From: Dehalococcoidia bacterium
Lineage (GTDB): Bacteria > Chloroflexota > Dehalococcoidia > UBA2979
Direction of reading: 5' to 3'
Assembly: GCA_964291495.2 (NCBI GenBank)
Contig: OZ219868.1
Coordinates: 64,001 to 128,000 of the forward strand
Length of the DNA stretch: 64,000 nucleotides
In this document: positions 1 to 64,000 of the stretch, in pieces
Layout: the number at the start of each line of letters is the position of its first letter
Position numbering within the stretch: the first letter of the stretch is position 1
Notes under the pieces: generated by a model
Databases searched by the model: none
Seen by the model: the letters and a program-made list of their open reading frames with translations, nothing else
What the model was told of the DNA's origin: nothing
Position numbers and translations under genes: made by a program

Positions 1-34
1 CCTCGCCGCGGGGCAGCGCCCCGAGGGAGGCGTC

Positions 35-481
35 ATGAGCGCGGACGATCGCCTGGAGATCATGGAGCTGGTCGCGCGCTACGCCTACGCGTGGGACGCG
101 AAGGACGCGGCCGCCTACGCTGCCTGTTTCACCGAGGACGCCGAGTTCGACGTCTACACCCGCGGCCGCGAGGCGCCCGCCATCAGTGAGCGAGGCCGCG
201 ACGCGATCGAGAGCTGGGCGAGGCGCTCGCACAGCGGGGAGCTGGAGGGCATGCGCGAGCCCGACCCGCTCGAGCGTACGCGCCACGCGCCCGGCGGCGT
301 GGTCTTCGACGCCCTTGAGGGCGACACGGCGCAGACGCGCGCGATGCTCTTCGAGACGCGGGTGAGCGGCGGCCGGTCCACGGCGATCCCGCAGATCTCC
401 GGCGTCTACACCGACGAGTGGCGGCGCACGGCGGAGGGCTGGCGGCTCTCGCGGCGCGTGCTGCGCATGGACCGCCAGTAA
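35..481 (+). CDS. SnoaL-like / NTF2-family protein
   Basis: DRLEIMELVARYAYAWD...FTEDA...YTDEWRRTAEGWRL pattern typical of SnoaL_4; GGAGG RBS upstream. Confidence 0.85.
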   Translation: MSADDRLEIMELVARYAYAWDAKDAAAYAACFTEDAEFDVYTRGREAPAISERGRDAIESWARRSHSGELEGMREPDPLERTRHAPGGVVFDALEGDTAQTRAMLFETRVSGGRSTAIPQISGVYTDEWRRTAEGWRLSRRVLRMDRQ

Positions 482-515
482 CGGCTGCGGGCGACTGCCT
501 GGAGGGACGGGCACG

Positions 516-1706
516 ATGGGTTATCGACCGCGCCGGATGAAGTTCGGCATCTTCCTCGCGCCGTTCCACGAGCCGGGCGAGAACCCCACGCTCGCCATCG
601 AGCGCGACGCGGCGCTGATCGAGGAGCTCGACCGCCTCGGCTACGACGAGGCGTGGATCGGCGAGCACCACAGCGTCGGCTGGGAGTTCATCCCCGACCC
701 GGCGCTCTTCGCCGCACACATGGCTGCGCGCACGAAGCAGATCAAGCTCGGGACCGGCGTCGTCAGCCTCCCGTACCACAACCCGCTGATGGTCGCCGAC
801 CGGATGATGTTCCTCGACCACCTCACCCGGGGGCGCGCGCTCTTCGGCGTCGGACCGGGCGCGCTCGCCTCGGACGCCTACATGATGGGCATCGACCCCT
901 CCACGCAGCGCACGCGCATGGTTGAGGCGCTCGAGGCGATCCTGCCGCTGTTGCGCGGCGAGCACGTCACGATGGAGACGGACTGGTTCCACCTGCGCGA
1001 CGCGCACCTGCAGCTCGCGCCCTACCGGGAGGACCACCTCCCGGTCTCGGTCGCGCACAGCCTCTCGCCCTCGGGGCCGCAGACGGCGGGGCGCTTTGGC
1101 ATCGGGATGCTCTCGGTGGCCACGGCAGCGCCCGGCGGTATCGGCTCGCTGCAAGGCGCCTGGCAGTGGGCGCAGGAGGCCGCGGAGGAGCACGGGCAGA
1201 AGATCAGCCGCGACGACTGGCGCGTCACGATGTACTTCCACCTCGCCGACTCGAAGGAGGAGGCGCTGGCGCAGACTGCCGAGGGCTGCATCGCCTACAA
1301 CCAGGGCTACACCGGCGCGCTCGGCGTGCGCTTCGCCGAGGGCGAGGACACGATCGAGGCGATGGTCGAGCGCGGCGGCGCGATCGTCGGCACGCCCGAC
1401 GACGCGATCGAGGGCATCGAGCGGTTGCTCGAGCTCTCGGGTGGCTTCGGCGCGCTGCTCTGCTCGATGCGTGAGTTCGCGTCGACGGAGCAGACGAAGC
1501 GCAGCTTCGAGCTGTTCGCGCGCTACGTGATGCCGCGCTTCCAAGGCCAGATCGACTCGATCGAGGGCTCGCTCTCCTGGGCACAGGACAACATGCGCGA
1601 GTTGTTCGCCCCGCAGGCCGCCGCCCAGCGCAAGGCCTTCGAGGACGCCGGCATGGAGGCTCCCGCCCGCTCCCGCCGCCGCCCCGCGACGCCCTCGCAG
1701 CAGTAG
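516..1706 (+). CDS. LLM-class flavin-dependent monooxygenase (limonene 1,2-monooxygenase-like)
   Basis: MKFGIFLAPFH, GYDEAWIGEHHS, IKLGTGVVSLPYHNP, S(F)ELFARYVMP motifs of the luciferase-like family. Confidence 0.9.
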   Translation: MGYRPRRMKFGIFLAPFHEPGENPTLAIERDAALIEELDRLGYDEAWIGEHHSVGWEFIPDPALFAAHMAARTKQIKLGTGVVSLPYHNPLMVADRMMFLDHLTRGRALFGVGPGALASDAYMMGIDPSTQRTRMVEALEAILPLLRGEHVTMETDWFHLRDAHLQLAPYREDHLPVSVAHSLSPSGPQTAGRFGIGMLSVATAAPGGIGSLQGAWQWAQEAAEEHGQKISRDDWRVTMYFHLADSKEEALAQTAEGCIAYNQGYTGALGVRFAEGEDTIEAMVERGGAIVGTPDDAIEGIERLLELSGGFGALLCSMREFASTEQTKRSFELFARYVMPRFQGQIDSIEGSLSWAQDNMRELFAPQAAAQRKAFEDAGMEAPARSRRRPATPSQQ

Positions 1707-1735
1707 GGCGGGGGGCCGATACCCGCGCGGCTTCC

Positions 1736-1757
1736 CTACAGCCGGGGCCGGCTGTAG
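1736..1757. terminator. Hairpin downstream of the LLM gene
   Basis: ctacagccgg-gg-ccggctgtag perfect inverted repeat; no clear U-tract. Confidence 0.4.
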
Positions 1758-1871
1758 CCTCGATCCGCGACTGCTGACATCCCACGGATGTGCCAAGGAG
1801 CCCCCGTGTCCACGACGTCGTCCGACGCCTCGAGGTTCCCGGCGCGCGTGTGGATCGGGAGCCGCTAGCAC

Positions 1872-4094
1872 ATGCTGGGGCGCGCCACCGACTTCGCGAG
1901 CAGCCGGCGCGGCAAGTGGGTCACGCTGGTCGCCTGGGTGGTGCTCGCCGGCGCGCTGATCTCACAACTGCCGCGCCTCGACGAGGTGACGGAGAACGAG
2001 GCGGCGCTCTTTCTTCCCGAGGACGCCGAGGCGACGCGCGCCTTCGATCTGGCCCGCGAGCGCTTCCCCTCGGCGGGGACGCCCACGCTGATCGTCGTTC
2101 GTGAGCCCGCAGGGCTCAGCCCGGCCACGTTCGCGGCCGTGGCCGACCTCGATCGGTGGCTGACGGGTCCTGAGGCGCCGGACAACGTCATCGCCGTGCG
2201 CGCACCAGCACCCGTCGAGGGGGCCGCATCCGGCCTCGTTTCGCCCGACGGCACCACGCTCTACGTCTTCGTCGAGCTTGCGGGGGAGCCTGCCGAGGAG
2301 GCGTTCCGCGAGGCTGTGTCCGCGATTCGCGACCGCGCCGCGGCGCTCGACCTGCCGGGCGTCGAGGTCGCCGTCGGTGGGCCCGGCGGGCTGATCGTCG
2401 ACCTCGTGCAGGTCTTCGCGAACATCGACTCGTTCCTGCTGATCGTGACCGCCTCGCTGGTACTGGTGCTGCTGGTGCTGATCTACCGCTCGCCGATCAT
2501 GGCGGTGATCCCGCTGCTGGGCGTCGGCCTCGTCTTCCAGCTCGCCGGCGCGGTCGGCGCGGGGGTCGCGAAGCTGTTCGACCTGCCGATCTCGGGACAG
2601 ACGACCGGCATCATGACGGTCGTGCTCTTCGGCACCGGCACCGACTACGTGCTCTTCGTCTCCGCCCGCTTCCGCGAGGAGCTGACCCGCAACGCCGACA
2701 AGCACGAGGCGATGCGCCGCACGATGCGCGGTGTGGGCGGGGCCGTCGCCTCGGCCGGCGCGACGATCCTGATCGCCTCGGCGGCGCTGACGTTCGCGAT
2801 CCTGCGCTCCTACCAGTCGCTCGGTCCCGTGATCGCGATCGCAGTCGGGTTGATGATGCTGGCCGCGCTCACGCTGATCCCGGCGGTGCTGACCATCGTC
2901 GGGCGGCGCGTCTTCTGGCCGATGCAGCCCCGCCTGGACCCTGAGGCGGCGGCGCAGCCGGAGGCGCCGCAGGACTGGCGGCGCAGCATCTACGGCCGCG
3001 TCGGGAGCGTCGTGTTGCGCTGGCCGCGCGCCTCACTCGCGGCGACGACGGCGGCGCTGGCGCTGCTCATCGCCGGCCTCTTCGCCTTCGAGCCGAACTA
3101 CGACCAGCTCGCCAGCCTCCCGGGCAACACCGAGTCCGTGCGCAGCTTCGAGCTGCTGCGCGAGGGCTTCCCGGGTGGCGAGCTCTCGCCGACGCGTGTC
3201 TACGTCTCGCTGCCGCCGGGCGAGCAGGTCCTCGATCCCGAGCGCCTCGAGCAGCTCGACATGCTGACGCTCACCCTCGCCGGCCACCCGGCGGTCGCGA
3301 GCGCCTCGGGGCCGAGCCGTCCCTTCGGCACGGCCGGACCGCCCGGCGGGCCGCCGGGAGCCGCGGCGCGCTTCGTCTCCGCCGACGGCGGCACGGCGCG
3401 CATCGAGGTGGTGCTGACGGACAACCCCTTCTCCGACGCATCGCTCGACGTCGTCCCCGAGCTGCGCGAGCTGGCTCGCGGCGCGGCCGCCTCGGCCGGA
3501 CTCGACCCGGGCGGCGTGCTGGTCGGCGGCGACACCGCCGCGGAGGCCGATACGCGCACGGCCGGCAACCGAGACTCGCGGGTGGTGTTGCCGCTGATCC
3601 TGCTGGCGATCGGGGTGGTGCTGGCGCTGCTGCTGCGCTCGCTGATCGCGCCGCTCTACCTGATGGCGACGATCGCCTTCACCTACTTCGCGACGCTCGG
3701 CCTCGCGGTCATCGTCTTCCTGCTGGTCTTCGACCACGCGGGGATCGGGCCGGGCGTGCCGTTCTTCCTGTTCGTCTTCCTGAACGCGCTCAGCGTCGAC
3801 TACAACATCTACCTGATGTCGCGCATCCGCGAGGAGGTGAGGCGCGCCCCGCTCAAGGAGGCGACCGCACACGCGCTGGCGCGCACCGGGCCGGTGATCA
3901 CCTCGGCCGGCCTGATCCTCGCGGGGACCTTCTCGGCGCTGATGACGCTGCCGCTCGAGGATCTCGTGCAGCTCGGCTTCGCGGTGGGCATCGGCGTGCT
4001 GATCGACACGTTCATCACGCGCACGCTGATCGTGCCGGCGCTGGTGGCGATCTTCGGCCGCTGGAACTGGTGGCCGTCACGCACGCCGGCCTGA
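1872..4094 (+). CDS. MMPL family (RND) transporter, YdfJ/actinobacterial type
   Basis: Two hydrophobic halves, GTGTDY and ALSVDYNIYL motifs, C-terminal GRWNWWP. Confidence 0.9.
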   Translation: MLGRATDFASSRRGKWVTLVAWVVLAGALISQLPRLDEVTENEAALFLPEDAEATRAFDLARERFPSAGTPTLIVVREPAGLSPATFAAVADLDRWLTGPEAPDNVIAVRAPAPVEGAASGLVSPDGTTLYVFVELAGEPAEEAFREAVSAIRDRAAALDLPGVEVAVGGPGGLIVDLVQVFANIDSFLLIVTASLVLVLLVLIYRSPIMAVIPLLGVGLVFQLAGAVGAGVAKLFDLPISGQTTGIMTVVLFGTGTDYVLFVSARFREELTRNADKHEAMRRTMRGVGGAVASAGATILIASAALTFAILRSYQSLGPVIAIAVGLMMLAALTLIPAVLTIVGRRVFWPMQPRLDPEAAAQPEAPQDWRRSIYGRVGSVVLRWPRASLAATTAALALLIAGLFAFEPNYDQLASLPGNTESVRSFELLREGFPGGELSPTRVYVSLPPGEQVLDPERLEQLDMLTLTLAGHPAVASASGPSRPFGTAGPPGGPPGAAARFVSADGGTARIEVVLTDNPFSDASLDVVPELRELARGAAASAGLDPGGVLVGGDTAAEADTRTAGNRDSRVVLPLILLAIGVVLALLLRSLIAPLYLMATIAFTYFATLGLAVIVFLLVFDHAGIGPGVPFFLFVFLNALSVDYNIYLMSRIREEVRRAPLKEATAHALARTGPVITSAGLILAGTFSALMTLPLEDLVQLGFAVGIGVLIDTFITRTLIVPALVAIFGRWNWWPSRTPA

Positions 4095-4115
4095 GCGGTC
4101 CGGGGCAAACGCAAA

Positions 4116-4139
4116 CGGGGGCGGCCCGGGCCGCCCCCG
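4116..4139. terminator. Perfect 24-bp palindrome between convergent genes (probable bidirectional terminator)
   Basis: CGGGGGCGGCCCGGGCCGCCCCCG is its own reverse complement; lies between the MMPL and crotonase stop codons. Confidence 0.6.
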
Positions 4140-4163
4140 CTGTTCGTCCGAGGCAGGTCGCGA

Positions 4164-4955
4164 TTAGCGGCCGTGGTAGACGGGCTGGCGCTTCTCGGCG
4201 AAGGCGCGCTTCGCCTCGAGGGCGTCCTCGGTCTCCTGCAGGATGCGCGTGCGCGTCTGCTCCCAGCGGTAGCCGTTCCGCACGTCCATCGTCTCGATCA
4301 TGCTGAGGTTTTCCTTGGCGAGGCGGATGCCGATCGGCATCTTCGAGGCGATCAGCCGCGCCTCCTCCATCACCACCTCCATCAGCTGCTCGGGCGGGGC
4401 CAGCTTCCAGACCGCGCCGAAGTGGTAGGCGTCCTGCGCGCTGATGCGCTCGCCGCTGTAGTGCGCGCGGCGCACGATGTGGTGCGGGAAGGCGCGCATC
4501 ATGTGGCGCGCGCCGCCCAGCAGGCCGACGTTGATCTCCGGCAGCCCGAAGCTCGCCGTCTCCGAGGCGATCAGGTAGTCGCACGACCCGGCGAGGGCCA
4601 TGCCCGCGCCGAGGCAGTAGCCGTTGATCGCGCCGATCACCGGCACGGCGGACTCCAGGATGCAGTTGAAGTTCTCGCGGCCGCGGCGCTGGCCGGAGAT
4701 GTAGGCGGTATTGCCGCCGGCGCCGCCGGACTCCTGCGCCTCGCTGACGTCGGCCGCGCGGCGCTTCACGTCCGCCCCGGCGCAGAAGGAGCGGGTGCCC
4801 TCGCCGGTGAGCACGGCGACCCGCACGTCGGTGTTGTAGTAGAAGGAGTCGAAGACGCCCTGGAAGTCCCAGTCCTGCGAAGCCGCGTTCACAGGGGGGT
4901 TGTCCATTGTGACGAGGGCAATCCCGTCCTCGATCTCCAGTCTCAGCTCGGCCAT
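4164..4955 (-). CDS. Enoyl-CoA hydratase/isomerase (crotonase) family protein
   Basis: PPVNA, FCAGAD, PVIGAINGYCLGAG, FGLPEINVG, AFAEKRQP. Confidence 0.9.
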   Translation of the reverse strand: MAELRLEIEDGIALVTMDNPPVNAASQDWDFQGVFDSFYYNTDVRVAVLTGEGTRSFCAGADVKRRAADVSEAQESGGAGGNTAYISGQRRGRENFNCILESAVPVIGAINGYCLGAGMALAGSCDYLIASETASFGLPEINVGLLGGARHMMRAFPHHIVRRAHYSGERISAQDAYHFGAVWKLAPPEQLMEVVMEEARLIASKMPIGIRLAKENLSMIETMDVRNGYRWEQTRTRILQETEDALEAKRAFAEKRQPVYHGR

Positions 4956-5033
4956 CGGCAGACTCCTTTGGGGATGCGCGCTGGGGTTGCACGGACCGTT
5001 GCGGTCCGAGCGGACTATATCGAGCGCCGCGAA

Positions 5034-5061
5034 GCCCTACAAGGAACGCCCTACAAGGAAC
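5034..5061. repeat. 14-bp tandem direct repeat (gccctacaaggaac x2)
   Basis: Seen directly, about 80 bp upstream of the crotonase start. Confidence 0.7.
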
Positions 5062-5101
5062 GATGGTGCGCCGTGACGTTTGCGGGGCGCCCGGGACGCA
5101 G

Positions 5102-5125
5102 AACCGCCGGCTTCAGCCGGCGGTT
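5102..5125. terminator. Palindromic hairpin downstream of the tRNA pair
   Basis: aaccgccggct-tc-agccggcggtt, 11 nt past the tRNA-Leu CCA end. Confidence 0.5.
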
Positions 5126-5136
5126 GGGGTGTGCGT

Positions 5137-5223
5137 TGGTGCCGAGGATGAGATTCGAACTCATACGCCCTTGCGGGCACCGCCCCCTCAAGACGGCGTG
5201 TCTGCCTATTCCACCACCTCGGC
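5137..5223 (-). tRNA. tRNA-Leu(GAG)
   Basis: Reverse complement GCCGAGG...CCGTC-TTGAGGG-GGCGG...long variable arm...GTTCGAATC...CCTCGGCACCA. Confidence 0.95.
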
Positions 5224-5252
5224 CCTGTTCGCGCCCTCGGGAGGGCGAATGC

Positions 5253-5328
5253 TGGCAGGAGTGGAGGGACTCGAACCCCCGACCTGCGGTTTTGGAGACC
5301 GCTGCTCTTCCAGCTGAGCTACACTCCT
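5253..5328 (-). tRNA. tRNA-Trp(CCA)
   Basis: Reverse complement AGGAGTGTAGCTCAG...GCGGT-CTCCAAA-ACCGC...GGTTCGAG...CACTCCTGCCA. Confidence 0.95.
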
Positions 5329-5444
5329 GGGCCCTCCGAGTCTATCAACGGCCCGCCGGGGAGTGAAGCGCGGCGCAGTAGGGCGGCGCGCGTCCGCGAA
5401 GTTCGAGCTGAGGGCAGCGGCGTCGACAGCGGTCGCTGCGTGCC

Positions 5445-6341
5445 CTACCCGTCGTCGCGCTGATCGCGGAGGAAGCCCTCGAGGTCGCTCAGCAGGTCCT
5501 CGGCGGAGGGGAGCTCGGCGTCCTCGCCTGACTCTTGCTCCGCCTGCTGCTCGATGTTGGCGTCGTACTGCTGCTCCAGCATCTGGATGTAGGACTCGGC
5601 CTCGCCCGACTCCGTGACCGCCTCCTGCACCTGCTCGCTGAAGCGCTCGATGCGCCGCTCGATCCTCGCGAGCGAGGTGTTCGTACCGAAGCCGCGATCG
5701 ATCAGCTTGATGAGCGCGGCGATCGCGTTCGGGTTCGGGCCAGTCGAGAGGTAGTGCGGCAGCTGGGCCCAGAGGCTCGCGTTGCGGAAGCCGCGCTGGC
5801 GCTGGTCCACGTTGAATGCGCCGACGATGCCCGTCGGGCCCTCATAGCGGGACTGCGGCACGCGCAGCCCGAACTGGCCCTCGAAGTCTGAGTCCGAGGC
5901 GGAGAGCGTGACCGGCAGCGGTCGTGTGTGCGGGACCGCGCCGGCCTGCGCGGCGATCGTGATGCTGGTGGTCGCGCCGACCTCGACCATCAGGTCGGCG
6001 ATCGCCTCGGTGAAGGTGCGCCAGCGCAGGTGCGGCTCCGGGCCGCTCAGCAGCACGAAGTCGCGCTCCGCCCCCGGCGGGCTGGCCACGCGGAAGTGAT
6101 GCCTGGGCCAGTCGATCACACGGCGCTCGCCGTCGAGGCGCACCGTCGGGCGCTGGACGGTGAAGTCGAAGAGGCGCTCGTTGCGGATCTCGGCGAGGTC
6201 GCTCGCCTTCCACTGGTCGCCCATGTGCTTGATCGCCGCCGCCGCGGCGCCGCCGAAGTCGTTCCAGCCGGAGAATGCGGCGATCAGCACCGGGTCGCGG
6301 AGCGGCCGAACCTCGCCGATCGGTTCCACCAGCTCGTGCAT
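5445..6341 (-). CDS. PAC2 family (proteasome assembly chaperone-like) protein
   Basis: AFSGWNDFG, DFTVQRP, GPEPHLRW, VPHTRP, YEGPTGI, WAQLPHY; start moved to ATG 6341 behind GGAGG RBS. Confidence 0.88.
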   Translation of the reverse strand: MHELVEPIGEVRPLRDPVLIAAFSGWNDFGGAAAAAIKHMGDQWKASDLAEIRNERLFDFTVQRPTVRLDGERRVIDWPRHHFRVASPPGAERDFVLLSGPEPHLRWRTFTEAIADLMVEVGATTSITIAAQAGAVPHTRPLPVTLSASDSDFEGQFGLRVPQSRYEGPTGIVGAFNVDQRQRGFRNASLWAQLPHYLSTGPNPNAIAALIKLIDRGFGTNTSLARIERRIERFSEQVQEAVTESGEAESYIQMLEQQYDANIEQQAEQESGEDAELPSAEDLLSDLEGFLRDQRDDG

Positions 6342-6391
6342 GGAGCCTCCTCGTCCGGGGATCGCGGCTCCATCATACGGGAGCCCGCGCT

Positions 6392-7006
6392 TCAGGCCGC
6401 CGCTCGGCGTGCGCGCAGCCGGTGCCAACCGAGCCAGGCGAGGAGCGCAGCAACGGCCGCCGCGGCGAGCGCGCTCACCACGATGTCGAAGCGATCCGTG
6501 ATGAACTCGGCGAAGCGTTCGCCCCAGAAGAAGATCAGCACGCCGTAGACGCCGAAGCGCAGCCCGCGCCCGAGAATCGAGGCGAAGACGAACTGCGTGC
6601 GCGGTATCCCGACAACCCCCGCGCCGATGGTGAACACCTTGTAAGGGATTGGTGTCAGGCCCGCAGCTGCGACGGCCCAGAATCCCCAGCGCTGGAGCAG
6701 CTCCTCGACACGCTCGGCGTGCCGGCTGTGCAGCCGCAGCAGCAGCGGCCGGCCGAGCCGCAGGCCCAGCCAGTGACCGACAACGCCTCCGAGGACGGAG
6801 GCGACGATGGTGAGCGCGGCGAGGATGAGCGCGGCGTCCGGATGGCGCAGCGCGAGCGCGACCAGCAGCGGGTCCGTGGGGATCGGGAAGAAGACCGACT
6901 CAGAGGCGGTGATCAGGGCGAGCGCGATCGGCGCGACCGGGCTGTCCGCCCAGTCGATCAGCCACTCGCGCAGGTCATCCAGCCACTCGCGCAGGTCGTG
7001 CAGCAC
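6392..7006 (-). CDS. YqaA/DedA (VTT domain) membrane protein
   Basis: ESVFFPIPTDPLL, TPIPYKVFTI, GRGLRF motifs. Confidence 0.88.
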   Translation of the reverse strand: MLHDLREWLDDLREWLIDWADSPVAPIALALITASESVFFPIPTDPLLVALALRHPDAALILAALTIVASVLGGVVGHWLGLRLGRPLLLRLHSRHAERVEELLQRWGFWAVAAAGLTPIPYKVFTIGAGVVGIPRTQFVFASILGRGLRFGVYGVLIFFWGERFAEFITDRFDIVVSALAAAAVAALLAWLGWHRLRARRAAA

Positions 7007-7117
7007 GAGGTACAGCGTGAGCCCTCGATGCGCTCAGGGGCAACCGCGAGGCGGCAGCAACCGCGAGCGTGACGAGACGTCAGCCCGCGGGATGGTGCGT
7101 GGAGTCCGGGGGAGTGC

Positions 7118-7471
7118 CTAGTGGCCGCCGCCGCTGGCGCAGCCGCAGCCGCCGCCTTCGGCCGCCTGCGCGTTCGGGGCGTCGATGGTGAAGCCCTTTC
7201 GCATCAGGTCGTCCTCGGTGTAGTCGATCGAGGCGCCCTCGAGGCTGTTCGCGGTCGTCGGGTCGACGATGAAGGTGACGCCGTGCAGGTCGAGCACGTT
7301 GTCGTCGTCACCGGCCTTGTCGATGCCCATCGCGAAGGAGGGGCCGGAGCAGCCGCAGCCGCCGCCGCGCGCGAAGATGCGCAGGCCCTGGTCTTCGCTC
7401 TCGCGCTGCTGCGTGACGATCATGCCAAGCCGCTCCGCGGCGTCCTTGCTGACGGTGAGGGTCAGGCTCAT
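7118..7471 (-). CDS. HesB/IscA family Fe-S cluster assembly accessory protein
   Basis: GGGCGCSG...IDY...GFTIDAPNA...GCGC. Confidence 0.88.
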   Translation of the reverse strand: MSLTLTVSKDAAERLGMIVTQQRESEDQGLRIFARGGGCGCSGPSFAMGIDKAGDDDNVLDLHGVTFIVDPTTANSLEGASIDYTEDDLMRKGFTIDAPNAQAAEGGGCGCASGGGH

Positions 7472-7525
7472 CGAGAACTCCTCTGGTGTGGGGCCGCGCC
7501 GCGTCCGGGGCGGCGGCCGCTTCGC

Positions 7526-9850
<2,325 letters not shown>

Positions 9851-9917
9851 GGCCGCATCCTAGCGCAGAACGCCCGTTCGCGCACCTGCACTCGCGCTTT
9901 TGCACGGGTTTCCGCGG

Positions 9918-10454
9918 CTAGTTCGCGCCCTCCGGATCAACGCCCGAGAGCGTACTCGCGCGCTCGATCAGGCCCGGCACGTCCTCGATCTCGCCCTCGA
10001 CGGCGATGTGCGTGCCGCCGCGCTCGGAGAGCCGCCAGCGCACGTTGCCGAGCGTCTCGACACGCTCGATGTGCTCGAGCTCTGCCCAGCGCACCTCCGT
10101 GAGGGTGCGCCCTCGATGGAGCGCGAGAGCTCCCGTGCGGGTGAGCACGATCGCGGTCGCGGTGCGCCGCCAGGTGAACCAGACGATCGGGAGCTGCAGC
10201 ACCATCACGACGGCGAGGAAGATCCCGAACCCCGTCGCCTCAGCCGATCCGGCCAGTTGTCCGATCGCGAGAAAGACGAGCGCGCCGAGCAGCGGCAGCA
10301 CGAACGAGGCGTGGTTCCACCAGTGCGACTCGTTGCGGTGGGCCGCGACCACCTCGAGGCCTTCGAGGGCCGCGCGGTCGTCGGGGTGGATGGGGCGCAG
10401 TGACGCGGCCGCCGATTCGCCGGCGGCGTCGCCCGGGTCCTGCTCGCCGTCCAT
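9918..10454 (-). CDS. Hypothetical membrane protein (2 TM + PH-like C-terminus)
   Basis: Two hydrophobic segments then a beta-rich tail; fits the minus-strand operon. Confidence 0.6.
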   Translation of the reverse strand: MDGEQDPGDAAGESAAASLRPIHPDDRAALEGLEVVAAHRNESHWWNHASFVLPLLGALVFLAIGQLAGSAEATGFGIFLAVVMVLQLPIVWFTWRRTATAIVLTRTGALALHRGRTLTEVRWAELEHIERVETLGNVRWRLSERGGTHIAVEGEIEDVPGLIERASTLSGVDPEGAN

Positions 10455-10481
10455 CGCGTGCCGGTTACGCCGCCATGCGCG

Positions 10482-10904
10482 CTAGACGCGCTCCCACTGC
10501 GGCACGAGCAGCGTCTCGTCCTCGTCGATGATCTCCTCGAAGACGGCGCGCACCTTCTGGCCGATCGCCACCTCGCCGGGCTCGCAGTTGAGCACGTTGC
10601 CCAGGATGCGCACGTGCGGATGCTCGTCGAGGCTGACGAGGGCCACGGCGTACGGCACGGCCTCGGCCAGCGCGGGGGCAGGTGGGTTGTGGACGACGAT
10701 GTAGGAGTAGACCGTCCCCTCGCCGTTCGTTTCCAGCGAGCGGAACTCCATAGCCCTGCAGGCGTTGCACGCGGCGTCCGGCGGGTGCTGGACCGTCCCG
10801 CACGGCACGCACTGCTGCACGACCAGTTTGCCCGAGGTGAAGAAGTCGCGGTTGAAGCGGTCAAGCTGGGGGATGGGCCAGTCTTCCGGCATGAATCGGG
10901 TCAT
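10482..10904 (-). CDS. Zn-ribbon/OB-fold DUF35 (ChsH2-like) protein
   Basis: CxxC...PP..CxxC, GTVYSY, PYAVALVSL; adjacent to a thiolase-like gene. Confidence 0.9.
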   Translation of the reverse strand: MTRFMPEDWPIPQLDRFNRDFFTSGKLVVQQCVPCGTVQHPPDAACNACRAMEFRSLETNGEGTVYSYIVVHNPPAPALAEAVPYAVALVSLDEHPHVRILGNVLNCEPGEVAIGQKVRAVFEEIIDEDETLLVPQWERV

Positions 10905-10959
10905 GGTGCTCTCCTCGCAAGCCCTCGCGGGGCTCGGAACTGCGGTCGCGCGGCGTCGG

Positions 10960-12141
10960 CTACGGCTCGACCGAGAGCAGCGCGGCGCTCGCCGGCAGCG
11001 CTCCCGGTCCCGCGACGACGAGGCTGAATTCGACGTTGTCGACCTGGCAGGTCGACTCGCCGCGGACCTGGCGGGCAGCCTCGTTCACCAGCTCGAAGCC
11101 GTGCACGTAGGCCTCCGCGAGGTTGCCGCCGCTGGTGTTGATCGGCAGCTCGCCGTCCGGCCAGCGGAGGTTGCCGGCGCGCACCCAGTCCTCGATCTCC
11201 TCGGGCGGCGAGAAGCCCATCTCGGAGATCGCCATCAGCGCAAGGCCGGTGAAGTTCTCGTAGAACTGCGCGACCTGCACGTCCCTGGGGCCGACGCCGG
11301 CCCGCGACCAGATCATGTCGGCGATGTTCTTGTAGTGCGCGGTCGGGAAGTCGGGGTCGTTGTAGCCGGCGCCGACGGCGCCCCCGGCGGCGCCGCGGTA
11401 GTCGATGCCCTGCGCGGCCGAGCGGATGTAGACGGGCTGCTTGTCGAGCTCGCGGGCGCGCTCGGCGCTCGTCACGATCACCGCGGCCGAGCAGTCGTTC
11501 TCCTGACAGCAGTCGAAGAGCCGGAACGGCTCGACGATCCAGCGCGAGTTGAGGTAGTCGTCCTTGGTCAGCTCGCGGCCGTGGCGGATCGCCCGGGGAT
11601 TGCGCTGGGCGTGCGCGTAGGCGGCGAGCGAAATCTCCGCGAGGGCGTGCTCGGTGATCCCGTGCTCGTACATGAAGCGCTGCGCGATCATCGCGTACCA
11701 GTGCGCTGGGACCATCACGCCGTAAGGGATGCGGAAGGCGCCCTCCTCGGGCACGCGCACGCGGCCGGTCACGCGCGCCTGGCCGAAGCGCCCGTACTCG
11801 CCCTGGGCGAGGCTGCGATAGCAGACGACGTAGTCGGCGTAGCCGGCGGTGACCGCCGCGTCGGCGATGGCGAGCGTGCCGGCGACGTTGTTGCCTCCGC
11901 CGTCCCAGGACAGCGCGGCGAACTTCGTCTCGTTGACGCCCAGCACCGTCGAGAGCTTCGAGGGCGTGCTGCGGTCGTTGCCGTAGGAGACGAACCCGTC
12001 GATCTCCTCGACATCGATGCCCGCGTCGGCGGCGGCGTTGGTGATCGCCGTGACCGCCAGCTGCAGTTCGCTGTCCGGGGAGCCGCCCGGCCGATAGTAC
12101 GTCGATTCGCCGATGCCGACGATCGCCGAGGTGCCTCGCAT
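10960..12141 (-). CDS. Thiolase-like lipid-transfer protein (Ltp2/SCP2-thiolase type)
   Basis: AIVGIGES, DCCQEND, YENFT, NTSGGNLAEAYVHG; no nucleophilic Cys (WDGGGN). Confidence 0.88.
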   Translation of the reverse strand: MRGTSAIVGIGESTYYRPGGSPDSELQLAVTAITNAAADAGIDVEEIDGFVSYGNDRSTPSKLSTVLGVNETKFAALSWDGGGNNVAGTLAIADAAVTAGYADYVVCYRSLAQGEYGRFGQARVTGRVRVPEEGAFRIPYGVMVPAHWYAMIAQRFMYEHGITEHALAEISLAAYAHAQRNPRAIRHGRELTKDDYLNSRWIVEPFRLFDCCQENDCSAAVIVTSAERARELDKQPVYIRSAAQGIDYRGAAGGAVGAGYNDPDFPTAHYKNIADMIWSRAGVGPRDVQVAQFYENFTGLALMAISEMGFSPPEEIEDWVRAGNLRWPDGELPINTSGGNLAEAYVHGFELVNEAARQVRGESTCQVDNVEFSLVVAGPGALPASAALLSVEP

Positions 12142-12463
12142 GGGGCGCCCCTTCCCGCTGCGCGCCCGCCTGTCCTGCCGGCGAGCGCCCGGATCGTGTG
12201 CGCTTCCGCCCGGGATGTCAAAGCGCGCGGGGAAGCCCGGGTTCCAGCCGCGCGGCTCGAGATCGTGGAGACGGGCCGCGCGACAACGCGCCGCCCGCGC
12301 GCGCGTCCTCTCGCGATACGGGCCCGAATCAACGATTCGAGAGAGTGAGCACGGTCACAACGCAGCGGGTATGGCACGGGAGTGGTATGGTTACGTCCAG
12401 CCTTGGATGCTTGACTTGTGCGTGCTACGCCGGTGAAGTGTCCGCCTGAAAGAACCGAGGCAA

Positions 12464-12498
12464 TTGACCAGGGTAAAAGGTAACTATAACCGTACCCT
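12464..12498 (+). promoter_or_regulatory. Sigma70-like promoter with overlapping inverted repeat upstream of the PAS-LuxR gene
   Basis: TTGACC-N15-TATAAC (short spacer); AGGGTA-N17-TACCCT inverted repeat in an AT-rich patch. Confidence 0.45.
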
Positions 12499-12513
12499 TA
12501 ATGGTCGTCGATC

Positions 12514-13203
12514 ATGCAAGGATTTGCGCCGGTGACATTGGATGCCATCTTCCAGCTTCTCGCGACCGCTCAGTTCGGCGCCTACGTCATGTCGCTCGAT
12601 CAGAAGATCATCTTCTGGAATCAGGCCGCCGAGCGGATCCTCGGCTTCCCGCGCGACCAGGTGATCGGTCGCCGCTGCTACGAGGTGGTGACGGGGCTGA
12701 GCCCCGGGGGCTTCACGCCCGAGTGCCTGCTCGGCTGCCCGTCGCTCCGCTCACTGCGAGGCGGTGATATCCCGAGTGCGTTCACCATGCTGATGCTGTG
12801 CGAGTCCGGCGAGCGCAAGGCAGTTTCGCTCACGCCGATGGTGATCGCCGCTCCCGGCGAGGACACGCCGTTCCTGGTACACCTCTTCGACGAGCCCGCC
12901 GAGGACGAAGGAGCCGACCAGGCGGCCGATTCACTGCGGAGCGAGTTGCGTGAGCAGGGCGCAGCCATCGTGTCGGACCAAGCGCCGGCGACCTCGACTC
13001 CGTCTGATCTCGGCAGACTGACCCAGCGAGAGCTCGAGGTTCTGCGCCTGGTAGCCGCGGGCTGGGGCACGCATCGGATCGCCGAGGCGTTGAGCATCAG
13101 TCCGCATACCGTGCGCAACCACGTGCGCCACTTCCGCGGGAAGCTGAACGCGACGACGAAGCTCGATGCAGTCGTCACGGCGATCCGCCTCGGGATCCTG
13201 TAG
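12514..13203 (+). CDS. PAS domain + LuxR-type HTH transcriptional regulator
   Basis: WNQAAERILG PAS motif; LTQRELEVL...IAEALSISPHTVRNHV...KL LuxR HTH. Confidence 0.92.
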   Translation: MQGFAPVTLDAIFQLLATAQFGAYVMSLDQKIIFWNQAAERILGFPRDQVIGRRCYEVVTGLSPGGFTPECLLGCPSLRSLRGGDIPSAFTMLMLCESGERKAVSLTPMVIAAPGEDTPFLVHLFDEPAEDEGADQAADSLRSELREQGAAIVSDQAPATSTPSDLGRLTQRELEVLRLVAAGWGTHRIAEALSISPHTVRNHVRHFRGKLNATTKLDAVVTAIRLGIL

Positions 13204-13321
13204 TCGCATCGCAGGAGGTGGCCCGCTCGGCCCGCCCCGGACGCGCCAGCAACGGTCCGGATGAAGGTCATGCCGGGAAAGCAGTTCGCGTCGGCGGGCG
13301 CCTCAGCCGCCCGTTCCCCGA

Positions 13322-13350
13322 ATAGGATGGCAGCCTCGGATAGGATGGCA
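13322..13350 (+). repeat. 11-bp direct repeat (ataggatggca x2) immediately upstream of the MMPL start
   Basis: Copies at 13322 and 13340; the second overlaps the RBS region. Confidence 0.6.
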
Positions 13351-13354
13351 CGCC

Positions 13355-15838
13355 ATGAGTAGGGTTCTCGCCAGGCTGAGCTGGCTGATCACCGTTCGCC
13401 CGTACCTCACGATCCTCGTGCTCTTCATCATCACCGTCGTGCTGGCCGCGGGAGCAGGGCGGCGCGCCCCGGTCGTGGAGGGCGCTGCCCTGGCCTTCCT
13501 GCCCCCGGGGAACGCCGTCGCCAATGCGATCGAGGAGATCGACACGCACTTCGGGGAGTCGAGCGACGTCGGCGTCGTCACGCTGATCTTCCGTGGGGAC
13601 GCACTCACTCCCGAGGGGCTCGCGCAGATGGACGGCCTGATCGGTCGCATCGCCGGCGATCCGGGCGTGGGGGAGCTGCTGGCGCACGGCGACCCGATCA
13701 TCGCGCCCACCCTGGTCATCAATGCCGTGCTCCAACGAGATGGCCTCGCGGCGGTCACGCAGGCGGAGATCGACGCCGCCCGCGCTGTCCCCGAGATCGG
13801 CGGGGCGCTCGACGCGATGACCGGAACCGACACCGACGGTACGCCGGTCGCGATAGCCACGATCCGCCTGATCAACACCGGGGACGAGCGAGTAAAGGAG
13901 GCCGAACGGCGGATCAACGAGCTGGCGATCGCGGACGAGGGCCCACTGCGCGTGAGCAGCGTCTCGCCGATCGTGGTCGAGGATGAGTACCGCAAGGCCA
14001 CCGAGGAGGGCATGGCGCCCCTGATCGGCCTGGCGCTGCTCCTGATCGCCGCACTGATCCTGGTCTTCCTCCGCACGCTTTCGGACCTGCTGCTCACGCT
14101 GGTCGGCCTGCTCCTCTCGCTGATCTGGGTGATCGGGGCGGAGGGCTGGCTCGGACCGAACGCGCTGGGGCTGATCGGCCCGCCGAGCTCGCTGACCGCA
14201 TTGGTGCCGATCATCGTGATCAGCCTCACCGTGGACTACGCGATCCAGGCCGTCTCGCACTACCGCGAGCAGCGCGCCGAGGGCGAGCCGGTGGTGGCGG
14301 CGGTGCGGATCGGACTGCAACACGTCACCGTCCCGCTGACCCTGGCCGCCGTCACGACGATCGCGAGCCTGCTGGTGAACCTGCTCTCCCCGATCGGGGT
14401 GATGGGCGACTTCGGCATCGTCGCCGGGCTCGGCGTGGGGATGAGCCTGATCGTGATGCTGACGCTGATCCCGGCCGGCCGGGTGATCATCGACCGGCGG
14501 CGCGAGTCGCGCGGCACGTTGACGCAGCCTCGCCAGGTCGCGAACGCCCTGCCCGGCATCGGCCGGCTGGCGGAGCTTCTCGGGACCTCGGTCGCGCGCA
14601 CCCCGGCGCCCTACTTCGTCGTCGTGATCGCGGTGACCATCGGGCTCGGGTACGCAGCCACGGGACTCGAGTCCGGGTTCAATATCCGCGAGATCCTTCC
14701 CCGGGGCGGCAGCGTGCTGAAAGACATGGAGACGCTCGACGCAACCGTCGGCGGCTCAACGGAGATGGCGAGCGTGCTCATCACGGCCGAGGCCACCGAG
14801 ACTCGCACGCTGCTGAACCTCCACGACCTCAGGATTGCCTTCGATGACGAGGCGCGTCGCCCGCCGGCGGCGGCGGGACCGATCCAGGTCTCCTACGAGT
14901 TACTCGTCAGCGACTGGACAGAGGACAGCGGCGCGCTCGGCGACAAGTACGATCCGGAGCTCGCAGCGCTCTTCCAGCAAGCCACCACGGGGGTGCAGCT
15001 CGACCCGATCGTGATGCAGGAGTTCCTCGACAAGCTCACGGCGAGAGATCCCACCCTCGCGCGTGCGCTTGTGAACGATCCGCAGGGCGTCGACGCCATG
15101 CTGGTCCAGTTCCCAGCCTACTCAGGGGATCCCGCAGTCACGAGGGAGCTGCAGGAGGACATCGAGGCGCTCTGGTTCGGCGACGACGGCGCGGTGACGG
15201 CGACCTCGCTGGACATCGTCGCGGTCGCGGTTACCGACGAGATCACCGGCCGGCAGACCCAGGCGATCAGCACGACCATCGCGGTGGCCCTCGGGATTCT
15301 CGCCCTCTTCTTCTGGGTGACGCTGCGCCAGCCGCTCCTGGCGGTTGTCGCGGTGGGGCCGATCGTGCTCGTCCTTATCTGGGTGCTGGGCACGATGGCG
15401 CTGCTCGACATCCCCTACACGCTGGTCACCTCGATCATCACGGCGCTCTCCATCGGGATCGGGGTGGACTACACGATCCACCTGATCCATCGCTACCGCG
15501 AGGAGTTCACCCGTGTGCGCAATCCGGAGCAGGCGGCGATCCGGACGCTGGCCACCACCGGCTCGGCGCTGCTGGGCTCCGCGCTGACGACGGCGCTCGG
15601 GCTCGGCGTGCTGGTGGCCTCTCCGCTGCTCGCGTCCCAGCAGTTCGGCCTCACGGCGGCGATCACGATCGCCTACTCGCTGATCGTGTCGATCCTCGTG
15701 GTGCCGCCCGCCATGACCGTCTGGGGCGCCTACCAGAACATGCGGCTCCGCTCGATGGTGGACCGCATGGCGGAGGAGCTGGACCTGGCGATCGAGGCGG
15801 TGCACCGCCGCCACGAGGAGGAGCAGGGCGCGCCGTAG
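13355..15838 (+). CDS. MMPL/RND family lipid transporter (paralog 1)
   Basis: 12-TM RND layout with two large loops; SLTVDYAI and GIGVDYTIH D-Y motifs. Confidence 0.9.
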   Translation: MSRVLARLSWLITVRPYLTILVLFIITVVLAAGAGRRAPVVEGAALAFLPPGNAVANAIEEIDTHFGESSDVGVVTLIFRGDALTPEGLAQMDGLIGRIAGDPGVGELLAHGDPIIAPTLVINAVLQRDGLAAVTQAEIDAARAVPEIGGALDAMTGTDTDGTPVAIATIRLINTGDERVKEAERRINELAIADEGPLRVSSVSPIVVEDEYRKATEEGMAPLIGLALLLIAALILVFLRTLSDLLLTLVGLLLSLIWVIGAEGWLGPNALGLIGPPSSLTALVPIIVISLTVDYAIQAVSHYREQRAEGEPVVAAVRIGLQHVTVPLTLAAVTTIASLLVNLLSPIGVMGDFGIVAGLGVGMSLIVMLTLIPAGRVIIDRRRESRGTLTQPRQVANALPGIGRLAELLGTSVARTPAPYFVVVIAVTIGLGYAATGLESGFNIREILPRGGSVLKDMETLDATVGGSTEMASVLITAEATETRTLLNLHDLRIAFDDEARRPPAAAGPIQVSYELLVSDWTEDSGALGDKYDPELAALFQQATTGVQLDPIVMQEFLDKLTARDPTLARALVNDPQGVDAMLVQFPAYSGDPAVTRELQEDIEALWFGDDGAVTATSLDIVAVAVTDEITGRQTQAISTTIAVALGILALFFWVTLRQPLLAVVAVGPIVLVLIWVLGTMALLDIPYTLVTSIITALSIGIGVDYTIHLIHRYREEFTRVRNPEQAAIRTLATTGSALLGSALTTALGLGVLVASPLLASQQFGLTAAITIAYSLIVSILVVPPAMTVWGAYQNMRLRSMVDRMAEELDLAIEAVHRRHEEEQGAP

Positions 15839-15891
15839 GCAGCGAGCGACGGCGCAGCGACACGCCCCGGCCCCGCTGCGTCGGCAGTCTG

Positions 15892-16914
15892 CTAGAGGGG
15901 CTTTCGAGCGAGAAAACAGTAGAGCGGTGTGAAGATGCCTGCCTTGCCGCCCGCGACATAGGCATCCGCAGTCCGATCGAGCAGTCGGACGACTTCCGCG
16001 GAGCCCTCGGGAAACAGCCGCACCACTTCAGCCAGCCCCAGTCCTGCGATCAACGCCTTGCGGCCCCACGGAAGCCTGCGAAGGGCCGTTCCCAGCGTCC
16101 CGTGGCGGCTTTCCATGGGCTGATACCAGGGTGTGGATGGTTCCGTTGTGGCTCCTCGGTCTAGCCCTTCGATAACGTGGAACCCGGCCTCTTCAAGCGC
16201 GTGGTTCACCTCCCTGAACGTCGCGATCTCGTTCAGAGCAATCCCGCGCATCAGGTCCTGCTTGATGGCCTGATGGCGGCGGTCGTTCGGATCGAACGTG
16301 TCCGTAAGGCACATCTCCTGGCCCCAGAAGAGGGCTCCGGGCTTCAGCACGCGGAAGATCTCCTCGAACGCACCTTGCTTGTCCGGCGCGTGGCACGTTG
16401 ACTCGATAGCGTACCCGCCGTCGAAGGTGTCGTCCGCGATTGCGCCCATGTCCATGAAGCTGCAGGCGTGGTAGTCAACCATGTGGTCGAGCCCCGCCTC
16501 GGCGTTCAACCGTTTCGCCCTCTCCAACTGGATCGTGTTGATGTTGATGCCGACTACGCGGACGCCGGACTCGCGGGCGACGCGGCGCATGGGGCCGCCG
16601 ATTCCACAACCGACATCGATAACCGTCATGCCCTGCTGCAGCTCCAGCCGGGAGATCATCAACCGCTGATGCCGGACCTGGGACTCCTCGAGGCTCTCGG
16701 TTGGGGAGAGGGGCGCGAAGTGCAGGGACTCGCTCCAGCCCCACACCATGAATCCGCTGCACAGGTCGTAGTAGTCCTTGACCGTCTCCGTGTGGTCGTA
16801 CCCGGCTTCTGGCGCCGCCCGATCGATCCAGCCGTCGAAGCGCTGGACTCTGTGCCTGACGTCCGTTCCCCGGTACGCATCTCGCAGCTCTCTCGATAGC
16901 CTGCGCAACTGCAC
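15892..16914 (-). CDS. Sterol C-24 methyltransferase-like (ERG6/SMT family) SAM-dependent methyltransferase
   Basis: YYD...WGWSESLHFA (region I), DVGCGIGGP (II), YAIESTCHAP (III), RVLKPG, C-terminal GGKAGIFTPLYCFLARKP (Sterol_MT_C); GGAGGAG RBS. Confidence 0.9.
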   Translation of the reverse strand: MQLRRLSRELRDAYRGTDVRHRVQRFDGWIDRAAPEAGYDHTETVKDYYDLCSGFMVWGWSESLHFAPLSPTESLEESQVRHQRLMISRLELQQGMTVIDVGCGIGGPMRRVARESGVRVVGININTIQLERAKRLNAEAGLDHMVDYHACSFMDMGAIADDTFDGGYAIESTCHAPDKQGAFEEIFRVLKPGALFWGQEMCLTDTFDPNDRRHQAIKQDLMRGIALNEIATFREVNHALEEAGFHVIEGLDRGATTEPSTPWYQPMESRHGTLGTALRRLPWGRKALIAGLGLAEVVRLFPEGSAEVVRLLDRTADAYVAGGKAGIFTPLYCFLARKPL

Positions 16915-17045
16915 GCCCTGGCTCTCCTCCCCGATCGCGCCGATCGTGGTACGCGGTCTGGTCTAGCTGCCTGCTGAGGATGACGCCGATCTCCACGGGG
17001 TCGGGCCGTGGCGGTCGGCGACGGGGATGGTTCGCCGCGTCAGCG

Positions 17046-19091
17046 TTATGAGCTCGCGGCCGGCGCTGTGGGGATCTCGCGCCGCTGCTCGGCGATGTGG
17101 AACTTCAGCTTCTTGCTCACCGAGAGCGACGGGAACGGGTCGATCTTGAGCTTGTAGTTCCTGGGCGCCACCTCGATCGTGAAGTGGTGCGCGAGCAGCA
17201 GCAGGTTGACGGCGAGCTGCAGCTCCATCCAGCGGTTCCCGAGGCAGGTATGCGTACCCAGCCCGAACGGGGCGTACCCGGGGCTGAGGTGTTCGTTGCG
17301 CGGAGGCAGGTAGCGGTCGATGTCGAATGTCCACGGCTCCGGGAAGATGTCGCTCATGTAGTGCGCCGCTGCCTGGGCGATGAAGATCCGTGACCCCTCC
17401 GGGATTTCGTAACCCTCGACCACGCACGCATTCATCACGGTCCGGACGGACATCGGAACGATCGAGTACATGCGCATGGATTCCATGATGAAGCGGCGCG
17501 TCACGTCGATCGAGTCCTCCGTGAAGCCCTCGCGTCCGGGATCGCCGCCATCGAACAGGGCGTCCGCCTCTTCCCGGATCCTGGCGTAGAGCTCGGGCTG
17601 GGACGCCATCGCGTAGAGCGCGAAGCTCAGGCCATCGCCGAGGTAGACGCTGGCGATCAGCGGCGCGGAGAGGACGAAGCGCAGGTTCGACTCCGGGAGG
17701 AACGAAGGGTCGCTCGAGTGCAAGCTGAGCAGGTCGTCCGCGAGATCGCGGGGGCAGCCCGCCCGCTGGGCGGCCGTGTGGACACTCTGGACGCGCTCCA
17801 GCAGCACCTGGATGCTCTTTGCCCGGCGCCGCATTCCCGGGGTCTTGAGCATGAACTTGGGCATGACACCCAGGACGTGCGTGGACAGCGCCCGCGTCTT
17901 GTACTTGACCAGATCGTCCAGGACGTCCTGCGAGTCGACGCTGATCATCAGGGGCGAGATCTGGGAGTTGATCAGCTGCCGGCACATGGACACCGCGGGG
18001 CGAGTGTCTCCAACCTCCCAGGTCGCCATGTGTGACCGGGTGTGGTCGTAGAGATCCTCGAGTTGCCCTTCCAGCCTCGCGCGCGAGTACCCCGGCGCCA
18101 GGGCCTTGCGGAACCGGAAGTGATCGGCGCCGTCCAGCGCGGGCAAGATTCCCGATGCGCCATAGACCTTCTCGAAGTCCTGGAGATAGTCCCGGGCCCT
18201 CAGGTACGTGCGCCCCTGCCGATGCGCCCAGTAGTTCGTCTCCGACCCGGCCAGGACGAGCATGGGCTTCTGGAACGGCGGGTTGAGCTGGTACACGGGC
18301 CCGTACTGTTCGGCGAGATCCGCGAACAGTGCGGGGAGATTGCCGTCGCGAAGATGCCGGTGCAGCGCGAACTTGAGCAGCGGTACCTGGGGAATCGACT
18401 TCGTAAGGCCGGCACGTCCGATCAAGGGGACGTTCATGTTCTGGGTGACTGCCTCGGCGATCGCCCGCCCGATCAGGTCCATCCGGCAGACAAGCTCGAT
18501 GCGCTCCTCCAGCTCGTCGTCGAGCTGGAACATGAAGCGAAACACGTCACAGGTATTGACGAGGGCGACAATGATCACGTCACGAGGGTCGGGGATCTCG
18601 TTGTTGAAGAGCACCCTGCTGATGCGCGTCTTGACGAACTGGGCAGCGGTGCCTTCCCTCTCGCTGCTGAACATCTCGGTCTGCCATGCACGATTCGCAA
18701 GCGTCCAGAAGTCGCCTTCGTGATGCTCCAGGATCTGTCGATCAACCAGGCGCTCAAGCGTCAGGTCGATGATCGACTCTGCACGCGGCGCAAGCCGTTC
18801 GATCCAGTATTGCGCGTTTCGCTGCGTCGTTTCACTTGCAATCTGATCCAGAATGGGATCCAGAACAGGATTGCCGGTTTCCGTCTGGTCCAGAAGGATC
18901 AGGGAGTCCATGTCTGTATCGATACGAGATATGAGCGACAGCTCCGCAAGTGCGGCGCCGACGACGGCGCAGTTCAAGTGCCAGCCTGGTACCTGGTGAA
19001 AGTACCCGCTCTCTTCATTGAGCAGCATCAGGATGAGCTCTTCGGGCAAACTCAGCGCTTGAGTCGTCACGCGGTCGGTAGCGAGAGTCAT
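17046..19091 (-). CDS. GPP34 (GOLPH3/Vps74)-domain cytochrome P450 fusion (paralog 1)
   Basis: N-terminal ~215 aa LSLPEELILMLL...GAALAELSL..RI...TGNPVLD...LERLV..(G)IL; C-terminal P450 with ESMR, PWTFDIDRY, FGLGTHTCLG. Confidence 0.85.
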   Translation of the reverse strand: MTLATDRVTTQALSLPEELILMLLNEESGYFHQVPGWHLNCAVVGAALAELSLISRIDTDMDSLILLDQTETGNPVLDPILDQIASETTQRNAQYWIERLAPRAESIIDLTLERLVDRQILEHHEGDFWTLANRAWQTEMFSSEREGTAAQFVKTRISRVLFNNEIPDPRDVIIVALVNTCDVFRFMFQLDDELEERIELVCRMDLIGRAIAEAVTQNMNVPLIGRAGLTKSIPQVPLLKFALHRHLRDGNLPALFADLAEQYGPVYQLNPPFQKPMLVLAGSETNYWAHRQGRTYLRARDYLQDFEKVYGASGILPALDGADHFRFRKALAPGYSRARLEGQLEDLYDHTRSHMATWEVGDTRPAVSMCRQLINSQISPLMISVDSQDVLDDLVKYKTRALSTHVLGVMPKFMLKTPGMRRRAKSIQVLLERVQSVHTAAQRAGCPRDLADDLLSLHSSDPSFLPESNLRFVLSAPLIASVYLGDGLSFALYAMASQPELYARIREEADALFDGGDPGREGFTEDSIDVTRRFIMESMRMYSIVPMSVRTVMNACVVEGYEIPEGSRIFIAQAAAHYMSDIFPEPWTFDIDRYLPPRNEHLSPGYAPFGLGTHTCLGNRWMELQLAVNLLLLAHHFTIEVAPRNYKLKIDPFPSLSVSKKLKFHIAEQRREIPTAPAASS

Positions 19092-19246
19092 CCATCTTCC
19101 TCCCTGCCCGTCATCAAAATAGTGTAGGTCACGCGCTCAGGCCTCGCAAGGCGACATCCGTGAGACGTCCGGCCAGCCGTGCGGGGAACGCCCCGCTCCC
19201 GTATCCTGACTCCGTGCAGCGGACGACAACAGCGGGAAGGCAGGCC

Positions 19247-20629
19247 ATGGCAACGGGCCGGGGAGCGAGAGCGCCACGGCGAATTGCCATTGTCGGCGGG
19301 GGTATTTCCGGGTTGGCCGCGGCGTGGGCGCTGCACCATCACCCGGACCGCTTTGACTTCCGCCTCTTCGAGGCTCGGGACCAGCTTGGCGGCAACGCGA
19401 TCACGGCTGATATGCCGCAAGGTGACGGCAATTCGATCCCGTTCGACATTTCTGTTACCGCCTGTATCCCATCTGTATACGACCATATTGTCCTGCTCAT
19501 GGAGCAGTTTGGCATCGAGCTGCTCGACACAAGATTCAGCTACAGTGTGAAGTACGCGGGCCAGGTATACGCGCACGACTTCGACTCTGATATCAGGGAA
19601 GAACTGCGATCTGAGATTGCGAGATTCCAACGACTCTTAAGGCGGCTGCATTGGTTCGGAGCCCTCACCCGGTCCCGGTCGAAGCTCCTGAACGCGCTCA
19701 ATCCGTTCAACTACATCAGCATGGGAACGGTGCTCAATCTGGGAGGGTTTTCCGCCGACTTCCGCTACAAGGTGTTGAAGCCGATGTTCGTCAACTTCCT
19801 GATGGCGACGAACGTGTTCGATATGCCTGCGGCGCTCTTCACGAGGTACCTCGAGTTCTTCGATATCGAGACCGCCACGCCGATGCAGACGTGGGACCAG
19901 GGCACGCGACGCATCTACGAGCAGCTGTCGGCCGGCTTCCTCGACAAGATCTCCCTGAGCCGCCCGGTCCGGAAGGTGTATCGCCGCGCCGCCGGAGTCG
20001 TCGTCGAGGACGAGGACGGCGCGCGGGAGGCGTTCGACGATGTGGTCTTCGCGTGCAACGCGAACCAGACGCTGATGATGCTCGACAGGCCTACGATGCT
20101 CGAGCGCCAGCTCCTCTCCTCGATTCGCTACGACAGCGAGCTGCACAACCACGCGATCGTGCACTCGGACTCCTCGGTCCTGCCTGACAACGAGGTCAAG
20201 CCGCTGACGACGCGCAGTAATCACATCGAGCAGTACGGGGCGCGGCCGGACAACTACGAGATCACCTACATCATGCACAACCAGCAGCCGTGGGCGAACA
20301 AGTCGGACAAGCCCTGCCTGGTCACCTACAACCCGATCAGCCGCATCGACGAGGAGAAGATCGTCAAGCGAACGTGGTTCCAGCACATCGTCCACGACGT
20401 GCGCCACGTCGCCCTGACCGTGAACCTCTTCCGCTTCATCCAGGGGAAGCGACGAACCTGGCACTGCGGCGCCCACACGCTGATCAACAGCCAGGAGACG
20501 TGCTTCGTCACCGGGCTCGCCGCGGCGAGGCAACTCGGCGCCGACTACCCCTTCGAGGATCCTGCGGCGCGGCAGTCATTCAACTACTACGGCAGCATCC
20601 TCTACGGCTCGCGATTCAGGAAGGCGTAG
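19247..20629 (+). CDS. FAD-dependent oxidoreductase (COG2907/UfaD-like amine-oxidase fold)
   Basis: IAIVGGGISGLAAAW, FEARDQLGG, QGKRRTWHCGA; start set at ATG 19247 with GGAAGG RBS. Confidence 0.8.
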   Translation: MATGRGARAPRRIAIVGGGISGLAAAWALHHHPDRFDFRLFEARDQLGGNAITADMPQGDGNSIPFDISVTACIPSVYDHIVLLMEQFGIELLDTRFSYSVKYAGQVYAHDFDSDIREELRSEIARFQRLLRRLHWFGALTRSRSKLLNALNPFNYISMGTVLNLGGFSADFRYKVLKPMFVNFLMATNVFDMPAALFTRYLEFFDIETATPMQTWDQGTRRIYEQLSAGFLDKISLSRPVRKVYRRAAGVVVEDEDGAREAFDDVVFACNANQTLMMLDRPTMLERQLLSSIRYDSELHNHAIVHSDSSVLPDNEVKPLTTRSNHIEQYGARPDNYEITYIMHNQQPWANKSDKPCLVTYNPISRIDEEKIVKRTWFQHIVHDVRHVALTVNLFRFIQGKRRTWHCGAHTLINSQETCFVTGLAAARQLGADYPFEDPAARQSFNYYGSILYGSRFRKA

Positions 20630-20778
20630 CGCCCGAGGGCCCTCGTCACAGGGGTCCGGCGGACCCCGCGGCGCGCACCGTTCGGCGTGCGACGAGCGGG
20701 TGACTCTCGTATTCTGGATCTGTGCCCGCTTTGCGGGGAGGCCGTCAACCCGGTATCCGGGGTGAGGAGGGCCGAGCG

Positions 20779-21885
20779 ATGCCAGTCCGACACGGCGAGC
20801 CCGCGATTGTCTCGCTGCCCCCGTTCCCCGAGGGCTGGTACTTCGTCACGAGCCGCAAGGCCCTGCAGCAGGCCGGGCTCATCCAGAAGACCTGGATGGG
20901 CGAGGACATCGTCGTCTGGACTGACGAGGAAGGCCGCGCCTGCGTCGCCGAGGCCATCTGCCCGCACCTGGGCTCCGATCTGGGACCCGACGCGGGCGGG
21001 CGCGTCTGCGCCGGCCGGCTCGTCTGCCCCTTCCATGGCTTCGAGTTCGATACGACCGGCCAGTGCGTCGACACTCCCTACGCTCCCCCGCCCAGGTCCG
21101 CCAGGCTGCGCGTCTTCGAGACACGAGAGATCGCCGGCCTGATCTTCGGCTGGTGGGGGATCGGAGGTCGGGAGCCTCAATGGAGCCTCCCCGAGGAGAC
21201 GCCGGACCAGACCGGCTGGAGCGAGGTGTACGTCCAGACGCTCCGCTTCCCCGGCCACCCCCAGGAGATCGCGGAGAACTCGGTGGACCTGGCCCACCTC
21301 CGCTACATCCACGGCTACCACAGCGTGAACCGCGTCGAACCGGCCTCGGTAGACGGGCACCACATGGTGAGCCGGTTCGACTTCACGAGTCGCCGCAAGG
21401 TCGCGAAGGTGGCGACCCTCACCTTCGAGCTCTCCGCCAACACCGACATCTACGGGCTGGGCTACTCGTTCGTCGACATCCGGGAGCACACGATCGGCAT
21501 GGATCTGCGTCTGTGGATCCTGGCGACGCCCGTTGACGGCACGCTCGTCGACATGACGCTGGCCTCGCAGGTGCGGGAGATCAGCAACCCGAAGCGACTG
21601 TTCGTCGGCCTGGGCTTCCTCCCGCGCAAGCTCCGCGCCCCGCTCATGAACAGGTTCATGGCGTCCCGGCAGCGTCAGGACGTGCTGGACGACGTCGTGA
21701 TCTGGAGCCGCAAGCAGTTCGTGTCGCCTCCGCGCCTCAACCGCTCCGACGGCGAGATCATGGCCTATCGGGCGTACTGCGCCCAGTTCTACCCCGACCC
21801 GACCGCCGACGAGAGCGCCGCTGCGACGCACATGGCGCCGCCCCGGGAAGTCCCGAGAGCCGCGGCCGTCTCGCTGCGCGACTAG
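20779..21885 (+). CDS. Rieske non-heme iron oxygenase/desaturase (Neverland/DAF-36 or KshA-like)
   Basis: PPFPEGWY, CPHLG...CPFHG Rieske motif, ENSVDLAHLRYIH iron motif, DVVIWSRK; GAGGAGG RBS before ATG 20779. Confidence 0.85.
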   Translation: MPVRHGEPAIVSLPPFPEGWYFVTSRKALQQAGLIQKTWMGEDIVVWTDEEGRACVAEAICPHLGSDLGPDAGGRVCAGRLVCPFHGFEFDTTGQCVDTPYAPPPRSARLRVFETREIAGLIFGWWGIGGREPQWSLPEETPDQTGWSEVYVQTLRFPGHPQEIAENSVDLAHLRYIHGYHSVNRVEPASVDGHHMVSRFDFTSRRKVAKVATLTFELSANTDIYGLGYSFVDIREHTIGMDLRLWILATPVDGTLVDMTLASQVREISNPKRLFVGLGFLPRKLRAPLMNRFMASRQRQDVLDDVVIWSRKQFVSPPRLNRSDGEIMAYRAYCAQFYPDPTADESAAATHMAPPREVPRAAAVSLRD

Positions 21886-23228
21886 GCGGGCGCCTCGAGT
21901 GGCGCCCGCTTCGGCGGCGGCTCACGTGAGGCGAGGATAGCGAGGGCGCCGCCGAGGTAGGCGGCGACGAAGGCCGCAAATACGCCCTCGTACGACCCGA
22001 CCGCGTCGAAGTACAGCCCACCGAGGACGGGACCCAGCGCACCGAAGACGATCGTGAACGGCGCCGCGACGCCTCGCACCGCCCCGATGTGCACGCGCCC
22101 GAAGTACTTCGCCCAGATGAACTCACTGAGCGGTACCGTTCCACCGAACCCGAAGCCCCAGAAGAAGAACGCGACGAACATCAGCGGCAGCGCTCCCAGC
22201 TGCGCCGCGACGAGCATGGTGACGACGCCCGTCGCCGAGATCGACAGCGCCGTCGCCCCGAGGTAGCGGACGTGCACCCGCTGCAGGAAGTAACCCCACA
22301 CGAACTTCGAGCTGAGGTTGGCGCCGCCGTTGACCGCGATCGCCAGCGCGGCCTCGGTGCGCGTGAAGCCGTTGTCCGTCATGAACGGAATGGCGTGCAC
22401 CAGCACCGCCAACAGCGCCATGGTGTTCAGCCCGTAGCCGACGATCAGCAGCCAGATCGCCGGCGTGCGCAGCGCCTCGCCGCGCGTGTAGGAGTTCGCG
22501 GCGTCCTGCGCCTGAGCCTCGGCCGCCGTGCCGCCGCCCCTCGCCCGCGCGCCGGGCTCGACGCCGTCGGGTCGAAGACCGTGGTCCTCGGGCCGCCGCC
22601 GCATCACGAGCGCGACCGGCACGACGATCGCGAACATGAACAGCGCGAGGATCGCGTAGGCGTCGCGCCACCCGGTCGAGTCGACAATGCGCGTCATCGT
22701 CAGCGGCATGATCAGCCCCGCGAGCGAGATGCCCGACGAGCCGAGCGCGATCGCCCAGCCGCGCCGCAGCACGAACCACTTCGAGAGCGTCGCGTTCACG
22801 ACGAGCGGTCCGACCATCGAGAATCCGGCGCCGCCGGCGATCATCGAGAGCGCGACGAACTGCCACAGCTCCTCGACACGCGACATCGCGAAGAACGAGA
22901 CGGCGTAGACGCAGGCGCCGGCAAGCATCAGCGGCCGCGCCCCGTAGCGGTCGATGAACGGCCCGGCCACGAACCCGGCGACGCCGCCAAGCAGGAAGGC
23001 GGACGAGCCGCCGAGGGTGTACTCGGCCGCGGTCCAGCCGAGTTCCTCGGTCATCGGGCGGAGGAAGACGCCGGCGATGGCCCCGCCGGCGCCCATCGCC
23101 GCGAACTGGGCGACGATCGCCCCGGCGACGATGTACCAGCCCCAGAAGACGCGGCGAGGCCTCGCGGCGGGTAGTGCCCTCGAGCGCGGCTCGTCGTCGT
23201 CCACGGGCGCGGCGGGCTCGCGACTCAT
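21882..23228 (-). CDS. MFS transporter (OFA/MCT-like)
   Basis: FWGWYIV, GPFIDRYGAR, KWFVLRRGWA, YFGRVHIG; backbone-like very high GC. Confidence 0.9.
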   Translation of the reverse strand: MSREPAAPVDDDEPRSRALPAARPRRVFWGWYIVAGAIVAQFAAMGAGGAIAGVFLRPMTEELGWTAAEYTLGGSSAFLLGGVAGFVAGPFIDRYGARPLMLAGACVYAVSFFAMSRVEELWQFVALSMIAGGAGFSMVGPLVVNATLSKWFVLRRGWAIALGSSGISLAGLIMPLTMTRIVDSTGWRDAYAILALFMFAIVVPVALVMRRRPEDHGLRPDGVEPGARARGGGTAAEAQAQDAANSYTRGEALRTPAIWLLIVGYGLNTMALLAVLVHAIPFMTDNGFTRTEAALAIAVNGGANLSSKFVWGYFLQRVHVRYLGATALSISATGVVTMLVAAQLGALPLMFVAFFFWGFGFGGTVPLSEFIWAKYFGRVHIGAVRGVAAPFTIVFGALGPVLGGLYFDAVGSYEGVFAAFVAAYLGGALAILASREPPPKRAPLEAPA

Positions 23229-23413
23229 GGCGGCAGCATAGCGGCAGTGGAGGCTCGGTCAGGCGCGCAGCGCGGTCCAGCTCCGCCATGGACCGGCAGC
23301 GCGGTTCAATGCCAGAACCTGGGTCGTGTCCGGGAGTACGGCCGGCCAAGGAGGACCGTACTGCGAGCTTCACAGCATGTACAGAGGGCTGCTCATCGTC
23401 ACGGACGGTCGCG

Positions 23414-23659
23414 AATCTGAGGGCGGGTGTGCGGGTCGAGGTGCCGATCATCGAGGCGGTCGAGGGCTCAGATCTTGTTACCAATGAACAGACACCGGTT
23501 TCCGCGTTCAGAAGCGACAAGATCGAGCGCGTGCCGTTGGTCGTGACCGTCCCGCTCACGCGCCGGAAGACCCGACAACTGGCTACGGCGCCCTCGCCTG
23601 ATCGTCCCAGGGGGTCTCGTCCTGAGTGCCGCAGCGCCGTCCCGGATCTCAGTGTGTAG
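23414..23659 (+). pseudogene. Degenerate gene fragment, possibly MazF/PemK-like
   Basis: LRAG...GSD...FRSDKIERVPLVVTVPLT; homologous to the fragment at ~33370. Confidence 0.3.
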
Positions 23660-23993
23660 TAGGAGAAGCGCCTACTAGTGGGGTGCGGTCTCGGGACTGA
23701 TGAGACCGCGGCGTTCCTCGCCCCGGGTGCGGATCCAGGTGACCAGACACATGAGGCGGTCACGGGGCAGTCGCCTGCTGTCGCGGTAGTCGCGGGCACG
23801 ATTAGGGCCGAGTGAGACATTGAGCAGTAATCGGTACAAATTGACCGCTGCATTGGACGGAAACACAACAACCAATGGTTATGATCCACACGCTATATCA
23901 CTGATTCGCATCCTAGGCAGGGATGGGAGCCGACGTTCGGACGGGCGGTACCACAACTTCACGGGAGCCGATGTGTTCCAGGAGGAGGATTCC

Positions 23994-25982
23994 GTGAGCC
24001 ACCTGAGCCTGGCCGATAATCTGTGCCTGCTGATGCTCGATGACGCTTCCGGGAGCCTCTGCCGCCTCGAGGGGCGAACCCGAGACTTCGGCTTCGCGGC
24101 CGCGGTCCTGTTGGAGTTGGAGCAGCATGAACGCATCCAGACCCAGCCGGGCCTGCTGTCCGTCATCGATGCAACACCGCTCGGTGACCCCGTCGCGGAT
24201 CCGGTGCTCGCTGAGGTCGCGGACAGTGATCACTCGTCTCCGCAGGACTGGGTGCGACGTATTGGCTCTCGGTCCGGCTCGGAGATAGCCGCCGCCACCC
24301 TGGACCGGCTCGTAGCACGCGGAGTCCTTGAGCAGATACCGGGCGACCTGTTCTTCCTCCCGTCCGAGGTGGCGCGTTCACAGCGCTACCCGGGGGCAGT
24401 AGGCGGCGCTGACGAGGTCCGCATCCGGGTGATGCGGGCACTCTTTGGCGGCGACGCCCCGGATACATCCGATGCGGACCTGATAGGGCTCGCCGATTCC
24501 TGCGGTGTCTTCGGCGTCATCCTGAGCGCTGGCGAGTTCGACAAGGTGAGGGATCGGATCGGAGAGATTGCGCCACGCAACCCGCTGTGCCGAGCGGTTG
24601 AGCAGGCGGCGGCCGACGACCTGGCCGCGCAAGGGCCCTCGCGCGGGGCGTTCCCGCCGATACCCGAGGTCCGGGGGCTTCCGATCCTCGGCAACGCGGT
24701 GGGCATGGCCGGCAACCTGCAGCCATTCCTCGACAAGCAGTACAGGCGGCATGGTCCAGTTTTTGGTCTTCGAGTGCCGGGGAGACGCATGGTCGTCATG
24801 GCGGGCAAGGAAGCTGTTGCTTTCATGAAGGAGCATTCCCAGACGCACCTTCGCAGCAACCGGTCGTTCACTGACTTTCTGGACGCGATGGAGACAGATC
24901 GCTCGATCATCTCAATGGACGGTCACGATCACATCAAGCTCCGGCGCATCGCTCACGCGGGCTACAACGAGATGACCGTCGCAGACAACCTGTCAACGGT
25001 CATCGAGGTCACCCGCCGCGCCGTCGCCTCCTGGCCCACTGGACGACCGCTTTCGGTGTACCCCGCAATGCAGGAAATCGTGATTCCGCAACTCGGCGTT
25101 GTCGCAACCGGACTTGCGCCCACCGAATTCGTGGACGATCTCCGGTACTGGTTCGACTCGCTCGTGATTGCAATGCGTCGCGACCGTCCGAAGTTCATGG
25201 TCGAGTACCGGCTGCGCAAGGTGCGTCCCAGAATCAGGGAACTGTTCCACCGGGCCGTGGAGTTGCACGACCCCGAATTGCGCGATGGACGCCCTCGCGA
25301 CCTGCTCGATGAGTTCATGGACCTGCGGAGGCGGGATCCGCAGTTCCTTCCGGAGACCGACCTGGCCTCTTCCGTGGTGGCTCCATACATCCAGGCATTG
25401 GACCCCGTCGCCGGGACCTTGGGGTTCGCCCTGTTGCGCCTGTTGGCAGAGCCGCAGCATGCCGAGGCTCTCCAGGAGGAGGCCGATGAAGCGTTTGCCG
25501 CCGGGCTGGCGGATGCGGATGCCATTAGCGGACTGGAGAAGACGTACGCCTTCCTTGCCGAGGTCATGCGCTGCCACACGATCACGCCGGTGATGCTGCG
25601 CACGGCGTGCAACGCGTTCGAGTTCGAGGGCCACTGGGTGCCCGCCGGCACTTCGCTGTGGATGGCTCCGGGGGTGGTCCACAGCGACCCCGATCATTAT
25701 CCGAACCCCGAGCGATTCGAACCTGAGCGGCATTTGCCCCCACGCCTGGAATCCACGGAGCAGGGCGCGTTCGTCCCCTTCGGGGTCGGTCCTCACTCCT
25801 GCCTCGGAGAGTCGTTCGCCAAGGATCAGATGGCGGTGACGCTTGCGACCCTGCTGCACTACGCGGAGTTCGACCGCTATCCGAGTCGAGACAACCGCAT
25901 GAGGATCACTTCCTACCCTTCACTCCGTCCGCACCGCAAGAGCCGCGTTCAGGTGAAGCGTCAGCGGTCCGCCCAGCGGTGA
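23994..25982 (+). CDS. GPP34 (GOLPH3/Vps74)-domain cytochrome P450 fusion (paralog 2)
   Basis: GTG 23994 behind GGAGGAGG; LSLADNLCLLMLDD...AAVLLELE...LDRLVARGVL; P450 EVMR, PERFEPERH, FGVGPHSCLG. Confidence 0.85.
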   Translation: MSHLSLADNLCLLMLDDASGSLCRLEGRTRDFGFAAAVLLELEQHERIQTQPGLLSVIDATPLGDPVADPVLAEVADSDHSSPQDWVRRIGSRSGSEIAAATLDRLVARGVLEQIPGDLFFLPSEVARSQRYPGAVGGADEVRIRVMRALFGGDAPDTSDADLIGLADSCGVFGVILSAGEFDKVRDRIGEIAPRNPLCRAVEQAAADDLAAQGPSRGAFPPIPEVRGLPILGNAVGMAGNLQPFLDKQYRRHGPVFGLRVPGRRMVVMAGKEAVAFMKEHSQTHLRSNRSFTDFLDAMETDRSIISMDGHDHIKLRRIAHAGYNEMTVADNLSTVIEVTRRAVASWPTGRPLSVYPAMQEIVIPQLGVVATGLAPTEFVDDLRYWFDSLVIAMRRDRPKFMVEYRLRKVRPRIRELFHRAVELHDPELRDGRPRDLLDEFMDLRRRDPQFLPETDLASSVVAPYIQALDPVAGTLGFALLRLLAEPQHAEALQEEADEAFAAGLADADAISGLEKTYAFLAEVMRCHTITPVMLRTACNAFEFEGHWVPAGTSLWMAPGVVHSDPDHYPNPERFEPERHLPPRLESTEQGAFVPFGVGPHSCLGESFAKDQMAVTLATLLHYAEFDRYPSRDNRMRITSYPSLRPHRKSRVQVKRQRSAQR

Positions 25983-26184
25983 AGCCTGCCGGCGTAGCCC
26001 GCGGTGACCACGGAAGCCAGGGTTGGCCGCCCGCAGGGTCCGAGGTCCGCATGGCACTCGCCTGTTGGTGCGGGGCACGTCTCTCCCGTAGTCCGTGTAT
26101 CCGCGTCGTCGCGTGGTGGTCCGGTGGGCGGGTGGCGGCTGCACGGTGTCGAGCGGCCGCGCCGCTCACACGGAGTGGCGTGCG

Positions 26185-28809
26185 ATGAACCAGGCGCTCT
26201 CCCGTCTGACCTGGCTGGTCACGGCTCGCCCCTGGGTCACGATCTTCGTCCTCCTGCTGACTACGGTGGTGCTCGCTGCGGGGGCGGAACGGCGCGCGCC
26301 TGTGGTGGAGGGCGCAGTGCTCGCGTTCCTCCCACCCGGACACCCCATTGCGGAGGCGTCGAACGAAATCGACGAGCTCTTTGGGGATTCGGGCGAAGTG
26401 ACGGTTGTCACGATCATCTTCCGCGGGAATGCGTTCACGCCCGAAGGGCTCGCCCAGATGGATGCGCTCACCTGGGGCGTCCTTGCCGACGCACAGGTGG
26501 AAGCAGTGCTGGCGCCCGGTGAGTCAGTGATCGCGCCCTCTTTGCTCGTCCGGGAGGCGCTCCAGGTAGACAGCTTCGAGTCGGTCACGCAGGCGCAGAT
26601 CAACTCCGCCCTCGGTTCACCCGAGATCGAAGAGGTGCTGGCAGCGATGACCGCATCCGACGCAGACGGCAACCCTGTGGCGATCGCCACGGTGCGGCTG
26701 AGCGACGCGGACGAGCGGAAGGTCGCGGATGCGGAGAGGCGGATCAATGAGCTGACGGCCGGAAACGTGGGCCCGTTACGTGTGAGCAGCGTGTCGCCCG
26801 TTGTTGTCGAGGCCGAGTACAGAGACGCTACCGAGTCGGGGATGCTGCCCCTGATCGCGCTCGCGCTTGGGTTGGTCGCATCCCTGATCCTGCTGTTTCT
26901 GCGTACGCTCGCGGACCTCTTGCTCACGCTTCTGGGGCTATTCGTCGCCCTCATCTGGGTCGTCGGCGCGGAGGGATGGCTTGGGCCACATGGTCTTGGC
27001 TGGATCGGCCCGCCGAGCTCGCACAGCGCGATGGTCCCGATCATCGTGATCAGCCTCACCGTGGACTATGCCATCCAGACTGTCTCGAGCTATCGCGAGC
27101 AGCGAACCGCGGGGTTGCCGGTGGCCGATGCGATCGGAACGGGACTGGGACACGTCGCGATTCCACTGATGCTGGCTGCCGTGACGACGATCGCGAGCCT
27201 GCTGACGAATCTGTTCTCGCCCATCGGCGCGGTGGGCGACTTCGGCATCGTCGCGGGCCTCGGGGTTGGCCTGAGCCTGATCGTGATACTGACCCTGCTC
27301 CCAGCGGGACGGATGATCATCGACCGGCGGCGCGAGCAGCGCGCCACGCTCGCTCCGCCCCGTCCGGTCTCGAGTGCGCTGCCGGGCGTCAGGCGCGCTG
27401 CGGAGTTGCTGGGAACGTCTGTCACGCGCCGGCCGGCCCCGTTCATCCTTGTCGTGCTCGCGATCACGGTCGGACTCGGGTTCGCGGCCGCGCGGCTCGA
27501 GACCGGATTCGACATCCGCGACATCCTGCCAAGGGGCGGGACCGTGCTGGAGGACATCGAGACCCTCGAAGCCTTCGGCGGATCCACGGAGATGGCGAGC
27601 GTACTCGTGAAGGCGGAGGCGACTGACACCCGCACGTACCTGAACCTGAACGATCTCAGGGTTGCCTTCGAAGATGATCGGCTCCGGCCACAGGCAGCTG
27701 CAGGGCCCATCCACACCTCATACGAGCTGCTTGTGCACGACTGGACGCACGACAGCGGCGAAGAGGGCGACAAGTACGATGCCGGGCTCGCAGAGCTCTT
27801 CCGCCACGCTTCGGTCGGCCTGAGGCTGAATCCGGTGCTGCTCCAGGAGCTTCTCGACAGGCTGAAGGCGAAGGAGCCCGCCCTCGTCAGCGTACTTGCC
27901 GACAATCCCGATGGAATCGATTCGTTGCTGTTCCAGTTCCCGACCTTCTCAGGCGATCCCGAAGCAACAAGGGCGCTGCAGCAGGACATCGAAGCGCTGT
28001 GGCGAGAAAAGGACGTGAGCGTGACGGTTACGTCGCTGGACGTCGTTTCCGTCGCAGTCACGGATGAGATCACGCGCGGTCAGACGGCGGCGATCAGCAC
28101 GACGATCGCGGTAGCCATCGGCGTCCTCGCCATCTTCTTCTGGGTGACACTGCGGCAACCCGCGCTTGCATTCATTGCGGTGGTGCCGGTGGTGCTCGCA
28201 CTCATCTGCGTGCTGGGAACGATGGCGCTCCTGGACATTCCCTACAACCTGATCACATCCATCATCACCGCGCTCTCCATCGGGATCGGCGTTGACTACA
28301 CCATCCACATCATCCATCGCTACCGCGAGGAGTTCGCCCGCTCGCGCAGCCCGGAGCAGGCGGCGGTCAGCACGCTTGCAACCATCGGCTCGGCGCTGTT
28401 GGGCTCGGCACTGACGACGGCGCTCGGCCTCGGGGTGCTGGTGTTTTCGCCGCTGCTCGCTTCCCAACAATTCGGCATCACGGCGGCGATCACCATCGCG
28501 TACTCGCTGGTCATCTCCATCCTGCTCGTTCCGCCCGCGATGACGGTCTGGGGGTCGTACCAGAACATGCGGTTGCGCTCGATGGTGGAGCGACGTGGGC
28601 AGAGCTCGATGTGGCCATTGAGGATGCGTACCAGCGCCACGGGGAGAGAGCGGGCCTGGCCTAGGATGTTCCTGCCCGCCTGGTCCGGTACGAATGCGCT
28701 GAGGGGTGGGGAGCTCTTCGAAGGTCTGTCGGCGTCTCCGCTGTCCGCAGTCGGCGGTCGCGCGCCGGTCTGGTTGGTCAGGCTGATGTGCGCGGCGAGG
28801 TGCGGATGA
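26185..28809 (+). CDS. MMPL/RND family lipid transporter (paralog 2) with a C-terminal frameshift
   Basis: Colinear with 13355..15838 throughout; the homologous tail lies in another frame ending at TAG 28664. Confidence 0.88.
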   Translation: MNQALSRLTWLVTARPWVTIFVLLLTTVVLAAGAERRAPVVEGAVLAFLPPGHPIAEASNEIDELFGDSGEVTVVTIIFRGNAFTPEGLAQMDALTWGVLADAQVEAVLAPGESVIAPSLLVREALQVDSFESVTQAQINSALGSPEIEEVLAAMTASDADGNPVAIATVRLSDADERKVADAERRINELTAGNVGPLRVSSVSPVVVEAEYRDATESGMLPLIALALGLVASLILLFLRTLADLLLTLLGLFVALIWVVGAEGWLGPHGLGWIGPPSSHSAMVPIIVISLTVDYAIQTVSSYREQRTAGLPVADAIGTGLGHVAIPLMLAAVTTIASLLTNLFSPIGAVGDFGIVAGLGVGLSLIVILTLLPAGRMIIDRRREQRATLAPPRPVSSALPGVRRAAELLGTSVTRRPAPFILVVLAITVGLGFAAARLETGFDIRDILPRGGTVLEDIETLEAFGGSTEMASVLVKAEATDTRTYLNLNDLRVAFEDDRLRPQAAAGPIHTSYELLVHDWTHDSGEEGDKYDAGLAELFRHASVGLRLNPVLLQELLDRLKAKEPALVSVLADNPDGIDSLLFQFPTFSGDPEATRALQQDIEALWREKDVSVTVTSLDVVSVAVTDEITRGQTAAISTTIAVAIGVLAIFFWVTLRQPALAFIAVVPVVLALICVLGTMALLDIPYNLITSIITALSIGIGVDYTIHIIHRYREEFARSRSPEQAAVSTLATIGSALLGSALTTALGLGVLVFSPLLASQQFGITAAITIAYSLVISILLVPPAMTVWGSYQNMRLRSMVERRGQSSMWPLRMRTSATGRERAWPRMFLPAWSGTNALRGGELFEGLSASPLSAVGGRAPVWLVRLMCAARCG

Positions 28810-28888
28810 TCGGGGCCGACACGGGGACAGATTCTCTCACCACGGCACGGCCGTTGGTGGCGTCCCGGGCTCTCGTGGGTCCCGGCAC

Positions 28889-30349
28889 TCAGCGGCGACG
28901 TTCGAGTCTCATCGGCATGCCGCCCTTCACCTTGAGGCTCATGCGAGGCACAACTTCCGCCTTGCCGGTCGCGTCGGCGCGCCAACGACGGCACAGGCTA
29001 GCCAGCGCGATCTTCGCCTCCATCCACGCGAAGCCCTCGCCGATGCACTGGTGTGGGCCTCCCCCGAAGGGGAAGTACGCGAAGCGCGGCAGCTCACTGC
29101 GGAACTCGTCCGTCCAGCGCCCGGGGCGGAACTCCAGCGGATCCTCGAACCAGCGCGGATCGCGCTGCGTGATGAACGGCGCTGCTATCACCGTGACGCC
29201 CGCCGGGACGTGGTATCCGCCCACGTCGATGGGCTCGTACACCATCCTGCCCAGCGCCCAGAACGGCGGATAGAGCCTCAGTGTCTCCGTGATGATCTGG
29301 TCGGTGAGGGGCAGCTGGGGCAAGTCGTCGAGTGTCACTTCGCGATCGCCCAGCACACCGTCCAACTCCGCATGGAACCGCTCTTCCACGTCGGGGTTCC
29401 GCGAAAGGAGATGGAACGCGTACGCGAGGGTCGTCGCCGTGGTGTCGTGCCCGGCGAGGTACAGAGAGACCGCCTCGTCACGCACCAGCTCGTCGCTCAT
29501 CCCGCCGGCGTCCTCGCCTTCCGCATCCTCGTACCTGGCCTGTAGCAGCATGCACAGCAGGTCGTCCCCCTCGGCCCCGGACTGCCGGCGTTCGCGGATC
29601 AGGCCGAAGATCAGGTCGTCCAGGTAGGCGCGAGCAGCCTTGAAGCGCCTCGAGGAAGGCAGCGGCAGACGATGGAGCAGGTGCCGCAGGAACACCGGCT
29701 GGGTCAGGCGGAGATACATGTACCTGTCGGCCTCCGCGAACGACTCACCCACGCGCCGGACCACCTCGCTCGTCTCGATATCGAACAGGGCCTTGGCCAC
29801 CATCTGGAGCGTCAAGTCCCGCATCTCCTGCTCCATGTCCACACTGGCGCCGTCCTGCCACTGCCGGGACTTCCGGGACGAGATGTCGGTCATCGCGTGA
29901 GCGTATTTCTCGATGAACCTGTGATGGAACCGGGGCTGTATCAGCCGCCGCTGCTGCAGGTGAAAGGCTCCCGTGGATGCGACGAGGCCGTCTCCCATCA
30001 TCCAGCGCACGGTCTCGAACGCAGCGGCGCCCCTGCCGGTATTCTGGTGGTTGGTCACCAGGACCTGCTGGTTGAGTTCCGGGTGATTCACGAGATAGAT
30101 CAGGATCGGCTTCATCGCCACGGTGCTGACATCACCGTACGTGGCGGCCTCCTGCAACAGACCAATCAAGTCGGACCGCAGGCGGAACGCCTGCCCGAGC
30201 ACTGGCAGCCCGGATGGCCCAGGGGGGCGTTCAGCTGACTGGATGGACGGTCTGGGAGGATCGGAGAGCGGCTCGGCGTTGGTCGTGACCGACTGTGCCG
30301 GGCGTGGCTGCATCACGCTATCCCGTTCGCCGGAGATGGCCGGCGCCAC
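28889..30349 (-). CDS. Cytochrome P450 (canonical)
   Basis: PPGP, AGHDTTA I-helix, ETLR, FRPGRW, FGGGPHQCIG; alternative start ATG 30313. Confidence 0.93.
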   Translation of the reverse strand: MAPAISGERDSVMQPRPAQSVTTNAEPLSDPPRPSIQSAERPPGPSGLPVLGQAFRLRSDLIGLLQEAATYGDVSTVAMKPILIYLVNHPELNQQVLVTNHQNTGRGAAAFETVRWMMGDGLVASTGAFHLQQRRLIQPRFHHRFIEKYAHAMTDISSRKSRQWQDGASVDMEQEMRDLTLQMVAKALFDIETSEVVRRVGESFAEADRYMYLRLTQPVFLRHLLHRLPLPSSRRFKAARAYLDDLIFGLIRERRQSGAEGDDLLCMLLQARYEDAEGEDAGGMSDELVRDEAVSLYLAGHDTTATTLAYAFHLLSRNPDVEERFHAELDGVLGDREVTLDDLPQLPLTDQIITETLRLYPPFWALGRMVYEPIDVGGYHVPAGVTVIAAPFITQRDPRWFEDPLEFRPGRWTDEFRSELPRFAYFPFGGGPHQCIGEGFAWMEAKIALASLCRRWRADATGKAEVVPRMSLKVKGGMPMRLERRR

Positions 30350-30580
30350 TGCGGGAGGCGAAAGCCCGGCGCGTCCAGCGATGCGAATCTGTGATCCTGC
30401 AATGGATCCTAGCTACCGGTTGTTCTGGTTTCGTCCAGCGAGGACCATCAGTTGTATAAAATACTGTGCAATGTCTTCAGCGAAGGGTATCCTCCCTCGG
30501 GGTGACTGCTACTGAGGGCGCCGGCTCCCATAACAGCCGCATATGCCCGCTGCTGAGGTCGAGATTCCGGGAAGGCGACT

Positions 30581-32980
30581 ATGACGGACGCTGATCAGCG
30601 AGACGCCGAGAACGGGGCCCTCCGACACCGGCTGTCCCGACTCAGCGAGGCCAGCCTCAGGATCAATGAAAGCCTCGATCTCGATCGAGTACTCCAGGGC
30701 GTCATGGAGAGCACGCGGGCGCTCACCGGCGCTCGGGCCGGCGTCATGCTGCTCTTCGACGACTCGCTCCAGGTCCAACACGCGCTCACGTCGGGGCTGA
30801 CGGTGGCGGAACAGGCGCAGTTGTGGCAGATGGAAGACGGGATGCTCCTCTTCAACCACATCGGCGGTCTCACATCGACGGTTCGGCACCCCGACTTCAG
30901 CGCGTATCTGAGGGACCTGGGGCTCCCGGACTTCGATTCCCCACTGGACGTGCACTCACCGCTCCCGTTTCTCTTCACTCCCATCACCTACGAAGGCAAA
31001 CCGATCGGCGCGATCTACCTCGGCGACAAGCCGACCGGTGAGGAGTTCACGCAGGAGGATGAAGAGACCCTCGTCATGTTCGCGTCCCAAGCCGCGCTGG
31101 TGATCGCGAACGCCCGCTACCACCGGGACGAGCGACGTGCACGCAATGACCTCGAGGCACTGATCGATTCCACCCCCGTGGCGGTGCTCGTGTTTGACCC
31201 AGGCACAGGCCTTCCGGTCTCGTTCAACCGCGAGGTTATTCGGCTGGCCAACGAGCTGAGCTCTCCGGATCAAAGCCCGGAGGACGTGCTGAAGGTCCTG
31301 ACGGTGCGCCGGGCGGATGGTGAGGAAGTCTCCCTCCAGGAATTGCCGCTGACGACCGCGCTGCGTACCGGCGAGACGGTGCGCGCTGAAGAGATCGCGC
31401 TCTCCGTCCCTGATGGGCGCAGCCTGACCGCACTGCTCAACGTCACCCCAATCCACTCGGAGGCGGGGGCGGTCGAGTCCGTGGTCGTCACGGTGCAGGA
31501 TTTGCGGCCTCTGGAAGAAGCAGAGCGCATGCGGGCCGAGTTCCTGGCCATGGTCAGCCACGAGCTGCGTACCCCGCTGAGTTCGATCCGGGGTTCCGCG
31601 GACACCCTGCTGGACGAACAGGCCGAGCTCCAGCCGGCCGAGGCGCGCGAGTTCTTCCGGATCATTCACGACCAGGCCGGGCGCATGCGCCGACTCATCA
31701 GCGACCTCCTGGACGTGGCCCAGATCCAGACCGGCAACCTCTCCGTCTCTGCCACGCCGGAAGAGGTACGCAACCTTGTGGACGAGGCGAGGAACTCCTT
31801 CGCGTCTTCAGGCGGCCAGAACAACATCCATGTTGAGCTGCCCCCGGACCTCCCGCTCGTGATGGCTGACCGCCCGCGTATCGTTCAGGTCATCACCAAC
31901 CTGCTGTCCAACGCTGCTCGCCACTCGCCCGACCTCTCGACAGTTCGACTGAGTGCCGAGTCCCGGGGCCTGCATGTCGCCGTTACCGTCTCGGACCAGG
32001 GAAGCGGCTTCCCGGCCGAGCAGCTCCCCCAGCTCTTCCGGAAGTTCGCACGCGCCGAGGGCGAAGAGGCAGATACGGGGCTCGGCCTGGCTATCTGCAA
32101 GGGCATCGTCGAGGCGCACGGGGGGAGGATCTGGGCAGAGAGCGACGGACCAGGACAGGGTGCGAGCTTCACGTTCACGCTGCCACACGTGGCGCGGGAG
32201 CCGGCGCCGGAGCCAGTCCGTGACTCCGCCCGCTCGCAACGTGCCTCCCACGCTGAGCAGCCTCGAGTCCTGGTGGTCGACGACGACCCCCAGATGCTCA
32301 GATACGTCCGCGATGTCCTGACCCGGGCGAACTACGCCTCGACCGTGACCGGGGAGCCGGCTGAGGTCCCCGACTTGATGCACCAGGTCGAGCCGCATCT
32401 GGTCTTGCTCGACCTGGTACTGCCTGGCGCTGACGGGATCGAGTTGATGCAGACGATCCGCAATATCGGCCGGGTGCCGGTCATCTTCCTGTCCGCATAC
32501 GGCCAGGACGATGTGATCGCACGCGCATTCGAAATGGGGGCGGCCGACTACGTGGTCAAGCCCTTCTCGCCGACCGAGTTGACAGCGAGGATCCAGGCCG
32601 CATTGCGTCGCGAGAGCGAGCAATCGGGCCAGGCCGTGATCGTCGCGCCGTACATGGTGGGGGATCTCACCATCGACCACGGGCAACGTCGGGTGACCGT
32701 CGCTGGCCGACCGGTTGAGCTCACCGACACCGAGTACCGGCTGCTCGCCGAACTGGCAGCCAACGCAGGCCGCATCATGACGCACGAGCAGCTGACTCAA
32801 CGCCTCTGGGGACCGTACAAGCCCGCCGGCTCGGCCCCCGTGCGAGGGATCGTCACGCGGCTGCGCCGCAAGCTGGGCGACGACGCGTCCAATCCGACGT
32901 ACATCTTCACGAGGCATCGCGTCGGCTACTGGATCGCGAAGGGCGGTGAGGGCGATGGAGAACAGTCCTCGGGCAGGTAA
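30581..32980 (+). CDS. Hybrid GAF-PAS-histidine kinase-receiver-OmpR wHTH regulator (paralog 1)
   Basis: SHELRTPL H-box, NLLSNA, DQGSG, GLGLAIC; VVDDD/LLD/KPF receiver; LRRKLGDD..NPTYIFT..VGY Trans_reg_C. Confidence 0.92.
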   Translation: MTDADQRDAENGALRHRLSRLSEASLRINESLDLDRVLQGVMESTRALTGARAGVMLLFDDSLQVQHALTSGLTVAEQAQLWQMEDGMLLFNHIGGLTSTVRHPDFSAYLRDLGLPDFDSPLDVHSPLPFLFTPITYEGKPIGAIYLGDKPTGEEFTQEDEETLVMFASQAALVIANARYHRDERRARNDLEALIDSTPVAVLVFDPGTGLPVSFNREVIRLANELSSPDQSPEDVLKVLTVRRADGEEVSLQELPLTTALRTGETVRAEEIALSVPDGRSLTALLNVTPIHSEAGAVESVVVTVQDLRPLEEAERMRAEFLAMVSHELRTPLSSIRGSADTLLDEQAELQPAEAREFFRIIHDQAGRMRRLISDLLDVAQIQTGNLSVSATPEEVRNLVDEARNSFASSGGQNNIHVELPPDLPLVMADRPRIVQVITNLLSNAARHSPDLSTVRLSAESRGLHVAVTVSDQGSGFPAEQLPQLFRKFARAEGEEADTGLGLAICKGIVEAHGGRIWAESDGPGQGASFTFTLPHVAREPAPEPVRDSARSQRASHAEQPRVLVVDDDPQMLRYVRDVLTRANYASTVTGEPAEVPDLMHQVEPHLVLLDLVLPGADGIELMQTIRNIGRVPVIFLSAYGQDDVIARAFEMGAADYVVKPFSPTELTARIQAALRRESEQSGQAVIVAPYMVGDLTIDHGQRRVTVAGRPVELTDTEYRLLAELAANAGRIMTHEQLTQRLWGPYKPAGSAPVRGIVTRLRRKLGDDASNPTYIFTRHRVGYWIAKGGEGDGEQSSGR

Positions 32981-33299
32981 CCCGCGCGAGGGAACAACGC
33001 CCGGCACCGCCTTCGTTCGTCGCCCCTGGGTTCCTCCAATGCGTCGCCTGAGGTATCTCGCGAGGCCGCGCACCGCGCGTGGATGGAGGCATCCATCTCG
33101 TTGTTGGGACGGTGCAGATCCCGAAGCTGGATCAGGCTTCCACCCTCGCCTGACGGCCCTCCCCTCGCGGACTCGCCGCTGAGCCATCCCCGGCCTGGGG
33201 CGAAGTCCCACAGACATGAGCGTGGACCTGGTCTGAGTCTGGTCGCCCGCATCTCGGGCGGTCAGCTCGTGAAGGCAGTCGCCTTCAATCGCGGTCACC

Positions 33300-33553
33300 C
33301 GGGCTGGATCAGGCCCTGCGGACGATATTGCCGAGCGCTGCTCTCGCAGGGCGCCACCACCCAGGAACATGGGCGTCACTGTTCAAAGCGACAAGATCCA
33401 GCGTGTGCCCGCGGGGGTGACGGTGGCGCTCTCGAGGCGCGCCGATCGCGATTGAGCGGTGACAGCACGGTCGATGCGCGCGCATCCAATGTCGTCGCCA
33501 CGGTGTCCAAGACTAACGACTCTTCGATTCTGCCCAACCGACGAGGCTGGTGA
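33300..33553 (+). pseudogene. Degenerate gene fragment, possibly MazF/PemK-like
   Basis: VTVQSDKIQRVPAGVTVALS, then frame-shifted LSGDSTV...NVVATVSK. Confidence 0.3.
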
Positions 33554-33700
33554 CGCCGCCGCGTCCCCGCTGCGAATCCCGACCGCCAGGATTCTCGTCG
33601 GGCCTGTCCCCGCACCAGCGACGACGCGACTCGCCCGCTGGCCTTCCGAAGCCGATCCGTTGCTGAGTCCACCCTCTTCTGGATCCCAGAGGGTTTCCTC

Positions 33701-36145
33701 CTACTTCGCCTGCCCCTCGCCCTTCGGCATGCGGTAGCCGACGCGTGGCTCGGCGAAGAAATAGGTCGGGTTGCTGGCGTTCTCGCCAAGCTTGCTGCGA
33801 AGCCGTCTCAGGTGGGTGCGCAGGGCGCGCAGGTCGTTCGGCCGTTTGGCTCCCCAGATTCTCCGCAGCAGTTCGTCGTGGGTCACCACCCGCCCGGCGT
33901 TGACCGACAGCTCGTACAGCAGTTGATACTCCTTGGCCCGCAGCTCCACGGGCTGTCCGTCAAGGGTGACGCGACGCGAGGCGTAGTCGATGGCCAGGTC
34001 GCCGTATGCGTAGGGCTCCGGCGGGTGGAGCTTGTAGGAACGCTCCTGCCGTCGCAACGCCGCCCTGACCCTGGCGACCAGCTCCGTCTGCGAGAAGGGC
34101 TTAACGATGTAGTCGGCCGCCCCTGCCTCGAAGGCCTCCGCGACCACCTCGTCGCGACCGTAGGCGGAGATGAAGATAACCGGCACGTCGGCGACAGCCA
34201 GGATGTCGCGCATCACGGTAATCCCGTCGGCGCCTGGCAGCATCAGGTCGAGCAGGACAAGGCCGGGATGGTGCTCCTCCATGGCGAGAAGCACCGCCTG
34301 CGGCTCGGCGATGACGATTGGCTTGAAGCCGGCATCGGCGAGCGCCCTGCGGACGTAGCGAAGGGTCTGTGGATCATCGTCCACCACGAGAATGGTCTCC
34401 CCGGGATTGGCTTCCGGTTGCGCACGTACCGCGGGCCGGATCAGCTCGGGCGGGGCGTCGTCCACCGTAGGCAGGGTGAAGACAAACCGCGCTCCCAGTC
34501 CCGGCCCCTCGCTCTCGGCCCAGATGCGCCCCCCATGGGCTTCCACGATCCCCTTGCAGATGGCCAGCCCCAGGCCCGTGTCTCCACCGCGGTCTTCGTC
34601 TTCGCCGCGGGAGAACTTGCGGAAGAGGTGGGGTAACCGCTCGGAGGGTATTCCTCTCCCCTCGTCCACAACCGAGACCTCGACGTGGACTCCGTCCCGC
34701 ACGGCGGAGAGCCGGATGGCGGACGATTCCGGTGAGTGCCTGGCGGCGTTGGCCAGGAGATTGCCGATCACCTGGACCACGCGCCGCCGGTCGGCCATCA
34801 CCAATGGCAGGTCGGGCGCCAAATCGATCTCGAGACTGCCCCGACCTCCTGCGCTCCTGAAGGTGTTTCGGGCCCGGTCTACCAGTGCGGCCAATTCTGC
34901 CGGTTCGGGGTGGATCGGCAGCGTGCCGGTCTCGATCCGGGCCACGTCCAGGAGGTCGCCGATCAGGTCGCGCATGCTGCCGGCCTGTTCGAGGATGATG
35001 CGCAGGAACTGGCGCATCTCCACGGGATCGAGATCCTCCGTGTCTTCCAGCATGGCCATCACCGAGCCCCAGATGGAGGTCAGCGGCATGCGCAACTCGT
35101 GGCTCACGATGCCCAGGAACTCGGCACGCAGCCGTTCCATCTCCTCCAGAGGCATCATGTCCTGGATGGTGACGACCACCGACTCCACCTCGCCCGCCTC
35201 CGAGCGGATGGGCGTGGCGTTGAGGAGCACGGCGACGCTCCGACCATCGGGAACCTCCAGAACGATCTCCTCGGCCCGCACTGTCTCCGTCCTGCTGAGG
35301 GTCTCGGCCAGAGGGAACTCGAGCAGGGAGATTGTCGTTCCGTCGGCGCGGCGCACGGTGATCACGTCCAGCAACTGCTCCGCCGTCTGCTCCGGACTCC
35401 GCAGCCCGTCGACGATCCTCCGCGCCTCCTTGTTGATCGACACTGGCGCGCCGCGTGGCATGTCGAAGACGACCACACCCACGGGGGATGTATCGATCAG
35501 GGTCTCCAGGTCAGCTCTGGCACGCCGCTCATCCCGGTGCCTTCGGGCGTTGGCGATGACCAGCGCCGCCTGCGAAGCGAGCATCACGAGGGTCTCCTCG
35601 TCTTCCTGCGTGAACTCGCCGCCGGTCTTCTCGTTGCTCAGGTGGATACTGCCCACGCTCTTGCTACGGTGGCGTACGGGGACGCCGAGAAAGGCGCTGA
35701 TTGGCACAGGAGTGTGCAATTCGCCAAGGCCCACTGCCCTGGCATGGCTCCCCAGGTCCGCCACCCGAACCGGGGCCGTAATCGTGCAGAGGTACTCGAA
35801 GAACCCTTGCCCGTTGGGGATCTCCCAGAGACGCCGGGCCTCGTCGACGGTGAGTCCGGAGACGCGAAGGTCCTCCATTCCTCCCTGCTCGTCGAGGGTG
35901 GTGATGACGGCGTAGCGGGCACCCGTGAGCGTCCGGGCGCTGTCCAATACGCGCTGAAGGACATCATCGAGGTCGAGGCTCTCGTTGATCCGAAGACTGG
36001 CGTCGCTCAGGCGGGAGAGCCGGTCGCGCAGCGTCGCCATCTGCCGGTCGCGAGCATCCGGTTCCGTCAATCTGTCCTCCCTGGCCCTAGGGTCGGCGGG
36101 CACCGAGCCGGTGCGTGGTTCGAGTTGCCGGACGGGGTCCGACAT
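33701..36145 (-). CDS. Hybrid GAF-PAS-histidine kinase-receiver-OmpR wHTH regulator (paralog 2)
   Basis: SHELRMPL, NLLANA, DEGRG, GLGLAIC; VVDDD...KPF; LRSKLGEN..NPTYFF..RVGY. Confidence 0.92.
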   Translation of the reverse strand: MSDPVRQLEPRTGSVPADPRAREDRLTEPDARDRQMATLRDRLSRLSDASLRINESLDLDDVLQRVLDSARTLTGARYAVITTLDEQGGMEDLRVSGLTVDEARRLWEIPNGQGFFEYLCTITAPVRVADLGSHARAVGLGELHTPVPISAFLGVPVRHRSKSVGSIHLSNEKTGGEFTQEDEETLVMLASQAALVIANARRHRDERRARADLETLIDTSPVGVVVFDMPRGAPVSINKEARRIVDGLRSPEQTAEQLLDVITVRRADGTTISLLEFPLAETLSRTETVRAEEIVLEVPDGRSVAVLLNATPIRSEAGEVESVVVTIQDMMPLEEMERLRAEFLGIVSHELRMPLTSIWGSVMAMLEDTEDLDPVEMRQFLRIILEQAGSMRDLIGDLLDVARIETGTLPIHPEPAELAALVDRARNTFRSAGGRGSLEIDLAPDLPLVMADRRRVVQVIGNLLANAARHSPESSAIRLSAVRDGVHVEVSVVDEGRGIPSERLPHLFRKFSRGEDEDRGGDTGLGLAICKGIVEAHGGRIWAESEGPGLGARFVFTLPTVDDAPPELIRPAVRAQPEANPGETILVVDDDPQTLRYVRRALADAGFKPIVIAEPQAVLLAMEEHHPGLVLLDLMLPGADGITVMRDILAVADVPVIFISAYGRDEVVAEAFEAGAADYIVKPFSQTELVARVRAALRRQERSYKLHPPEPYAYGDLAIDYASRRVTLDGQPVELRAKEYQLLYELSVNAGRVVTHDELLRRIWGAKRPNDLRALRTHLRRLRSKLGENASNPTYFFAEPRVGYRMPKGEGQAK

Positions 36146-36339
36146 TGGCTCCGACGGACCGTTCTGCGCTCTCAGGCAGATGTGAGCGAAATATAATCGC
36201 GATGGTCCAGAATGTCATCCCCGTGTCATCTTACGGGCGCTAGACTTTCAGATACTTGTTGCCGCTGATGACGGCGTCGCCCGCAGCAAGCGAGTGGGGC
36301 ACCCTCGTTCTTGCTACAGCCCGCAGGGAGGTATGACCG

Positions 36340-36564
36340 GTGGCCCGAGATAGCGAGCCATGCGCGGGAGAGATCCCTGCGCTTCAGCAGGAGCTGCGCC
36401 GGGAGTTCGCCAGCCTGCGGGAGCGATGCGCCGCCGCTGATCACCGGCTAGAGAGCATCGATGACACTCTCGACAGATTCGAGGTCAAGTTACAGCGTAT
36501 CGAGGCCGTCCTGGCGCGCGCGTTCCAGGACGAGTACGCCGCCACCCGGCGCTCCGGCATCTAG
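36340..36564 (+). CDS. Small coiled-coil hypothetical protein
   Basis: 74 aa with heptad pattern (LQQELRREFASLRE...LESIDDTLDRFEVKL); GGAGG nearby. Confidence 0.45.
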   Translation: MARDSEPCAGEIPALQQELRREFASLRERCAAADHRLESIDDTLDRFEVKLQRIEAVLARAFQDEYAATRRSGI

Positions 36565-36620
36565 GCCTGGACAAGAGGCGCCATTGGTGTGGTGGACAGA
36601 GGGTAGGTGAGCGGGCAGGG

Positions 36621-36725
36621 CTCACCGAGCGGTCGTCGCCCCACGACTTGATGTCCGGTCGGGCGGCGTTCGTCGAGACCGAGCTTGGCAGGTTCCGGGA
36701 GCGCTCCTCGATGGGCAAGCGCGGT
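36621..36725 (+). pseudogene. Possible serine recombinase remnant
   Basis: AAFVETELGRFRERSSMGKRG resembles the helix-E A..E....ER...G motif of resolvase/large serine recombinases; 200 bp from tRNA-Gln. Confidence 0.35.
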
Positions 36726-36922
36726 CCCGCCAGCCGACATCGAGATCGTGTACGTCAACTAGGCCTCGTCGCTCAGTGCTCGCTGCGTCTTCGCGCTTGT
36801 CTCCCGCGGCCTTGTTGTCCGCCCGTTCATGCTTCGGTTGCAGAACGCCCGGCGGATGGATGCTAACGCCGGAAGATGGAGGACCCTGTGTCAGGCCCTC
36901 GCGAGGGGCGCCATTCGTGAGG

Positions 36923-36996
36923 TGGCTGCCGGGGGAGGAATCGAACCTCCATCAAGGGATCCAAAGTCCCCTGTGCTACCGTTACACCACCCGGCA
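36923..36996 (-). tRNA. tRNA-Gln(TTG)
   Basis: Reverse complement TGCCGGGTGGTGTAACGGTAGCAC...CTTTGGA...GGTTCGATTCC...CCCGGCAGCCA. Confidence 0.95.
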
Positions 36997-37044
36997 GCGG
37001 GTTCACGCTTCCTTCGATTGTGCGCGGTTCGGCGAAACTCCGGT

Positions 37045-37068
37045 AGGGGCCGCCCGTTCGCGGCCCCT
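37045..37068. terminator. Hairpin after mscS stop
   Basis: aggggccgc-ccgttc-gcggcccct. Confidence 0.45.
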
Positions 37069-37076
37069 TCGCGCCC

Positions 37077-38135
37077 TCAGTCCGCCGAGGGCGACGGTTG
37101 GCCGTACACGTGCACGGCGCGGGTCGGGAAGGCGAACTCGATGCCGGCCTCGCGGAAGCGACGCAGCAGTTCGAGGCTGATTGCCTGCTGCGTGTCCATG
37201 TAGACGCCGTACTCCGAGGTCACCATGAAGTAGACGGCCTCGAACTCCAGCGCCGACTCGCCGAGGCCGCGCAAGTGCGCACGACTGAAACGCGCCGTGG
37301 AGTGCTGTTCGACCGCCTCCCGGATCAGCTCCGGGATCGCCTCGAGTTGATCGAGGTCCGTGTCGTAGGTGACGCCGAGGGTGAACACCACCCGGCGCTC
37401 ATCCATCCGCTCGTAGTTGCGGATCCGCGAGTTCAGCAGGTCGCTGTTGCCGATCACGAGTAGCTCGCCGTCGAGGCTGCGCAGGTGCGTCGTCTTGACC
37501 CCGATCCGCTCGACGCTCCCCGACATCTCGCCCGCCGCGATGAAGTCGCCGACGGCGAACGGGCGGTCCAGGACGATCGCAAGGGAGGCGAATAGATCGC
37601 CGAGGATGCTCTGCGCCGCCAGCGCAATCGCGATGCCCCCGATCCCGAGTCCCGCCACCAGTGCGGTGACCTGCACGCCCAGGTTGTCGAGGGCGAGGAT
37701 CAGCAACAGCGACCAGAGCGCCAGCGTGCCGATGTAGCGACCCGCCTCGGTGACTCCCGGGGCGGCGAAGTCCGGGTCGTGCTCACGCTGCCAGCGGGAG
37801 GCGAAGGTGATCGCCGCGCTGCCCCAGAGACCACCCTGGATGAGCAGCGCGACGACTGCGATGGACCGGGCAGCTTGCTCGAGTTCGCGCGGGATCTCGA
37901 TGGCGAGCGAGCCGGCGAAGAGTGCGACGATCAGGATGACGATTTCGTGGGTGCGACGCTCGATCGCGGCCGCGAGGCCTCGCAGCGGGGTCGCCGCGCC
38001 AAGCTGCGGGCCGCGCTCGGTGAAGCGCACGAGCGCCCAGCGCAGCAGCAGCAACCCGGCAAAGACGCCGGCGGCGATCAGTACGGCTGCGACCCAGGCC
38101 TCGCCGCTGTTGTCCCTGAAGGTATCGAGGTCCAT
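37077..38135 (-). CDS. Small-conductance mechanosensitive channel (MscS family)
   Basis: LVAGLGIGGIAIALAAQ, DRPFAVGDFI, G.VERIG.KTT, GIEFAFPT. Confidence 0.93.
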   Translation of the reverse strand: MDLDTFRDNSGEAWVAAVLIAAGVFAGLLLLRWALVRFTERGPQLGAATPLRGLAAAIERRTHEIVILIVALFAGSLAIEIPRELEQAARSIAVVALLIQGGLWGSAAITFASRWQREHDPDFAAPGVTEAGRYIGTLALWSLLLILALDNLGVQVTALVAGLGIGGIAIALAAQSILGDLFASLAIVLDRPFAVGDFIAAGEMSGSVERIGVKTTHLRSLDGELLVIGNSDLLNSRIRNYERMDERRVVFTLGVTYDTDLDQLEAIPELIREAVEQHSTARFSRAHLRGLGESALEFEAVYFMVTSEYGVYMDTQQAISLELLRRFREAGIEFAFPTRAVHVYGQPSPSAD

Positions 38136-38144
38136 GCGCTGATC

Positions 38145-39794
38145 CTACGGGACGATCAGCGTCGTGCCGATACGGATCGAGCCGGCCTTGGCAATGCCGT
38201 TGAGCCGCATGATCTCCCCGACGGTGGTGTCCCAGCGGCGGGCGAGGCTCCAGAGATTGTCACCCGGCTCGACGGTGTAGCGCCCACCGGAGACGGCGGC
38301 TGGCAGTGTCGCCGCCGGGCGGGCGCCCGGTCGCGGGACGGTGATCTCCTGGCCCGGCCAGATACGACCGGGGTTCCCGATGCCGTTGAGGTTTGCGATC
38401 TCCTCGACGCTGGTGCCCCAGCGTGCGGCAAGATCCCACAGGTTGTCGCCGGGGGCGATCGTGTGGCTGATCGGGAGCACCGGGGCGGCCGGGCCGCCTG
38501 CGCTGGCGGGGATGACGAGCTCCTGCCCGATCCGGACCCGGTCCGGGTCCGTGATGCCGTTGAGACGGGCGACCTCCTCAACCGTCGTGCCCCAGCGCTC
38601 CGCGAGGTCCGAGAGCGTTTCCCCCGGCGCGATCGTGTGGACGCCGCCCTTTGACCGCCGCGAGGCGATATGCGCGCCGCGGCCAGCCGCGAACGGGACT
38701 GCGATCCGCTGGCCGATCCGGATGTGATTCGGATCCGCGATCCGGTTGGCCGTCATGAGCTCCCGCAGGTCGACATCCCAGTTCTCCGCAAGGAGGCCAA
38801 GCGCGTCGCCGGGCCGCGCGACGTAGCTCATCGGCCGTGGCGGCGTGTCCCGCAACAGCCGCAGGATGCCCGGCGCGATCGAGCCGACGCGCCAGACGGA
38901 CACCGACTCGGCGAGCAGCGCGAACGACTCATCGAGGAACTCCGGCCAGCCGTCGTTGCTGCCGACGGAGCCGTCGCCAATCGGGTGAATCGGGAGCCCG
39001 AACTCGCGGAGTTGTGGCAGCGCGGAGGCGAGGACGAATCGAGGTGTGATGCCGTCGATGCTGCCGGGGTCGTAGCCCTGGTCCCTGAAGTGGGCGAGGT
39101 TGACCCTGTCGCGGAACTGGCCCCAGTAGACCTGTGGCGCGATCTCGTTGGCGAAGCTGGAGAACTCGGTCAGCGGGATGCGTCCGATCTCCCAGGGGCG
39201 GGGATCGATCGACAGCGACAGCCACGCGTCCGGATGTCGCGCGCGCAGGATCTCGCCGATCCGAAGCGCGCCGCGAGGCGTGCCCTCCCAGAACCCGCCG
39301 TGCGCCTCGAGGTCGATGAAGAGGCTGCGCGCCCCGGCGCTCAACACGTCGGCGGACATCTCCGCCTCGGCTCTGGGGTCGAGGCCATGCGTGTTGTACC
39401 AGGCATGGAACGGCACGCCGCCGTCCTCGAAGAACGCGGCGAGCTTCGCGACCTGCGCGGGCCCGCTCACCGCATCCGGCGAGACGTCGAACTCCGACAT
39501 CCAGTCGGCGCCGTCGTGCGTCTTCACGACGACACCGAGACCGTGCGCGGCGAGGATGTCGCGGAGCAGGGCCGGCCTGCCGTCTTCGTCGAACTTCCAG
39601 ACCCACCCGAAGTGTGTCAGTTCGCCGTCGAGGGCGGGGTTGTTGACGGCGCCGACCGCAGGCGACGGCGGCTCTGGCGCCGACCGCCTCGCTGCGCTCC
39701 GGGCGAGGGCGCGCGAAGGCGCCAGCACAAGCGCCGCTGCGGATCCGGCGAGTGCAGTCAGGAAGAGCCGCCTGGGGAGACGACGGGGGCGCAC
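38145..39794 (-). CDS. Tat-exported protein with a glycoside-hydrolase-like domain and four LysM repeats
   Basis: RRLFL twin-Arg signal; DLE and PQVYW motifs; four PGD/ETL..IA......N.I LysM units. Confidence 0.8.
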   Translation of the reverse strand: MRPRRLPRRLFLTALAGSAAALVLAPSRALARSAARRSAPEPPSPAVGAVNNPALDGELTHFGWVWKFDEDGRPALLRDILAAHGLGVVVKTHDGADWMSEFDVSPDAVSGPAQVAKLAAFFEDGGVPFHAWYNTHGLDPRAEAEMSADVLSAGARSLFIDLEAHGGFWEGTPRGALRIGEILRARHPDAWLSLSIDPRPWEIGRIPLTEFSSFANEIAPQVYWGQFRDRVNLAHFRDQGYDPGSIDGITPRFVLASALPQLREFGLPIHPIGDGSVGSNDGWPEFLDESFALLAESVSVWRVGSIAPGILRLLRDTPPRPMSYVARPGDALGLLAENWDVDLRELMTANRIADPNHIRIGQRIAVPFAAGRGAHIASRRSKGGVHTIAPGETLSDLAERWGTTVEEVARLNGITDPDRVRIGQELVIPASAGGPAAPVLPISHTIAPGDNLWDLAARWGTSVEEIANLNGIGNPGRIWPGQEITVPRPGARPAATLPAAVSGGRYTVEPGDNLWSLARRWDTTVGEIMRLNGIAKAGSIRIGTTLIVP

Positions 39795-39912
39795 GGGGCC
39801 GAAGCTCTCCTGTACCTGTTCCCGCCACTGCTATGGTCGCACATAAACATAAGGTGTCCAAGCGGCACGCTGCCGCCCGTACGGAGCCTCGCGCGGGCTA
39901 GAATGAGGCGTC

Positions 39913-41484
39913 ATGGCGTCCTTGCCGGCCTTCTCGCTGCGCGACCAGTCCGCGGAGGAGCGGAGCTTCCCGAGCGGCCGTCCGGCGCTGCTCGCCTTCG
40001 TCAAGGAGGACTGCCCGACCTGCGGGACCTCGATGCCGCTGATCGAGGGCGCGCACCGCACCTTCGGCGAGGGCGTCGACGTCTGGGCGGTGGGGCAGGA
40101 GGCCGCGGGCAACGCGGCGCTGGTCGAGCGCTACGGCCTCACCCTGCCGATGCTCGACGACTCCGAGCTCGGCGTCTCCTTCCGCTACGACCTCGACACG
40201 GTGCCGACGGTGCTGCTCGCCGGCGCGGACGGCGAGGAGCTGCGGCGCTTCGTCGGCTTCGGGCGCGATGACTGGCGCTCGCTGTATTCACAGCTTGGCG
40301 AGCTGAGCGGCGCCGCGGCTCCGGCCGTCGAGTGGGACGACTACCCGGAGAGCGAGCCGGGCTGCGGCGCGCGCAACGTCGAACCCGGGATCGCCGAGCG
40401 TCTGGCCGCCCTCGCCGAGGGCAGCCCGCTGCTCGCGAGGCGCATCGAGATCGGCTCGGCCGACGATCCCGACGAGTTCATGTTCGACCAGGGCTTCAGC
40501 GACGGCCTGCCCCTGGTCGCGCCCACGCCGGAGCGCGTGCTGCGCATGCTGGGCGGCACGCGGCGCGACGCCCAGGAGGTGGTGGCGATCGTGCCGCCGA
40601 ACATGGCCCCGGCGACCGTCGAGAAGATCGCGATCAACGCAGTCCTCGCGGGTTGCCGCCCCGAGTACCTGCCGGTCGTGATCGCCGGCCTCGAGGCGGC
40701 GTGCACGGACACCTTCAATGCCCACGGCGTGTGGGCGACGACGATGGGCGCCTCGCCGGCGATGATCGTGAACGGACCGATCCGCGATCGCATCGGGATG
40801 AACTCCGGCCTCGGGGCGCTCGGGCAGGGCAACCGCGCCAACGCGACGATCGGGCGCGCGCTGCGGCTGGTGCTGCGCAACGTTGGCGGCGCGAAGCCGG
40901 GCGGGACGGAACGCTCGACGCTGGGGTCGCCGGCGAAGTTCACGTTCACGTTCGCGGAGTGGGAGGAGCGCAGCCCCTGGACGCCGCTCCACGTCGATCG
41001 TGGTTACGCCCCGGAGCAGAGCGTCGTCACACTCTTCCCCTCCTCGCCGGGACCGCTGATCAGCATGGACCAGACGTCGCGCAGCGCGGAGCCGCTGGCG
41101 GGGAGCCTCGCGATGTCGTTGCAGGCGATGATGCATCCGAAGTCCGGCGGCCGCGATACGCTGCTGATCGTCACGCCGGAGCATGTTGATACGCTGTGGC
41201 GCGACGGCTGGACGAAGGAGCGGCTGGCCGAGCGGCTCTGGGAGCTGACACACCGCCCGCTGCGCGAGCTGATCGCGGACGAGCGCAGCGGCGTCGGCAG
41301 GCCCCTCGAGGAGTTCGGGCCGGGCGGCCCGACGGAGGAACAGCTGGGCGAGCTGATCCCGAAGTTCGACTCGCCCGAGCGCCTGCACATCGTCGTCGCG
41401 GGCAGCGAGGCCGGAAAGATCACCGCGATCTTCCCGGGCTGGGGCAGTCTTGTAGAGAGCCAGGTGATCGAGGACGCCGTCTGA
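39913..41484 (+). CDS. Redoxin (CxxC) domain fused to a UGSC-associated DGLP-domain protein
   Basis: KEDCPTC thioredoxin-fold N-terminus; SDGLPLVAPTPERV, NAVLAGC.PEY, RANATIGRA in the C-terminal part. Confidence 0.75.
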   Translation: MASLPAFSLRDQSAEERSFPSGRPALLAFVKEDCPTCGTSMPLIEGAHRTFGEGVDVWAVGQEAAGNAALVERYGLTLPMLDDSELGVSFRYDLDTVPTVLLAGADGEELRRFVGFGRDDWRSLYSQLGELSGAAAPAVEWDDYPESEPGCGARNVEPGIAERLAALAEGSPLLARRIEIGSADDPDEFMFDQGFSDGLPLVAPTPERVLRMLGGTRRDAQEVVAIVPPNMAPATVEKIAINAVLAGCRPEYLPVVIAGLEAACTDTFNAHGVWATTMGASPAMIVNGPIRDRIGMNSGLGALGQGNRANATIGRALRLVLRNVGGAKPGGTERSTLGSPAKFTFTFAEWEERSPWTPLHVDRGYAPEQSVVTLFPSSPGPLISMDQTSRSAEPLAGSLAMSLQAMMHPKSGGRDTLLIVTPEHVDTLWRDGWTKERLAERLWELTHRPLRELIADERSGVGRPLEEFGPGGPTEEQLGELIPKFDSPERLHIVVAGSEAGKITAIFPGWGSLVESQVIEDAV

Positions 41485-41520
41485 GCGAGTACGCGGCGGC
41501 GCGCAGGACAGGGAGGCCGC

Positions 41521-42039
41521 ATGACCACGATTCTGGATCCCACGGACGAGCGTGAGCCCGTAGGACGGCAACGCTCGCGACGCCCGGAGCAGATCTCCGG
41601 CACCGTCGGCCTGCTCGACATCAGCAAGCCGCGCGGCAACGTCCTGCTGGACCGCCTCGAGGAGCTGATCCACCAGCGGCTGCCGGAGGTGGAGGTGCGG
41701 CGCTACATGAAGCCGACCTTCACGAAGCCGGCCCCGGACGAGCTGCGGCGCAAGATGGCGGGGGAGGTGGACTTCGTCATCGAAGGACTTGCCGACTGAG
41801 GGTCGTGCACGACGTGCAGTGTGCACGACACGGTCTGGTTCGAGATTCAGGGCAAGCCCTCGGTGATGATTGCCTCGACGGAGTTCATCAACGCCGCCGA
41901 GGCGCAGGCGCAGTCGCTCGGCCTCCCCGACCTCTCACGCGTCTTCGTCCCGCATCCAATCCAGGATGCGAACGACGAGGAGATGCGCGCGAAGGCGGAC
42001 GAGGCGCTCGACGAACTGATCGCGGCGCTCATCGACTGA
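41521..42039 (+). CDS. UGSC-family selenoprotein (in-frame UGA = Sec at 41797-41799)
   Basis: The ORFs 41521..41799 and 41821..42039 are in the same frame and read GLAD-TGA-GSCTTCSVHD; hairpin immediately 3' of the TGA. Confidence 0.88.
41802..41829 (+). promoter_or_regulatory. SECIS-like stem-loop
   Basis: GTCGTGCAC/GTGCACGAC 9-bp perfect stem starting 2 nt after the UGA, with a G-starting apical loop. Confidence 0.6.
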
Positions 42040-42137
42040 GCCGCTTCGCCGCGCGCTCCGGCGGGCGCGAGTACGCCGGGCCGCGCGTATAGTGGCGCGG
42101 GCATGACCCCTCCCCCGGAGGGGCGGAGGAGGGCATC

Positions 42138-43328
42138 GTGCGGCTCGATCTGTTCTACGAGTTCTGTCAGGGCGCCGGGTACCCGATCCCGCACGGGGCG
42201 GACCGCCAGCTGTTCGAAGAGATCCTCGAGCAGGCCGAGGTCGCCGACGAGGCCGGCTTCGACGTGTTCTGGTCCGTGGAGCACCACGGCTCCGTCGAGG
42301 TCACGCACATGCCCGCGCCGGAGCAGTTCCTGACGGCCGTCGCGATGCGCACGAAGCAGCTGCGCGTCGGCCACTCGGTCGTGCTGACGCACCCGCTCTT
42401 CAACCACCCCGTGCGCGTCGCCGAGCGCGCCTCGGTGCTCGACAACCTCAGCGGGGGGCGCCTCGAGATGGGGTTCGGGCGGTCGACGCCGCGTGAGTGG
42501 GCGATCTTCCACATCGACGGCGACGAGACGCGGCCGGTCCTCGAGGAGATCTTGCACTTGATGCCGCAGATCTGGACGCAGGACAGCTTCCAGTACGACG
42601 GCGAGTACTTCCAGATCGCGCCGATCACGATGGTCCCGCGGATGCTGCAGAAGCCACATCCGAGGATGTGGATCGCCGCCGGCAGCGACGAGTCGCTGCG
42701 GATGGCGGGCAAGCTCGGCGTCGGCGTGCTCAGCCTGACGCTGCTCCGCCCCTTCTCCGAGCTGGAGAAGACACTGAGCATCTACCGCGAGGCGCAGCAG
42801 GTGCAGAACCCGGTCGCCCCGGACCTTGTCAACAACCAGGCCGGCGCCTTCACCTTCGTCTACTGCGCGCCCACGCTCGACGAGGCGATCAACGACGGCG
42901 CCTCGGAGGCCGCGGCCTGGTACATGAGCAAGGTCTACGCGCTCTACGGCTCGATCCCCGTGCGCGAGGGCGAGGCGGGCTACCACTTCGCCCGCGACCG
43001 CGCGGCGCAGATCGAGGCGATTGAGAAGTCCGGCGACTCGCCCGGCCGCCAGGTCATGCTCAAGCTCCTCGACGAGGTGCCGGTCTCCCGCCTCGAGTTC
43101 TACGAGGCGATGAATGCCGAGAACCAGATCGTCGTCGGCACGCCGGACGAGGTGATCCGCAAGCTCGAGGCCTACGAGGGCATCGGCCTGGATCGCATGA
43201 TGTGCATGGTCATGGGCGGCCCGGACCTGCCGCAGGAGAAGATCCTGCAGTCCCTCAAGCTGATGGGCGAAACCGTAATTCCGCACTTCCACGACCGCTC
43301 GCCCGACCCGAAGCCGCCGATCGCCTAG
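42138..43328 (+). CDS. LLM-class flavin-dependent oxidoreductase
   Basis: GFDVFWSVEHH, HPVRVAERASVLDNLSGGRLEMGFGR, QKPHP. Confidence 0.9.
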   Translation: MRLDLFYEFCQGAGYPIPHGADRQLFEEILEQAEVADEAGFDVFWSVEHHGSVEVTHMPAPEQFLTAVAMRTKQLRVGHSVVLTHPLFNHPVRVAERASVLDNLSGGRLEMGFGRSTPREWAIFHIDGDETRPVLEEILHLMPQIWTQDSFQYDGEYFQIAPITMVPRMLQKPHPRMWIAAGSDESLRMAGKLGVGVLSLTLLRPFSELEKTLSIYREAQQVQNPVAPDLVNNQAGAFTFVYCAPTLDEAINDGASEAAAWYMSKVYALYGSIPVREGEAGYHFARDRAAQIEAIEKSGDSPGRQVMLKLLDEVPVSRLEFYEAMNAENQIVVGTPDEVIRKLEAYEGIGLDRMMCMVMGGPDLPQEKILQSLKLMGETVIPHFHDRSPDPKPPIA

Positions 43329-43364
43329 GCGTTCCCGGCGCGGGCGCGGCAGGAGAACACCGCG

Positions 43365-44135
43365 ATGTCCTTCGTACGCGAGCGGATGCGAATGGACGGC
43401 CGTGTCGCCGTGGTGACCGGCGGCGGCCAGGGCGTCGGCCGCGCGATCGCGCTCGGCATGGCGGACGCGGGAGCGCGCGTCGTGATCGGCGAGATCAACG
43501 AGGAGACCGGCCCGCGCACCGCCGTGGAGATCGAGGAGCTCGGCGGCGAGGCGCTCTGGCTCCTTACCGACGTGCGCAAGCAGGAGGACCTTATCGCGTT
43601 GGTCGCGGCGGCGCAGGAGCACTTCGGCCGGATCGACTCGATGTTCAACAACGCCGGCGGCAACTTCCAGCTGCCCGCAATCGACATGTCCCCCAACGGG
43701 TTCGATGCGATCGTGCGGATGAATCTGAAATCGATGTTCCTTGGGAGCCAGGCGGCGGCTCGCACGATGCTGTCCGAGGGCCACGGCGGCAGCATCGTGA
43801 GCACGTCCTCGGTGGCCGGGCTGCGCTCGGGCGGCAATCAGACCGCCGTCTACGCCGCCTCCAAGGCGGGCATCATGGGGATGACGCGCGCCCTCGCGGC
43901 CGAGTGGGGCGAGCACGGCATCCGCGTCAACTCCGTCGCCCCCGGCGCCGTCGACACCGCGGGACGGACGCGCAACATGCACGGCGACCCGTGGGAGCGT
44001 TCCGCGGGCAACCCGATGGGCCGCATCGCGCAACCCGAGGACATCGCCGGGGCGGCGGTCTTCCTCGCCTCGGACCTCGCGGGCCATATCACCGGCCAGG
44101 TGCTGGCCGTGGACGGCGGCGCCAGCATCTCCTGA
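43365..44135 (+). CDS. SDR family oxidoreductase
   Basis: TGGGQGVG, NNAG, YAASK, ITGQVLAVDGG. Confidence 0.92.
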   Translation: MSFVRERMRMDGRVAVVTGGGQGVGRAIALGMADAGARVVIGEINEETGPRTAVEIEELGGEALWLLTDVRKQEDLIALVAAAQEHFGRIDSMFNNAGGNFQLPAIDMSPNGFDAIVRMNLKSMFLGSQAAARTMLSEGHGGSIVSTSSVAGLRSGGNQTAVYAASKAGIMGMTRALAAEWGEHGIRVNSVAPGAVDTAGRTRNMHGDPWERSAGNPMGRIAQPEDIAGAAVFLASDLAGHITGQVLAVDGGASIS

Positions 44136-44159
44136 CGCGACCCGCCGGGCGTGCTGTCG

Positions 44160-45338
44160 CTAGGTGGCGGTAGCGTGCTCCGTGCTGCCGTCGAAGTGGA
44201 CGAACTCGACGATCTCCAGTCCGTAGCCGTCGAGGCCGGAGCGCTTCACGGGGTTGTCCGTGATCAGGCGCATCTTCTGCACCCCGAGGTCGACGAGGAT
44301 CTGCATCGCAATGCCGTAGTCGGGGAGACCCAGCGCCTCGGTGGCCGTCTCACCGGCGGCGCCGACCAGCGGTTGCACGCCGCTCCCCGCCTTCTGGTGC
44401 ACGCCGACGCCGCGCCCTTGCTGGTAGAGGTAGACGATTACGCCGCGGCCCTCCTCGCCGACAAGCCGCATCGCGGTCTGGAGCTGCTGGCCGCAATCGC
44501 AGCCGAGGGAGCGCAGCACGTCGCCGCTGACGCACTGGTCGTGCACGCGCACCAGCACCGGCTCGTCGCCGGCGAGATCGCCTGTCACGAATGCGATGTG
44601 CTCGCGCGTGTCGATCAGCGTGCGGTAGGCGACCGCGCTGAACTCGCCGTAGCGGCTCGGCAGATCCGCCGAGGTGACCCGCTCGATCAGCGAGTCGGTG
44701 CGCAGGCGGTGGGCGATCAGGTCGTTGACGGTGACGATCTTGAAGCCGTGGGCACGGCCGAGGGCGACGAGGTCCGGCATCCGCGCCATCGTCCCGTCGT
44801 CGCGCATGATCTCGCAGATCACCGCCGCGGGGCTGCAGCCCGCCAGCCGCGCGAGGTCCACCGAGGCCTCCGTGTGGCCGGCGCGCTCCAGCACGCCGCC
44901 CTCACGGGCGCGCAGCGGAAAGATGTGCCCCGGCCGGGTCAGCTGCTCGGGCTTCGTCGCGGGGTCCACGAGCAGGCGAATCGTATGCGCCTTGTCCTGC
45001 GCAGAGGCGCCCGTCGTGACACCGTCGCGGGCCTCGACGGTGACGGTGAAGCCCTTGGCGAGCGGGGAGGTGTTGCGCCCGGTCATCAGCGGGATCGCCA
45101 GCTCGTCGAGGCGCTCGCCCGCCATGGCGACGCAGATCAGCCCGCGCGTCTCGCGCGCCATGAACGCGATCAGCTCGGCGCTGATGAACTCCGCGGGGAT
45201 GCAGAGGTCGCCTTCGTTCTCACGTCCCTCGTCGTCGGCGATGATCACCGGGCGGCCGTTGCGGAACTCGTCGATCGCCTCGGGGACGGCGACGATCTCG
45301 CCCTCGTGCTCGTGTCCGTTGAACTGGCTGGAGGTCAT
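44160..45338 (-). CDS. ribB: DHBP synthase fused to a degenerate GTP cyclohydrolase II domain (RibBA/RibBX)
   Basis: RENEGD, PGHIFPL, GHTEA intact; GCH II half keeps C-x10-C-x-C but lacks catalytic residues and the C-terminus. Confidence 0.88.
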   Translation of the reverse strand: MTSSQFNGHEHEGEIVAVPEAIDEFRNGRPVIIADDEGRENEGDLCIPAEFISAELIAFMARETRGLICVAMAGERLDELAIPLMTGRNTSPLAKGFTVTVEARDGVTTGASAQDKAHTIRLLVDPATKPEQLTRPGHIFPLRAREGGVLERAGHTEASVDLARLAGCSPAAVICEIMRDDGTMARMPDLVALGRAHGFKIVTVNDLIAHRLRTDSLIERVTSADLPSRYGEFSAVAYRTLIDTREHIAFVTGDLAGDEPVLVRVHDQCVSGDVLRSLGCDCGQQLQTAMRLVGEEGRGVIVYLYQQGRGVGVHQKAGSGVQPLVGAAGETATEALGLPDYGIAMQILVDLGVQKMRLITDNPVKRSGLDGYGLEIVEFVHFDGSTEHATAT

Positions 45339-45387
45339 GTCAGCGCCTCTCGCTCGGTCGCTGATTCGAGCCTATCACGCGGCGGGC

Positions 45388-46170
45388 TCAGAGCCCCTGC
45401 GCGTCGCACAGCTCCTGGTCCCAGAGGACGTGGCCGCTGAATCCCGGCGGCTGCTCGCAGATCCAGGCCGTCGCCTTCGCCATCGCCTCGGCGACCTCGA
45501 ACTCCAGTGGATCGCCGAAGTCGCGGCCGGCGTAGAGGTTGCCGGGCGTCTTGAGGCGTCCCATCGGCGAGAGCACGTTGCAGGAGATGCGCGAGCCGTC
45601 GTACTGCAGGTCACGCGCCAGCTGCTCATTGAAGCGGTTCAGTCCGGCCTTGAAGGCGGAGTAGATGAAGCTCCCGGTGCGAGGGCGCTCGTAGGGGGCG
45701 GGCCCGATCGGGCGCGCGGCGTTCGAGGAGACGTTGATGATATGCCCGCCGCCGCTCGCCCGCATGTGCGGGATCGCCTGGCGGCAGAGCACGATCGGCG
45801 CGCGCAGGTCGATCTGCCAGATCAGCTCCAGCCGCTCCAGCGGGATCTCCTCGACGCTCCCCTGGAAGGTGATGCCCGCGTTGTTGACGAGAATGTCGAG
45901 GCGCCCGAACTCGGCGATCGTGGCGTCGACCAGCGCCTGCGTGTCCTCGATGTAACGCACGTTGGTCCGGACGGCGAGCGCGCGCCCGCCCGCGTCCTCG
46001 ATCTCCCGCACGACCGAGTGGATCGTGCCGGGCAGGCGCGGGTCCGGCTCCTGCTCGCTGCGCGCGGCGACGGCGACGGCCACGCCGAGCCCGCCGAGGT
46101 GGCGCGCGATGTCCGCGCCGATGCCCCGGCTTGCTCCGGTGACGATCGCGACCTTGCCCTCAAGCGCCAT
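45388..46170 (-). CDS. SDR family oxidoreductase
   Basis: TGASRGIG, NNAG, YSAFK. Confidence 0.9.
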   Translation of the reverse strand: MALEGKVAIVTGASRGIGADIARHLGGLGVAVAVAARSEQEPDPRLPGTIHSVVREIEDAGGRALAVRTNVRYIEDTQALVDATIAEFGRLDILVNNAGITFQGSVEEIPLERLELIWQIDLRAPIVLCRQAIPHMRASGGGHIINVSSNAARPIGPAPYERPRTGSFIYSAFKAGLNRFNEQLARDLQYDGSRISCNVLSPMGRLKTPGNLYAGRDFGDPLEFEVAEAMAKATAWICEQPPGFSGHVLWDQELCDAQGL

Positions 46171-46277
46171 CGAGGGCGGAGTCTACCTGTCGCGGGCTTG
46201 AAGGTCGCGCGGCGCGGGCGCGGGCAACGCCCTCGCGTCTGCCTCGCTATGCTCGCGGTGCGCGATAGGAGGGCACG

Positions 46278-47474
46278 ATGGCTTACGGCGATACACCACA
46301 CGACGCGATGCTGAAGGAGGCCTGGGAGCAGTTCTGCGACGACCTCAAGGGGGCGAGCTCGTACATCTTCGACGACCCTGCGCCGGCGACGGCGCTGGAC
46401 CGCGCACGCGGCTTCCAGTACCTCACGCAGAACATCGCACTCGGCCTCGAGGTCAACGTCGAGCACTCCGACCCGCTCTACCCGGACTTCTTCCGCCCGA
46501 TGACGCCGGTGCGCAAGTACGGCGGGGACAATCCGGACTGCATCTACCTGCGCGCCCTGCTCGACGGCTCCGAAACCTACCGCATCACGGGCAACCGCGG
46601 CGGCGTCCACTACCTCGTCTTCGGCTCGTACCGGCCGGCCGAGCTCACGCCGCAGGGCGAGTCCGCCGAGGTCGGGCGGATCATGGGCAAGGACCTCGTC
46701 ACCAACTGGGACGGCAGCTTCGAGATCATCGTCAGCCCGGACGAGCACCCTGGGAACTGGCTCCGCACGGTCCCCGAGGTCGACCGCCTCACGGTCCGCC
46801 AGTTCTTCGGCGACTGGGCCGCCGAGGCGCCGATCGACGTGATGATCGAGCGGATCGGCGACCACGGGCCTCCGGAGCCGATATCGCCCGAGCGGATGGC
46901 GCGCGGCCTCGCCGGGGCGGCGGACTGGGTCGGCGACACGGCGAGCTACTGGCGCTGGTGGCAGCAGCGCTACCGCGAGCAGCCGAACACCTTCCGCACC
47001 TCGGCCACGCAGGGCGCCGTCGGCGCCGCGCCGGGCGGGATCATCTACCACATGTACTGGATGGTGCAGCCGGACGAGGCGCTGCTGATCGAGTTCACGC
47101 CGCCGATCTGCGACTACTGGGAGCTGGAGCTCAACGACTACTGGATGACCTCGATCGACTACCGCTACCACATGGCCGGCGTGAACTGCCGGCAGTCGCC
47201 CACCGAGCGCGACGGCTCGGCGCGCGTGGTCGTCTCGCACGAGGACCCCGGCGTCCCCAACTGGCTCTCCACGGGCCACATGAACGAGGGCCATATCGGC
47301 CTGCGCTGGATGCAGTGCGAGACGGACGAGCCGCCTTTCCCGGAGACGCGCCTCGTCAAGCTCGCCGACCTCGACGGGCTGCTGCCGGACGACGCGCTGC
47401 GCATGGACGCTGAGGAGCGCCGCAAGCAGATGGCGCACCGCCGCCGAGGCGTGGCGCGCCGCTTCCGCGTGTAG
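46278..47474 (+). CDS. DUF1214-domain protein
   Basis: GGDNPDCIY, YRITGNRG, DEALLIE, DPGVPNWL.T.GH..G.I..RW. Confidence 0.8.
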   Translation: MAYGDTPHDAMLKEAWEQFCDDLKGASSYIFDDPAPATALDRARGFQYLTQNIALGLEVNVEHSDPLYPDFFRPMTPVRKYGGDNPDCIYLRALLDGSETYRITGNRGGVHYLVFGSYRPAELTPQGESAEVGRIMGKDLVTNWDGSFEIIVSPDEHPGNWLRTVPEVDRLTVRQFFGDWAAEAPIDVMIERIGDHGPPEPISPERMARGLAGAADWVGDTASYWRWWQQRYREQPNTFRTSATQGAVGAAPGGIIYHMYWMVQPDEALLIEFTPPICDYWELELNDYWMTSIDYRYHMAGVNCRQSPTERDGSARVVVSHEDPGVPNWLSTGHMNEGHIGLRWMQCETDEPPFPETRLVKLADLDGLLPDDALRMDAEERRKQMAHRRRGVARRFRV

Positions 47475-47535
47475 CGCCGAACGCGGCTACGATCGCCCTC
47501 GGCGGCCGGAGGGCGTCGAGGACGGAGGAGCGAGG

Positions 47536-48519
47536 GTGGCCGACGCGACCAGGGCCGACAGAATCGTGGTCCTCGACGGGGCCAAGCTCAATCCGGGTGA
47601 TCTGAGCTGGGACGGCCTCGCCGCCTTCGGCGAGCTGACGGTCCACGAACTCACCCCGCCCGAAGCGGTCGTTGAGCGCGCCGCCGGCTGCCGCTACGTC
47701 TTCACCAACAAGACGGTGCTCCGCGCCGAGACGATCCGGCAACTGCCCGACCTCGCCTACATAGGCGTGCTCGCGACCGGCTACGACGTCGTCGACGTCG
47801 CGGAGGCGGTGAGCCGCGGCATCGTGGTGACCAACGTGCCGGCCTATGGCACCGACTCCGTGGCGCAGCACGCGGCTGCGCTGATGCTCGAGCTCGCGCG
47901 CCGCACCGCGCCGCACGCCGAGGCCGTGCGCGAGGGCGCCTGGAGCGGCGAGGGCGAGTGGTGCTTCTCCGTCGCGCCGATGATGGAGCTCTCCGACCGC
48001 AACCTCGGCGTCGTCGGACTGGGGCGGATCGGGCGCGCCGTCGCACGCATCGGTGCGGCGATGGGCATGACGATCCTCGCCAGCAACACGCACCGGCCGG
48101 ATGCGGCGGCCCTCGAAGGCATCGAGGTGGAGTTCACGGGCATCGACGACCTCTTCAGCCGCGCCGACGTGCTGAGCCTGCATTGCCCGCTGACGCCGGA
48201 CACCGAGCGGCTCGTCGACGCGCGGCGGCTGGCGCTGATGAAGCCCGAGGCGCTGCTGATCAACACCGGCCGCGGCCCGCTGGTGGACAGCGCCGCTCTC
48301 GCCGCGGCCCTCGAGGCGGGGACGATCGCGGGCGCCGGCCTCGACGTGCTCGAAGCGGAGCCGCCGCCAGAGGATCACCCGCTGCTGCGCGCGCCGAACT
48401 GCATCATCACGCCGCACGTCGCCTGGTACGCGCGGGCGTCGCGGCAGCGGCTGATGGACATTGCCGTCGCCAACCTGCGCGCCTTCGTCGAAGGACGGCC
48501 CGCCAACACGGTCGGTTAG
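47536..48519 (+). CDS. D-2-hydroxyacid dehydrogenase (glycerate dehydrogenase/HprA-like)
   Basis: LNPGDLSW, LATGYD, GLGRIG, LHCPLT, INTGRG, TPHVAW. Confidence 0.92.
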   Translation: MADATRADRIVVLDGAKLNPGDLSWDGLAAFGELTVHELTPPEAVVERAAGCRYVFTNKTVLRAETIRQLPDLAYIGVLATGYDVVDVAEAVSRGIVVTNVPAYGTDSVAQHAAALMLELARRTAPHAEAVREGAWSGEGEWCFSVAPMMELSDRNLGVVGLGRIGRAVARIGAAMGMTILASNTHRPDAAALEGIEVEFTGIDDLFSRADVLSLHCPLTPDTERLVDARRLALMKPEALLINTGRGPLVDSAALAAALEAGTIAGAGLDVLEAEPPPEDHPLLRAPNCIITPHVAWYARASRQRLMDIAVANLRAFVEGRPANTVG

Positions 48520-48541
48520 GCCGGAACCGCGACGCCGATCG

Positions 48542-50188
48542 TCACTGCCCGTGCGCGGAGAGCGTGATCAGCTCGATCGCCTCGTGGCTTGAGATTGAGC
48601 CGACGAACGTACCCGTCTCGCGGTCGGCGACCGGGAGCACGGTCAACGCACTCTCGATCATCCGCTGCAGCGCGTCCTCCACGAATTCGTCGGTATAGGC
48701 GTAGGGCGTGTCTTGGCGGAGGACCCGCTGGAGAGTGGTGTGCTCCCACTCCCTGCGAGGGAGATATCGCAGCAGGCTGAGGGAGACGATGCCCGCCAGC
48801 TCTTCGCCGTCCACGACCACGTAGTCATGCTGCTCGGGAAGCAGCCAGGTTGCGGCAAACGCCTTCACCGTCAGCCTCTGTTCCGGATGCATGCGGGACT
48901 CGTCCAGGACGTCCCGCACCTGGAGTCCCTCGAGGGCGAAACGGTCCAGGGACGGTGGCAGTCCCTCGTCGGACACGTCGGGTTTCGCTTCGCCCAGCCG
49001 CCTGAGCGCGAAGCTGATGCCAAGGGGCGTGAGCAGGATGTATCCAAGCATCACCAGCACGAGCAGGGAGAACACGCCCCGGTCGATCGCGCCGGCTTGG
49101 AACAGCAGGAGCAGCAGCGCAATCTCGGCCACTCCCTTTGCCATCAGGCCGGCTGCCGTGGCGAGCGGCGCCTGGAGCCGGGTGATGTAGGCGCTGATGA
49201 ACGCTCCCGCGAACTTCCCCGCCAGCGGCACCAGCGCCAGCACGATGATGGTCTCGGGCGCGAGCCCGGTGAAGTCGAGGCTCAGGTGCAGCCCCGCGGA
49301 CGCGAAGAACAACGGAACGAAGAACCCCTCGGCGGTCCCTCGCATTCCAGGCATGATGTCGTGACGCACCTGGTAGGGCAGGGTAGAAAGCGCCGCGCCG
49401 AACAACAGCGCGCCCAGCGAGCCGTGGAGGCCGACCTCCTCGGCCGCCACCACGACCAGGAACAGCCCGCCGAGCAACAATCCGAACGAGAGCTGCGGGA
49501 CCTGCAGGATGTGGTACAGCAGCACGATCACCCTCGGAAGCACCCTGGTGGAGACCACCCACGTCACAACGGCGAATCCGAGGATCTGCCCCACGACGAT
49601 CGCGATGCTGGACCACTCCAGCTGGTGTCCGTGTTCCGTCATCACACGGTCACTGATCGAGAAGCCGACGACGAACAGCGCGATCAGCTCGGCGATCACC
49701 ACTGCGCTGAAGATCTGCACGCCTACGGGATCCTTCAGCCGCCCCTCGTCGATCAGCACCTTCGCGACCACCCCGAGGCTGGAGAGCGAGAGCACGCCCG
49801 CCAGCGCCAGCGCCTCGGTGAAGCTGAGCTCCAGTTGCAGATCGAAGAACGCCTCCGTCGTCACCGCGAGCGAGACGAGGAGCGAGATCGCCACGGATAG
49901 CACCGCGGCCAGGAAGAGCCGGCCGCGAATCGCGGCGACGAAGCCCCAGACGTCAAGCTCGTCGAGGCCGATCAGGAAGAAGAAGATGAAGATCCCGATC
50001 CCCAGGACAACATCGACCTCGGGGCCTGCCTCGACCAACCCCGTGAGGGGGCCGAGCACAACGCCACTCGTGGCGTAGGCGACAATCGCGCTGAGGCCGA
50101 AGCGCTTGAATATGCCTTCGAGAACTTTGGCGAAGACGATCAACAGCCCCATGAGGAGCAGGGCTTCGTGCATCTCCAAGGGAGCCAT
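48542..50188 (-). CDS. CPA2 cation:proton antiporter with C-terminal CBS pair
   Basis: ~12 TM, SLSSLGVVAKVL, FVPLFF; CBS-like tail (YVVVD..LAGIVS, LPVAD...VGSIS). Confidence 0.85.
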   Translation of the reverse strand: MAPLEMHEALLLMGLLIVFAKVLEGIFKRFGLSAIVAYATSGVVLGPLTGLVEAGPEVDVVLGIGIFIFFFLIGLDELDVWGFVAAIRGRLFLAAVLSVAISLLVSLAVTTEAFFDLQLELSFTEALALAGVLSLSSLGVVAKVLIDEGRLKDPVGVQIFSAVVIAELIALFVVGFSISDRVMTEHGHQLEWSSIAIVVGQILGFAVVTWVVSTRVLPRVIVLLYHILQVPQLSFGLLLGGLFLVVVAAEEVGLHGSLGALLFGAALSTLPYQVRHDIMPGMRGTAEGFFVPLFFASAGLHLSLDFTGLAPETIIVLALVPLAGKFAGAFISAYITRLQAPLATAAGLMAKGVAEIALLLLLFQAGAIDRGVFSLLVLVMLGYILLTPLGISFALRRLGEAKPDVSDEGLPPSLDRFALEGLQVRDVLDESRMHPEQRLTVKAFAATWLLPEQHDYVVVDGEELAGIVSLSLLRYLPRREWEHTTLQRVLRQDTPYAYTDEFVEDALQRMIESALTVLPVADRETGTFVGSISSHEAIELITLSAHGQ

Positions 50189-50370
50189 CCCCCTGATACG
50201 CCGCTCCGGCGATGACGGCGTCCGAGACGGTGCGGGGGAGTGTTCCTGATGTCAAGGCAATGCCGCCTGGCGAATGGTCGGGCGGCGGTGAATCACTCCT
50301 GACCGGCGCGTGTCGATGAGTCAGCGGGGCCGGCGAATACCACCGCACCGATCGGGAGAGCTCAGGGATC

Positions 50371-50458
<88 letters not shown>

Positions 50459-50534
50459 CGCGTCGCCCGTCCAGCATCGCGCGAGGACGGCAACGCGACA
50501 AGCGCCGCAGCGAGAAGTAGGCGCGAGGTGAGAG

Positions 50535-50609
50535 TGGAGCGGAAGACGGGGGTCGAACCCGCGACCTCCTCCTTGGCAAGGAGGCGCTCTACCACTGAGC
50601 TACTTCCGC
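50535..50609 (-). tRNA. tRNA-Gly(GCC)
   Basis: Reverse complement GCGGAAGTAGCTCAGTGGTAGAGC...CCTTGCCAAGG...GGTTCGACCC...CTTCCGCTCCA. Confidence 0.95.
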
Positions 50610-50745
50610 TGGCCTCGCCATGGTACGGCCAGCGCTCGCGCGCGGGCAACGTCGCCGGTGGCCCTTGAGGCGAGGCGCGGCAGGGCGTAGGCTGGGCAGA
50701 CACACCGCACGTTTGTTCGCAGCAGTGCCAAATGACGGAGTACCG

Positions 50746-53700
50746 ATGACCACTGCCGAAGCGCCAATCGCCAGCGGCATCGAGTTCCATCCCGCCGTCG
50801 CGGCCTGGTTCCGAGGGCGCTTCGAGGCGCCGACCGACGCGCAGACGGCGGGCTGGCCGCGCATCGCGAGCGGTCGCGACACGCTGATCAGCGCTCCGAC
50901 CGGCTCCGGCAAGACGCTCGCCGCCTTCCTCGCCGGCATCGACGGCCTCGTCCGCAAGGCGGAGGCGGGCACGCTCGAGGCCGTGACGGAGATCGTCTAC
51001 GTCACGCCGCTCAAGGCGCTCGGCAACGACATCCAGCGCAACCTCGAGACGCCGCTCGAGGAGATCCGCGAGGTCGCCTCGGAACTCGGCCTCGAACCGC
51101 CGGCGATCCGCACGGCGGTGCGCAGCGGGGACACGACGCAGAGCGAGCGGCAGGCGATGGTGCGCAAGCCGCCGCACATCCTGATCACCACACCCGAGTC
51201 GCTCTACCTGATGATCACCGCCGAGCGCAGCCGCGAGAACCTGCGGCGCGTGCGCACGGTGATCGTCGACGAGATCCACGCCCTCGCACGTGACCGCCGA
51301 GGCAGCCACCTCTCGCTCACCCTCGCGCGGCTCGACCAGCTCGTCGCCGACTCCGGCGGCGAGCGGCCCGCACGCATTGGACTCTCGGCGACACAGCGTC
51401 CGATCGAGGAGATCGCGCGCTTCCTCGTCGGCGCGGACCGCCTCGACGCGGACGGCGAGCCGGACTGCGCGATCGTGGACCTCGGACACCAGCGCGACCT
51501 CGACCTCGCCGTCGAACTGCCACCGAGCGACCTCGAGGCGGTCGCGCCTGCCGAGCAGTGGGGCGAGATCTATGACCGTATCGCCGAGCTGATCGCGGAG
51601 CACCGCACGACGCTGGTCTTCGTGAACACGCGGCGGCTCTCGGAGCGCGTCGCGCACCACCTCGTGGAGCGCGTCGGCGAGGAGCACGTCGCGAGCCACC
51701 ACGGCAGCCTCTCCAAGGAGCGGCGGCTGCGGCTGGAGCAGCGGCTCAAGGACGGCGAGCTGCGCGCGCTGGTCGCGACCGCCTCGCTCGAGCTGGGCAT
51801 CGACATCGGCTCGATCGACCTCGTCTGCCAGATCGGATCGCCGCGCAGCATTGCCACGTTCCTGCAGCGCGTCGGGCGTTCGGGCCACGCGCTCGGCGTG
51901 CGTCCGAAGGGCCGCATCTTCCCCGGCACGCGCGACGAGCTGGTGGAGAGCGCGGCGCTCACGAGGGCGGTCCGCGCGGGCCGCCTCGACAAGATCGTGC
52001 AGCCGGTCGCGCCGCTCGACGTGCTCGCGCAGCAGATCGTCGCCGAGTGCGCCGCGCGCGAGTGGAGCGAGGACGAGCTGTTCGAGCTCGTGCGCCGCGC
52101 CGCACCGTACCGCGACCTCGCGCGCAAGGACTACGACGAGGTGCTCGCGATGCTCGCGAGCGGCGTCGGCGAGGGCGCCGGCGGCTCCAGGCCGCTGCTG
52201 CACCGAGACCGCGTGGCCGGCCTGCTGCGCGCGCGCCGCGCCTCGAGGATGGTTGCGATCCAGAACGGCGGCACGATCCCCGAGCTGGGCGACTACCGCG
52301 TCGTCGCCGAGCCGGACGAGACCGTCGTCGGCACGGTCAACGAGGACTGGGCCGTCGAGAGCATGGCCGGGGACGTCTTCCTCCTCGGCAGCACCTCCTG
52401 GCGCATCCGGCGCGTCGAGAACGGGACCGTGCGCGTCGAGGACGCGCGCGGCGCGCCGCCGACGATTCCCTTCTGGCTCGGCGAGGGCCCCGGCCGCACG
52501 ATCGAGCTGAGCGAGGAGGTCGGCCGCCTGCGCCGCGAGATCGCGGAGAGCCTCGACGATGTCGAACCGCTCGCCAACATGCTGATCGAGGAGGCCGGGG
52601 TCGACCTCTCCGGCGCGCAGCAGCTGGTCGACTACGTGCGCGCGACGCGCGACGGCCTCGGCATCGTGCCGACCGACACCGACGTTGTCTTCGAGCGCTT
52701 CTTCGACGAGTCGGGCGGCATGCAGCTCGTGGTGCACGCGCCGTTCGGGTCGAGGATCAACCGCGCCTGGGGCCTCGCGCTGCGCAAGCGCTTCTGCGTC
52801 CGCTTCGACTTCGAGCTACAGGCGGCGGCCAACGATGACGGGATGATCCTCTCGCTGGGGCCGCAGCACAGCTTCCCCCTCGAGGAGTCGTTCGCCTACG
52901 TCACATCGAGGAACGTGGAAGAGGCGGTGCGGCAGTCCTGCTTCTACATCCCGCTCTTCCCCACGCGCTGGCGCTGGAACACCACGCGGGCGCTCGCGGT
53001 GCCGCGGCTACGCGGCGGCAAGAAGGTGCAGCCCTACCTGCAGCGCATGATTGCCGACGACCTGCTCGCCGCGACCTTCCCCGAGCAGGTCGGCTGCCAG
53101 GAGAACGTTACCGGTCCGCTCGAGATGCCCGACCACGTGCTCCTACGCCAGACGATGGACGACTGCCTGCACGAAGCGATGGACGTCGACAGCCTCGAGG
53201 CGGTGCTCGGGCGCATCGAGGCCGGCGAGATCCGGCTGCACGCGCGCGATACCACCGAACCCTCGCCGATGGCGCACGAGATCATCAACGGCAAGCCCTA
53301 CACCTTCCTCGACGACGCGCCGCTCGAGGAGCGCCGCACGCGCGCCGTGATGCTGCGCCGCTCGCTGCCGCGCGAGGCGCGCGACCTCGGCGCGCTCGAC
53401 GCCGACGCGATCGAGCGCGTCGCCGAGCAGGCCTGGCCGCAGCCGCGCAACGCGGACGAGACGCACGAGGCGCTGATGGGCCTCGTCGCCGTCCACGAGC
53501 AGGACGCGGCGGCGTGGGAGGGCTGGCTGCTCGACCTCGCCGCGCGGGGCCGCGCGGGCGCCCTCGTGGCGAACGGCGCGCGGCTCTGGTTCGCCGCCGA
53601 GCAGCACCCCGCGATCGCGCTGCTCTATCCGGACGCGGCCGCCGTGATCGCGCCCGTCGCCGCCGCGCTGCCCGCGGGCGTCGCCGAGTCCTGCGAGGAC

Positions 53701-55125
53701 CGTGAGGATGCGCGCAGGCGGCTGCTGCGCGGGCACAGCGAGGTGCGTGGGCCGTTCACGCCCTCGGGCCTTGCTTCGCGCACAGGCCTGGAGGTCAAGG
53801 ACGTCGCGCGTGGGCTCCAGCAGGTCGAGGCGAGCGGCTTCGTGCTGCGCGGGCGCTTCACGCCTGGCCGCGAGGGCGACGAGGACGAGTTCTGCGACCG
53901 CCGCCTGCTCGCGCGCATCCACCGCGAGACGCTCGACCGGCTGCGCCGCGAGATCGACCCGGTCAGCGCGCAGGACTTCATGCGCTTCCTGCTGCGCTGG
54001 CAGCACGTCGCGCCCGGCACGCAGCTCGCCGGCCGCCGCGGCGTGCGCCAGGCCGTCACCCAGCTCGGCGGTTTCGAAGCCCCCGCCGCGAGCTGGGAGC
54101 GCGATCTGCTGCGCGCGCGCGTCGAGGACTTCGGCCCCAACTGGCTCGATGAGCTGTGCCTCTCCGGCGAGATCGCCTGGGGCCGCCTCGCCCCGCCTCG
54201 CTCGGCGACGAACGGGCAGAACGGCAGCGAGGCGGCGCGCCTCTCGCGAGCGACGAAGGTGACGCCGGTCACGGTCGCCTCGAGGGGGGACCTCGCGATG
54301 CTGCTCGCGGCGGCGCGGGCGGACGGGCGGGTGCCCCGCGAACCCGCGGCTGGGGCGGCTGCGGAGCTGCTCGCGCTGCTGCGCGAGCGTGGCGCGCTGT
54401 TCTTCGACGAGCTGGTGGGCGGCACGCGCCGCCTCGCGAGCGATGTCGAGGAAGGCCTGCGCGAGCTGATCGCGGCCGGGCTCGTCGCCTCCGACGGCTT
54501 CCAGGGGCTACGCGACCTCACCCGCCGCTCCGCGCGGCGCGCCCGGCGCGGGCGCTACCTCGGGGCCGGGCGTTACACCGGCGGCGGACCGGCCGGCCGC
54601 TGGGCGCTGCTGCGCCCCGGCGAGGCCGACCCGGCCGAGCGCGACGAGTTCGCCGAGGAGCTGGCGCAACTCCTGCTGCGTCGCTACGGCGTCGTCTTCC
54701 GCGACGTGGTCGCCGCCGAGAGCTTCACCGTGCCCTGGCGCGACCTGCTGCGCGCGTTGCGACGCCTCGAGGCGCGCGGCATCGTGCGCGGCGGACGCTT
54801 CGTGCGCGGCTTCGTCGGCGAGCAATTCTCGCTGCCCGAGGCGCTCGAAGCCCTTCGCGCGGTGCGCCGCAGCCCGCGCGAGGGCGAGCGCGTGCGCCTC
54901 AGCGCCGCCGACCCGCTCAACCTGACCGGCGTGATCCTCCCCGGCCCGCGCATCCCTGCGGTGCAGGACCGCAGCTTCGAGCTCGTCGACGGCGCGCTCG
55001 CCGAACCCCCGGACGAGGGCCTGCTCGCCCCGGACGCCGACCTCGCCTCGCTCGCCGAGGGCGCCCGCGCGCCCTCGCAGGCCGCGCCCACCCCGCGCCG
55101 CGCCATCCCGCGCGCCTCGCACTGA
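50746..55125 (+). CDS. lhr: Full-length Lhr DEAD/DEIH-box helicase
   Basis: APTGSGKT, DEIH, LSAT, HHGSLS, LELGID, QRVGRSGH; C-terminal LL.RYG, RGGRFV..F.GEQF, A.DPLN; start ATG 50746. Confidence 0.92.
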   Translation: MTTAEAPIASGIEFHPAVAAWFRGRFEAPTDAQTAGWPRIASGRDTLISAPTGSGKTLAAFLAGIDGLVRKAEAGTLEAVTEIVYVTPLKALGNDIQRNLETPLEEIREVASELGLEPPAIRTAVRSGDTTQSERQAMVRKPPHILITTPESLYLMITAERSRENLRRVRTVIVDEIHALARDRRGSHLSLTLARLDQLVADSGGERPARIGLSATQRPIEEIARFLVGADRLDADGEPDCAIVDLGHQRDLDLAVELPPSDLEAVAPAEQWGEIYDRIAELIAEHRTTLVFVNTRRLSERVAHHLVERVGEEHVASHHGSLSKERRLRLEQRLKDGELRALVATASLELGIDIGSIDLVCQIGSPRSIATFLQRVGRSGHALGVRPKGRIFPGTRDELVESAALTRAVRAGRLDKIVQPVAPLDVLAQQIVAECAAREWSEDELFELVRRAAPYRDLARKDYDEVLAMLASGVGEGAGGSRPLLHRDRVAGLLRARRASRMVAIQNGGTIPELGDYRVVAEPDETVVGTVNEDWAVESMAGDVFLLGSTSWRIRRVENGTVRVEDARGAPPTIPFWLGEGPGRTIELSEEVGRLRREIAESLDDVEPLANMLIEEAGVDLSGAQQLVDYVRATRDGLGIVPTDTDVVFERFFDESGGMQLVVHAPFGSRINRAWGLALRKRFCVRFDFELQAAANDDGMILSLGPQHSFPLEESFAYVTSRNVEEAVRQSCFYIPLFPTRWRWNTTRALAVPRLRGGKKVQPYLQRMIADDLLAATFPEQVGCQENVTGPLEMPDHVLLRQTMDDCLHEAMDVDSLEAVLGRIEAGEIRLHARDTTEPSPMAHEIINGKPYTFLDDAPLEERRTRAVMLRRSLPREARDLGALDADAIERVAEQAWPQPRNADETHEALMGLVAVHEQDAAAWEGWLLDLAARGRAGALVANGARLWFAAEQHPAIALLYPDAAAVIAPVAAALPAGVAESCEDREDARRRLLRGHSEVRGPFTPSGLASRTGLEVKDVARGLQQVEASGFVLRGRFTPGREGDEDEFCDRRLLARIHRETLDRLRREIDPVSAQDFMRFLLRWQHVAPGTQLAGRRGVRQAVTQLGGFEAPAASWERDLLRARVEDFGPNWLDELCLSGEIAWGRLAPPRSATNGQNGSEAARLSRATKVTPVTVASRGDLAMLLAAARADGRVPREPAAGAAAELLALLRERGALFFDELVGGTRRLASDVEEGLRELIAAGLVASDGFQGLRDLTRRSARRARRGRYLGAGRYTGGGPAGRWALLRPGEADPAERDEFAEELAQLLLRRYGVVFRDVVAAESFTVPWRDLLRALRRLEARGIVRGGRFVRGFVGEQFSLPEALEALRAVRRSPREGERVRLSAADPLNLTGVILPGPRIPAVQDRSFELVDGALAEPPDEGLLAPDADLASLAEGARAPSQAAPTPRRAIPRASH

Positions 55126-55195
55126 GCACAAACGCGCTAAGGTAGAAGCACGGGCGGCGCACGCCGGCGCGCCGCCGCGAGGAGCGGAGTCCCCA

Positions 55196-56017
55196 GTGCC
55201 GCGACCGATCTGGCGAGGCGCGATCAGCTTCGGGATGGTCGCCATCCCCGTGCGCCTCTTCACCGCCACCGAGAGCAAGGACGTCTCCTTCCGGCAACTG
55301 CACAGCGAGGATCACTCGCGCGTGCGGCAGCTGCGCTGGAACCCCAACCTCGACCGCGAGGTGCCCTACGACGAGATCGTGCGCGGCTACGAGTACGCCA
55401 AGGACCGCTACGTCGTTCTCGACAACGAGGACTTCGACAAGCTGCCCCTCCCGACGAAGCACACGATCGCCATCAAGGCGTTCGTGAAGCTCGAGGAGAT
55501 CGACCCCGTCTTCTACGAGCGCGCCTACTACCTGGAACCCGACGAGACGGGCGCGAAACCGTTCGCGCTGCTGCTCAGGGCGCTGGAGGCGAAGGGCCTG
55601 ACCGCGATCGCGCAGGTCGCGATCCGCAACAAGGAGCGGCTCTGCGCGCTGCGGCCGGGCGCCGAGGGCCGTGTACTCCTCGAGACGCTGTACTACCCGG
55701 ACGAGCTGCGCACCGCCGCCCTCGAGCCATTCGAGGAGACCGAGGTCTCCGAGGACGAGCTGCAGATGGCGCTCACGCTGATCGAGATGCTGGAGGGCCC
55801 GTTCCAGCCCGAGGACTACCGCGACGAGTACCGCGACGCGCTGATGCAGCTGATCGAGGCCAAGCTCGAGGGCCAGGAACTCGTCGAGGCCGAGGCGCCC
55901 GAGACCGCGAAGGTCGTCGACTTGATGGCCGCGCTGCGCGCCAGCGTCGAGGCCGCCTCGCAGCGCGCCGCCACGCGCGAGGACGCCTCGGCCGCCACCC
56001 AGGCGAAGGCGAGCTAG
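55196..56017 (+). CDS. ku: NHEJ Ku protein
   Basis: PRPIWRGAISFGMVAIPV, GYEY, YYLEPD, VVDLMAALRAS. Confidence 0.95.
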   Translation: MPRPIWRGAISFGMVAIPVRLFTATESKDVSFRQLHSEDHSRVRQLRWNPNLDREVPYDEIVRGYEYAKDRYVVLDNEDFDKLPLPTKHTIAIKAFVKLEEIDPVFYERAYYLEPDETGAKPFALLLRALEAKGLTAIAQVAIRNKERLCALRPGAEGRVLLETLYYPDELRTAALEPFEETEVSEDELQMALTLIEMLEGPFQPEDYRDEYRDALMQLIEAKLEGQELVEAEAPETAKVVDLMAALRASVEAASQRAATREDASAATQAKAS

Positions 56018-56059
56018 CCCGCGTCCGCCGCCGGGCGCGCGCAGCACCGGCCCGCAGCC

Positions 56060-58813
56060 ATGCCCGCCGACAAGCCCATACGCAGCCTCGACGAGTACGA
56101 GGCGAAACGCGACTTCGCGAGGACGCCGGAGCCGCCGCCAGAGCCGCCACCAGAGCCGTCGGCAGGCGGGCCGCTCACCTTCGTCGTGCAGCAGCATCGC
56201 GCAACGCGCATGCACTACGACCTGCGCCTCGAGGTCCGCGGCGCGATGCCCTCGTGGCCGGTGCCGCGCGGGCCCTCGCTCGACCCGGCCGAGCGGCGGC
56301 TCGCGATCCAGACCGAGGACCACCCGCTCGGCTACGCCTCCTTCGAGGGCGTGATCCCGAAGGGCGAGTACGGCGCCGGCGAGGTGATCGTCTGGGACAA
56401 CGGCACCTACTCCCCCGACGAGGGAGGGACGCTCTTCCACGACCGCACCGCGGCGGAGGCGCGCGTCCTCGAGGGCATCGAGGCCGGCAAGCTCTCCGTC
56501 ACCCTGCGCGGGCGCAAGCTGAAAGGCTCGTGGGCGCTCGTGCGGACCAGCGAGGAGGAGCGCAGCTGGCTCTTGATCAAGCACCGCGACGAGGCGGCCG
56601 ATCCATCCCGCGAGCTGATCGCCGAGGATGCTTCCGTCATCTCCGGCCTCGCGATCGCCGACCTGCAAGCGGGCCGCCTGCCCGACCCGACTCGCCACGG
56701 CACCCCGCCCGACCTCGCCGCGCTGCCCGGCGTCGAGCGTGGCGAGCCGCCTCGCACGCTCGCGCCGATGCAGGCCGCCCTCGCGGACGGGCCGTTCGAC
56801 AGCAAGGACTGGCTCTTCGAGCCGAAGCTCGACGGCATCCGCGCGCTCGCCTTCATCGAGGACGGCGCGGTCACGCTGCGATCGCGGCGCGGCCTCGATC
56901 TGACCGCGCAGTACCCCGCTCTCACGCACGCAATCGCCGCGCAGCCCGTGGCGAGCGCGATCCTCGACGGCGAGATCGCCGCGCTCGACGAGCGGGGGGC
57001 CCCTTCCTTCGAGCGTTTGCAGCAGCGCATGAACCTGGGCGGCGAGGCGGATGTCGCGCGCGCCGACGCCGAGCTGCCGGTGCTGTTCTTCCCCTTCGAC
57101 CTGCTCTATCTCGACGGCTTCGACCTGCGCCGCGTGCCGCTCGCGGACCGCATCGAGGTGCTCGCGCGCGTACTGCGGCCGGGGCCGCTGCTGCAGCTCC
57201 TCCAGAGCTTCGAGGCCGACGGCCGCGCCGCCTACGAGGCCGCGGTCGGCCTCGGCTTCGAGGGCGTGATCGCGAAGCGGCGGGACGGCGCTTACCTCGA
57301 CGGCCGGCGCTCACGCGAGTGGCTCAAGGTGAAGGCGCGGCGCAGCGGCGACTTCGTCGTTGGCGGCTGGCGCGAGGGCGAGGGCGGACGCGCCGGCAGC
57401 TTCGGCGCGTTGCTGCTCGGGAGCTACGACGAGGACGGCGCGCTGCGCTACGTGGGCCGGGTCGGCTCCGGCTTCGACGATCGAGCGCTCGGGGAGCTGC
57501 GCGCGCGCCTCGATGCCCTCGCCGCGGACCACGACCCGTTCGCCGACGCGCCGCCGGAGCCCGGGCGCCTGCGGTTCGTGCGACCCGAGCTCGTCGCTGA
57601 GGTGGAGTTCGCGAACTGGACCAGCGACGAGCGGCTGCGCGCGCCCGTGTTCGTGCGCCTGCGCGATGACAAGTCGCCCTCGGAGGTCCTGCGCGCGGAC
57701 GCGATGGCGGCGCCGCCGCCGTCGGTTCCCGAGGCGCCCGTGGCGGATCTCGGCGGCGAGGCCGTCGTCGACGTGCTCGATCAGCTCGGCCGCGAGGGGG
57801 CGCGGATGCACCTCGGGGTTGACGGCGCTGAACTGGCCGTTACCAACCTCGACAAGGTGCTGTGGCCGGAGACGCCGCAGCAGCGCGCGCTCACCAAGCG
57901 CGACCTGCTGCGCTACCTCGCCGAGGTCTCGCCCTGGCTGCTGCCGCACCTGCGCGACCGCCCGCTGACGCTGACCCGCTACCCGAACGGCGTCGAGGGC
58001 GGCTCCTTCTACCAGAAGCATTACGAGAACCCGCCGCCGTTCGTCGAGACGGTGACGGTGTACACGGACTCGGCGGGCGGCGATCAGCAGGCGATCCTCT
58101 GCAACAACCTGCCGACGCTGCTCTGGCTCGGCCAGCTCGCCGACCTCGAGCTGCACGTCTCGCTCGCTCGGGTCAGTCCGCAACCGGACGGCGCGCACCT
58201 TGAGGCGAGCTTCAGCGGCTCGAAGGCGCGGATCGAGGCGTCGCTGCTCAACTACCCGGACTTCGTGCTCTTCGACCTCGATCCCTACATCTACGCCGGG
58301 ACGGAGCAGGCGGGCGACGAGCCGGAGCTGAACCGCCGCGCCTTCGCGAAGACCGTCGAGGTCGCCCGAGGCCTCAAGGAGCTGCTCGACGCCGCCTCGC
58401 TGTCCTCGTTCGTGAAGACCTCCGGGGCGACGGGGCTGCACATCCTCGTGCCGGTGCTGCGCCAGTTCGACTACGCGGCGGTGCGATCGGTGGCGGAGAC
58501 GTTCGGCGGCTTCCTGCAGCGCGCGCACCCGCGCGACGTGACGCTGGAGTGGGCCGTGGAGAAGCGAGGTGGCAAGATCTTCCTCGACGTGAACCAGAAC
58601 GCGCGGATCAAGAACCTCGCGGCGGCGTTCTCACCGCGGCCCAAGCCGGGCGCGCCCGTCTCGATGCCGCTGCGCTGGGACGAGCTGGGCGAGGTCTACC
58701 CGACGGACTTCACGATCCTCACGGCGCCCGCACGGATCGCCGAGGCCGGCGACCCCTGGGCGGACATCCTCTCGCACAAGCACGACCTAGTGGCGTTGCT
58801 GGGCCCGCAGTAG
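56060..58813 (+). CDS. ligD: NHEJ DNA ligase D (phosphoesterase-ligase-polymerase)
   Basis: HYDLRLE and TEDHP (PE); EPKLDGIR and EGVIAKR (ligase); RYPNG, FDLDP, KTSG..GLH (Pol). Confidence 0.95.
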   Translation: MPADKPIRSLDEYEAKRDFARTPEPPPEPPPEPSAGGPLTFVVQQHRATRMHYDLRLEVRGAMPSWPVPRGPSLDPAERRLAIQTEDHPLGYASFEGVIPKGEYGAGEVIVWDNGTYSPDEGGTLFHDRTAAEARVLEGIEAGKLSVTLRGRKLKGSWALVRTSEEERSWLLIKHRDEAADPSRELIAEDASVISGLAIADLQAGRLPDPTRHGTPPDLAALPGVERGEPPRTLAPMQAALADGPFDSKDWLFEPKLDGIRALAFIEDGAVTLRSRRGLDLTAQYPALTHAIAAQPVASAILDGEIAALDERGAPSFERLQQRMNLGGEADVARADAELPVLFFPFDLLYLDGFDLRRVPLADRIEVLARVLRPGPLLQLLQSFEADGRAAYEAAVGLGFEGVIAKRRDGAYLDGRRSREWLKVKARRSGDFVVGGWREGEGGRAGSFGALLLGSYDEDGALRYVGRVGSGFDDRALGELRARLDALAADHDPFADAPPEPGRLRFVRPELVAEVEFANWTSDERLRAPVFVRLRDDKSPSEVLRADAMAAPPPSVPEAPVADLGGEAVVDVLDQLGREGARMHLGVDGAELAVTNLDKVLWPETPQQRALTKRDLLRYLAEVSPWLLPHLRDRPLTLTRYPNGVEGGSFYQKHYENPPPFVETVTVYTDSAGGDQQAILCNNLPTLLWLGQLADLELHVSLARVSPQPDGAHLEASFSGSKARIEASLLNYPDFVLFDLDPYIYAGTEQAGDEPELNRRAFAKTVEVARGLKELLDAASLSSFVKTSGATGLHILVPVLRQFDYAAVRSVAETFGGFLQRAHPRDVTLEWAVEKRGGKIFLDVNQNARIKNLAAAFSPRPKPGAPVSMPLRWDELGEVYPTDFTILTAPARIAEAGDPWADILSHKHDLVALLGPQ

Positions 58814-58846
58814 CGCCCTACGACGTCGGAGTGGCGATGGGCGTCA

Positions 58847-58875
58847 AGAGGCCGCCCCAGGAGGGGGCGGCCTCT
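58847..58875. terminator. Hairpin between convergent ligD and crotonase genes
   Basis: agaggccgcccc-aggag-ggggcggcctct 12-bp stem. Confidence 0.6.
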
Positions 58876-58930
58876 GTGCGTGCGCGTCCGGAGTCCGGGG
58901 CTGGTTGCTCTGGGGCTACCGACCCTGGAA

Positions 58931-59749
58931 CTATCGCCCCTGGAAGACCGGCTCGCGGCGCTCCATGAAGGACTTCATGCCCTCCTTGGAGTCCTCGGTC
59001 TGGTGCGCGACGGACCCGGCCCAGGACTCGACCTGCATCGCCTCGAGGAGCGTCGGCGCCTCGATCGCTCGCCAGATCAGCTTCTTGTCCAGCTCGAGCG
59101 TGACGGTCGGGCCGGAGGCGATCGTCTCGGCCAGCTCCATCGCGGCCGGCAGCAACTCGTCCTGCCCGTGGAGCGAGCTGACGAGGCCGATCTCCTTCGC
59201 CTCGTCGGACATCACGAAGCGGTCGGTCCAGAGCAACTCCAGGGCCTTCGAGATGCCCACGACGCGCGGCAGGTAGTAGGACATGCCCGCGTGCACGACC
59301 ATCGCGCGCTTCGTGAAGATGGTGGAGAACCGAGCCGACTCGGCAGCCATGCGGATGTCGCAGGCCAGCACGAGCGCGAGGCCGGCGGCCACCGCAACGC
59401 CGTTGATGGCGGCGATGGTCGGCTTCTCGCAGTGCCCGACCTTGTGGATCGCGTAGCTGAGGACGCCACCCGGGTACTCGGTCATCTTGCGCTCGCCGAG
59501 CTTCGCCCGGTAGATCGGGCCGTCCACGGCGGCCCTGCTCAGGTCGGCGCCGGAGGAGAAGCCACGGCCCGCGCCCGTGAAGACGATGCAGCGGACCTCG
59601 TCGTCCAGCTCGGCCCGCTCGATCTCCATGATGATCTCGTAGAGCGAGCGGAAGGTGATCGGGTTCAGCTTCTCCGGGACGTTGAGGGTGATGATCTCAA
59701 CGTGCCCCTTCTTCTCGACGCTAATCTCTTCGTACGCTTCCTCGGCCAT
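58931..59749 (-). CDS. Enoyl-CoA hydratase/isomerase family protein
   Basis: FTGAGRGFSSGAD, KPTIAAING.A, SFMERREPVFQGR; start set at ATG 59749. Confidence 0.9.
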   Translation of the reverse strand: MAEEAYEEISVEKKGHVEIITLNVPEKLNPITFRSLYEIIMEIERAELDDEVRCIVFTGAGRGFSSGADLSRAAVDGPIYRAKLGERKMTEYPGGVLSYAIHKVGHCEKPTIAAINGVAVAAGLALVLACDIRMAAESARFSTIFTKRAMVVHAGMSYYLPRVVGISKALELLWTDRFVMSDEAKEIGLVSSLHGQDELLPAAMELAETIASGPTVTLELDKKLIWRAIEAPTLLEAMQVESWAGSVAHQTEDSKEGMKSFMERREPVFQGR

Positions 59750-59812
59750 CGGCTCTCCCCCACTACGTTCTGGTGGCGTGATGCATCTGCCGGGACGCTC
59801 CCGGCGCCGCAA

Positions 59813-61699
59813 TCATACACGCCCGCGCCACCTCGCCACAGCGAGGGCGATCAGGCCGAGCAATGTGATCGCCACTGCGGGAGCGATAGGGCCGGCCGAG
59901 CGGTCGCCCTCGGTAAGCGGGTCCTCCCTGATCAAGTCTCGTAGTTGTCGGAACGATGGCCCCCACTCGTACATGCGGGCGCCGTCGACGTAGAGACCGA
60001 GCCGGGCGTCGTAGATCACGTAGTTGGACCTCCCGTGCTCCTCCCATCTGATCCTGGTCGATCCGTCCGTGGTGTCCTTCACTTCGCCCAGCACAAGTGG
60101 CCGACCCGCCGGGACAGTGAACGTGTAAACCGTCTCGCCCACGCGGAATGTCCGTCCCTCTTCGAGCGGCACGTTGGGGACCGCGATCGGGATGCCATCC
60201 GCCCCAGCCCGCAGCGCAACCGACTCGACGGCTTCGTAGGCGTCCCCCGCACCGGTGGTCATCCACGGCCGCACCTGGACCTGGTAACGCTGCTCGGATT
60301 GAAGGCCGGTTAGTCGATGGCTCGTGGTGTTCGCCTCACTCCCCGGGACATCCGTCCAGGACCCCCAGGCTTCCTGCTCGTCCGGTTCGTTGTACCTGTA
60401 CTGCCAGCGCGTGGCGCCGGCCTTGGCTATCGTCCACTCGAGCAGGATCTCCCCCGCACCGCCGCCGGCCACCGCGGTCAACATCGCACGATCCGTCACC
60501 GGAGCGTCCCGGGCTCCAAACCACGCCGACTCGATGATCCTGTCGAACGCCTCGGAGATTTCGGGAGTGGCCGGATCCACCGTGCGGTGGTACTCCGAGC
60601 CATACCCCAACGAGAAGCCCGTCCCTGATTGACTGCCTACATGGTCCAAGAGCAGCCAAGCGGGATAGTCGTGCCCGTAGACCTTGTACGGACCTCTGAT
60701 CCTCAGTCGGATACCCGCCGGCACATCGAAGACAAAGGACGAGTCGCCGTCTCCGATCATGGACGACCTGATCAGGTAGGATCCGCTGGCCAGGATCGTG
60801 TCGTGGTCGCCGTGCAGTTCGATGGGCGGCAAGCAGTCGGCGAGACTCAAGGAGTCGGTGTCGTTGTTCGCCACGGCGCGTAACGACGGCGGGACGCAGC
60901 CCGTGAGCGCGTTCCCGCCGAGGTAGACGTGTGTCAGCCCGCTCAACTGGCTGGCTTTCGACGGAATCGCACCCGTAAGCACGTTCCCATCGAGCCGCAA
61001 CTCCTGGAGACCCGTCAGGTTCCCAATCAGCCCCGAGAGTTCACCCGTGAGGCCGCTGCCCGCCAGGCTGAGCCTCGTCACGCGCGGAGGTGTCCCTTCG
61101 ACGGTGACACCCGTCCAGGTCGCCATCGATGTGGCGTGGTCCCAGTCGAGTGTTGCCGTTCCGGCCAGCGTGTCCCTGAGCCTCAGGAGCTGCACGCGGT
61201 CAGATAACAGCTCCGGGTTGCCGGGTATGGTCGTGATAGTGAGATCGCCGTACCGGTACTGTCCGTCGGTGCTGTGTCCGCCGTCGCGTGGCAGCGCGAT
61301 CGCCCCTAGCGGCAGCGGGACCGAGCGGCGCCAGGGATCTCCGCAGCGGTGCGCGCAAACGGAGATTCTGTCGAGGTCTCCGGTCCACTGCCAGATCCGC
61401 AGTGTGGCGCCGGCGACCGCGAGATCGCCGTAACGGTAGTAACGCCCGTCGTGGTACACCGGGTACGTGCTGTCGAGCGGGAAGGGAATCGTGCCCAGCG
61501 CATCCCAGTCGCCGTCTCGGGGCCGGGCGCTGACCCAGATGTCCTCGAGGTCGTCGACGTGCTGCCAGACGCGCAACTCGACGAAGACCTCGAAGGGGTC
61601 ACCGTCCTGCTGAGCGGCGGCGCCAGCCGGCACGATCGCCACGACGACTGCCGCCGCAAGCAGGGCGAGAATCGCGAGGAGCGCGCGGCGCGGAATCAT
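59813..61699 (-). CDS. Secreted/anchored surface protein with plant-type LRRs and an Fn3 domain
   Basis: Signal peptide MIPRRALLAILALL; W...W.GVT LRR cap; L.GN.LTG.IP repeats; Fn3 (LEW...YRY...LTGL....YQVQVR); C-terminal TM plus basic tail. Confidence 0.8.
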   Translation of the reverse strand: MIPRRALLAILALLAAAVVVAIVPAGAAAQQDGDPFEVFVELRVWQHVDDLEDIWVSARPRDGDWDALGTIPFPLDSTYPVYHDGRYYRYGDLAVAGATLRIWQWTGDLDRISVCAHRCGDPWRRSVPLPLGAIALPRDGGHSTDGQYRYGDLTITTIPGNPELLSDRVQLLRLRDTLAGTATLDWDHATSMATWTGVTVEGTPPRVTRLSLAGSGLTGELSGLIGNLTGLQELRLDGNVLTGAIPSKASQLSGLTHVYLGGNALTGCVPPSLRAVANNDTDSLSLADCLPPIELHGDHDTILASGSYLIRSSMIGDGDSSFVFDVPAGIRLRIRGPYKVYGHDYPAWLLLDHVGSQSGTGFSLGYGSEYHRTVDPATPEISEAFDRIIESAWFGARDAPVTDRAMLTAVAGGGAGEILLEWTIAKAGATRWQYRYNEPDEQEAWGSWTDVPGSEANTTSHRLTGLQSEQRYQVQVRPWMTTGAGDAYEAVESVALRAGADGIPIAVPNVPLEEGRTFRVGETVYTFTVPAGRPLVLGEVKDTTDGSTRIRWEEHGRSNYVIYDARLGLYVDGARMYEWGPSFRQLRDLIREDPLTEGDRSAGPIAPAVAITLLGLIALAVARWRGRV

Positions 61700-61948
61700 C
61701 GGCGCGACTCCTTCCGCGGACCCGGCGGCCTGACGCACGTCCATGCCGGACGGTCGAGACCAGGCCCGCTGTTGGTACGCAGCAGCCGTCCAATTGGATC
61801 CCGATGCGGACAGAGGACGGCGTCCGGTGGTCAGCGCCTCAGACCACACTTTACAACCACCGTAACGGTCTCAGCGGCGTGAAGGACTCCCCGCACCCCG
61901 TCCGGTGTACCGTGTCCGCCGCGTGCAACCCGACGAAGGGAGCGAGGC

Positions 61949-63046
61949 ATGAAGGCAGCACTGCTGCGGGCGATCCATGAGCCCTTGACCATCGAGGAGA
62001 TCGAGATCGCCGAGCCGAAGACCGGCGAGGTGCTCGTCCGCATCGAGGCGAGCGGCGTCTGCCACAGCGACCTGCACCGCATCCACGGCGACTTCCCCTC
62101 GCCGCTGCCGATGGTGATGGGCCACGAGGGCTCCGGCGTCGTCGAGGCGGTCGGGCCGGGCGTCGGCAGCCCGCAGGTCGGGGATCACGTCGTGCTCAGC
62201 ATCGGGCCCTACTGCAACGAGTGCCTGGCCTGCGGCGCGGGGCGCTTCAGCGACTGCCCGAAGATCGCAGCGATGCGACCCCTCGGCGCGCTCTTCGACG
62301 GCACCAGCCGGCTCAGCAAGGGCGACGAGCGGATCAGCAACCAGTCCTTCGTCTCCTCCTTCGCCGAGTACACCGTCGTCCCCGCCACCGGCGCGATCCC
62401 CGTGCGCAAGGACGCTCCGCTCGACACGATCGCGCTCGTCGGCTGTGGCGTCACGACGGGCGTCGCCGCCGTCTTCAACGACGCGCAGGTCGCGCCTGGC
62501 GATCGCGTCGCCGTCTTCGGCTGCGGCGGCGTCGGCCTCAACGCCGTGCAGGCGGCCGCCCTCGCGGGCGCGGAGCTGGTGATCGGCGTCGACCTGCTCG
62601 ACTCGAAGCTGGAACTCGCGAAGGAGTTCGGCGCGACGCACACCGTCAACGCCTCCGAGGGCGACCCGGTCGCGCAGGTCCGCGAGCTGACGCGCATCGG
62701 CGTCGATCACGCCTTCGAGGTGATCGGCATCCCCGCCGTGGTGTTGCAGGGGATGGCCTCGCTCAAGCCGGGCGGCAAGATGTGGGTGCTCGGCGTGCTG
62801 CCGGCCGACGCGGTGCTCGAGATCCCGTGGTGGCAGCTGATGGCGGGACGCCAGGGGTTGCAGTTCAGCGGCTTCGGCGCAGCCAACCCGCGCGCCGACA
62901 TCCCGCGCATCGTCGACCTCTACATGGCGGGCAAGCTCAAGCTCGACGAGCTGATCACCGAGCGGCTCCCGCTGGAGCGGATCAACGAGGCCTTCGACCT
63001 GATGGAGCGCGGCGAGGTCGCCCGCACGCTGGTCTACCCTCGCTAG
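61949..63046 (+). CDS. Zn-dependent alcohol dehydrogenase (class III-like MDR)
   Basis: GVCHSD, GHEGSG, C..C..C.......C, GCGVTTG, GCGGVG. Confidence 0.93.
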   Translation: MKAALLRAIHEPLTIEEIEIAEPKTGEVLVRIEASGVCHSDLHRIHGDFPSPLPMVMGHEGSGVVEAVGPGVGSPQVGDHVVLSIGPYCNECLACGAGRFSDCPKIAAMRPLGALFDGTSRLSKGDERISNQSFVSSFAEYTVVPATGAIPVRKDAPLDTIALVGCGVTTGVAAVFNDAQVAPGDRVAVFGCGGVGLNAVQAAALAGAELVIGVDLLDSKLELAKEFGATHTVNASEGDPVAQVRELTRIGVDHAFEVIGIPAVVLQGMASLKPGGKMWVLGVLPADAVLEIPWWQLMAGRQGLQFSGFGAANPRADIPRIVDLYMAGKLKLDELITERLPLERINEAFDLMERGEVARTLVYPR

Positions 63047-63053
63047 CCGCGGC

Positions 63054-63563
63054 TTACCCCTCGGTCGAGTCGAGGTAGTCGAGGACGAGGCGCAGCGCCG
63101 CGGCGGCGGCGCGCTGTTTCGTCTCCTCGCGATCGCCGGGGAACATCCGGCGCTCGGCGCGCTCGAAGTCCTCGGCGACGAGCGCGATGTAGTAGAGGCC
63201 TGCCGGGCGCTCGGGGTTGGCGCGCTCCGGCGGCAGGGCGCTCGCCATGCCGGTCTCGGCGAGGGCGAGGTCCGCACCGAACGCCGCCCGCGCCCCGTGC
63301 GCCATCGCCAGCGCCGTCTCGGCGGAGACGGAGCCGTGCGCCTCGAGGGTGGAAGCGGGGACGCCGAGCAGCGCCTGCTTCGGCGGGTTCGCGTAGGCGG
63401 TGATCCCGCCGGGGAAGACGCGCGAGGCGCCGTGTACGTCGGTCAGCGCGTGCCCGATCAGTCCGCCGACGGTCGACTCGGCCGTCGCGAGGCGCAGGCC
63501 GCGCGCGGTCATGCGCTCGACGACCTCGCGAGCGGCGGCGGTGGTCTCCTCAGCGAGTGTCAT
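63054..63563 (-). CDS. CinA/PncC C-terminal domain protein
   Basis: LATAES.VGG, GAS..F.GG..AY, HGSVSAETA.AMA, TG.A; overlaps the upstream stop (ATGA). Confidence 0.85.
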   Translation of the reverse strand: MTLAEETTAAAREVVERMTARGLRLATAESTVGGLIGHALTDVHGASRVFPGGITAYANPPKQALLGVPASTLEAHGSVSAETALAMAHGARAAFGADLALAETGMASALPPERANPERPAGLYYIALVAEDFERAERRMFPGDREETKQRAAAAALRLVLDYLDSTEG

Positions 63564-64000
63564 GGCGTCAGCCATCTCTGGAGCCAGGCGACGGAGCGGT
63601 CGTAGTACTCCTTGCGCAGGGCCGCGTGGCCGCCGCGCAGGAAGAGGTGAGAGCAGCCGGGGAAGCGCGCGAACTCGACCGTCTTGCCACGCCGCTTGAG
63701 CGCCACGTACAGCTCCTCGGACTGCGAGATCGGCACGCGGATGTCGTCCTCCCCGTGGAGCAGCAGCACGGGCGTGGTCACGCGGTCGGCGTAGGTGAGC
63801 GGGGACCGCTCGACATAATGGTCGGAGTTCTCCTGCGGCAGCCCGCCCCACTGGCGCTCGCCGAACGATACGGCAATGTCGGTCTGCCCGTACATCGAGA
63901 CGAGGTTCGTGACGGGCGCGCCGATCACCGCCGCTCGGAATCGCTCGTCGTGCCCAACGATCCAGCTGCTCATGTAGCCGCCGTAGGAGTAGCCGTGCAG
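63560..64000 (-). CDS. S9 family (acylaminoacyl) peptidase, 5'-truncated by the window edge
   Basis: HGYSYGGY nucleophile elbow, LHGEDD.RVP, FPG.SH. Confidence 0.9.
   Translation of the reverse strand: MHGYSYGGYMSSWIVGHDERFRAAVIGAPVTNLVSMYGQTDIAVSFGERQWGGLPQENSDHYVERSPLTYADRVTTPVLLLHGEDDIRVPISQSEELYVALKRRGKTVEFARFPGCSHLFLRGGHAALRKEYYDRSVAWLQRWLTP

Follow-up and report, generated by a model that had tools for sequence, protein, structure and literature searches.

Several described systems resemble parts of the locus considered here. In the account of Brown et al. (2023, PMC10070321), sterol methyltransferases (SMTs) with Methyltransf_11 and Sterol_MT_C domains occur in sterol gene clusters of sponge-associated and uncultured bacteria, and a Nitrospirales relative of our locus is likewise clustered with an oxidosqualene cyclase (OSC), CYP51 and SdmA/B-like genes. 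The SMT clade studied here differs in its clade-wide Region I, FMV[WFY]GW[GSN]ESLHF, in that most of its genomes lack an OSC, and in its constant partners, which are a GPP34(GOLPH3)-P450 fusion, a Rieske oxygenase with a KshA-type C-terminal domain (KshA_C) and a LkcE-like flavoenzyme; the words "P450" and "Rieske" are absent from the main text of that paper. According to PMC11706023, GPP34-P450 fusions (the GPP34_L family) are confined to sponge symbionts among reported cases, and their transcription has been reported in Aplysina aerophoba; the fusions share with our locus the pairing of the two domains, the presence of several divergent copies in a genome and an occurrence in Actinobacteriota symbionts. 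They are read there as secreted, PI4P-binding anti-phagocytosis effectors, whereas here the fusion stands beside an SMT as a member of a metabolic cassette, and the text of that paper never names sterol or methyltransferase. An earlier sequence-only reading of this DNA knew of no described pathway with such a combination of genes; that holds in part, since publications exist on the fusions (PMC11706023) and on SMTs that symbionts carry within sterol clusters (PMC10070321), but their linkage was not found in print. The UfaM-UfaD-UfaO pathway of Rhodobacter sphaeroides, as outlined in PMC7380195, follows the same logic, with a SAM methylase acting on an olefin, then an FAD desaturase for the methyl-branched product and then an O2-dependent oxygenase; its substrate is a phospholipid acyl chain and its methylase is of the CFA-synthase type, whereas the present locus encodes a P450 and a Rieske protein as its oxygenases. 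By their description in PMC3533583, TMT-1/2/3 of Botryococcus braunii are SMT-like enzymes whose sterol-binding regions are variant; they methylate squalene or botryococcene at the isopropylidene ends, after which the products are hydroxylated or epoxidised; these enzymes are eukaryotic and have no linked P450, Rieske or RND gene.

The window (the whole 64,000-nucleotide stretch of DNA analysed) belongs to a genome of 3.08 Mb that is 93.7% complete, and four runs labelled sponge metagenome, from four studies, contain contigs that span all of the stretch and are at least 90% alike. Genes were called as open reading frames (ORFs) supported by GC3, and domains were taken from Pfam. The block of interest has a G+C content of 0.61-0.68 against 0.70-0.74 in its flanks, is flanked by thiolase-like and ChsH2-type DUF35 genes (Pfam), and has its right edge at a tRNA-Gln (36923-36996, minus strand) according to ARAGORN and the G+C profile. 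All genes listed by the sequence-only reading (SMT, P450s, Rieske, flavoprotein, RNDs and regulators) were confirmed by the ORFs and their Pfam domains, while an MFS transporter (21882-23228, minus strand; MFS_1, 153 bits) had been missed.

A gene neighbourhood conserved in other genomes was also borne out, as a core of SMT, GPP34-P450, Rieske and flavoenzyme genes with an RND gene nearby recurs across many phyla. Among 80 SMT relatives of 73-83% identity from 11 named phyla, the SMT gene has a GPP34-P450 gene beside it in 74 loci, a Rieske gene in 67 and a flavoenzyme gene (75-84% identity) in 39; an RND gene of some type is found there in 64 of the 80, and in 57 of 67 full-length loci. The closest species (G051) has exactly these five genes in a different neighbourhood, and among 60 kin all 13 genomes with this variant SMT carry a full-length fusion, adjacent to it in eight, i.e., wherever the two share a contig. 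More distant SMT relatives on metagenome contigs show looser linkage: the fusion occurs in 39 of their 80 loci, and among the 34 loci of at least 15 kb in 21. The conserved unit comprises five genes only: the variant SMT, the GPP34-P450, the KshA_C-type Rieske, the LkcE/PAI-like flavoenzyme and the RND pump. The SAM motif, H90, the heme Cys and ExxR are conserved in the cassette enzymes, which keep 73-84% identity across phyla, and by these features the enzymes look active.

The SMT-family enzyme of this module (15892-16914, minus strand), single-copy in the genome, scores 61.7 bits against Pfam Sterol_MT_C (cut-off 21.7) and also matches Methyltransf_11, CMAS and cyclopropane-fatty-acid synthase models. 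It reads DVGCGIGGP in Region II and GWSESLHF in Region I, and its clade is sister to, and separate from, the canonical SMTs (SH-aLRT 100). All SMTs with activity on desmosterol or 24-methylenecholesterol keep Region I in the form GWGxxFHF (preprint 10.64898/2025.12.19.695621), so the departure of the module SMT from this form suggests that common Delta-24 sterols may not be its substrate. Upstream of the SMT gene and co-directional with it lies fusion a (17046-19091, minus strand; GPP34 107.9 bits, p450 132.3 bits), whose GPP34 profile matches GOLPH3/Vps74 (E=5e-8), whose P450 part is only remotely CYP51-like (E ~1e-19), and whose Cys616 and ExxR residues are invariant in 39 sequences. Fusion b (23820-25982, plus strand; GPP34 106.1 bits, p450 174.6 bits) is a distant paralogue with 30% identity to fusion a. 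It has few relatives: three share 75-76% identity with it and come from MAGs of Binatia and Thermodesulfobacteriota, and an a-type fusion lies within 5 kb of each; because its relatives align only from residue 62, the true start probably lies downstream of the ORF start.

Rieske [2Fe-2S] proteins with a KshA-type catalytic domain include the steroid-acting KshA (3-ketosteroid 9-alpha-hydroxylase), SdmA (sterol C-4 demethylase) and Neverland/DAF-36 (cholesterol 7-desaturase). The cassette Rieske (20722-21885, plus strand; KshA_C 91.8 bits, Rieske 67.2 bits), the sole KshA_C gene of the window's genome, has KshA as its best solved relative (PDB 4qdc, E=1e-22). It is not an SdmA equivalog, with 34 bits against the NCBIfam SdmA cut-off of 600, and differs from KshA in having no KshB-like partner near its gene; neither a ferredoxin nor a reductase partner was found among the neighbour gene clusters shared by the largest numbers of loci, of which the annotation covered the larger ones. 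The flavoenzyme (19160-20629, plus strand; Amino_oxidase 66.9 bits), an FAD protein of amine-oxidase fold, matches LkcE (PDB 6f7l, E=3e-31) and the P. acnes isomerase (PAI; PDB 2b9w, E=7e-12), and its best 120 database clusters are 81-96% identical with generic names only. Its relatives align from about residue 29, so its true start is probably about 29 codons downstream of the ORF start.

Two paralogous pumps with 69% identity are encoded in the block, RND1 (13355-15838, plus strand; MMPL 147 bits, Sterol-sensing 44.6 bits) and RND2 (26095-28809, plus strand; MMPL 147.9 bits, Sterol-sensing 58.7 bits). Like HpnN (hopanoids), BstA (sterols, Methylococcus) and MmpL3/4/5, they have an RND fold, 12-13 membrane segments (about 13 hydrophobic segments in a hydropathy scan of RND1) and a sterol-sensing-type domain (SSD), and they adjoin lipid-tailoring genes; however, they score far under the equivalog cut-offs of HpnN (89.8 and 114.7 vs 751.85) and BstA (46.5 and 43.6 vs 1400). 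RND1 reaches 193 bits against NCBIfam HAE3, and its PDB relatives are MmpL4/3, HpnN, Dispatched and Patched. RND pumps are generally known as exporters, and the import of sterol proposed earlier found no backing: the RNDs resemble lipid exporters (HAE3/MmpL/HpnN), the neighbour in Gram-negative cassette hosts is an AcrB-HlyD-OEP efflux set, and no Mce/MlaD importer was found in the window's genome. RND1 is a cassette member in monoderm-type hosts: it adjoins the SMT in 22-23 of the 80 loci and is found at 90% identity in the closest species.

The link to sterols comes from the Nitrospirales genome (G021), where four cassette enzymes are clustered with a fused squalene epoxidase-OSC (SE-OSC), CYP51 (E=5e-105) and ERG4_ERG24, and also with a VanA_C Rieske and an extended SDR (SdmA/B-like genes), a canonical SMT and an MMPL/SSD pump. 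An OSC-like gene is present in five of the 47 cassette genomes and adjoins the cassette in three of these; 42 have no OSC-like match, 12 have hopene-type cyclase matches only and 29 have no cyclase match, and the other cyclases sampled were all hopene cyclases (4/4). The window contains neither a squalene epoxidase nor a cyclase, as stated earlier, and the remaining genome, searched for osc/shc, has none either (PF13243, PF13249, PF08491 and TIGR03463: 0 matches in the whole genome). Since the window's genome and, in all, 42 of the 47 cassette genomes lack an OSC-like gene, de novo sterol synthesis is unlikely here.

Our preferred reading, to which we assign a probability of about 45% as a whole, is that a horizontally mobile unit, of which the cassette core (13355-21885) is one copy, tailors an externally supplied sterol, with RND export. 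The core would act on the isoprenoid end of a sterol-type triterpenoid, and because this actinobacterial symbiont lacks squalene epoxidase as well as oxidosqualene and hopene cyclases, a sterol from the sponge host or from neighbouring symbionts would be the likeliest substrate. Such a sterol would partition into the symbiont cell membrane, where the P450, which its GPP34 domain would anchor there, and/or the Rieske may oxidise or desaturate it; the SMT would methylate a side-chain double bond with SAM as the donor, the flavoenzyme may desaturate or shift the new allylic double bond, by analogy with UfaD after UfaM, and the RND pump would carry the product out of the cytoplasmic membrane, either to the envelope or to the host. 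Of the sterol import-and-remodelling system proposed by the sequence-only reading, remodelling is retained, as the core co-occurs and adjoins SE-OSC, CYP51 and ERG24 in Nitrospirales, while import, dedicated sensing and the membership of the stand-alone P450, MFS and LuxR genes are not. As the cassette is common to sponge-associated bacteria of many phyla, most of them unable to make sterols, it may be the symbionts' way to reshape sterol-like lipids.

The earlier account of the substrate missed the genome's capacity for squalene, which opens a rival substrate. The hpnE (410.8 bits), hpnD (280.5 bits) and hpnC (322.3 bits) products score over the NCBIfam cut-offs, and since the genome lacks a cyclase, an epoxidase and a CrtI/CrtN-type desaturase, this squalene has no known fate. 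Endogenous squalene might be methylated at its terminal isopropylidene ends by the variant SMT, as by TMT-1/2 of B. braunii, oxidised or desaturated as methylsqualene by the P450, Rieske and flavoenzyme, and placed in the envelope by the RND pump as a surrogate for sterols or hopanoids, a reading that we regard as the main rival, possible but doubtful. The algal enzymes have variant sterol-binding domains and the module SMT has a variant Region I. HpnC scores over its cut-off in 28 of the 47 cassette genomes, 20 of them among the 29 without a cyclase match, and an SQS_PSY gene of some sort is present in nine of ten further genomes checked. Among 61 kin, 13 have both SMT and HpnC, one the SMT alone, 11 HpnC alone and 36 neither, although these kin share habitat and ancestry and the counts are therefore not independent evidence. 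However, hpnCDE never lies beside the cassette in about 20 genomes with compared coordinates, being on different contigs in the window's genome, unlike OSC in three of five genomes. HpnC is also kept in five congeners without the module SMT or a full-length a-type fusion (G046, G053, G056 and G059 with a partial fusion only, G057 with none), which implies another role for squalene there, and the better-known roles of KshA_C Rieske proteins and SSD pumps concern ring steroids.

Were the substrate some other lipid that carries an isolated double bond, for instance a fatty acyl chain (giving furan or methyl-branched products), a hopanoid or a carotenoid, the SMT label would be misleading. The methyltransferase's matches to CMAS and cyclopropane-fatty-acid synthase models would fit this, as would the polyketide amide and linoleate substrates of LkcE and PAI, the 12 genomes with hopene-type cyclases only and the Ufa precedent, a fatty-acid pathway as outlined in PMC7380195. 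We nevertheless consider it improbable, given a Sterol_MT_C score well over cut-off, a clade sister to canonical SMTs and the physical linkage to OSC, CYP51 and ERG24 in Nitrospirales; the 29 of 47 genomes without a cyclase match mean that hopanoids cannot be the general substrate.

Still less probable is that the fusion is mainly a host-directed effector, as proposed in PMC11706023, released into the phagosome where its binding of PI4P would block maturation; its neighbours would then be unrelated or loosely linked. The fusion does have a genuine GPP34 domain (Pfam 108 bits, and the GOLPH3/Vps74 profile match given above), and that source describes the fusion as restricted to sponge symbionts and transcribed. 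The fusion is, however, adjacent to and mostly co-directional with SMT, Rieske and flavoenzyme genes in most loci, a metabolic-operon pattern, and a hydropathy scan found no signal-like hydrophobic N-terminus, while the invariant heme-binding Cys and ExxR point to catalytic constraint on the P450 half. In a weak profile alignment, the fusion has V and I where GOLPH3 has R90 and R174. The effector and metabolic readings of the fusion do not exclude each other. Least probable is steroid catabolism, in which the rings of host steroids would be opened as a carbon source by the KshA-like Rieske, the P450 (acting as CYP125 does) and a flavin dehydrogenase, with the help of flanking thiolase/DUF35 and enoyl-CoA hydratase genes: the Rieske is closest to KshA among solved structures, and the flanks of the block contain thiolase-like and ChsH2-type DUF35 genes, with similar genes around the cassette in the closest species, but an SMT is a biosynthetic enzyme, the genome has one KshA_C gene and no Mce system, the cassette moves among phyla without beta-oxidation genes, and in Nitrospirales it sits amid biosynthetic genes.

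Around the cassette that we favour as a sterol-tailoring unit, fusion b, RND2, the stand-alone P450, the MFS transporter and the regulators are lineage-specific additions. MFS relatives lie beside the SMT in five of 80 loci at 27-35% identity, plus one near-identical locus (L054) at 91%, and the MFS gene is not a conserved cassette partner. The PAS+GerE/LuxR regulator (12514-13203, plus strand; GerE 57.6 bits, PAS) has a relative beside the SMT in one of 80 loci, again L054, and is absent beside the cassette in the closest species; it is local to the window's lineage and outside the conserved cassette. Two fused sensor kinase-response regulators (30581-32980, plus strand, soluble; 33701-36145, minus strand; both GAF-PAS-HisKA-HATPase-REC-Trans_reg_C by Pfam, the former with an OmpR output), 57% identical to each other, had been taken as dedicated sensors; this found no support, as their family has four copies in the window's genome and up to six in kin, SMT-less kin included, and no copy adjoins the cassette in any of the 80 other loci. 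Their description as cytoplasmic is consistent with a hydropathy scan, in which none of the three regulators has a membrane segment. The stand-alone P450 (28889-30349, minus strand; p450 279 bits), like the LuxR-type regulator, had been counted as a pathway member and is not a conserved partner of the cassette in other loci. It is CYP170A1-like (PDB 3dbg, E=1e-68) and scores about 300 bits, below cut-off, against the NCBIfam albaflavenone and pentalenene oxygenase models; an assignment as CYP51 was rejected, the best CYP51 match being weaker (E=1e-43). Its matches in other loci have 24-31% identity, and the one checked, in the Nitrospirales genome, is a true CYP51.

Twelve genes, called by codon-position G+C and named by Pfam, occupy positions 12514-36145: a PAS-LuxR regulator; two MMPL/RND transporters with sterol-sensing domains, mutually 69% identical; a methyltransferase with a Sterol_MT_C domain (the SMT, 15892-16914, minus strand); two GPP34-P450 fusions (fusion a, 17046-19091, minus strand, and fusion b, 23820-25982, plus strand), just 30% identical to each other; an amine-oxidase-type flavoprotein; a Rieske protein with a KshA_C domain; a third, stand-alone P450 (P450c, 28889-30349, minus strand); two GAF-PAS-kinase-receiver-OmpR fusions (57% identical); and an MFS transporter. 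The names agree with the gene inventory of the sequence-only reading, apart from the MFS gene, which was absent from its list. Hydropathy indicated about 13 membrane segments in each RND protein and none in the regulators or enzymes. The G+C content of the block is below that of its flanks, a tRNA-Gln gene lies at its end, and the flanking genes look actinobacterial (PAC2, classic MmpL, Ku/LigD, and luciferase-like oxidoreductases). As for the boundaries of a possible mobile element, the Pfam scans gave neither an integrase nor a transposase, and a repeat search returned only echoes of paralogues and one 55-nt intergenic repeat. The latter, 78% alike between its copies, sits in two gaps, upstream of fusion b (23512-23565) and between the kinase-regulator genes (33386-33439), and may be a shared regulatory site. 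Elsewhere in the window, a protein with four LysM repeats (38145-39794) and a leucine-rich-repeat/fibronectin-III protein (59813-61849) carry eukaryote-like repeats of a kind reported for sponge symbionts.

Relatives of the window SMT number more than 513 in a collection of species-representative genomes, and the best 80, which are 73-83% identical to it, were examined. Their MAGs are titled Dehalococcoidia/Chloroflexota, Latescibacterota, Gemmatimonadota, Nitrospirales, Nitrospinota, Binatia, Thermodesulfobacteriota, Acidobacteria, Opitutales, Rhodothermales, and Acidimicrobiaceae. Using tblastn with the window proteins (within 10 kb of each SMT, coverage of at least 0.5), we found relatives of the GPP34-P450 fusion at 74 of the 80 loci, of the Rieske protein at 67, of the flavoenzyme at 39, and of the MMPL-type RND at 23; P450c-like genes (24-31% identity) occurred at 24, MFS relatives at 5, and a LuxR relative at 1. 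These counts are minimum values, as several of the loci lie on short contigs. Clustering of neighboring ORFs brought in two further pump types: an AcrB-type RND at 29 loci, accompanied by HlyD at 16 and by OEP at 13, and a second type of MMPL at 13. An RND pump of any kind was present in 64 of the 80 loci and in 57 of the 67 that are full length. Gene order is variable, the commonest arrangement being the fusion followed by the SMT on the same strand. The closest species (G051, SMT 93% identical) has the flavoenzyme, Rieske, fusion, SMT, and RND genes only, in a different neighborhood, which rules out the whole 24-kb block as a conserved unit. The two kinase-regulators (30581-32980 and 33701-36145), previously taken for dedicated sensors, have relatives at none of the 80 loci and belong to a family of single soluble chains (GAF-PAS-HisKA-HATPase-REC-OmpR) that is multi-copy in the genus, with four copies in the window's own genome, G000 (the other two at G000:C6:149869-152259 and C6:261589-263970), and up to six in related genomes, including the SMT-less G057, so that this role can be set aside. 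From the neighbor counts, the G051 locus, and the kinase-regulator copies, we conclude that the conserved unit is a five-gene cassette (13355-21885) and that the other seven genes are local additions; the expectation of a conserved neighborhood thus held for a core that recurs across phyla but not for the rest of the block. Linkage was weaker in 80 metagenome contigs that served as a second, independent set (SMTs 59-84% identical), with the fusion in 39, the Rieske in 22, an RND in 10, and the flavoenzyme in 7; among metagenome loci of at least 15 kb the fusion was found in 21 of 34, and many of the SMTs that are 63-70% identical occur on their own. Three relatives of fusion b, 75-76% identical to it, were found in Binatia and Thermodesulfobacteriota; all lie within 5 kb of an a-type fusion, with the flavoenzyme and Rieske genes also present at two.

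Within the window's own lineage the cassette SMT is patchy, being found in 13 of 60 related genomes (10 of the 13 belong to the 18 congeneric species); an eleventh congener, G049, has an SMT match that is just 44% identical. A full-length fusion orthologue accompanies the SMT in all 13 and is adjacent to it in all 8 in which both are on one contig, and G054 has a full-length fusion and no SMT. Four SMT-less congeners have partial or split fusion matches only (G046:C1:1820718-1822481, G053:C1:1041756-1042781, G056:C4:635174-636289, and G059:C4:1420921-1422953), as if the cassette were decaying there. Pairs of thiolase-like and ChsH2-type DUF35 genes flank the cassette in the window (10482-12141) and, as separate paralogues, in G051 (G051:C1:2299173-2303676), which may be a coincidence or a lipid-catabolic neighborhood. 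In a maximum-likelihood tree, 81 cassette-type SMTs grouped into a single shallow clade (SH-aLRT 100), separate from 11 canonical copies of the same loci, and the phylum labels, which are MAG titles and can be wrong, require 15-18 changes on it. The window SMT falls beside Tepidiformaceae (Chloroflexota) sequences (support 86), and sequences from different phyla are no less identical (73-84%) than those inside the window's genus (67-93% for cassette-type copies). The tree shows a clade that, to judge from these comparisons, has spread over at least 11 phyla through gene transfer. An example of a doubtful label is contig L054, titled Chloroflexi bacterium SB0662_bin_38, which shares synteny with window positions 8001-23336 (82-91% nucleotide identity), the flank with RecQ, DUF35, and thiolase genes included; because synteny with the actinobacterial window extends into the flanks, the Chloroflexi label probably reflects a binning error. 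No protein of this contig diverges more than its SMT (76% amino acid identity versus 84-98% for its neighbors), which hints at allele replacement.

The window SMT matches Methyltransf_11 (64.3 bits) and then Sterol_MT_C (61.7 bits, cut-off 21.7) in Pfam, and its earlier assignment to the ERG6/SMT family is borne out by this pairing of a class I methyltransferase with a Sterol_MT_C domain over cut-off. It keeps the DxGxGxxGP motif of SAM-binding Region II (as DVGCGIGGP), the His of LHF (H90), and the Glu of YAIES (E195, placed by motif with no full alignment), and the text of a preprint reports both residues to be essential in yeast ERG6 (10.64898/2025.12.19.695621). According to the same text, every SMT active on desmosterol or 24-methylenecholesterol has the Region I motif GWGxxFHF (84-91), and SMTs that deviate from it may be inactive or need other substrates. 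The window SMT does not match this motif, reading GWSESLHF preceded by F-M-V-W. Cassette-type SMTs share the pattern FMV[WFY]GW[GSN][EQ]SLHF, with M-V at positions 81-82, as drawn from the listed variants that make up most of 154 sequences (the motif was not located in 13), and canonical SMT copies of the same loci (n=14) read F[YF]E[FY]GWGxSFHF. As the clade is conserved and widespread and its Region I deviates, its members are probably active on something other than desmosterol or 24-methylenecholesterol. None of the contig names of assayed SMTs quoted in the texts of PMC10070321 and the preprint is among the 80 metagenome loci.

Both fusions combine GPP34 (107.9/106.1 bits) and P450 (132.3/174.6 bits) domains in one polypeptide. 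The P450 half has the heme loop FGLGTHTCLG and an ExxR motif (ESMR), and C616, E537, and R540 of fusion a are invariant in 39 sequences, such that it is predicted by motif to be catalytically competent. In fusion a this half is remotely CYP51-like (E ~1e-19), and its I-helix reads SVYLGD, with no Thr, where a weak alignment (23% identity) sets it against AGQHTS of CYP51. The GPP34 half matches GOLPH3 and Vps74 in a profile search (E=5e-8), and phmmer with this half alone returned Vps74 (E=0.39) as its sole match. In human GOLPH3 the basic PI4P pocket comprises W81, R90, R171, and R174; the weak profile alignment to 3kn1 (E=5e-8) sets V, E, and I against R90, R171, and R174, respectively, and a W falls two residues from W81. 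A third, short gene with GPP34 only (G000:C5:29416-30012, locus L002, 141.7 bits) lies elsewhere in the genome, and its orthologue in related genomes is 41-46% identical to the GPP34 half of the fusion. The GPP34-P450 fusion itself is known from the main text of PMC11706023 as exclusive to sponge symbionts, monophyletic, and transcribed, and a secreted PI4P-binding effector was proposed; the words "sterol" and "methyltransferase" are absent from that main text. In contrast to this effector hypothesis for GPP34_L (PMC11706023), the loci studied here place the fusion in a metabolic cassette, a context that is concrete and testable. P450c is CYP170A1-like, and its best match (3dbg, 1e-68, versus 1e-43 for CYP51) rules it out as a CYP51; our positive control, a P450 neighboring the cassette in the Nitrospirales genome G021, matched CYP51 at E=5e-105, with all 56 of its best solved relatives being CYP51.

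Among the remaining cassette proteins, the Rieske protein (KshA_C 91.8 bits, Rieske 67.2 bits) resembles KshA at the family level only (nearest PDB entry 4qdc, 1e-22) and is encoded by the only KshA_C gene of its genome. NCBIfam gave nothing but SdmA for it at E <= 1e-5, and SdmA is ruled out by a score of 34.3 bits against the NF052579 cut-off of 600. One of its nearest ESM Atlas clusters is automatically named "cholesterol 7-desaturase family," and the Atlas clusters for it and the flavoenzyme are otherwise generic in name. Solved relatives of the flavoenzyme are LkcE (3e-31) and the Propionibacterium fatty-acid isomerase PAI (7e-12), and the 120 best database clusters in a protein search (81-96% identical) bear generic names and no functional label. 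For the RND proteins (the second at 26095-28809, plus strand), the best NCBIfam model is HAE3 (193-198 bits, cut-off 351.9), and they are not equivalogs of HpnN (TIGR03480, 89.8/114.7 bits versus 751.85) or BstA (46.5/43.6 bits versus 1400). RND pumps are known as exporters, and the genome has no Mce/MlaD importer; the proposal that the cluster imports sterol is therefore unsupported.

The sequence-only reading had seen no cyclase or squalene epoxidase in the window, and the genome-wide search extends this: the 93.7%-complete genome has no matches to PF13243, PF13249, PF08491, or TIGR03463 and thus no oxidosqualene cyclase (OSC), squalene-hopene cyclase, or squalene epoxidase, an absence that at this completeness is likely, short of proven. 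Across 47 cassette genomes, no match passed the OSC cut-off. Full-length OSC-like matches (712-740 bits) occur in five (G008, G011, G015, G021, and G024); the other cyclase matches score 224-291 bits, and all four that were sampled are squalene-hopene cyclases. The other 42 genomes, including the window's and four related ones, have no OSC-like gene, and 29 have no cyclase match. In G011, G015, and G021 (Nitrospirales), the OSC-like gene is inside the SMT locus or no more than ~1.3 kb away. The G021 cluster is annotated with an MFS gene and an MMPL/SSD gene, squalene-epoxidase and cyclase domains in one ORF, CYP51, ERG4_ERG24, a VanA_C-type Rieske with an adjacent extended SDR in the SdmA/SdmB pattern, and a canonical SMT followed by the flavoenzyme, KshA_C Rieske, cassette SMT, and fusion. 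The place of SdmA is taken there by the separate VanA_C-type protein, not by the KshA_C Rieske. Where genuine sterol biosynthesis is present, the cassette is therefore found alongside it. The combined ORF (L181:11522-15331, FAD_binding_3, epoxidase, and cyclase, ~1200 aa, next to CYP51) has counterparts of 1164-1211 aa in G008, G011, and G015 and looks like a fused epoxidase-cyclase enzyme; its 5' end overlaps the CYP51 gene in G021, leaving the true start uncertain. Functional symbiont SMTs, as well as clusters with sdmA/sdmB and OSC, are described in the main text of PMC10070321, from which the words "P450" and "Rieske" are absent.

Taken together, we consider it likely (probability about 0.7, for sterol and squalene combined) that the cassette tailors a sterol-type triterpenoid. 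By analogy with UfaM, UfaD, and UfaO, as presented in the text of PMC7380195, the oxygenase or oxygenases would act first, followed by methyl transfer onto a side-chain olefin, then by flavin-dependent desaturation or a double-bond shift, and finally by RND export. The likeliest substrate in this genome would be externally supplied sterol, to which we give slightly less than even odds and which is assumed to enter by passive partition into the membrane.

The second likeliest substrate, squalene made by the bacterium itself, is in our judgment unlikely. A complete hpnE-hpnD-hpnC operon (G000:C5:911247-914423; L186:5248-8424), all over NCBIfam cut-offs and with nothing lipid-related among its neighbors, lies on a contig other than that of the cassette. 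Since the genome has these genes and no cyclase, epoxidase, or CrtI/CrtN-type desaturase, it can make squalene without a known consumer; a carotenoid fate was rejected, as no CrtI/CrtN-family gene exceeds its cut-off. HpnC is over cut-off in 28 of the 47 cassette genomes and in 20 of the 29 without a cyclase match, and some SQS_PSY gene was found in 9 of 10 further genomes checked. Among 61 related genomes, 13 have both SMT and HpnC, 1 has SMT alone, 11 have HpnC alone, and 36 have neither, counts in which kinship and habitat are confounded. There is also a precedent in Botryococcus, where, according to the text of PMC3533583, squalene is methylated by SMT-like enzymes with variant sterol-binding regions. 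However, hpnCDE is adjacent to the cassette in none of the ~20 genomes with compared coordinates, and it is kept in congeners that have neither a cassette-type SMT nor a full-length a-type fusion.

Remodeling of external sterol would have consequences beyond this lineage. Side-chain-alkylated steranes (for example, 24-isopropylcholestane and 26-methylstigmastane) serve as the oldest chemical evidence for animals, and the makers of their precursors are disputed, as set out in the texts of PMC10070321 and PMC12541326. Most cassette-bearing bacteria lack the means to make sterols; were the cassette to remodel host sterol, "sponge" sterols could originate in symbionts with no de novo synthesis, and counts of OSC genes would miss them. 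Squalene synthesis without a known consumer is also worth flagging, being common among these symbionts. A wider scheme, which we regard as improbable, would divide the sterol and triterpenoid chemistry of sponges among the community: many phyla would make squalene (hpnCDE), few (Nitrospirales, with the fused epoxidase-cyclase) would cyclise it, and the transferred cassette would perform unconventional side-chain alkylation and oxidation on a shared pool. The variant SMT would then be the missing enzyme for non-C-24 or multiple alkylations (26-methyl and cyclopropyl sponge sterols), GPP34 a lipid-handling module rather than a phagosome effector, and "sponge" steranes partly bacterial products of host sterol. 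The parts, namely GPP34-P450 fusions and symbiont SMTs, are already known; their linkage, the separate clade of SMTs, the lack of OSC in most hosts, and consumer-less squalene synthesis were not found in print in main texts. Literature searches on GPP34 with sterol and on sterol, P450, or methyltransferase gene clusters of sponge symbionts found nothing relevant, and supplements may show some of these neighborhoods.

With regard to habitat, the cassette SMT clade is abundant in sponge metagenomes, and contigs matching all 30 cassette bins at 90% likeness or more came from four runs, in four studies, that are labelled sponge metagenome. In four sponge metagenomes, the summed contig depth at >=90% nucleotide likeness over parts of the flavoenzyme gene (19625-20764) was 10-100x that over the remainder of the cassette; the DNA of these stretches is nearly identical among many co-resident organisms.

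Follow-up and report, generated by a model that had tools for sequence, protein, structure and literature searches.

Sponge symbionts encode a long form of the GPP34 protein, GPP34_L, in which a GPP34 domain is joined to a cytochrome P450. As far as the accessible text of that study goes, 656 of 663 long GPP34 proteins are GPP34+P450 fusions, all of them from sponge-symbiont genomes, and GPP34_L occurs only in sponge symbionts, which represent at least 16 phyla, with transcripts known from Aplysina aerophoba (Ferreira et al., 2025, Microbiome 13:4, PMC11706023). The same authors also reported GPP34 fused to a Rieske domain, and they proposed that GPP34_L is a secreted PI4P-binding effector. 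The PI4P pocket of the eukaryotic relatives has been assigned to W81, R90, R171, and R174 of GOLPH3, corresponding to W88, R97, K178, and R181 of Vps74 (Wood et al., 2009). Other studies, again according to their accessible text, described sterol genes of sponge symbionts: in vitro, their sterol methyltransferases (SMTs) add alkyl groups to desmosterol and 24-methylenecholesterol (Brown et al., 2023, PMC10070321), and ERG24-CYP51-LSS "CSG" clusters exist in such symbionts (Kelly et al., 2022, PMC9531527). Sterol gene clusters that include sdmA-like Rieske genes have also been described.

Here, we describe a GPP34-P450 fusion gene, P0001, in the window, a 64,000-nucleotide stretch of a Dehalococcoidia genome (Table 1). 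The original prediction, made from the sequence, that the two domains are fused in one frame holds: P0001 is an uninterrupted open reading frame from ATG to stop, its N-terminal part matches PF05719 with 107.9 bits (E 9.2e-31; Pfam cut-off 29.1 bits) over nearly the full length of the profile (positions 1-199 of 201), and its C-terminal part matches PF00067 with 132.3 bits (E 2.9e-38). The GPP34 pattern named at the outset is present as LSLPEELILMLL at residues 13-24 and GAALAEL at residues 45-51, together with TGNPVLD and LERLV. The hinge consensus of the fusion family is IPxxxGLPxLG, from which the hinge of P0001 has degenerated. The linker is modeled by AF2 with a pLDDT of about 55, and the full-length model has a pLDDT of 90.8 and a pTM of 0.89.

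Table 1. Positions in the window of the fusion gene, its parts, and the associated genes.
Feature	Position	Strand	Basis
GPP34-P450 fusion gene P0001, 681 aa	17046..19091	-	ORF/translation, Pfam, AF2 model
GPP34 (GOLPH3/Vps74-fold) domain, residues 15-216	18444..19049	-	Pfam, profile alignment, Foldseek
Linker with the degenerate, Pro-rich hinge of the P450, residues 217-243	18363..18443	-	
Cytochrome P450 domain, residues 244-660	17112..18362	-	Pfam, relatives of solved structure
P0001 I-helix centre LIASVYLGDG, residues 478-487	17631..17660	-	
P0001 haem-thiolate loop FGLGTHTCLG, residues 609-618 (Cys616)	17238..17267	-	
Sterol 24-C-methyltransferase-like gene (SMT, P0002), cassette member	15892..16914	-	Pfam
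MMPL/HAE3-type RND transporter with sterol-sensing domain, cassette member	13355..15838	+	
FAD amine-oxidase-fold enzyme (LkcE/PAI-like), divergent from P0001, cassette member	19160..20629	+	
Rieske oxygenase with KshA C-terminal domain, cassette member	20722..21885	+	
Second GPP34-P450 fusion P0127, 30% identical to P0001, start codon uncertain	23820..25982	+	
Second RND transporter with sterol-sensing domain, same strand as P0127 and 112 bp downstream of it	26095..28809	+	

The fusion did not arise by misassembly. Both Pfam domains are present in all 120 best database matches, 591 of 599 pattern matches among genome contigs code for a relative, and the domain junction near position 18401 is bridged by contigs of 90-96% identity from three "sponge metagenome" runs belonging to three studies. 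Runs with small shares were left out of the habitat evidence, and no RNA run appeared among the sequencing runs listed, which has no bearing on expression. The closest locus, 95% identical, comes from a MAG of the SB0662 series. In a 5.8-billion-protein set, the N-terminal domain mainly matched truncated versions of these fusion orthologues, and protein clusters searched with the P450 part yielded generic "cytochrome P450" clusters only. The original prediction had anticipated two objections to itself, an N-terminus outside the GPP34 family or GOLPH3 fold and a fusion confined to this assembly; neither applies because the Pfam and fold matches stand and the fusion is widespread. The novelty of the architecture was overrated, however, as it had already been published (Ferreira et al., 2025), and the fusion is for this reason no discovery in itself.

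Pfam, profile search, and Foldseek agree that the N-terminus of P0001 is a true GOLPH3/Vps74-fold domain. The AF2 model of the domain (pLDDT 84.3, pTM 0.83) has a projecting beta-hairpin with strands at residues 121-124 and 128-131, all eight Foldseek matches at E<=0.001 were GOLPH3 or Vps74 chains (TM 0.60-0.70, probability 1.00), and its profile matched such chains at E 2e-11 to 1e-10. In the profile alignment, which is not a superposition of structures, GOLPH3 R90, R171, and R174 correspond to V44, E105, and I108 of P0001, and the position of W81 is taken by P35, with W37 two residues further. A basic residue was found at any of the three positions in 0 of 80 orthologues, and basic residues at the positions of V44, E105, and I108 number 0, 0, and 22, respectively, across the 41 sequences of the fusion family. 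We also considered R156 and R159 as the counterpart of the GOLPH3 R171/R174 pair on account of their RxxR spacing, but rejected this because the profile alignment pairs R156 with R223 of Vps74, which belongs to the core. The net charge of the domain is -20 in P0001 and -12 on average in the family, in which it is negative for 40 of 41 members, and the hairpin tip is polar (HHEGD). Judged by net charge as a proxy, the basic membrane-facing surface of GOLPH3 is missing from P0001, as is the hydrophobic hairpin tip. The membrane or PI4P targeting of the GOLPH3 type that had been proposed for this domain is unsupported because the basic pocket residues are absent, the domain is acidic, and the tip is polar. 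Since W37, near the position of the pocket tryptophan, is conserved in 80 of 80 orthologues, some ligand pocket may nevertheless persist.

The same residues bear on the published proposal that the protein is secreted and its GPP34 domain binds PI4P on the sponge phagosome and halts maturation, with the P450 as an accessory (Ferreira et al., 2025). An effector would be consistent with the confinement of the long form to sponge symbionts, in the accessible account of at least 16 phyla, with its transcription in the sponge (PMC11706023), with the eukaryote-like GPP34 domain, and with the patchy distribution in the class, where 22 of 201 genomes carry a full-length match. Nonetheless, the three pocket positions are non-basic in every orthologue and two of them in the entire fusion family, and the strongly acidic domain and polar hairpin tip likewise argue against it. 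Neither a signal peptide nor a transmembrane segment was found in the sequence of P0001, and most family members start right at the domain. Furthermore, the gene is embedded among cytoplasmic and membrane enzymes dependent on SAM, FAD, Fe-S, or haem, and the P450 itself requires haem and an electron supply. We therefore consider a secreted effector quite unlikely and infer that the GPP34 domain is neither a PI4P sensor nor an effector of this kind.

The GPP34 domain sits just ahead of the Pro-rich P450 hinge, at the place of the membrane anchor in microsomal P450s. The idea that it stands in for a transmembrane anchor had to be abandoned because the nearest unfused P450 relatives (P0193, P0206, P0226, and P0229) start just before the hinge without a hydrophobic anchor, leaving none to replace. 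The true GOLPH3 fold and the position ahead of the hinge thus survive from the earlier interpretation, whereas targeting of the GOLPH3 type does not; the domain may have a scaffolding or substrate hand-over role.

The best solved relatives of the P450 domain are a putative P450 (7wzl) and a CYP51 (6mcw) at E about 1e-20. It did not resolve as a CYP51: CYP51 chains matched at E about 1e-19 to 1e-20, no better than non-sterol P450s, and the I-helix lacks the His-Thr signature of CYP51. P0001 reaches no NCBIfam equivalog. Sterol P450s and other P450s resemble the domain to the same degree (both about 1e-20), which counts against a sterol role. The haem-thiolate loop, of the FxxGxxxCxG type, is invariant in all 41 family sequences and present in each of the 80 orthologues; Cys616, the ExxR residues E537 and R540, and the PERF-like R593 are equally invariant in the 41. 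The I-helix of P0001 departs from the (A/G)Gx(D/E)T motif, with tyrosine in place of the acid and the conserved threonine deleted (ASVY-LGD). This acid-Thr pair is lost in 80 of 80 orthologues (SVYLGD or SxYLGD), and the wider fusion family has (D/E)T in 24 of 41 sequences, HT in four, and no threonine in 13. The loss is compatible with P450 membership because active P450s without the pair are known, namely EryF, CYP74, CYP8A, and CYP152. Speculatively, it suggests non-standard oxygen chemistry in the orthologue group of P0001, for instance a desaturation, a rearrangement, or an activation assisted by the substrate or a peroxide.

Because the proton-relay pair of the I-helix is missing, the protein could also sense sterols or haem, or act as a scaffold, instead of working as an oxygenase. 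The replacement of AGx(D/E)T by SxYLGD in every orthologue and the missing threonine in about a third of the wider family are in line with this. However, the haem cysteine loop, ExxR, and the PERF-like arginine are invariant, and the pair-less P450s named above are active; we regard this alternative as highly unlikely.

Of the original prediction, the link to the adjacent SMT proved the most telling, being conserved across phyla. As predicted, P0002 is co-oriented with P0001 and lies directly downstream of it, 131 bp apart on the minus strand; it carries Sterol_MT_C (61.7 bits) and Methyltransf_11 domains. We examined 80 orthologous loci within 10 kb on either side of the fusion gene and found a Rieske gene in 65, an SMT gene in 59, an RND gene in 56, and an FAD oxidase gene in 47. 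In 52 loci, the SMT gene immediately follows the fusion gene. At an identity of at least 50%, all four partners accompany the fusion in 34 of the 80 loci, three in 18, two in 13, one in seven, and none in eight; at least three are thus present in 52. The eight loci without any partner speak against a cassette, but six of the loci examined span less than 15 kb. Blind clustering of all open reading frames found only the five cassette families to be widely common to the loci, the next commonest families reaching at most 12 loci (an LppX_LprAFG-like lipoprotein in 12 and an ERG4/ERG24 sterol reductase in nine). No ferredoxin or reductase was conserved in the cassette by this clustering of the 80 loci, which also counts against the cassette reading. 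The reported GPP34-Rieske fusion, in the accessible text of Ferreira et al. (2025), joins GPP34 to the other oxygenase type of the cassette and was counted in its favor.

The loci span about ten phyla and come from Chloroflexota, Nitrospirales, Latescibacterota, Opitutia, Palauibacter, Binatia, Thermodesulfobacteriota, Rhodothermaceae, Acidimicrobiales, and Longimicrobiales, with gene order and orientation varying between them. Identity across phyla is 66-70%, the same as within the class, and the GC content of the island is 0.61-0.68, compared with 0.70-0.74 in the flanks. Both sequence features suggest that the cassette is horizontally mobile.

The best solved relative of the Rieske protein is the 3-ketosteroid 9alpha-hydroxylase KshA (4qdc, E 1e-22), its match to SdmA being weak, and thiolase-like, ChsH2-type DUF35, and enoyl-CoA hydratase genes lie 5-13 kb off in the window. 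These genes could mean that the P450, the KshA-like Rieske enzyme, and the RND transporter serve to bring in host sterols and break them down for carbon, as in actinobacterial cholesterol catabolism. On the other hand, the SMT, and the ERG4/ERG24 reductase where it occurs, are biosynthetic or tailoring enzymes, the thiolase accompanies the fusion in one of 80 loci and DUF35 in two, and no further genes for ring or side-chain degradation recur across the loci. Sterol catabolism appears to us, for these reasons, improbable.

No N- or C-terminal domain of a squalene or oxidosqualene cyclase and no squalene epoxidase was found in this genome, which is 93.7% complete; two SQS_PSY genes are present. 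Among five other carriers, all had an SMT, three had no detectable cyclase, and two had one. The sterol substrate is probably exogenous in this genome because the cyclase is absent, and the two cyclase-bearing carriers indicate that uptake is not universal. The cassette might instead act on another polycyclic or isoprenoid lipid or a secondary metabolite, "sterol" being an inheritance from family names: the RND transporters match HpnN and BstA weakly and generic HAE3/MMPL profiles best, the FAD enzyme is similar to LkcE, a polyketide enzyme, and to a fatty-acid isomerase, and the genome holds the two SQS_PSY genes. We find this unlikely, since Sterol_MT_C is specific for sterol methyltransferases, similar symbiont SMTs alkylate sterols in vitro in the accessible report of Brown et al. 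(2023, PMC10070321), nine loci hold ERG4/ERG24, and a cell without a cyclase makes no hopanoid either.

The window contains a second fusion, P0127, whose GPP34 domain begins at residue 64. Its closest relatives in 200 genomes of the class do not exceed 35% identity. All three GPP34 genes of this genome lie beside an MMPL/RND gene and a P450, including the stand-alone GPP34, which adjoins an MMPL gene with a P450 nearby. We rejected a general adjacency of GPP34 with MMPL/RND and P450 genes because the orthologous stand-alone loci in 15 other genera show it in 0 of 15 cases; these loci share no conserved neighbor at all.

We favor, with moderate confidence, a reading of P0001 as a cytoplasmic P450 that tailors sterols and carries a docked accessory domain. 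It would bind haem, modify sterols, and work as one enzyme of a compact mobile cassette common to sponge-associated bacteria of many phyla, alongside the SMT, the KshA-like Rieske oxygenase, the FAD oxidase or isomerase, and the RND transporter with its sterol-sensing domain. As an SMT is present and a cyclase is missing from this genome and most of the tested carriers, the substrate is most likely a sterol taken up from the host or neighboring microbes. The GOLPH3-fold domain, having lost the PI4P pocket and basic surface, would pack firmly on the P450, as predicted from a single score, the pTM of the full-length model; three uncontrolled complex predictions for the P450 domain (residues 232-681, with haem) and the GPP34 domain (residues 10-228) gave 0.44, 0.00, and 0.00 and weigh neither way on domain contact. 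GPP34 might serve as an accessory or docking module within the same chain, perhaps receiving a partner protein such as the RND transporter or taking part in sterol hand-over. A broader proposal, in which a host-sterol remodelling cassette operates in bacteria that make no sterols, GPP34 was repurposed as a docked accessory after the loss of PI4P binding, and the P450 has non-canonical oxygen chemistry, is one that we put forward only tentatively.

If it is true, the cassette would let symbionts that do not make sterols take up, alkylate, and oxygenate or desaturate sterols of the host or the community, and part of the unusual sponge sterols, including precursors of side-chain-alkylated biomarkers, would be of symbiont origin. 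The five genes are a concrete candidate for symbiont modification of sponge sterols and bear on the debate over how reliable 24-isopropyl and related steranes are as biomarkers of sponges. The only published functional hypothesis, the secreted PI4P effector, rests on residues that are missing from P0001 and its 80 orthologues. What is new here is that, across phyla, the fusion is tied to an SMT and to three further genes for lipid enzymes or transporters, mostly in genomes free of cyclases. The cassette joins two hitherto separate literatures, that on GPP34 as a symbiosis marker and that on bacterial sterol genes in sponges. In the literature that we searched, whose scope stopped short of subscription journals and supplements, no paper linked GPP34 with sterol genes.

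The N-terminal domain of P0001 shares its fold and family with GOLPH3 and Vps74 (PDB 3kn1, 9qpq, and 2zih) and retains their beta-hairpin and core (R56, D68, D78, W96, R156, and P167). Unlike them, it lacks about ten residues ahead of the PI4P-pocket segment in the profile alignment, and it is acidic and fused to an enzyme, whereas their surface is basic. Fusions of P450s with redox partners, such as P450 BM3 and the Methylococcus CYP51-ferredoxin 6mcw, likewise unite a P450 and an accessory domain in one polypeptide, and the P450 domain of P0001 is broadly class II-like, as in these fusions; its partner, however, is N-terminal and matches no cofactor-binding or redox family in Pfam. The sterol genes described by Brown et al. 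(2023) and Kelly et al. (2022) agree with the present cassette in habitat, phyla, and horizontal transfer, but their accessible text describes de novo clusters with a cyclase, which this cassette and its genome lack. "P450" and "GPP34" do not occur in the accessible text of the former (PMC10070321), nor "GPP34", "Golgi", and "Rieske" in that of the latter (PMC9531527). The accessible text of Ferreira et al. (2025) does not use the word "sterol", whereas the gene described here lies in a sterol cassette and lacks the PI4P residues. Apart from this, P0001 has the same architecture, size, and habitat as GPP34_L, of which its sequence marks it as a member with no difference in kind, and the MAG series of that study (SB066x, APA, and IRC) recur among our loci.

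The open reading frame of the GPP34-P450 fusion runs from ATG to stop, and its codon-position GC shows the pattern of a genuine gene in high-GC DNA. The original prediction, made by a model from the sequence, had described a GOLPH3/Vps74-like (GPP34) domain joined in one frame to a complete P450, with a co-oriented SMT gene directly downstream. The reading frame, the Pfam matches, and the position of the SMT gene proved this description correct in every particular.

Features of the window around the two GPP34-P450 fusions
Feature	Position	Strand	Remarks
SnoaL-like, luciferase-like monooxygenase, MMPL, enoyl-CoA hydratase, ChsH2-type DUF35, thiolase-like genes	35-12141		
Lower-GC island	~12000-36000		GC 0.61-0.68 vs 0.70-0.74; both fusions, both RND genes, SMT, third P450, MFS gene
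PAS-LuxR regulator	12514-13203		
Sterol-sensing-domain RND transporter	13355-15838	+	
SMT	15892-16914	-	Sterol_MT_C and class I methyltransferase domains; 131 bp downstream of fusion, co-oriented
GPP34-P450 fusion	17046-19091	-	681 residues
GPP34 (PF05719)	fusion residues 15-216	-	Pfam, 107.9 bits, E 9.2e-31, nearly whole profile covered
p450 (PF00067)	fusion residues 244-660	-	Pfam, 132.3 bits, E 2.9e-38
FAD enzyme	19160-20629	+	
KshA-like Rieske	20722-21885	+	
Second GPP34-P450 fusion	23820-25982	+	30% identical to first, collinear over both domains
Second sterol-sensing RND gene	26095-28809	+	begins 112 bp downstream of second fusion
Third P450, pentalenene-oxygenase-like	28889-30349	-	299 bits; within island
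GAF-PAS-histidine kinase-receiver-OmpR DNA-binding protein, single polypeptide	30581-32980	+	island edge
Its paralogue, single polypeptide	33701-36145	-	island edge

The architecture has already been published as GPP34_L, and the novelty of the fusion as such is therefore low. GPP34+P450 accounted for 656 of 663 long GPP34 proteins, all from sponge symbionts of many phyla, with transcription in Aplysina aerophoba and rare fusions of GPP34 to Rieske or ABC-ATPase domains (Ferreira et al., 2025, PMC11706023). In our searches, each of the 120 best matches in a 5.8-billion-protein set carried both Pfam domains (full-length identity 66-96%). An exhaustive search of representatives returned 416 clusters at E<=1e-30, and dozens of full-length fusions were only 25-57% identical, which argues that the family is old and diverse. 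When a single genome from each species was scanned, there were 599 pattern matches, 591 of them relatives; the best 80 of these, at 66-95% identity, came from MAGs with the labels Chloroflexota/Dehalococcoidia, Nitrospirales, Latescibacterota, Opitutia, Palauibacter, Binatia, Thermodesulfobacteriota, Rhodothermaceae, Acidimicrobiales, and Longimicrobiales. Contigs 90-96% identical, from three "sponge metagenome" runs of three studies, crossed the domain junction. Within the class, a full-length match of at least 53% identity occurred in 22 of 201 sampled genomes, and in two pieces in 3 more. One genome of the same genus held a match of only 55%, whereas other phyla reached 66-70%. This patchy presence, the higher identity across phyla, and the GC of 0.61-0.68 around the fusion against 0.70-0.74 in the flanks point to horizontal spread. 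Orthologues in several single-contig, long-read genomes (G059, G103, and G131) contained one or two in-frame stops or were split in two, which may reflect sequencing errors or decaying copies.

We sought the neighbor proteins of the window by tblastn within 10 kb on either side of the best 80 orthologues (six loci were shorter than 15 kb). The KshA-type Rieske oxygenase was found near the fusion in 65 loci, the SMT in 59, the sterol-sensing-domain RND transporter in 56, and the FAD amine-oxidase-fold enzyme in 47. At a threshold of at least 50% identity, 34 loci held all four partners, 18 three, 13 two, 7 one, and 8 none. The SMT lay directly behind the fusion in 52/80 loci, convergent in 43 and co-oriented, as in the window, in 9; the gene set is kept across lineages, while order and orientation vary. 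When all ORFs in these loci were clustered blindly, wide sharing was seen only for the fusion and its four partners (the five families occur in 75, 59, 58, 55, and 45 loci), and all remaining families, including an MFS transporter, occurred in at most 12 loci each. An ERG4/ERG24-family sterol reductase was present in 9/80 loci (L074 and L040 among them), an LppX_LprAFG-like lipoprotein in 12/80 (L010 among them), and an AcrB/HlyD pump in 10, in Gram-negative hosts; no ferredoxin, reductase, or cyclase recurred in the clustering of the 80 loci.

The best-supported reading, which we hold with moderate confidence, is a cytoplasmic sterol-tailoring P450 within a mobile five-gene cassette. Sterol catabolism is a much less likely alternative: the Rieske protein of the window is nearest to KshA (E 1e-22), and the gene set at the start of the window is reminiscent of the breakdown of steroid or lipid side chains. 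The Rieske protein also has a weak SdmA match. That the cassette tailors a non-sterol lipid is likewise much less likely; the FAD enzyme most resembles LkcE and a fatty-acid isomerase, and the HpnN/BstA matches of the RND proteins are weak. The RND proteins are of the HAE3/MMPL type and carry Sterol-sensing and Patched domains.

As to the source of a sterol for the favored tailoring P450, the 3.08-Mb genome, 93.7% complete, encodes one SMT, and a search of it found no N- or C-domain of a squalene-hopene or oxidosqualene cyclase and no squalene epoxidase. The SMT was present in all five other carriers; a cyclase was found in two, of one genus, and not in the other three. Since neither the own genome nor these three had a detected cyclase, the cassette appears to occur mostly without the means of making the ring system. 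The simplest substrate would be a sterol of outside origin, supplied by the host or the community, and the cassette would act mostly on sterols not made by the cell. Symbiont SMTs alkylated sterols in vitro (Brown et al., 2023, PMC10070321), and horizontally transferred ERG24-CYP51-LSS clusters were described from the same phyla (Kelly et al., 2022, PMC9531527). In the main texts, the former contains neither "P450" nor "GPP34" and the latter neither "GPP34" nor "Rieske", and the word "sterol" is absent from the text of Ferreira et al. (2025). In the literature searched, we found nothing linking GPP34 to sterol genes or to a sponge SMT. The cross-phylum link of the fusion to a sterol cassette is one point added here.

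Other features of the region and the genome deserve mention. The TTG start of the second fusion is doubtful, as its GPP34 domain starts only at residue 64. A search of 200 genomes of the class gave no orthologue of it closer than 35%; a 75% copy adjoins a first-type fusion in a Thermodesulfobacteriota MAG (L072). A 50-54% relative of the GAF-PAS-kinase-receiver-OmpR proteins lies near the fusion in 2/80 loci, and among the 80 loci only that of the closest relative (L005) has the gene set of 35-12141 together with the fusion. The single stand-alone GPP34 gene of the genome lies convergent to the gene of an MMPL transporter and overlaps its end, and an ABC1/UbiB-type kinase and a P450 follow (stretch L085:7288-13248). 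Of 15 orthologous loci from other genera, none had this arrangement, and they had no neighbor in common; for stand-alone copies, the idea that GPP34 generally pairs with MMPL/RND transporters thus did not hold.

The haem loop (Cys616), the ExxR motif (E537, R540), and R593 of the P450 domain are invariant. Its I-helix reads ASVY-LGD in 80/80 orthologues, with Tyr at the acid position and Thr deleted; this unusual I-helix is another point added here. It speaks for a non-catalytic P450, an unlikely alternative against which the invariant haem loop stands. Among 41 representatives of the wider family, the usual (D/E)T pair occurs in 24 and HT in 4, and 13 are without Thr, including the second fusion (ALDPVAG). 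The four with His-Thr (P0143, P0164, P0181, and P0195 in alignment A1) read AGxHT, and this pair is the CYP51 signature. The hinge motif that follows the membrane anchor in microsomal P450s stands behind the GPP34 domain in the fusion. The closest relatives without the fusion are soluble and have no anchor, so the GPP34 domain was added to the P450, not swapped in for an anchor. The AF2 model of the full-length protein (pLDDT 90.8) has a pTM of 0.89, which for two domains suggests fixed packing of GPP34 on the P450.

A profile of 21 N-domains matched significantly only Vps74 and GOLPH3 chains (E 2e-11 to 1e-10), and Foldseek with the AF2 model of the N-domain (pLDDT 84.3, pTM 0.83) gave only eight significant matches, all GOLPH3 or Vps74 (TM 0.60-0.70). 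It has been proposed that symbionts secrete GPP34, which binds PI4P and stops phagosome maturation (Ferreira et al., 2025). A secreted PI4P effector is an unlikely reading of the present fusion; no hydrophobic segment or signal peptide was found in the GPP34 domain sequence. The PI4P pocket consists of W81, R90, R171, and R174 in GOLPH3, equivalent to W88, R97, K178, and R181 in Vps74 (Wood et al., 2009). In the profile alignment, these positions correspond to P35 (W37 comes two residues later), V44, E105, and I108, and about ten Vps74 residues ahead of the K178 segment are without counterpart. In 80/80 orthologues, the first and third of the "basic" positions hold a hydrophobic residue and the second an acidic one, and W37 is kept; in the 41 diverse members, basic residues occupy them in 0, 0, and 22. 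The domain has a net charge of -20 (family mean -12, negative in 40/41; P450 domains average +3), and its beta-hairpin tip is polar. With the pocket residues absent in the alignment, the domain acidic, and the tip polar, none of the three features that bind GOLPH3 to membranes is in evidence. That the pocket underlying the published hypothesis appears absent is a further addition. In the sterol-tailoring reading, the GOLPH3-fold domain would serve as a docking module or a docked accessory and would no longer recognize PI4P: where GOLPH3 and Vps74 carry a basic PI4P pocket, the alignment places V44, E105, and I108 in the fusion instead.
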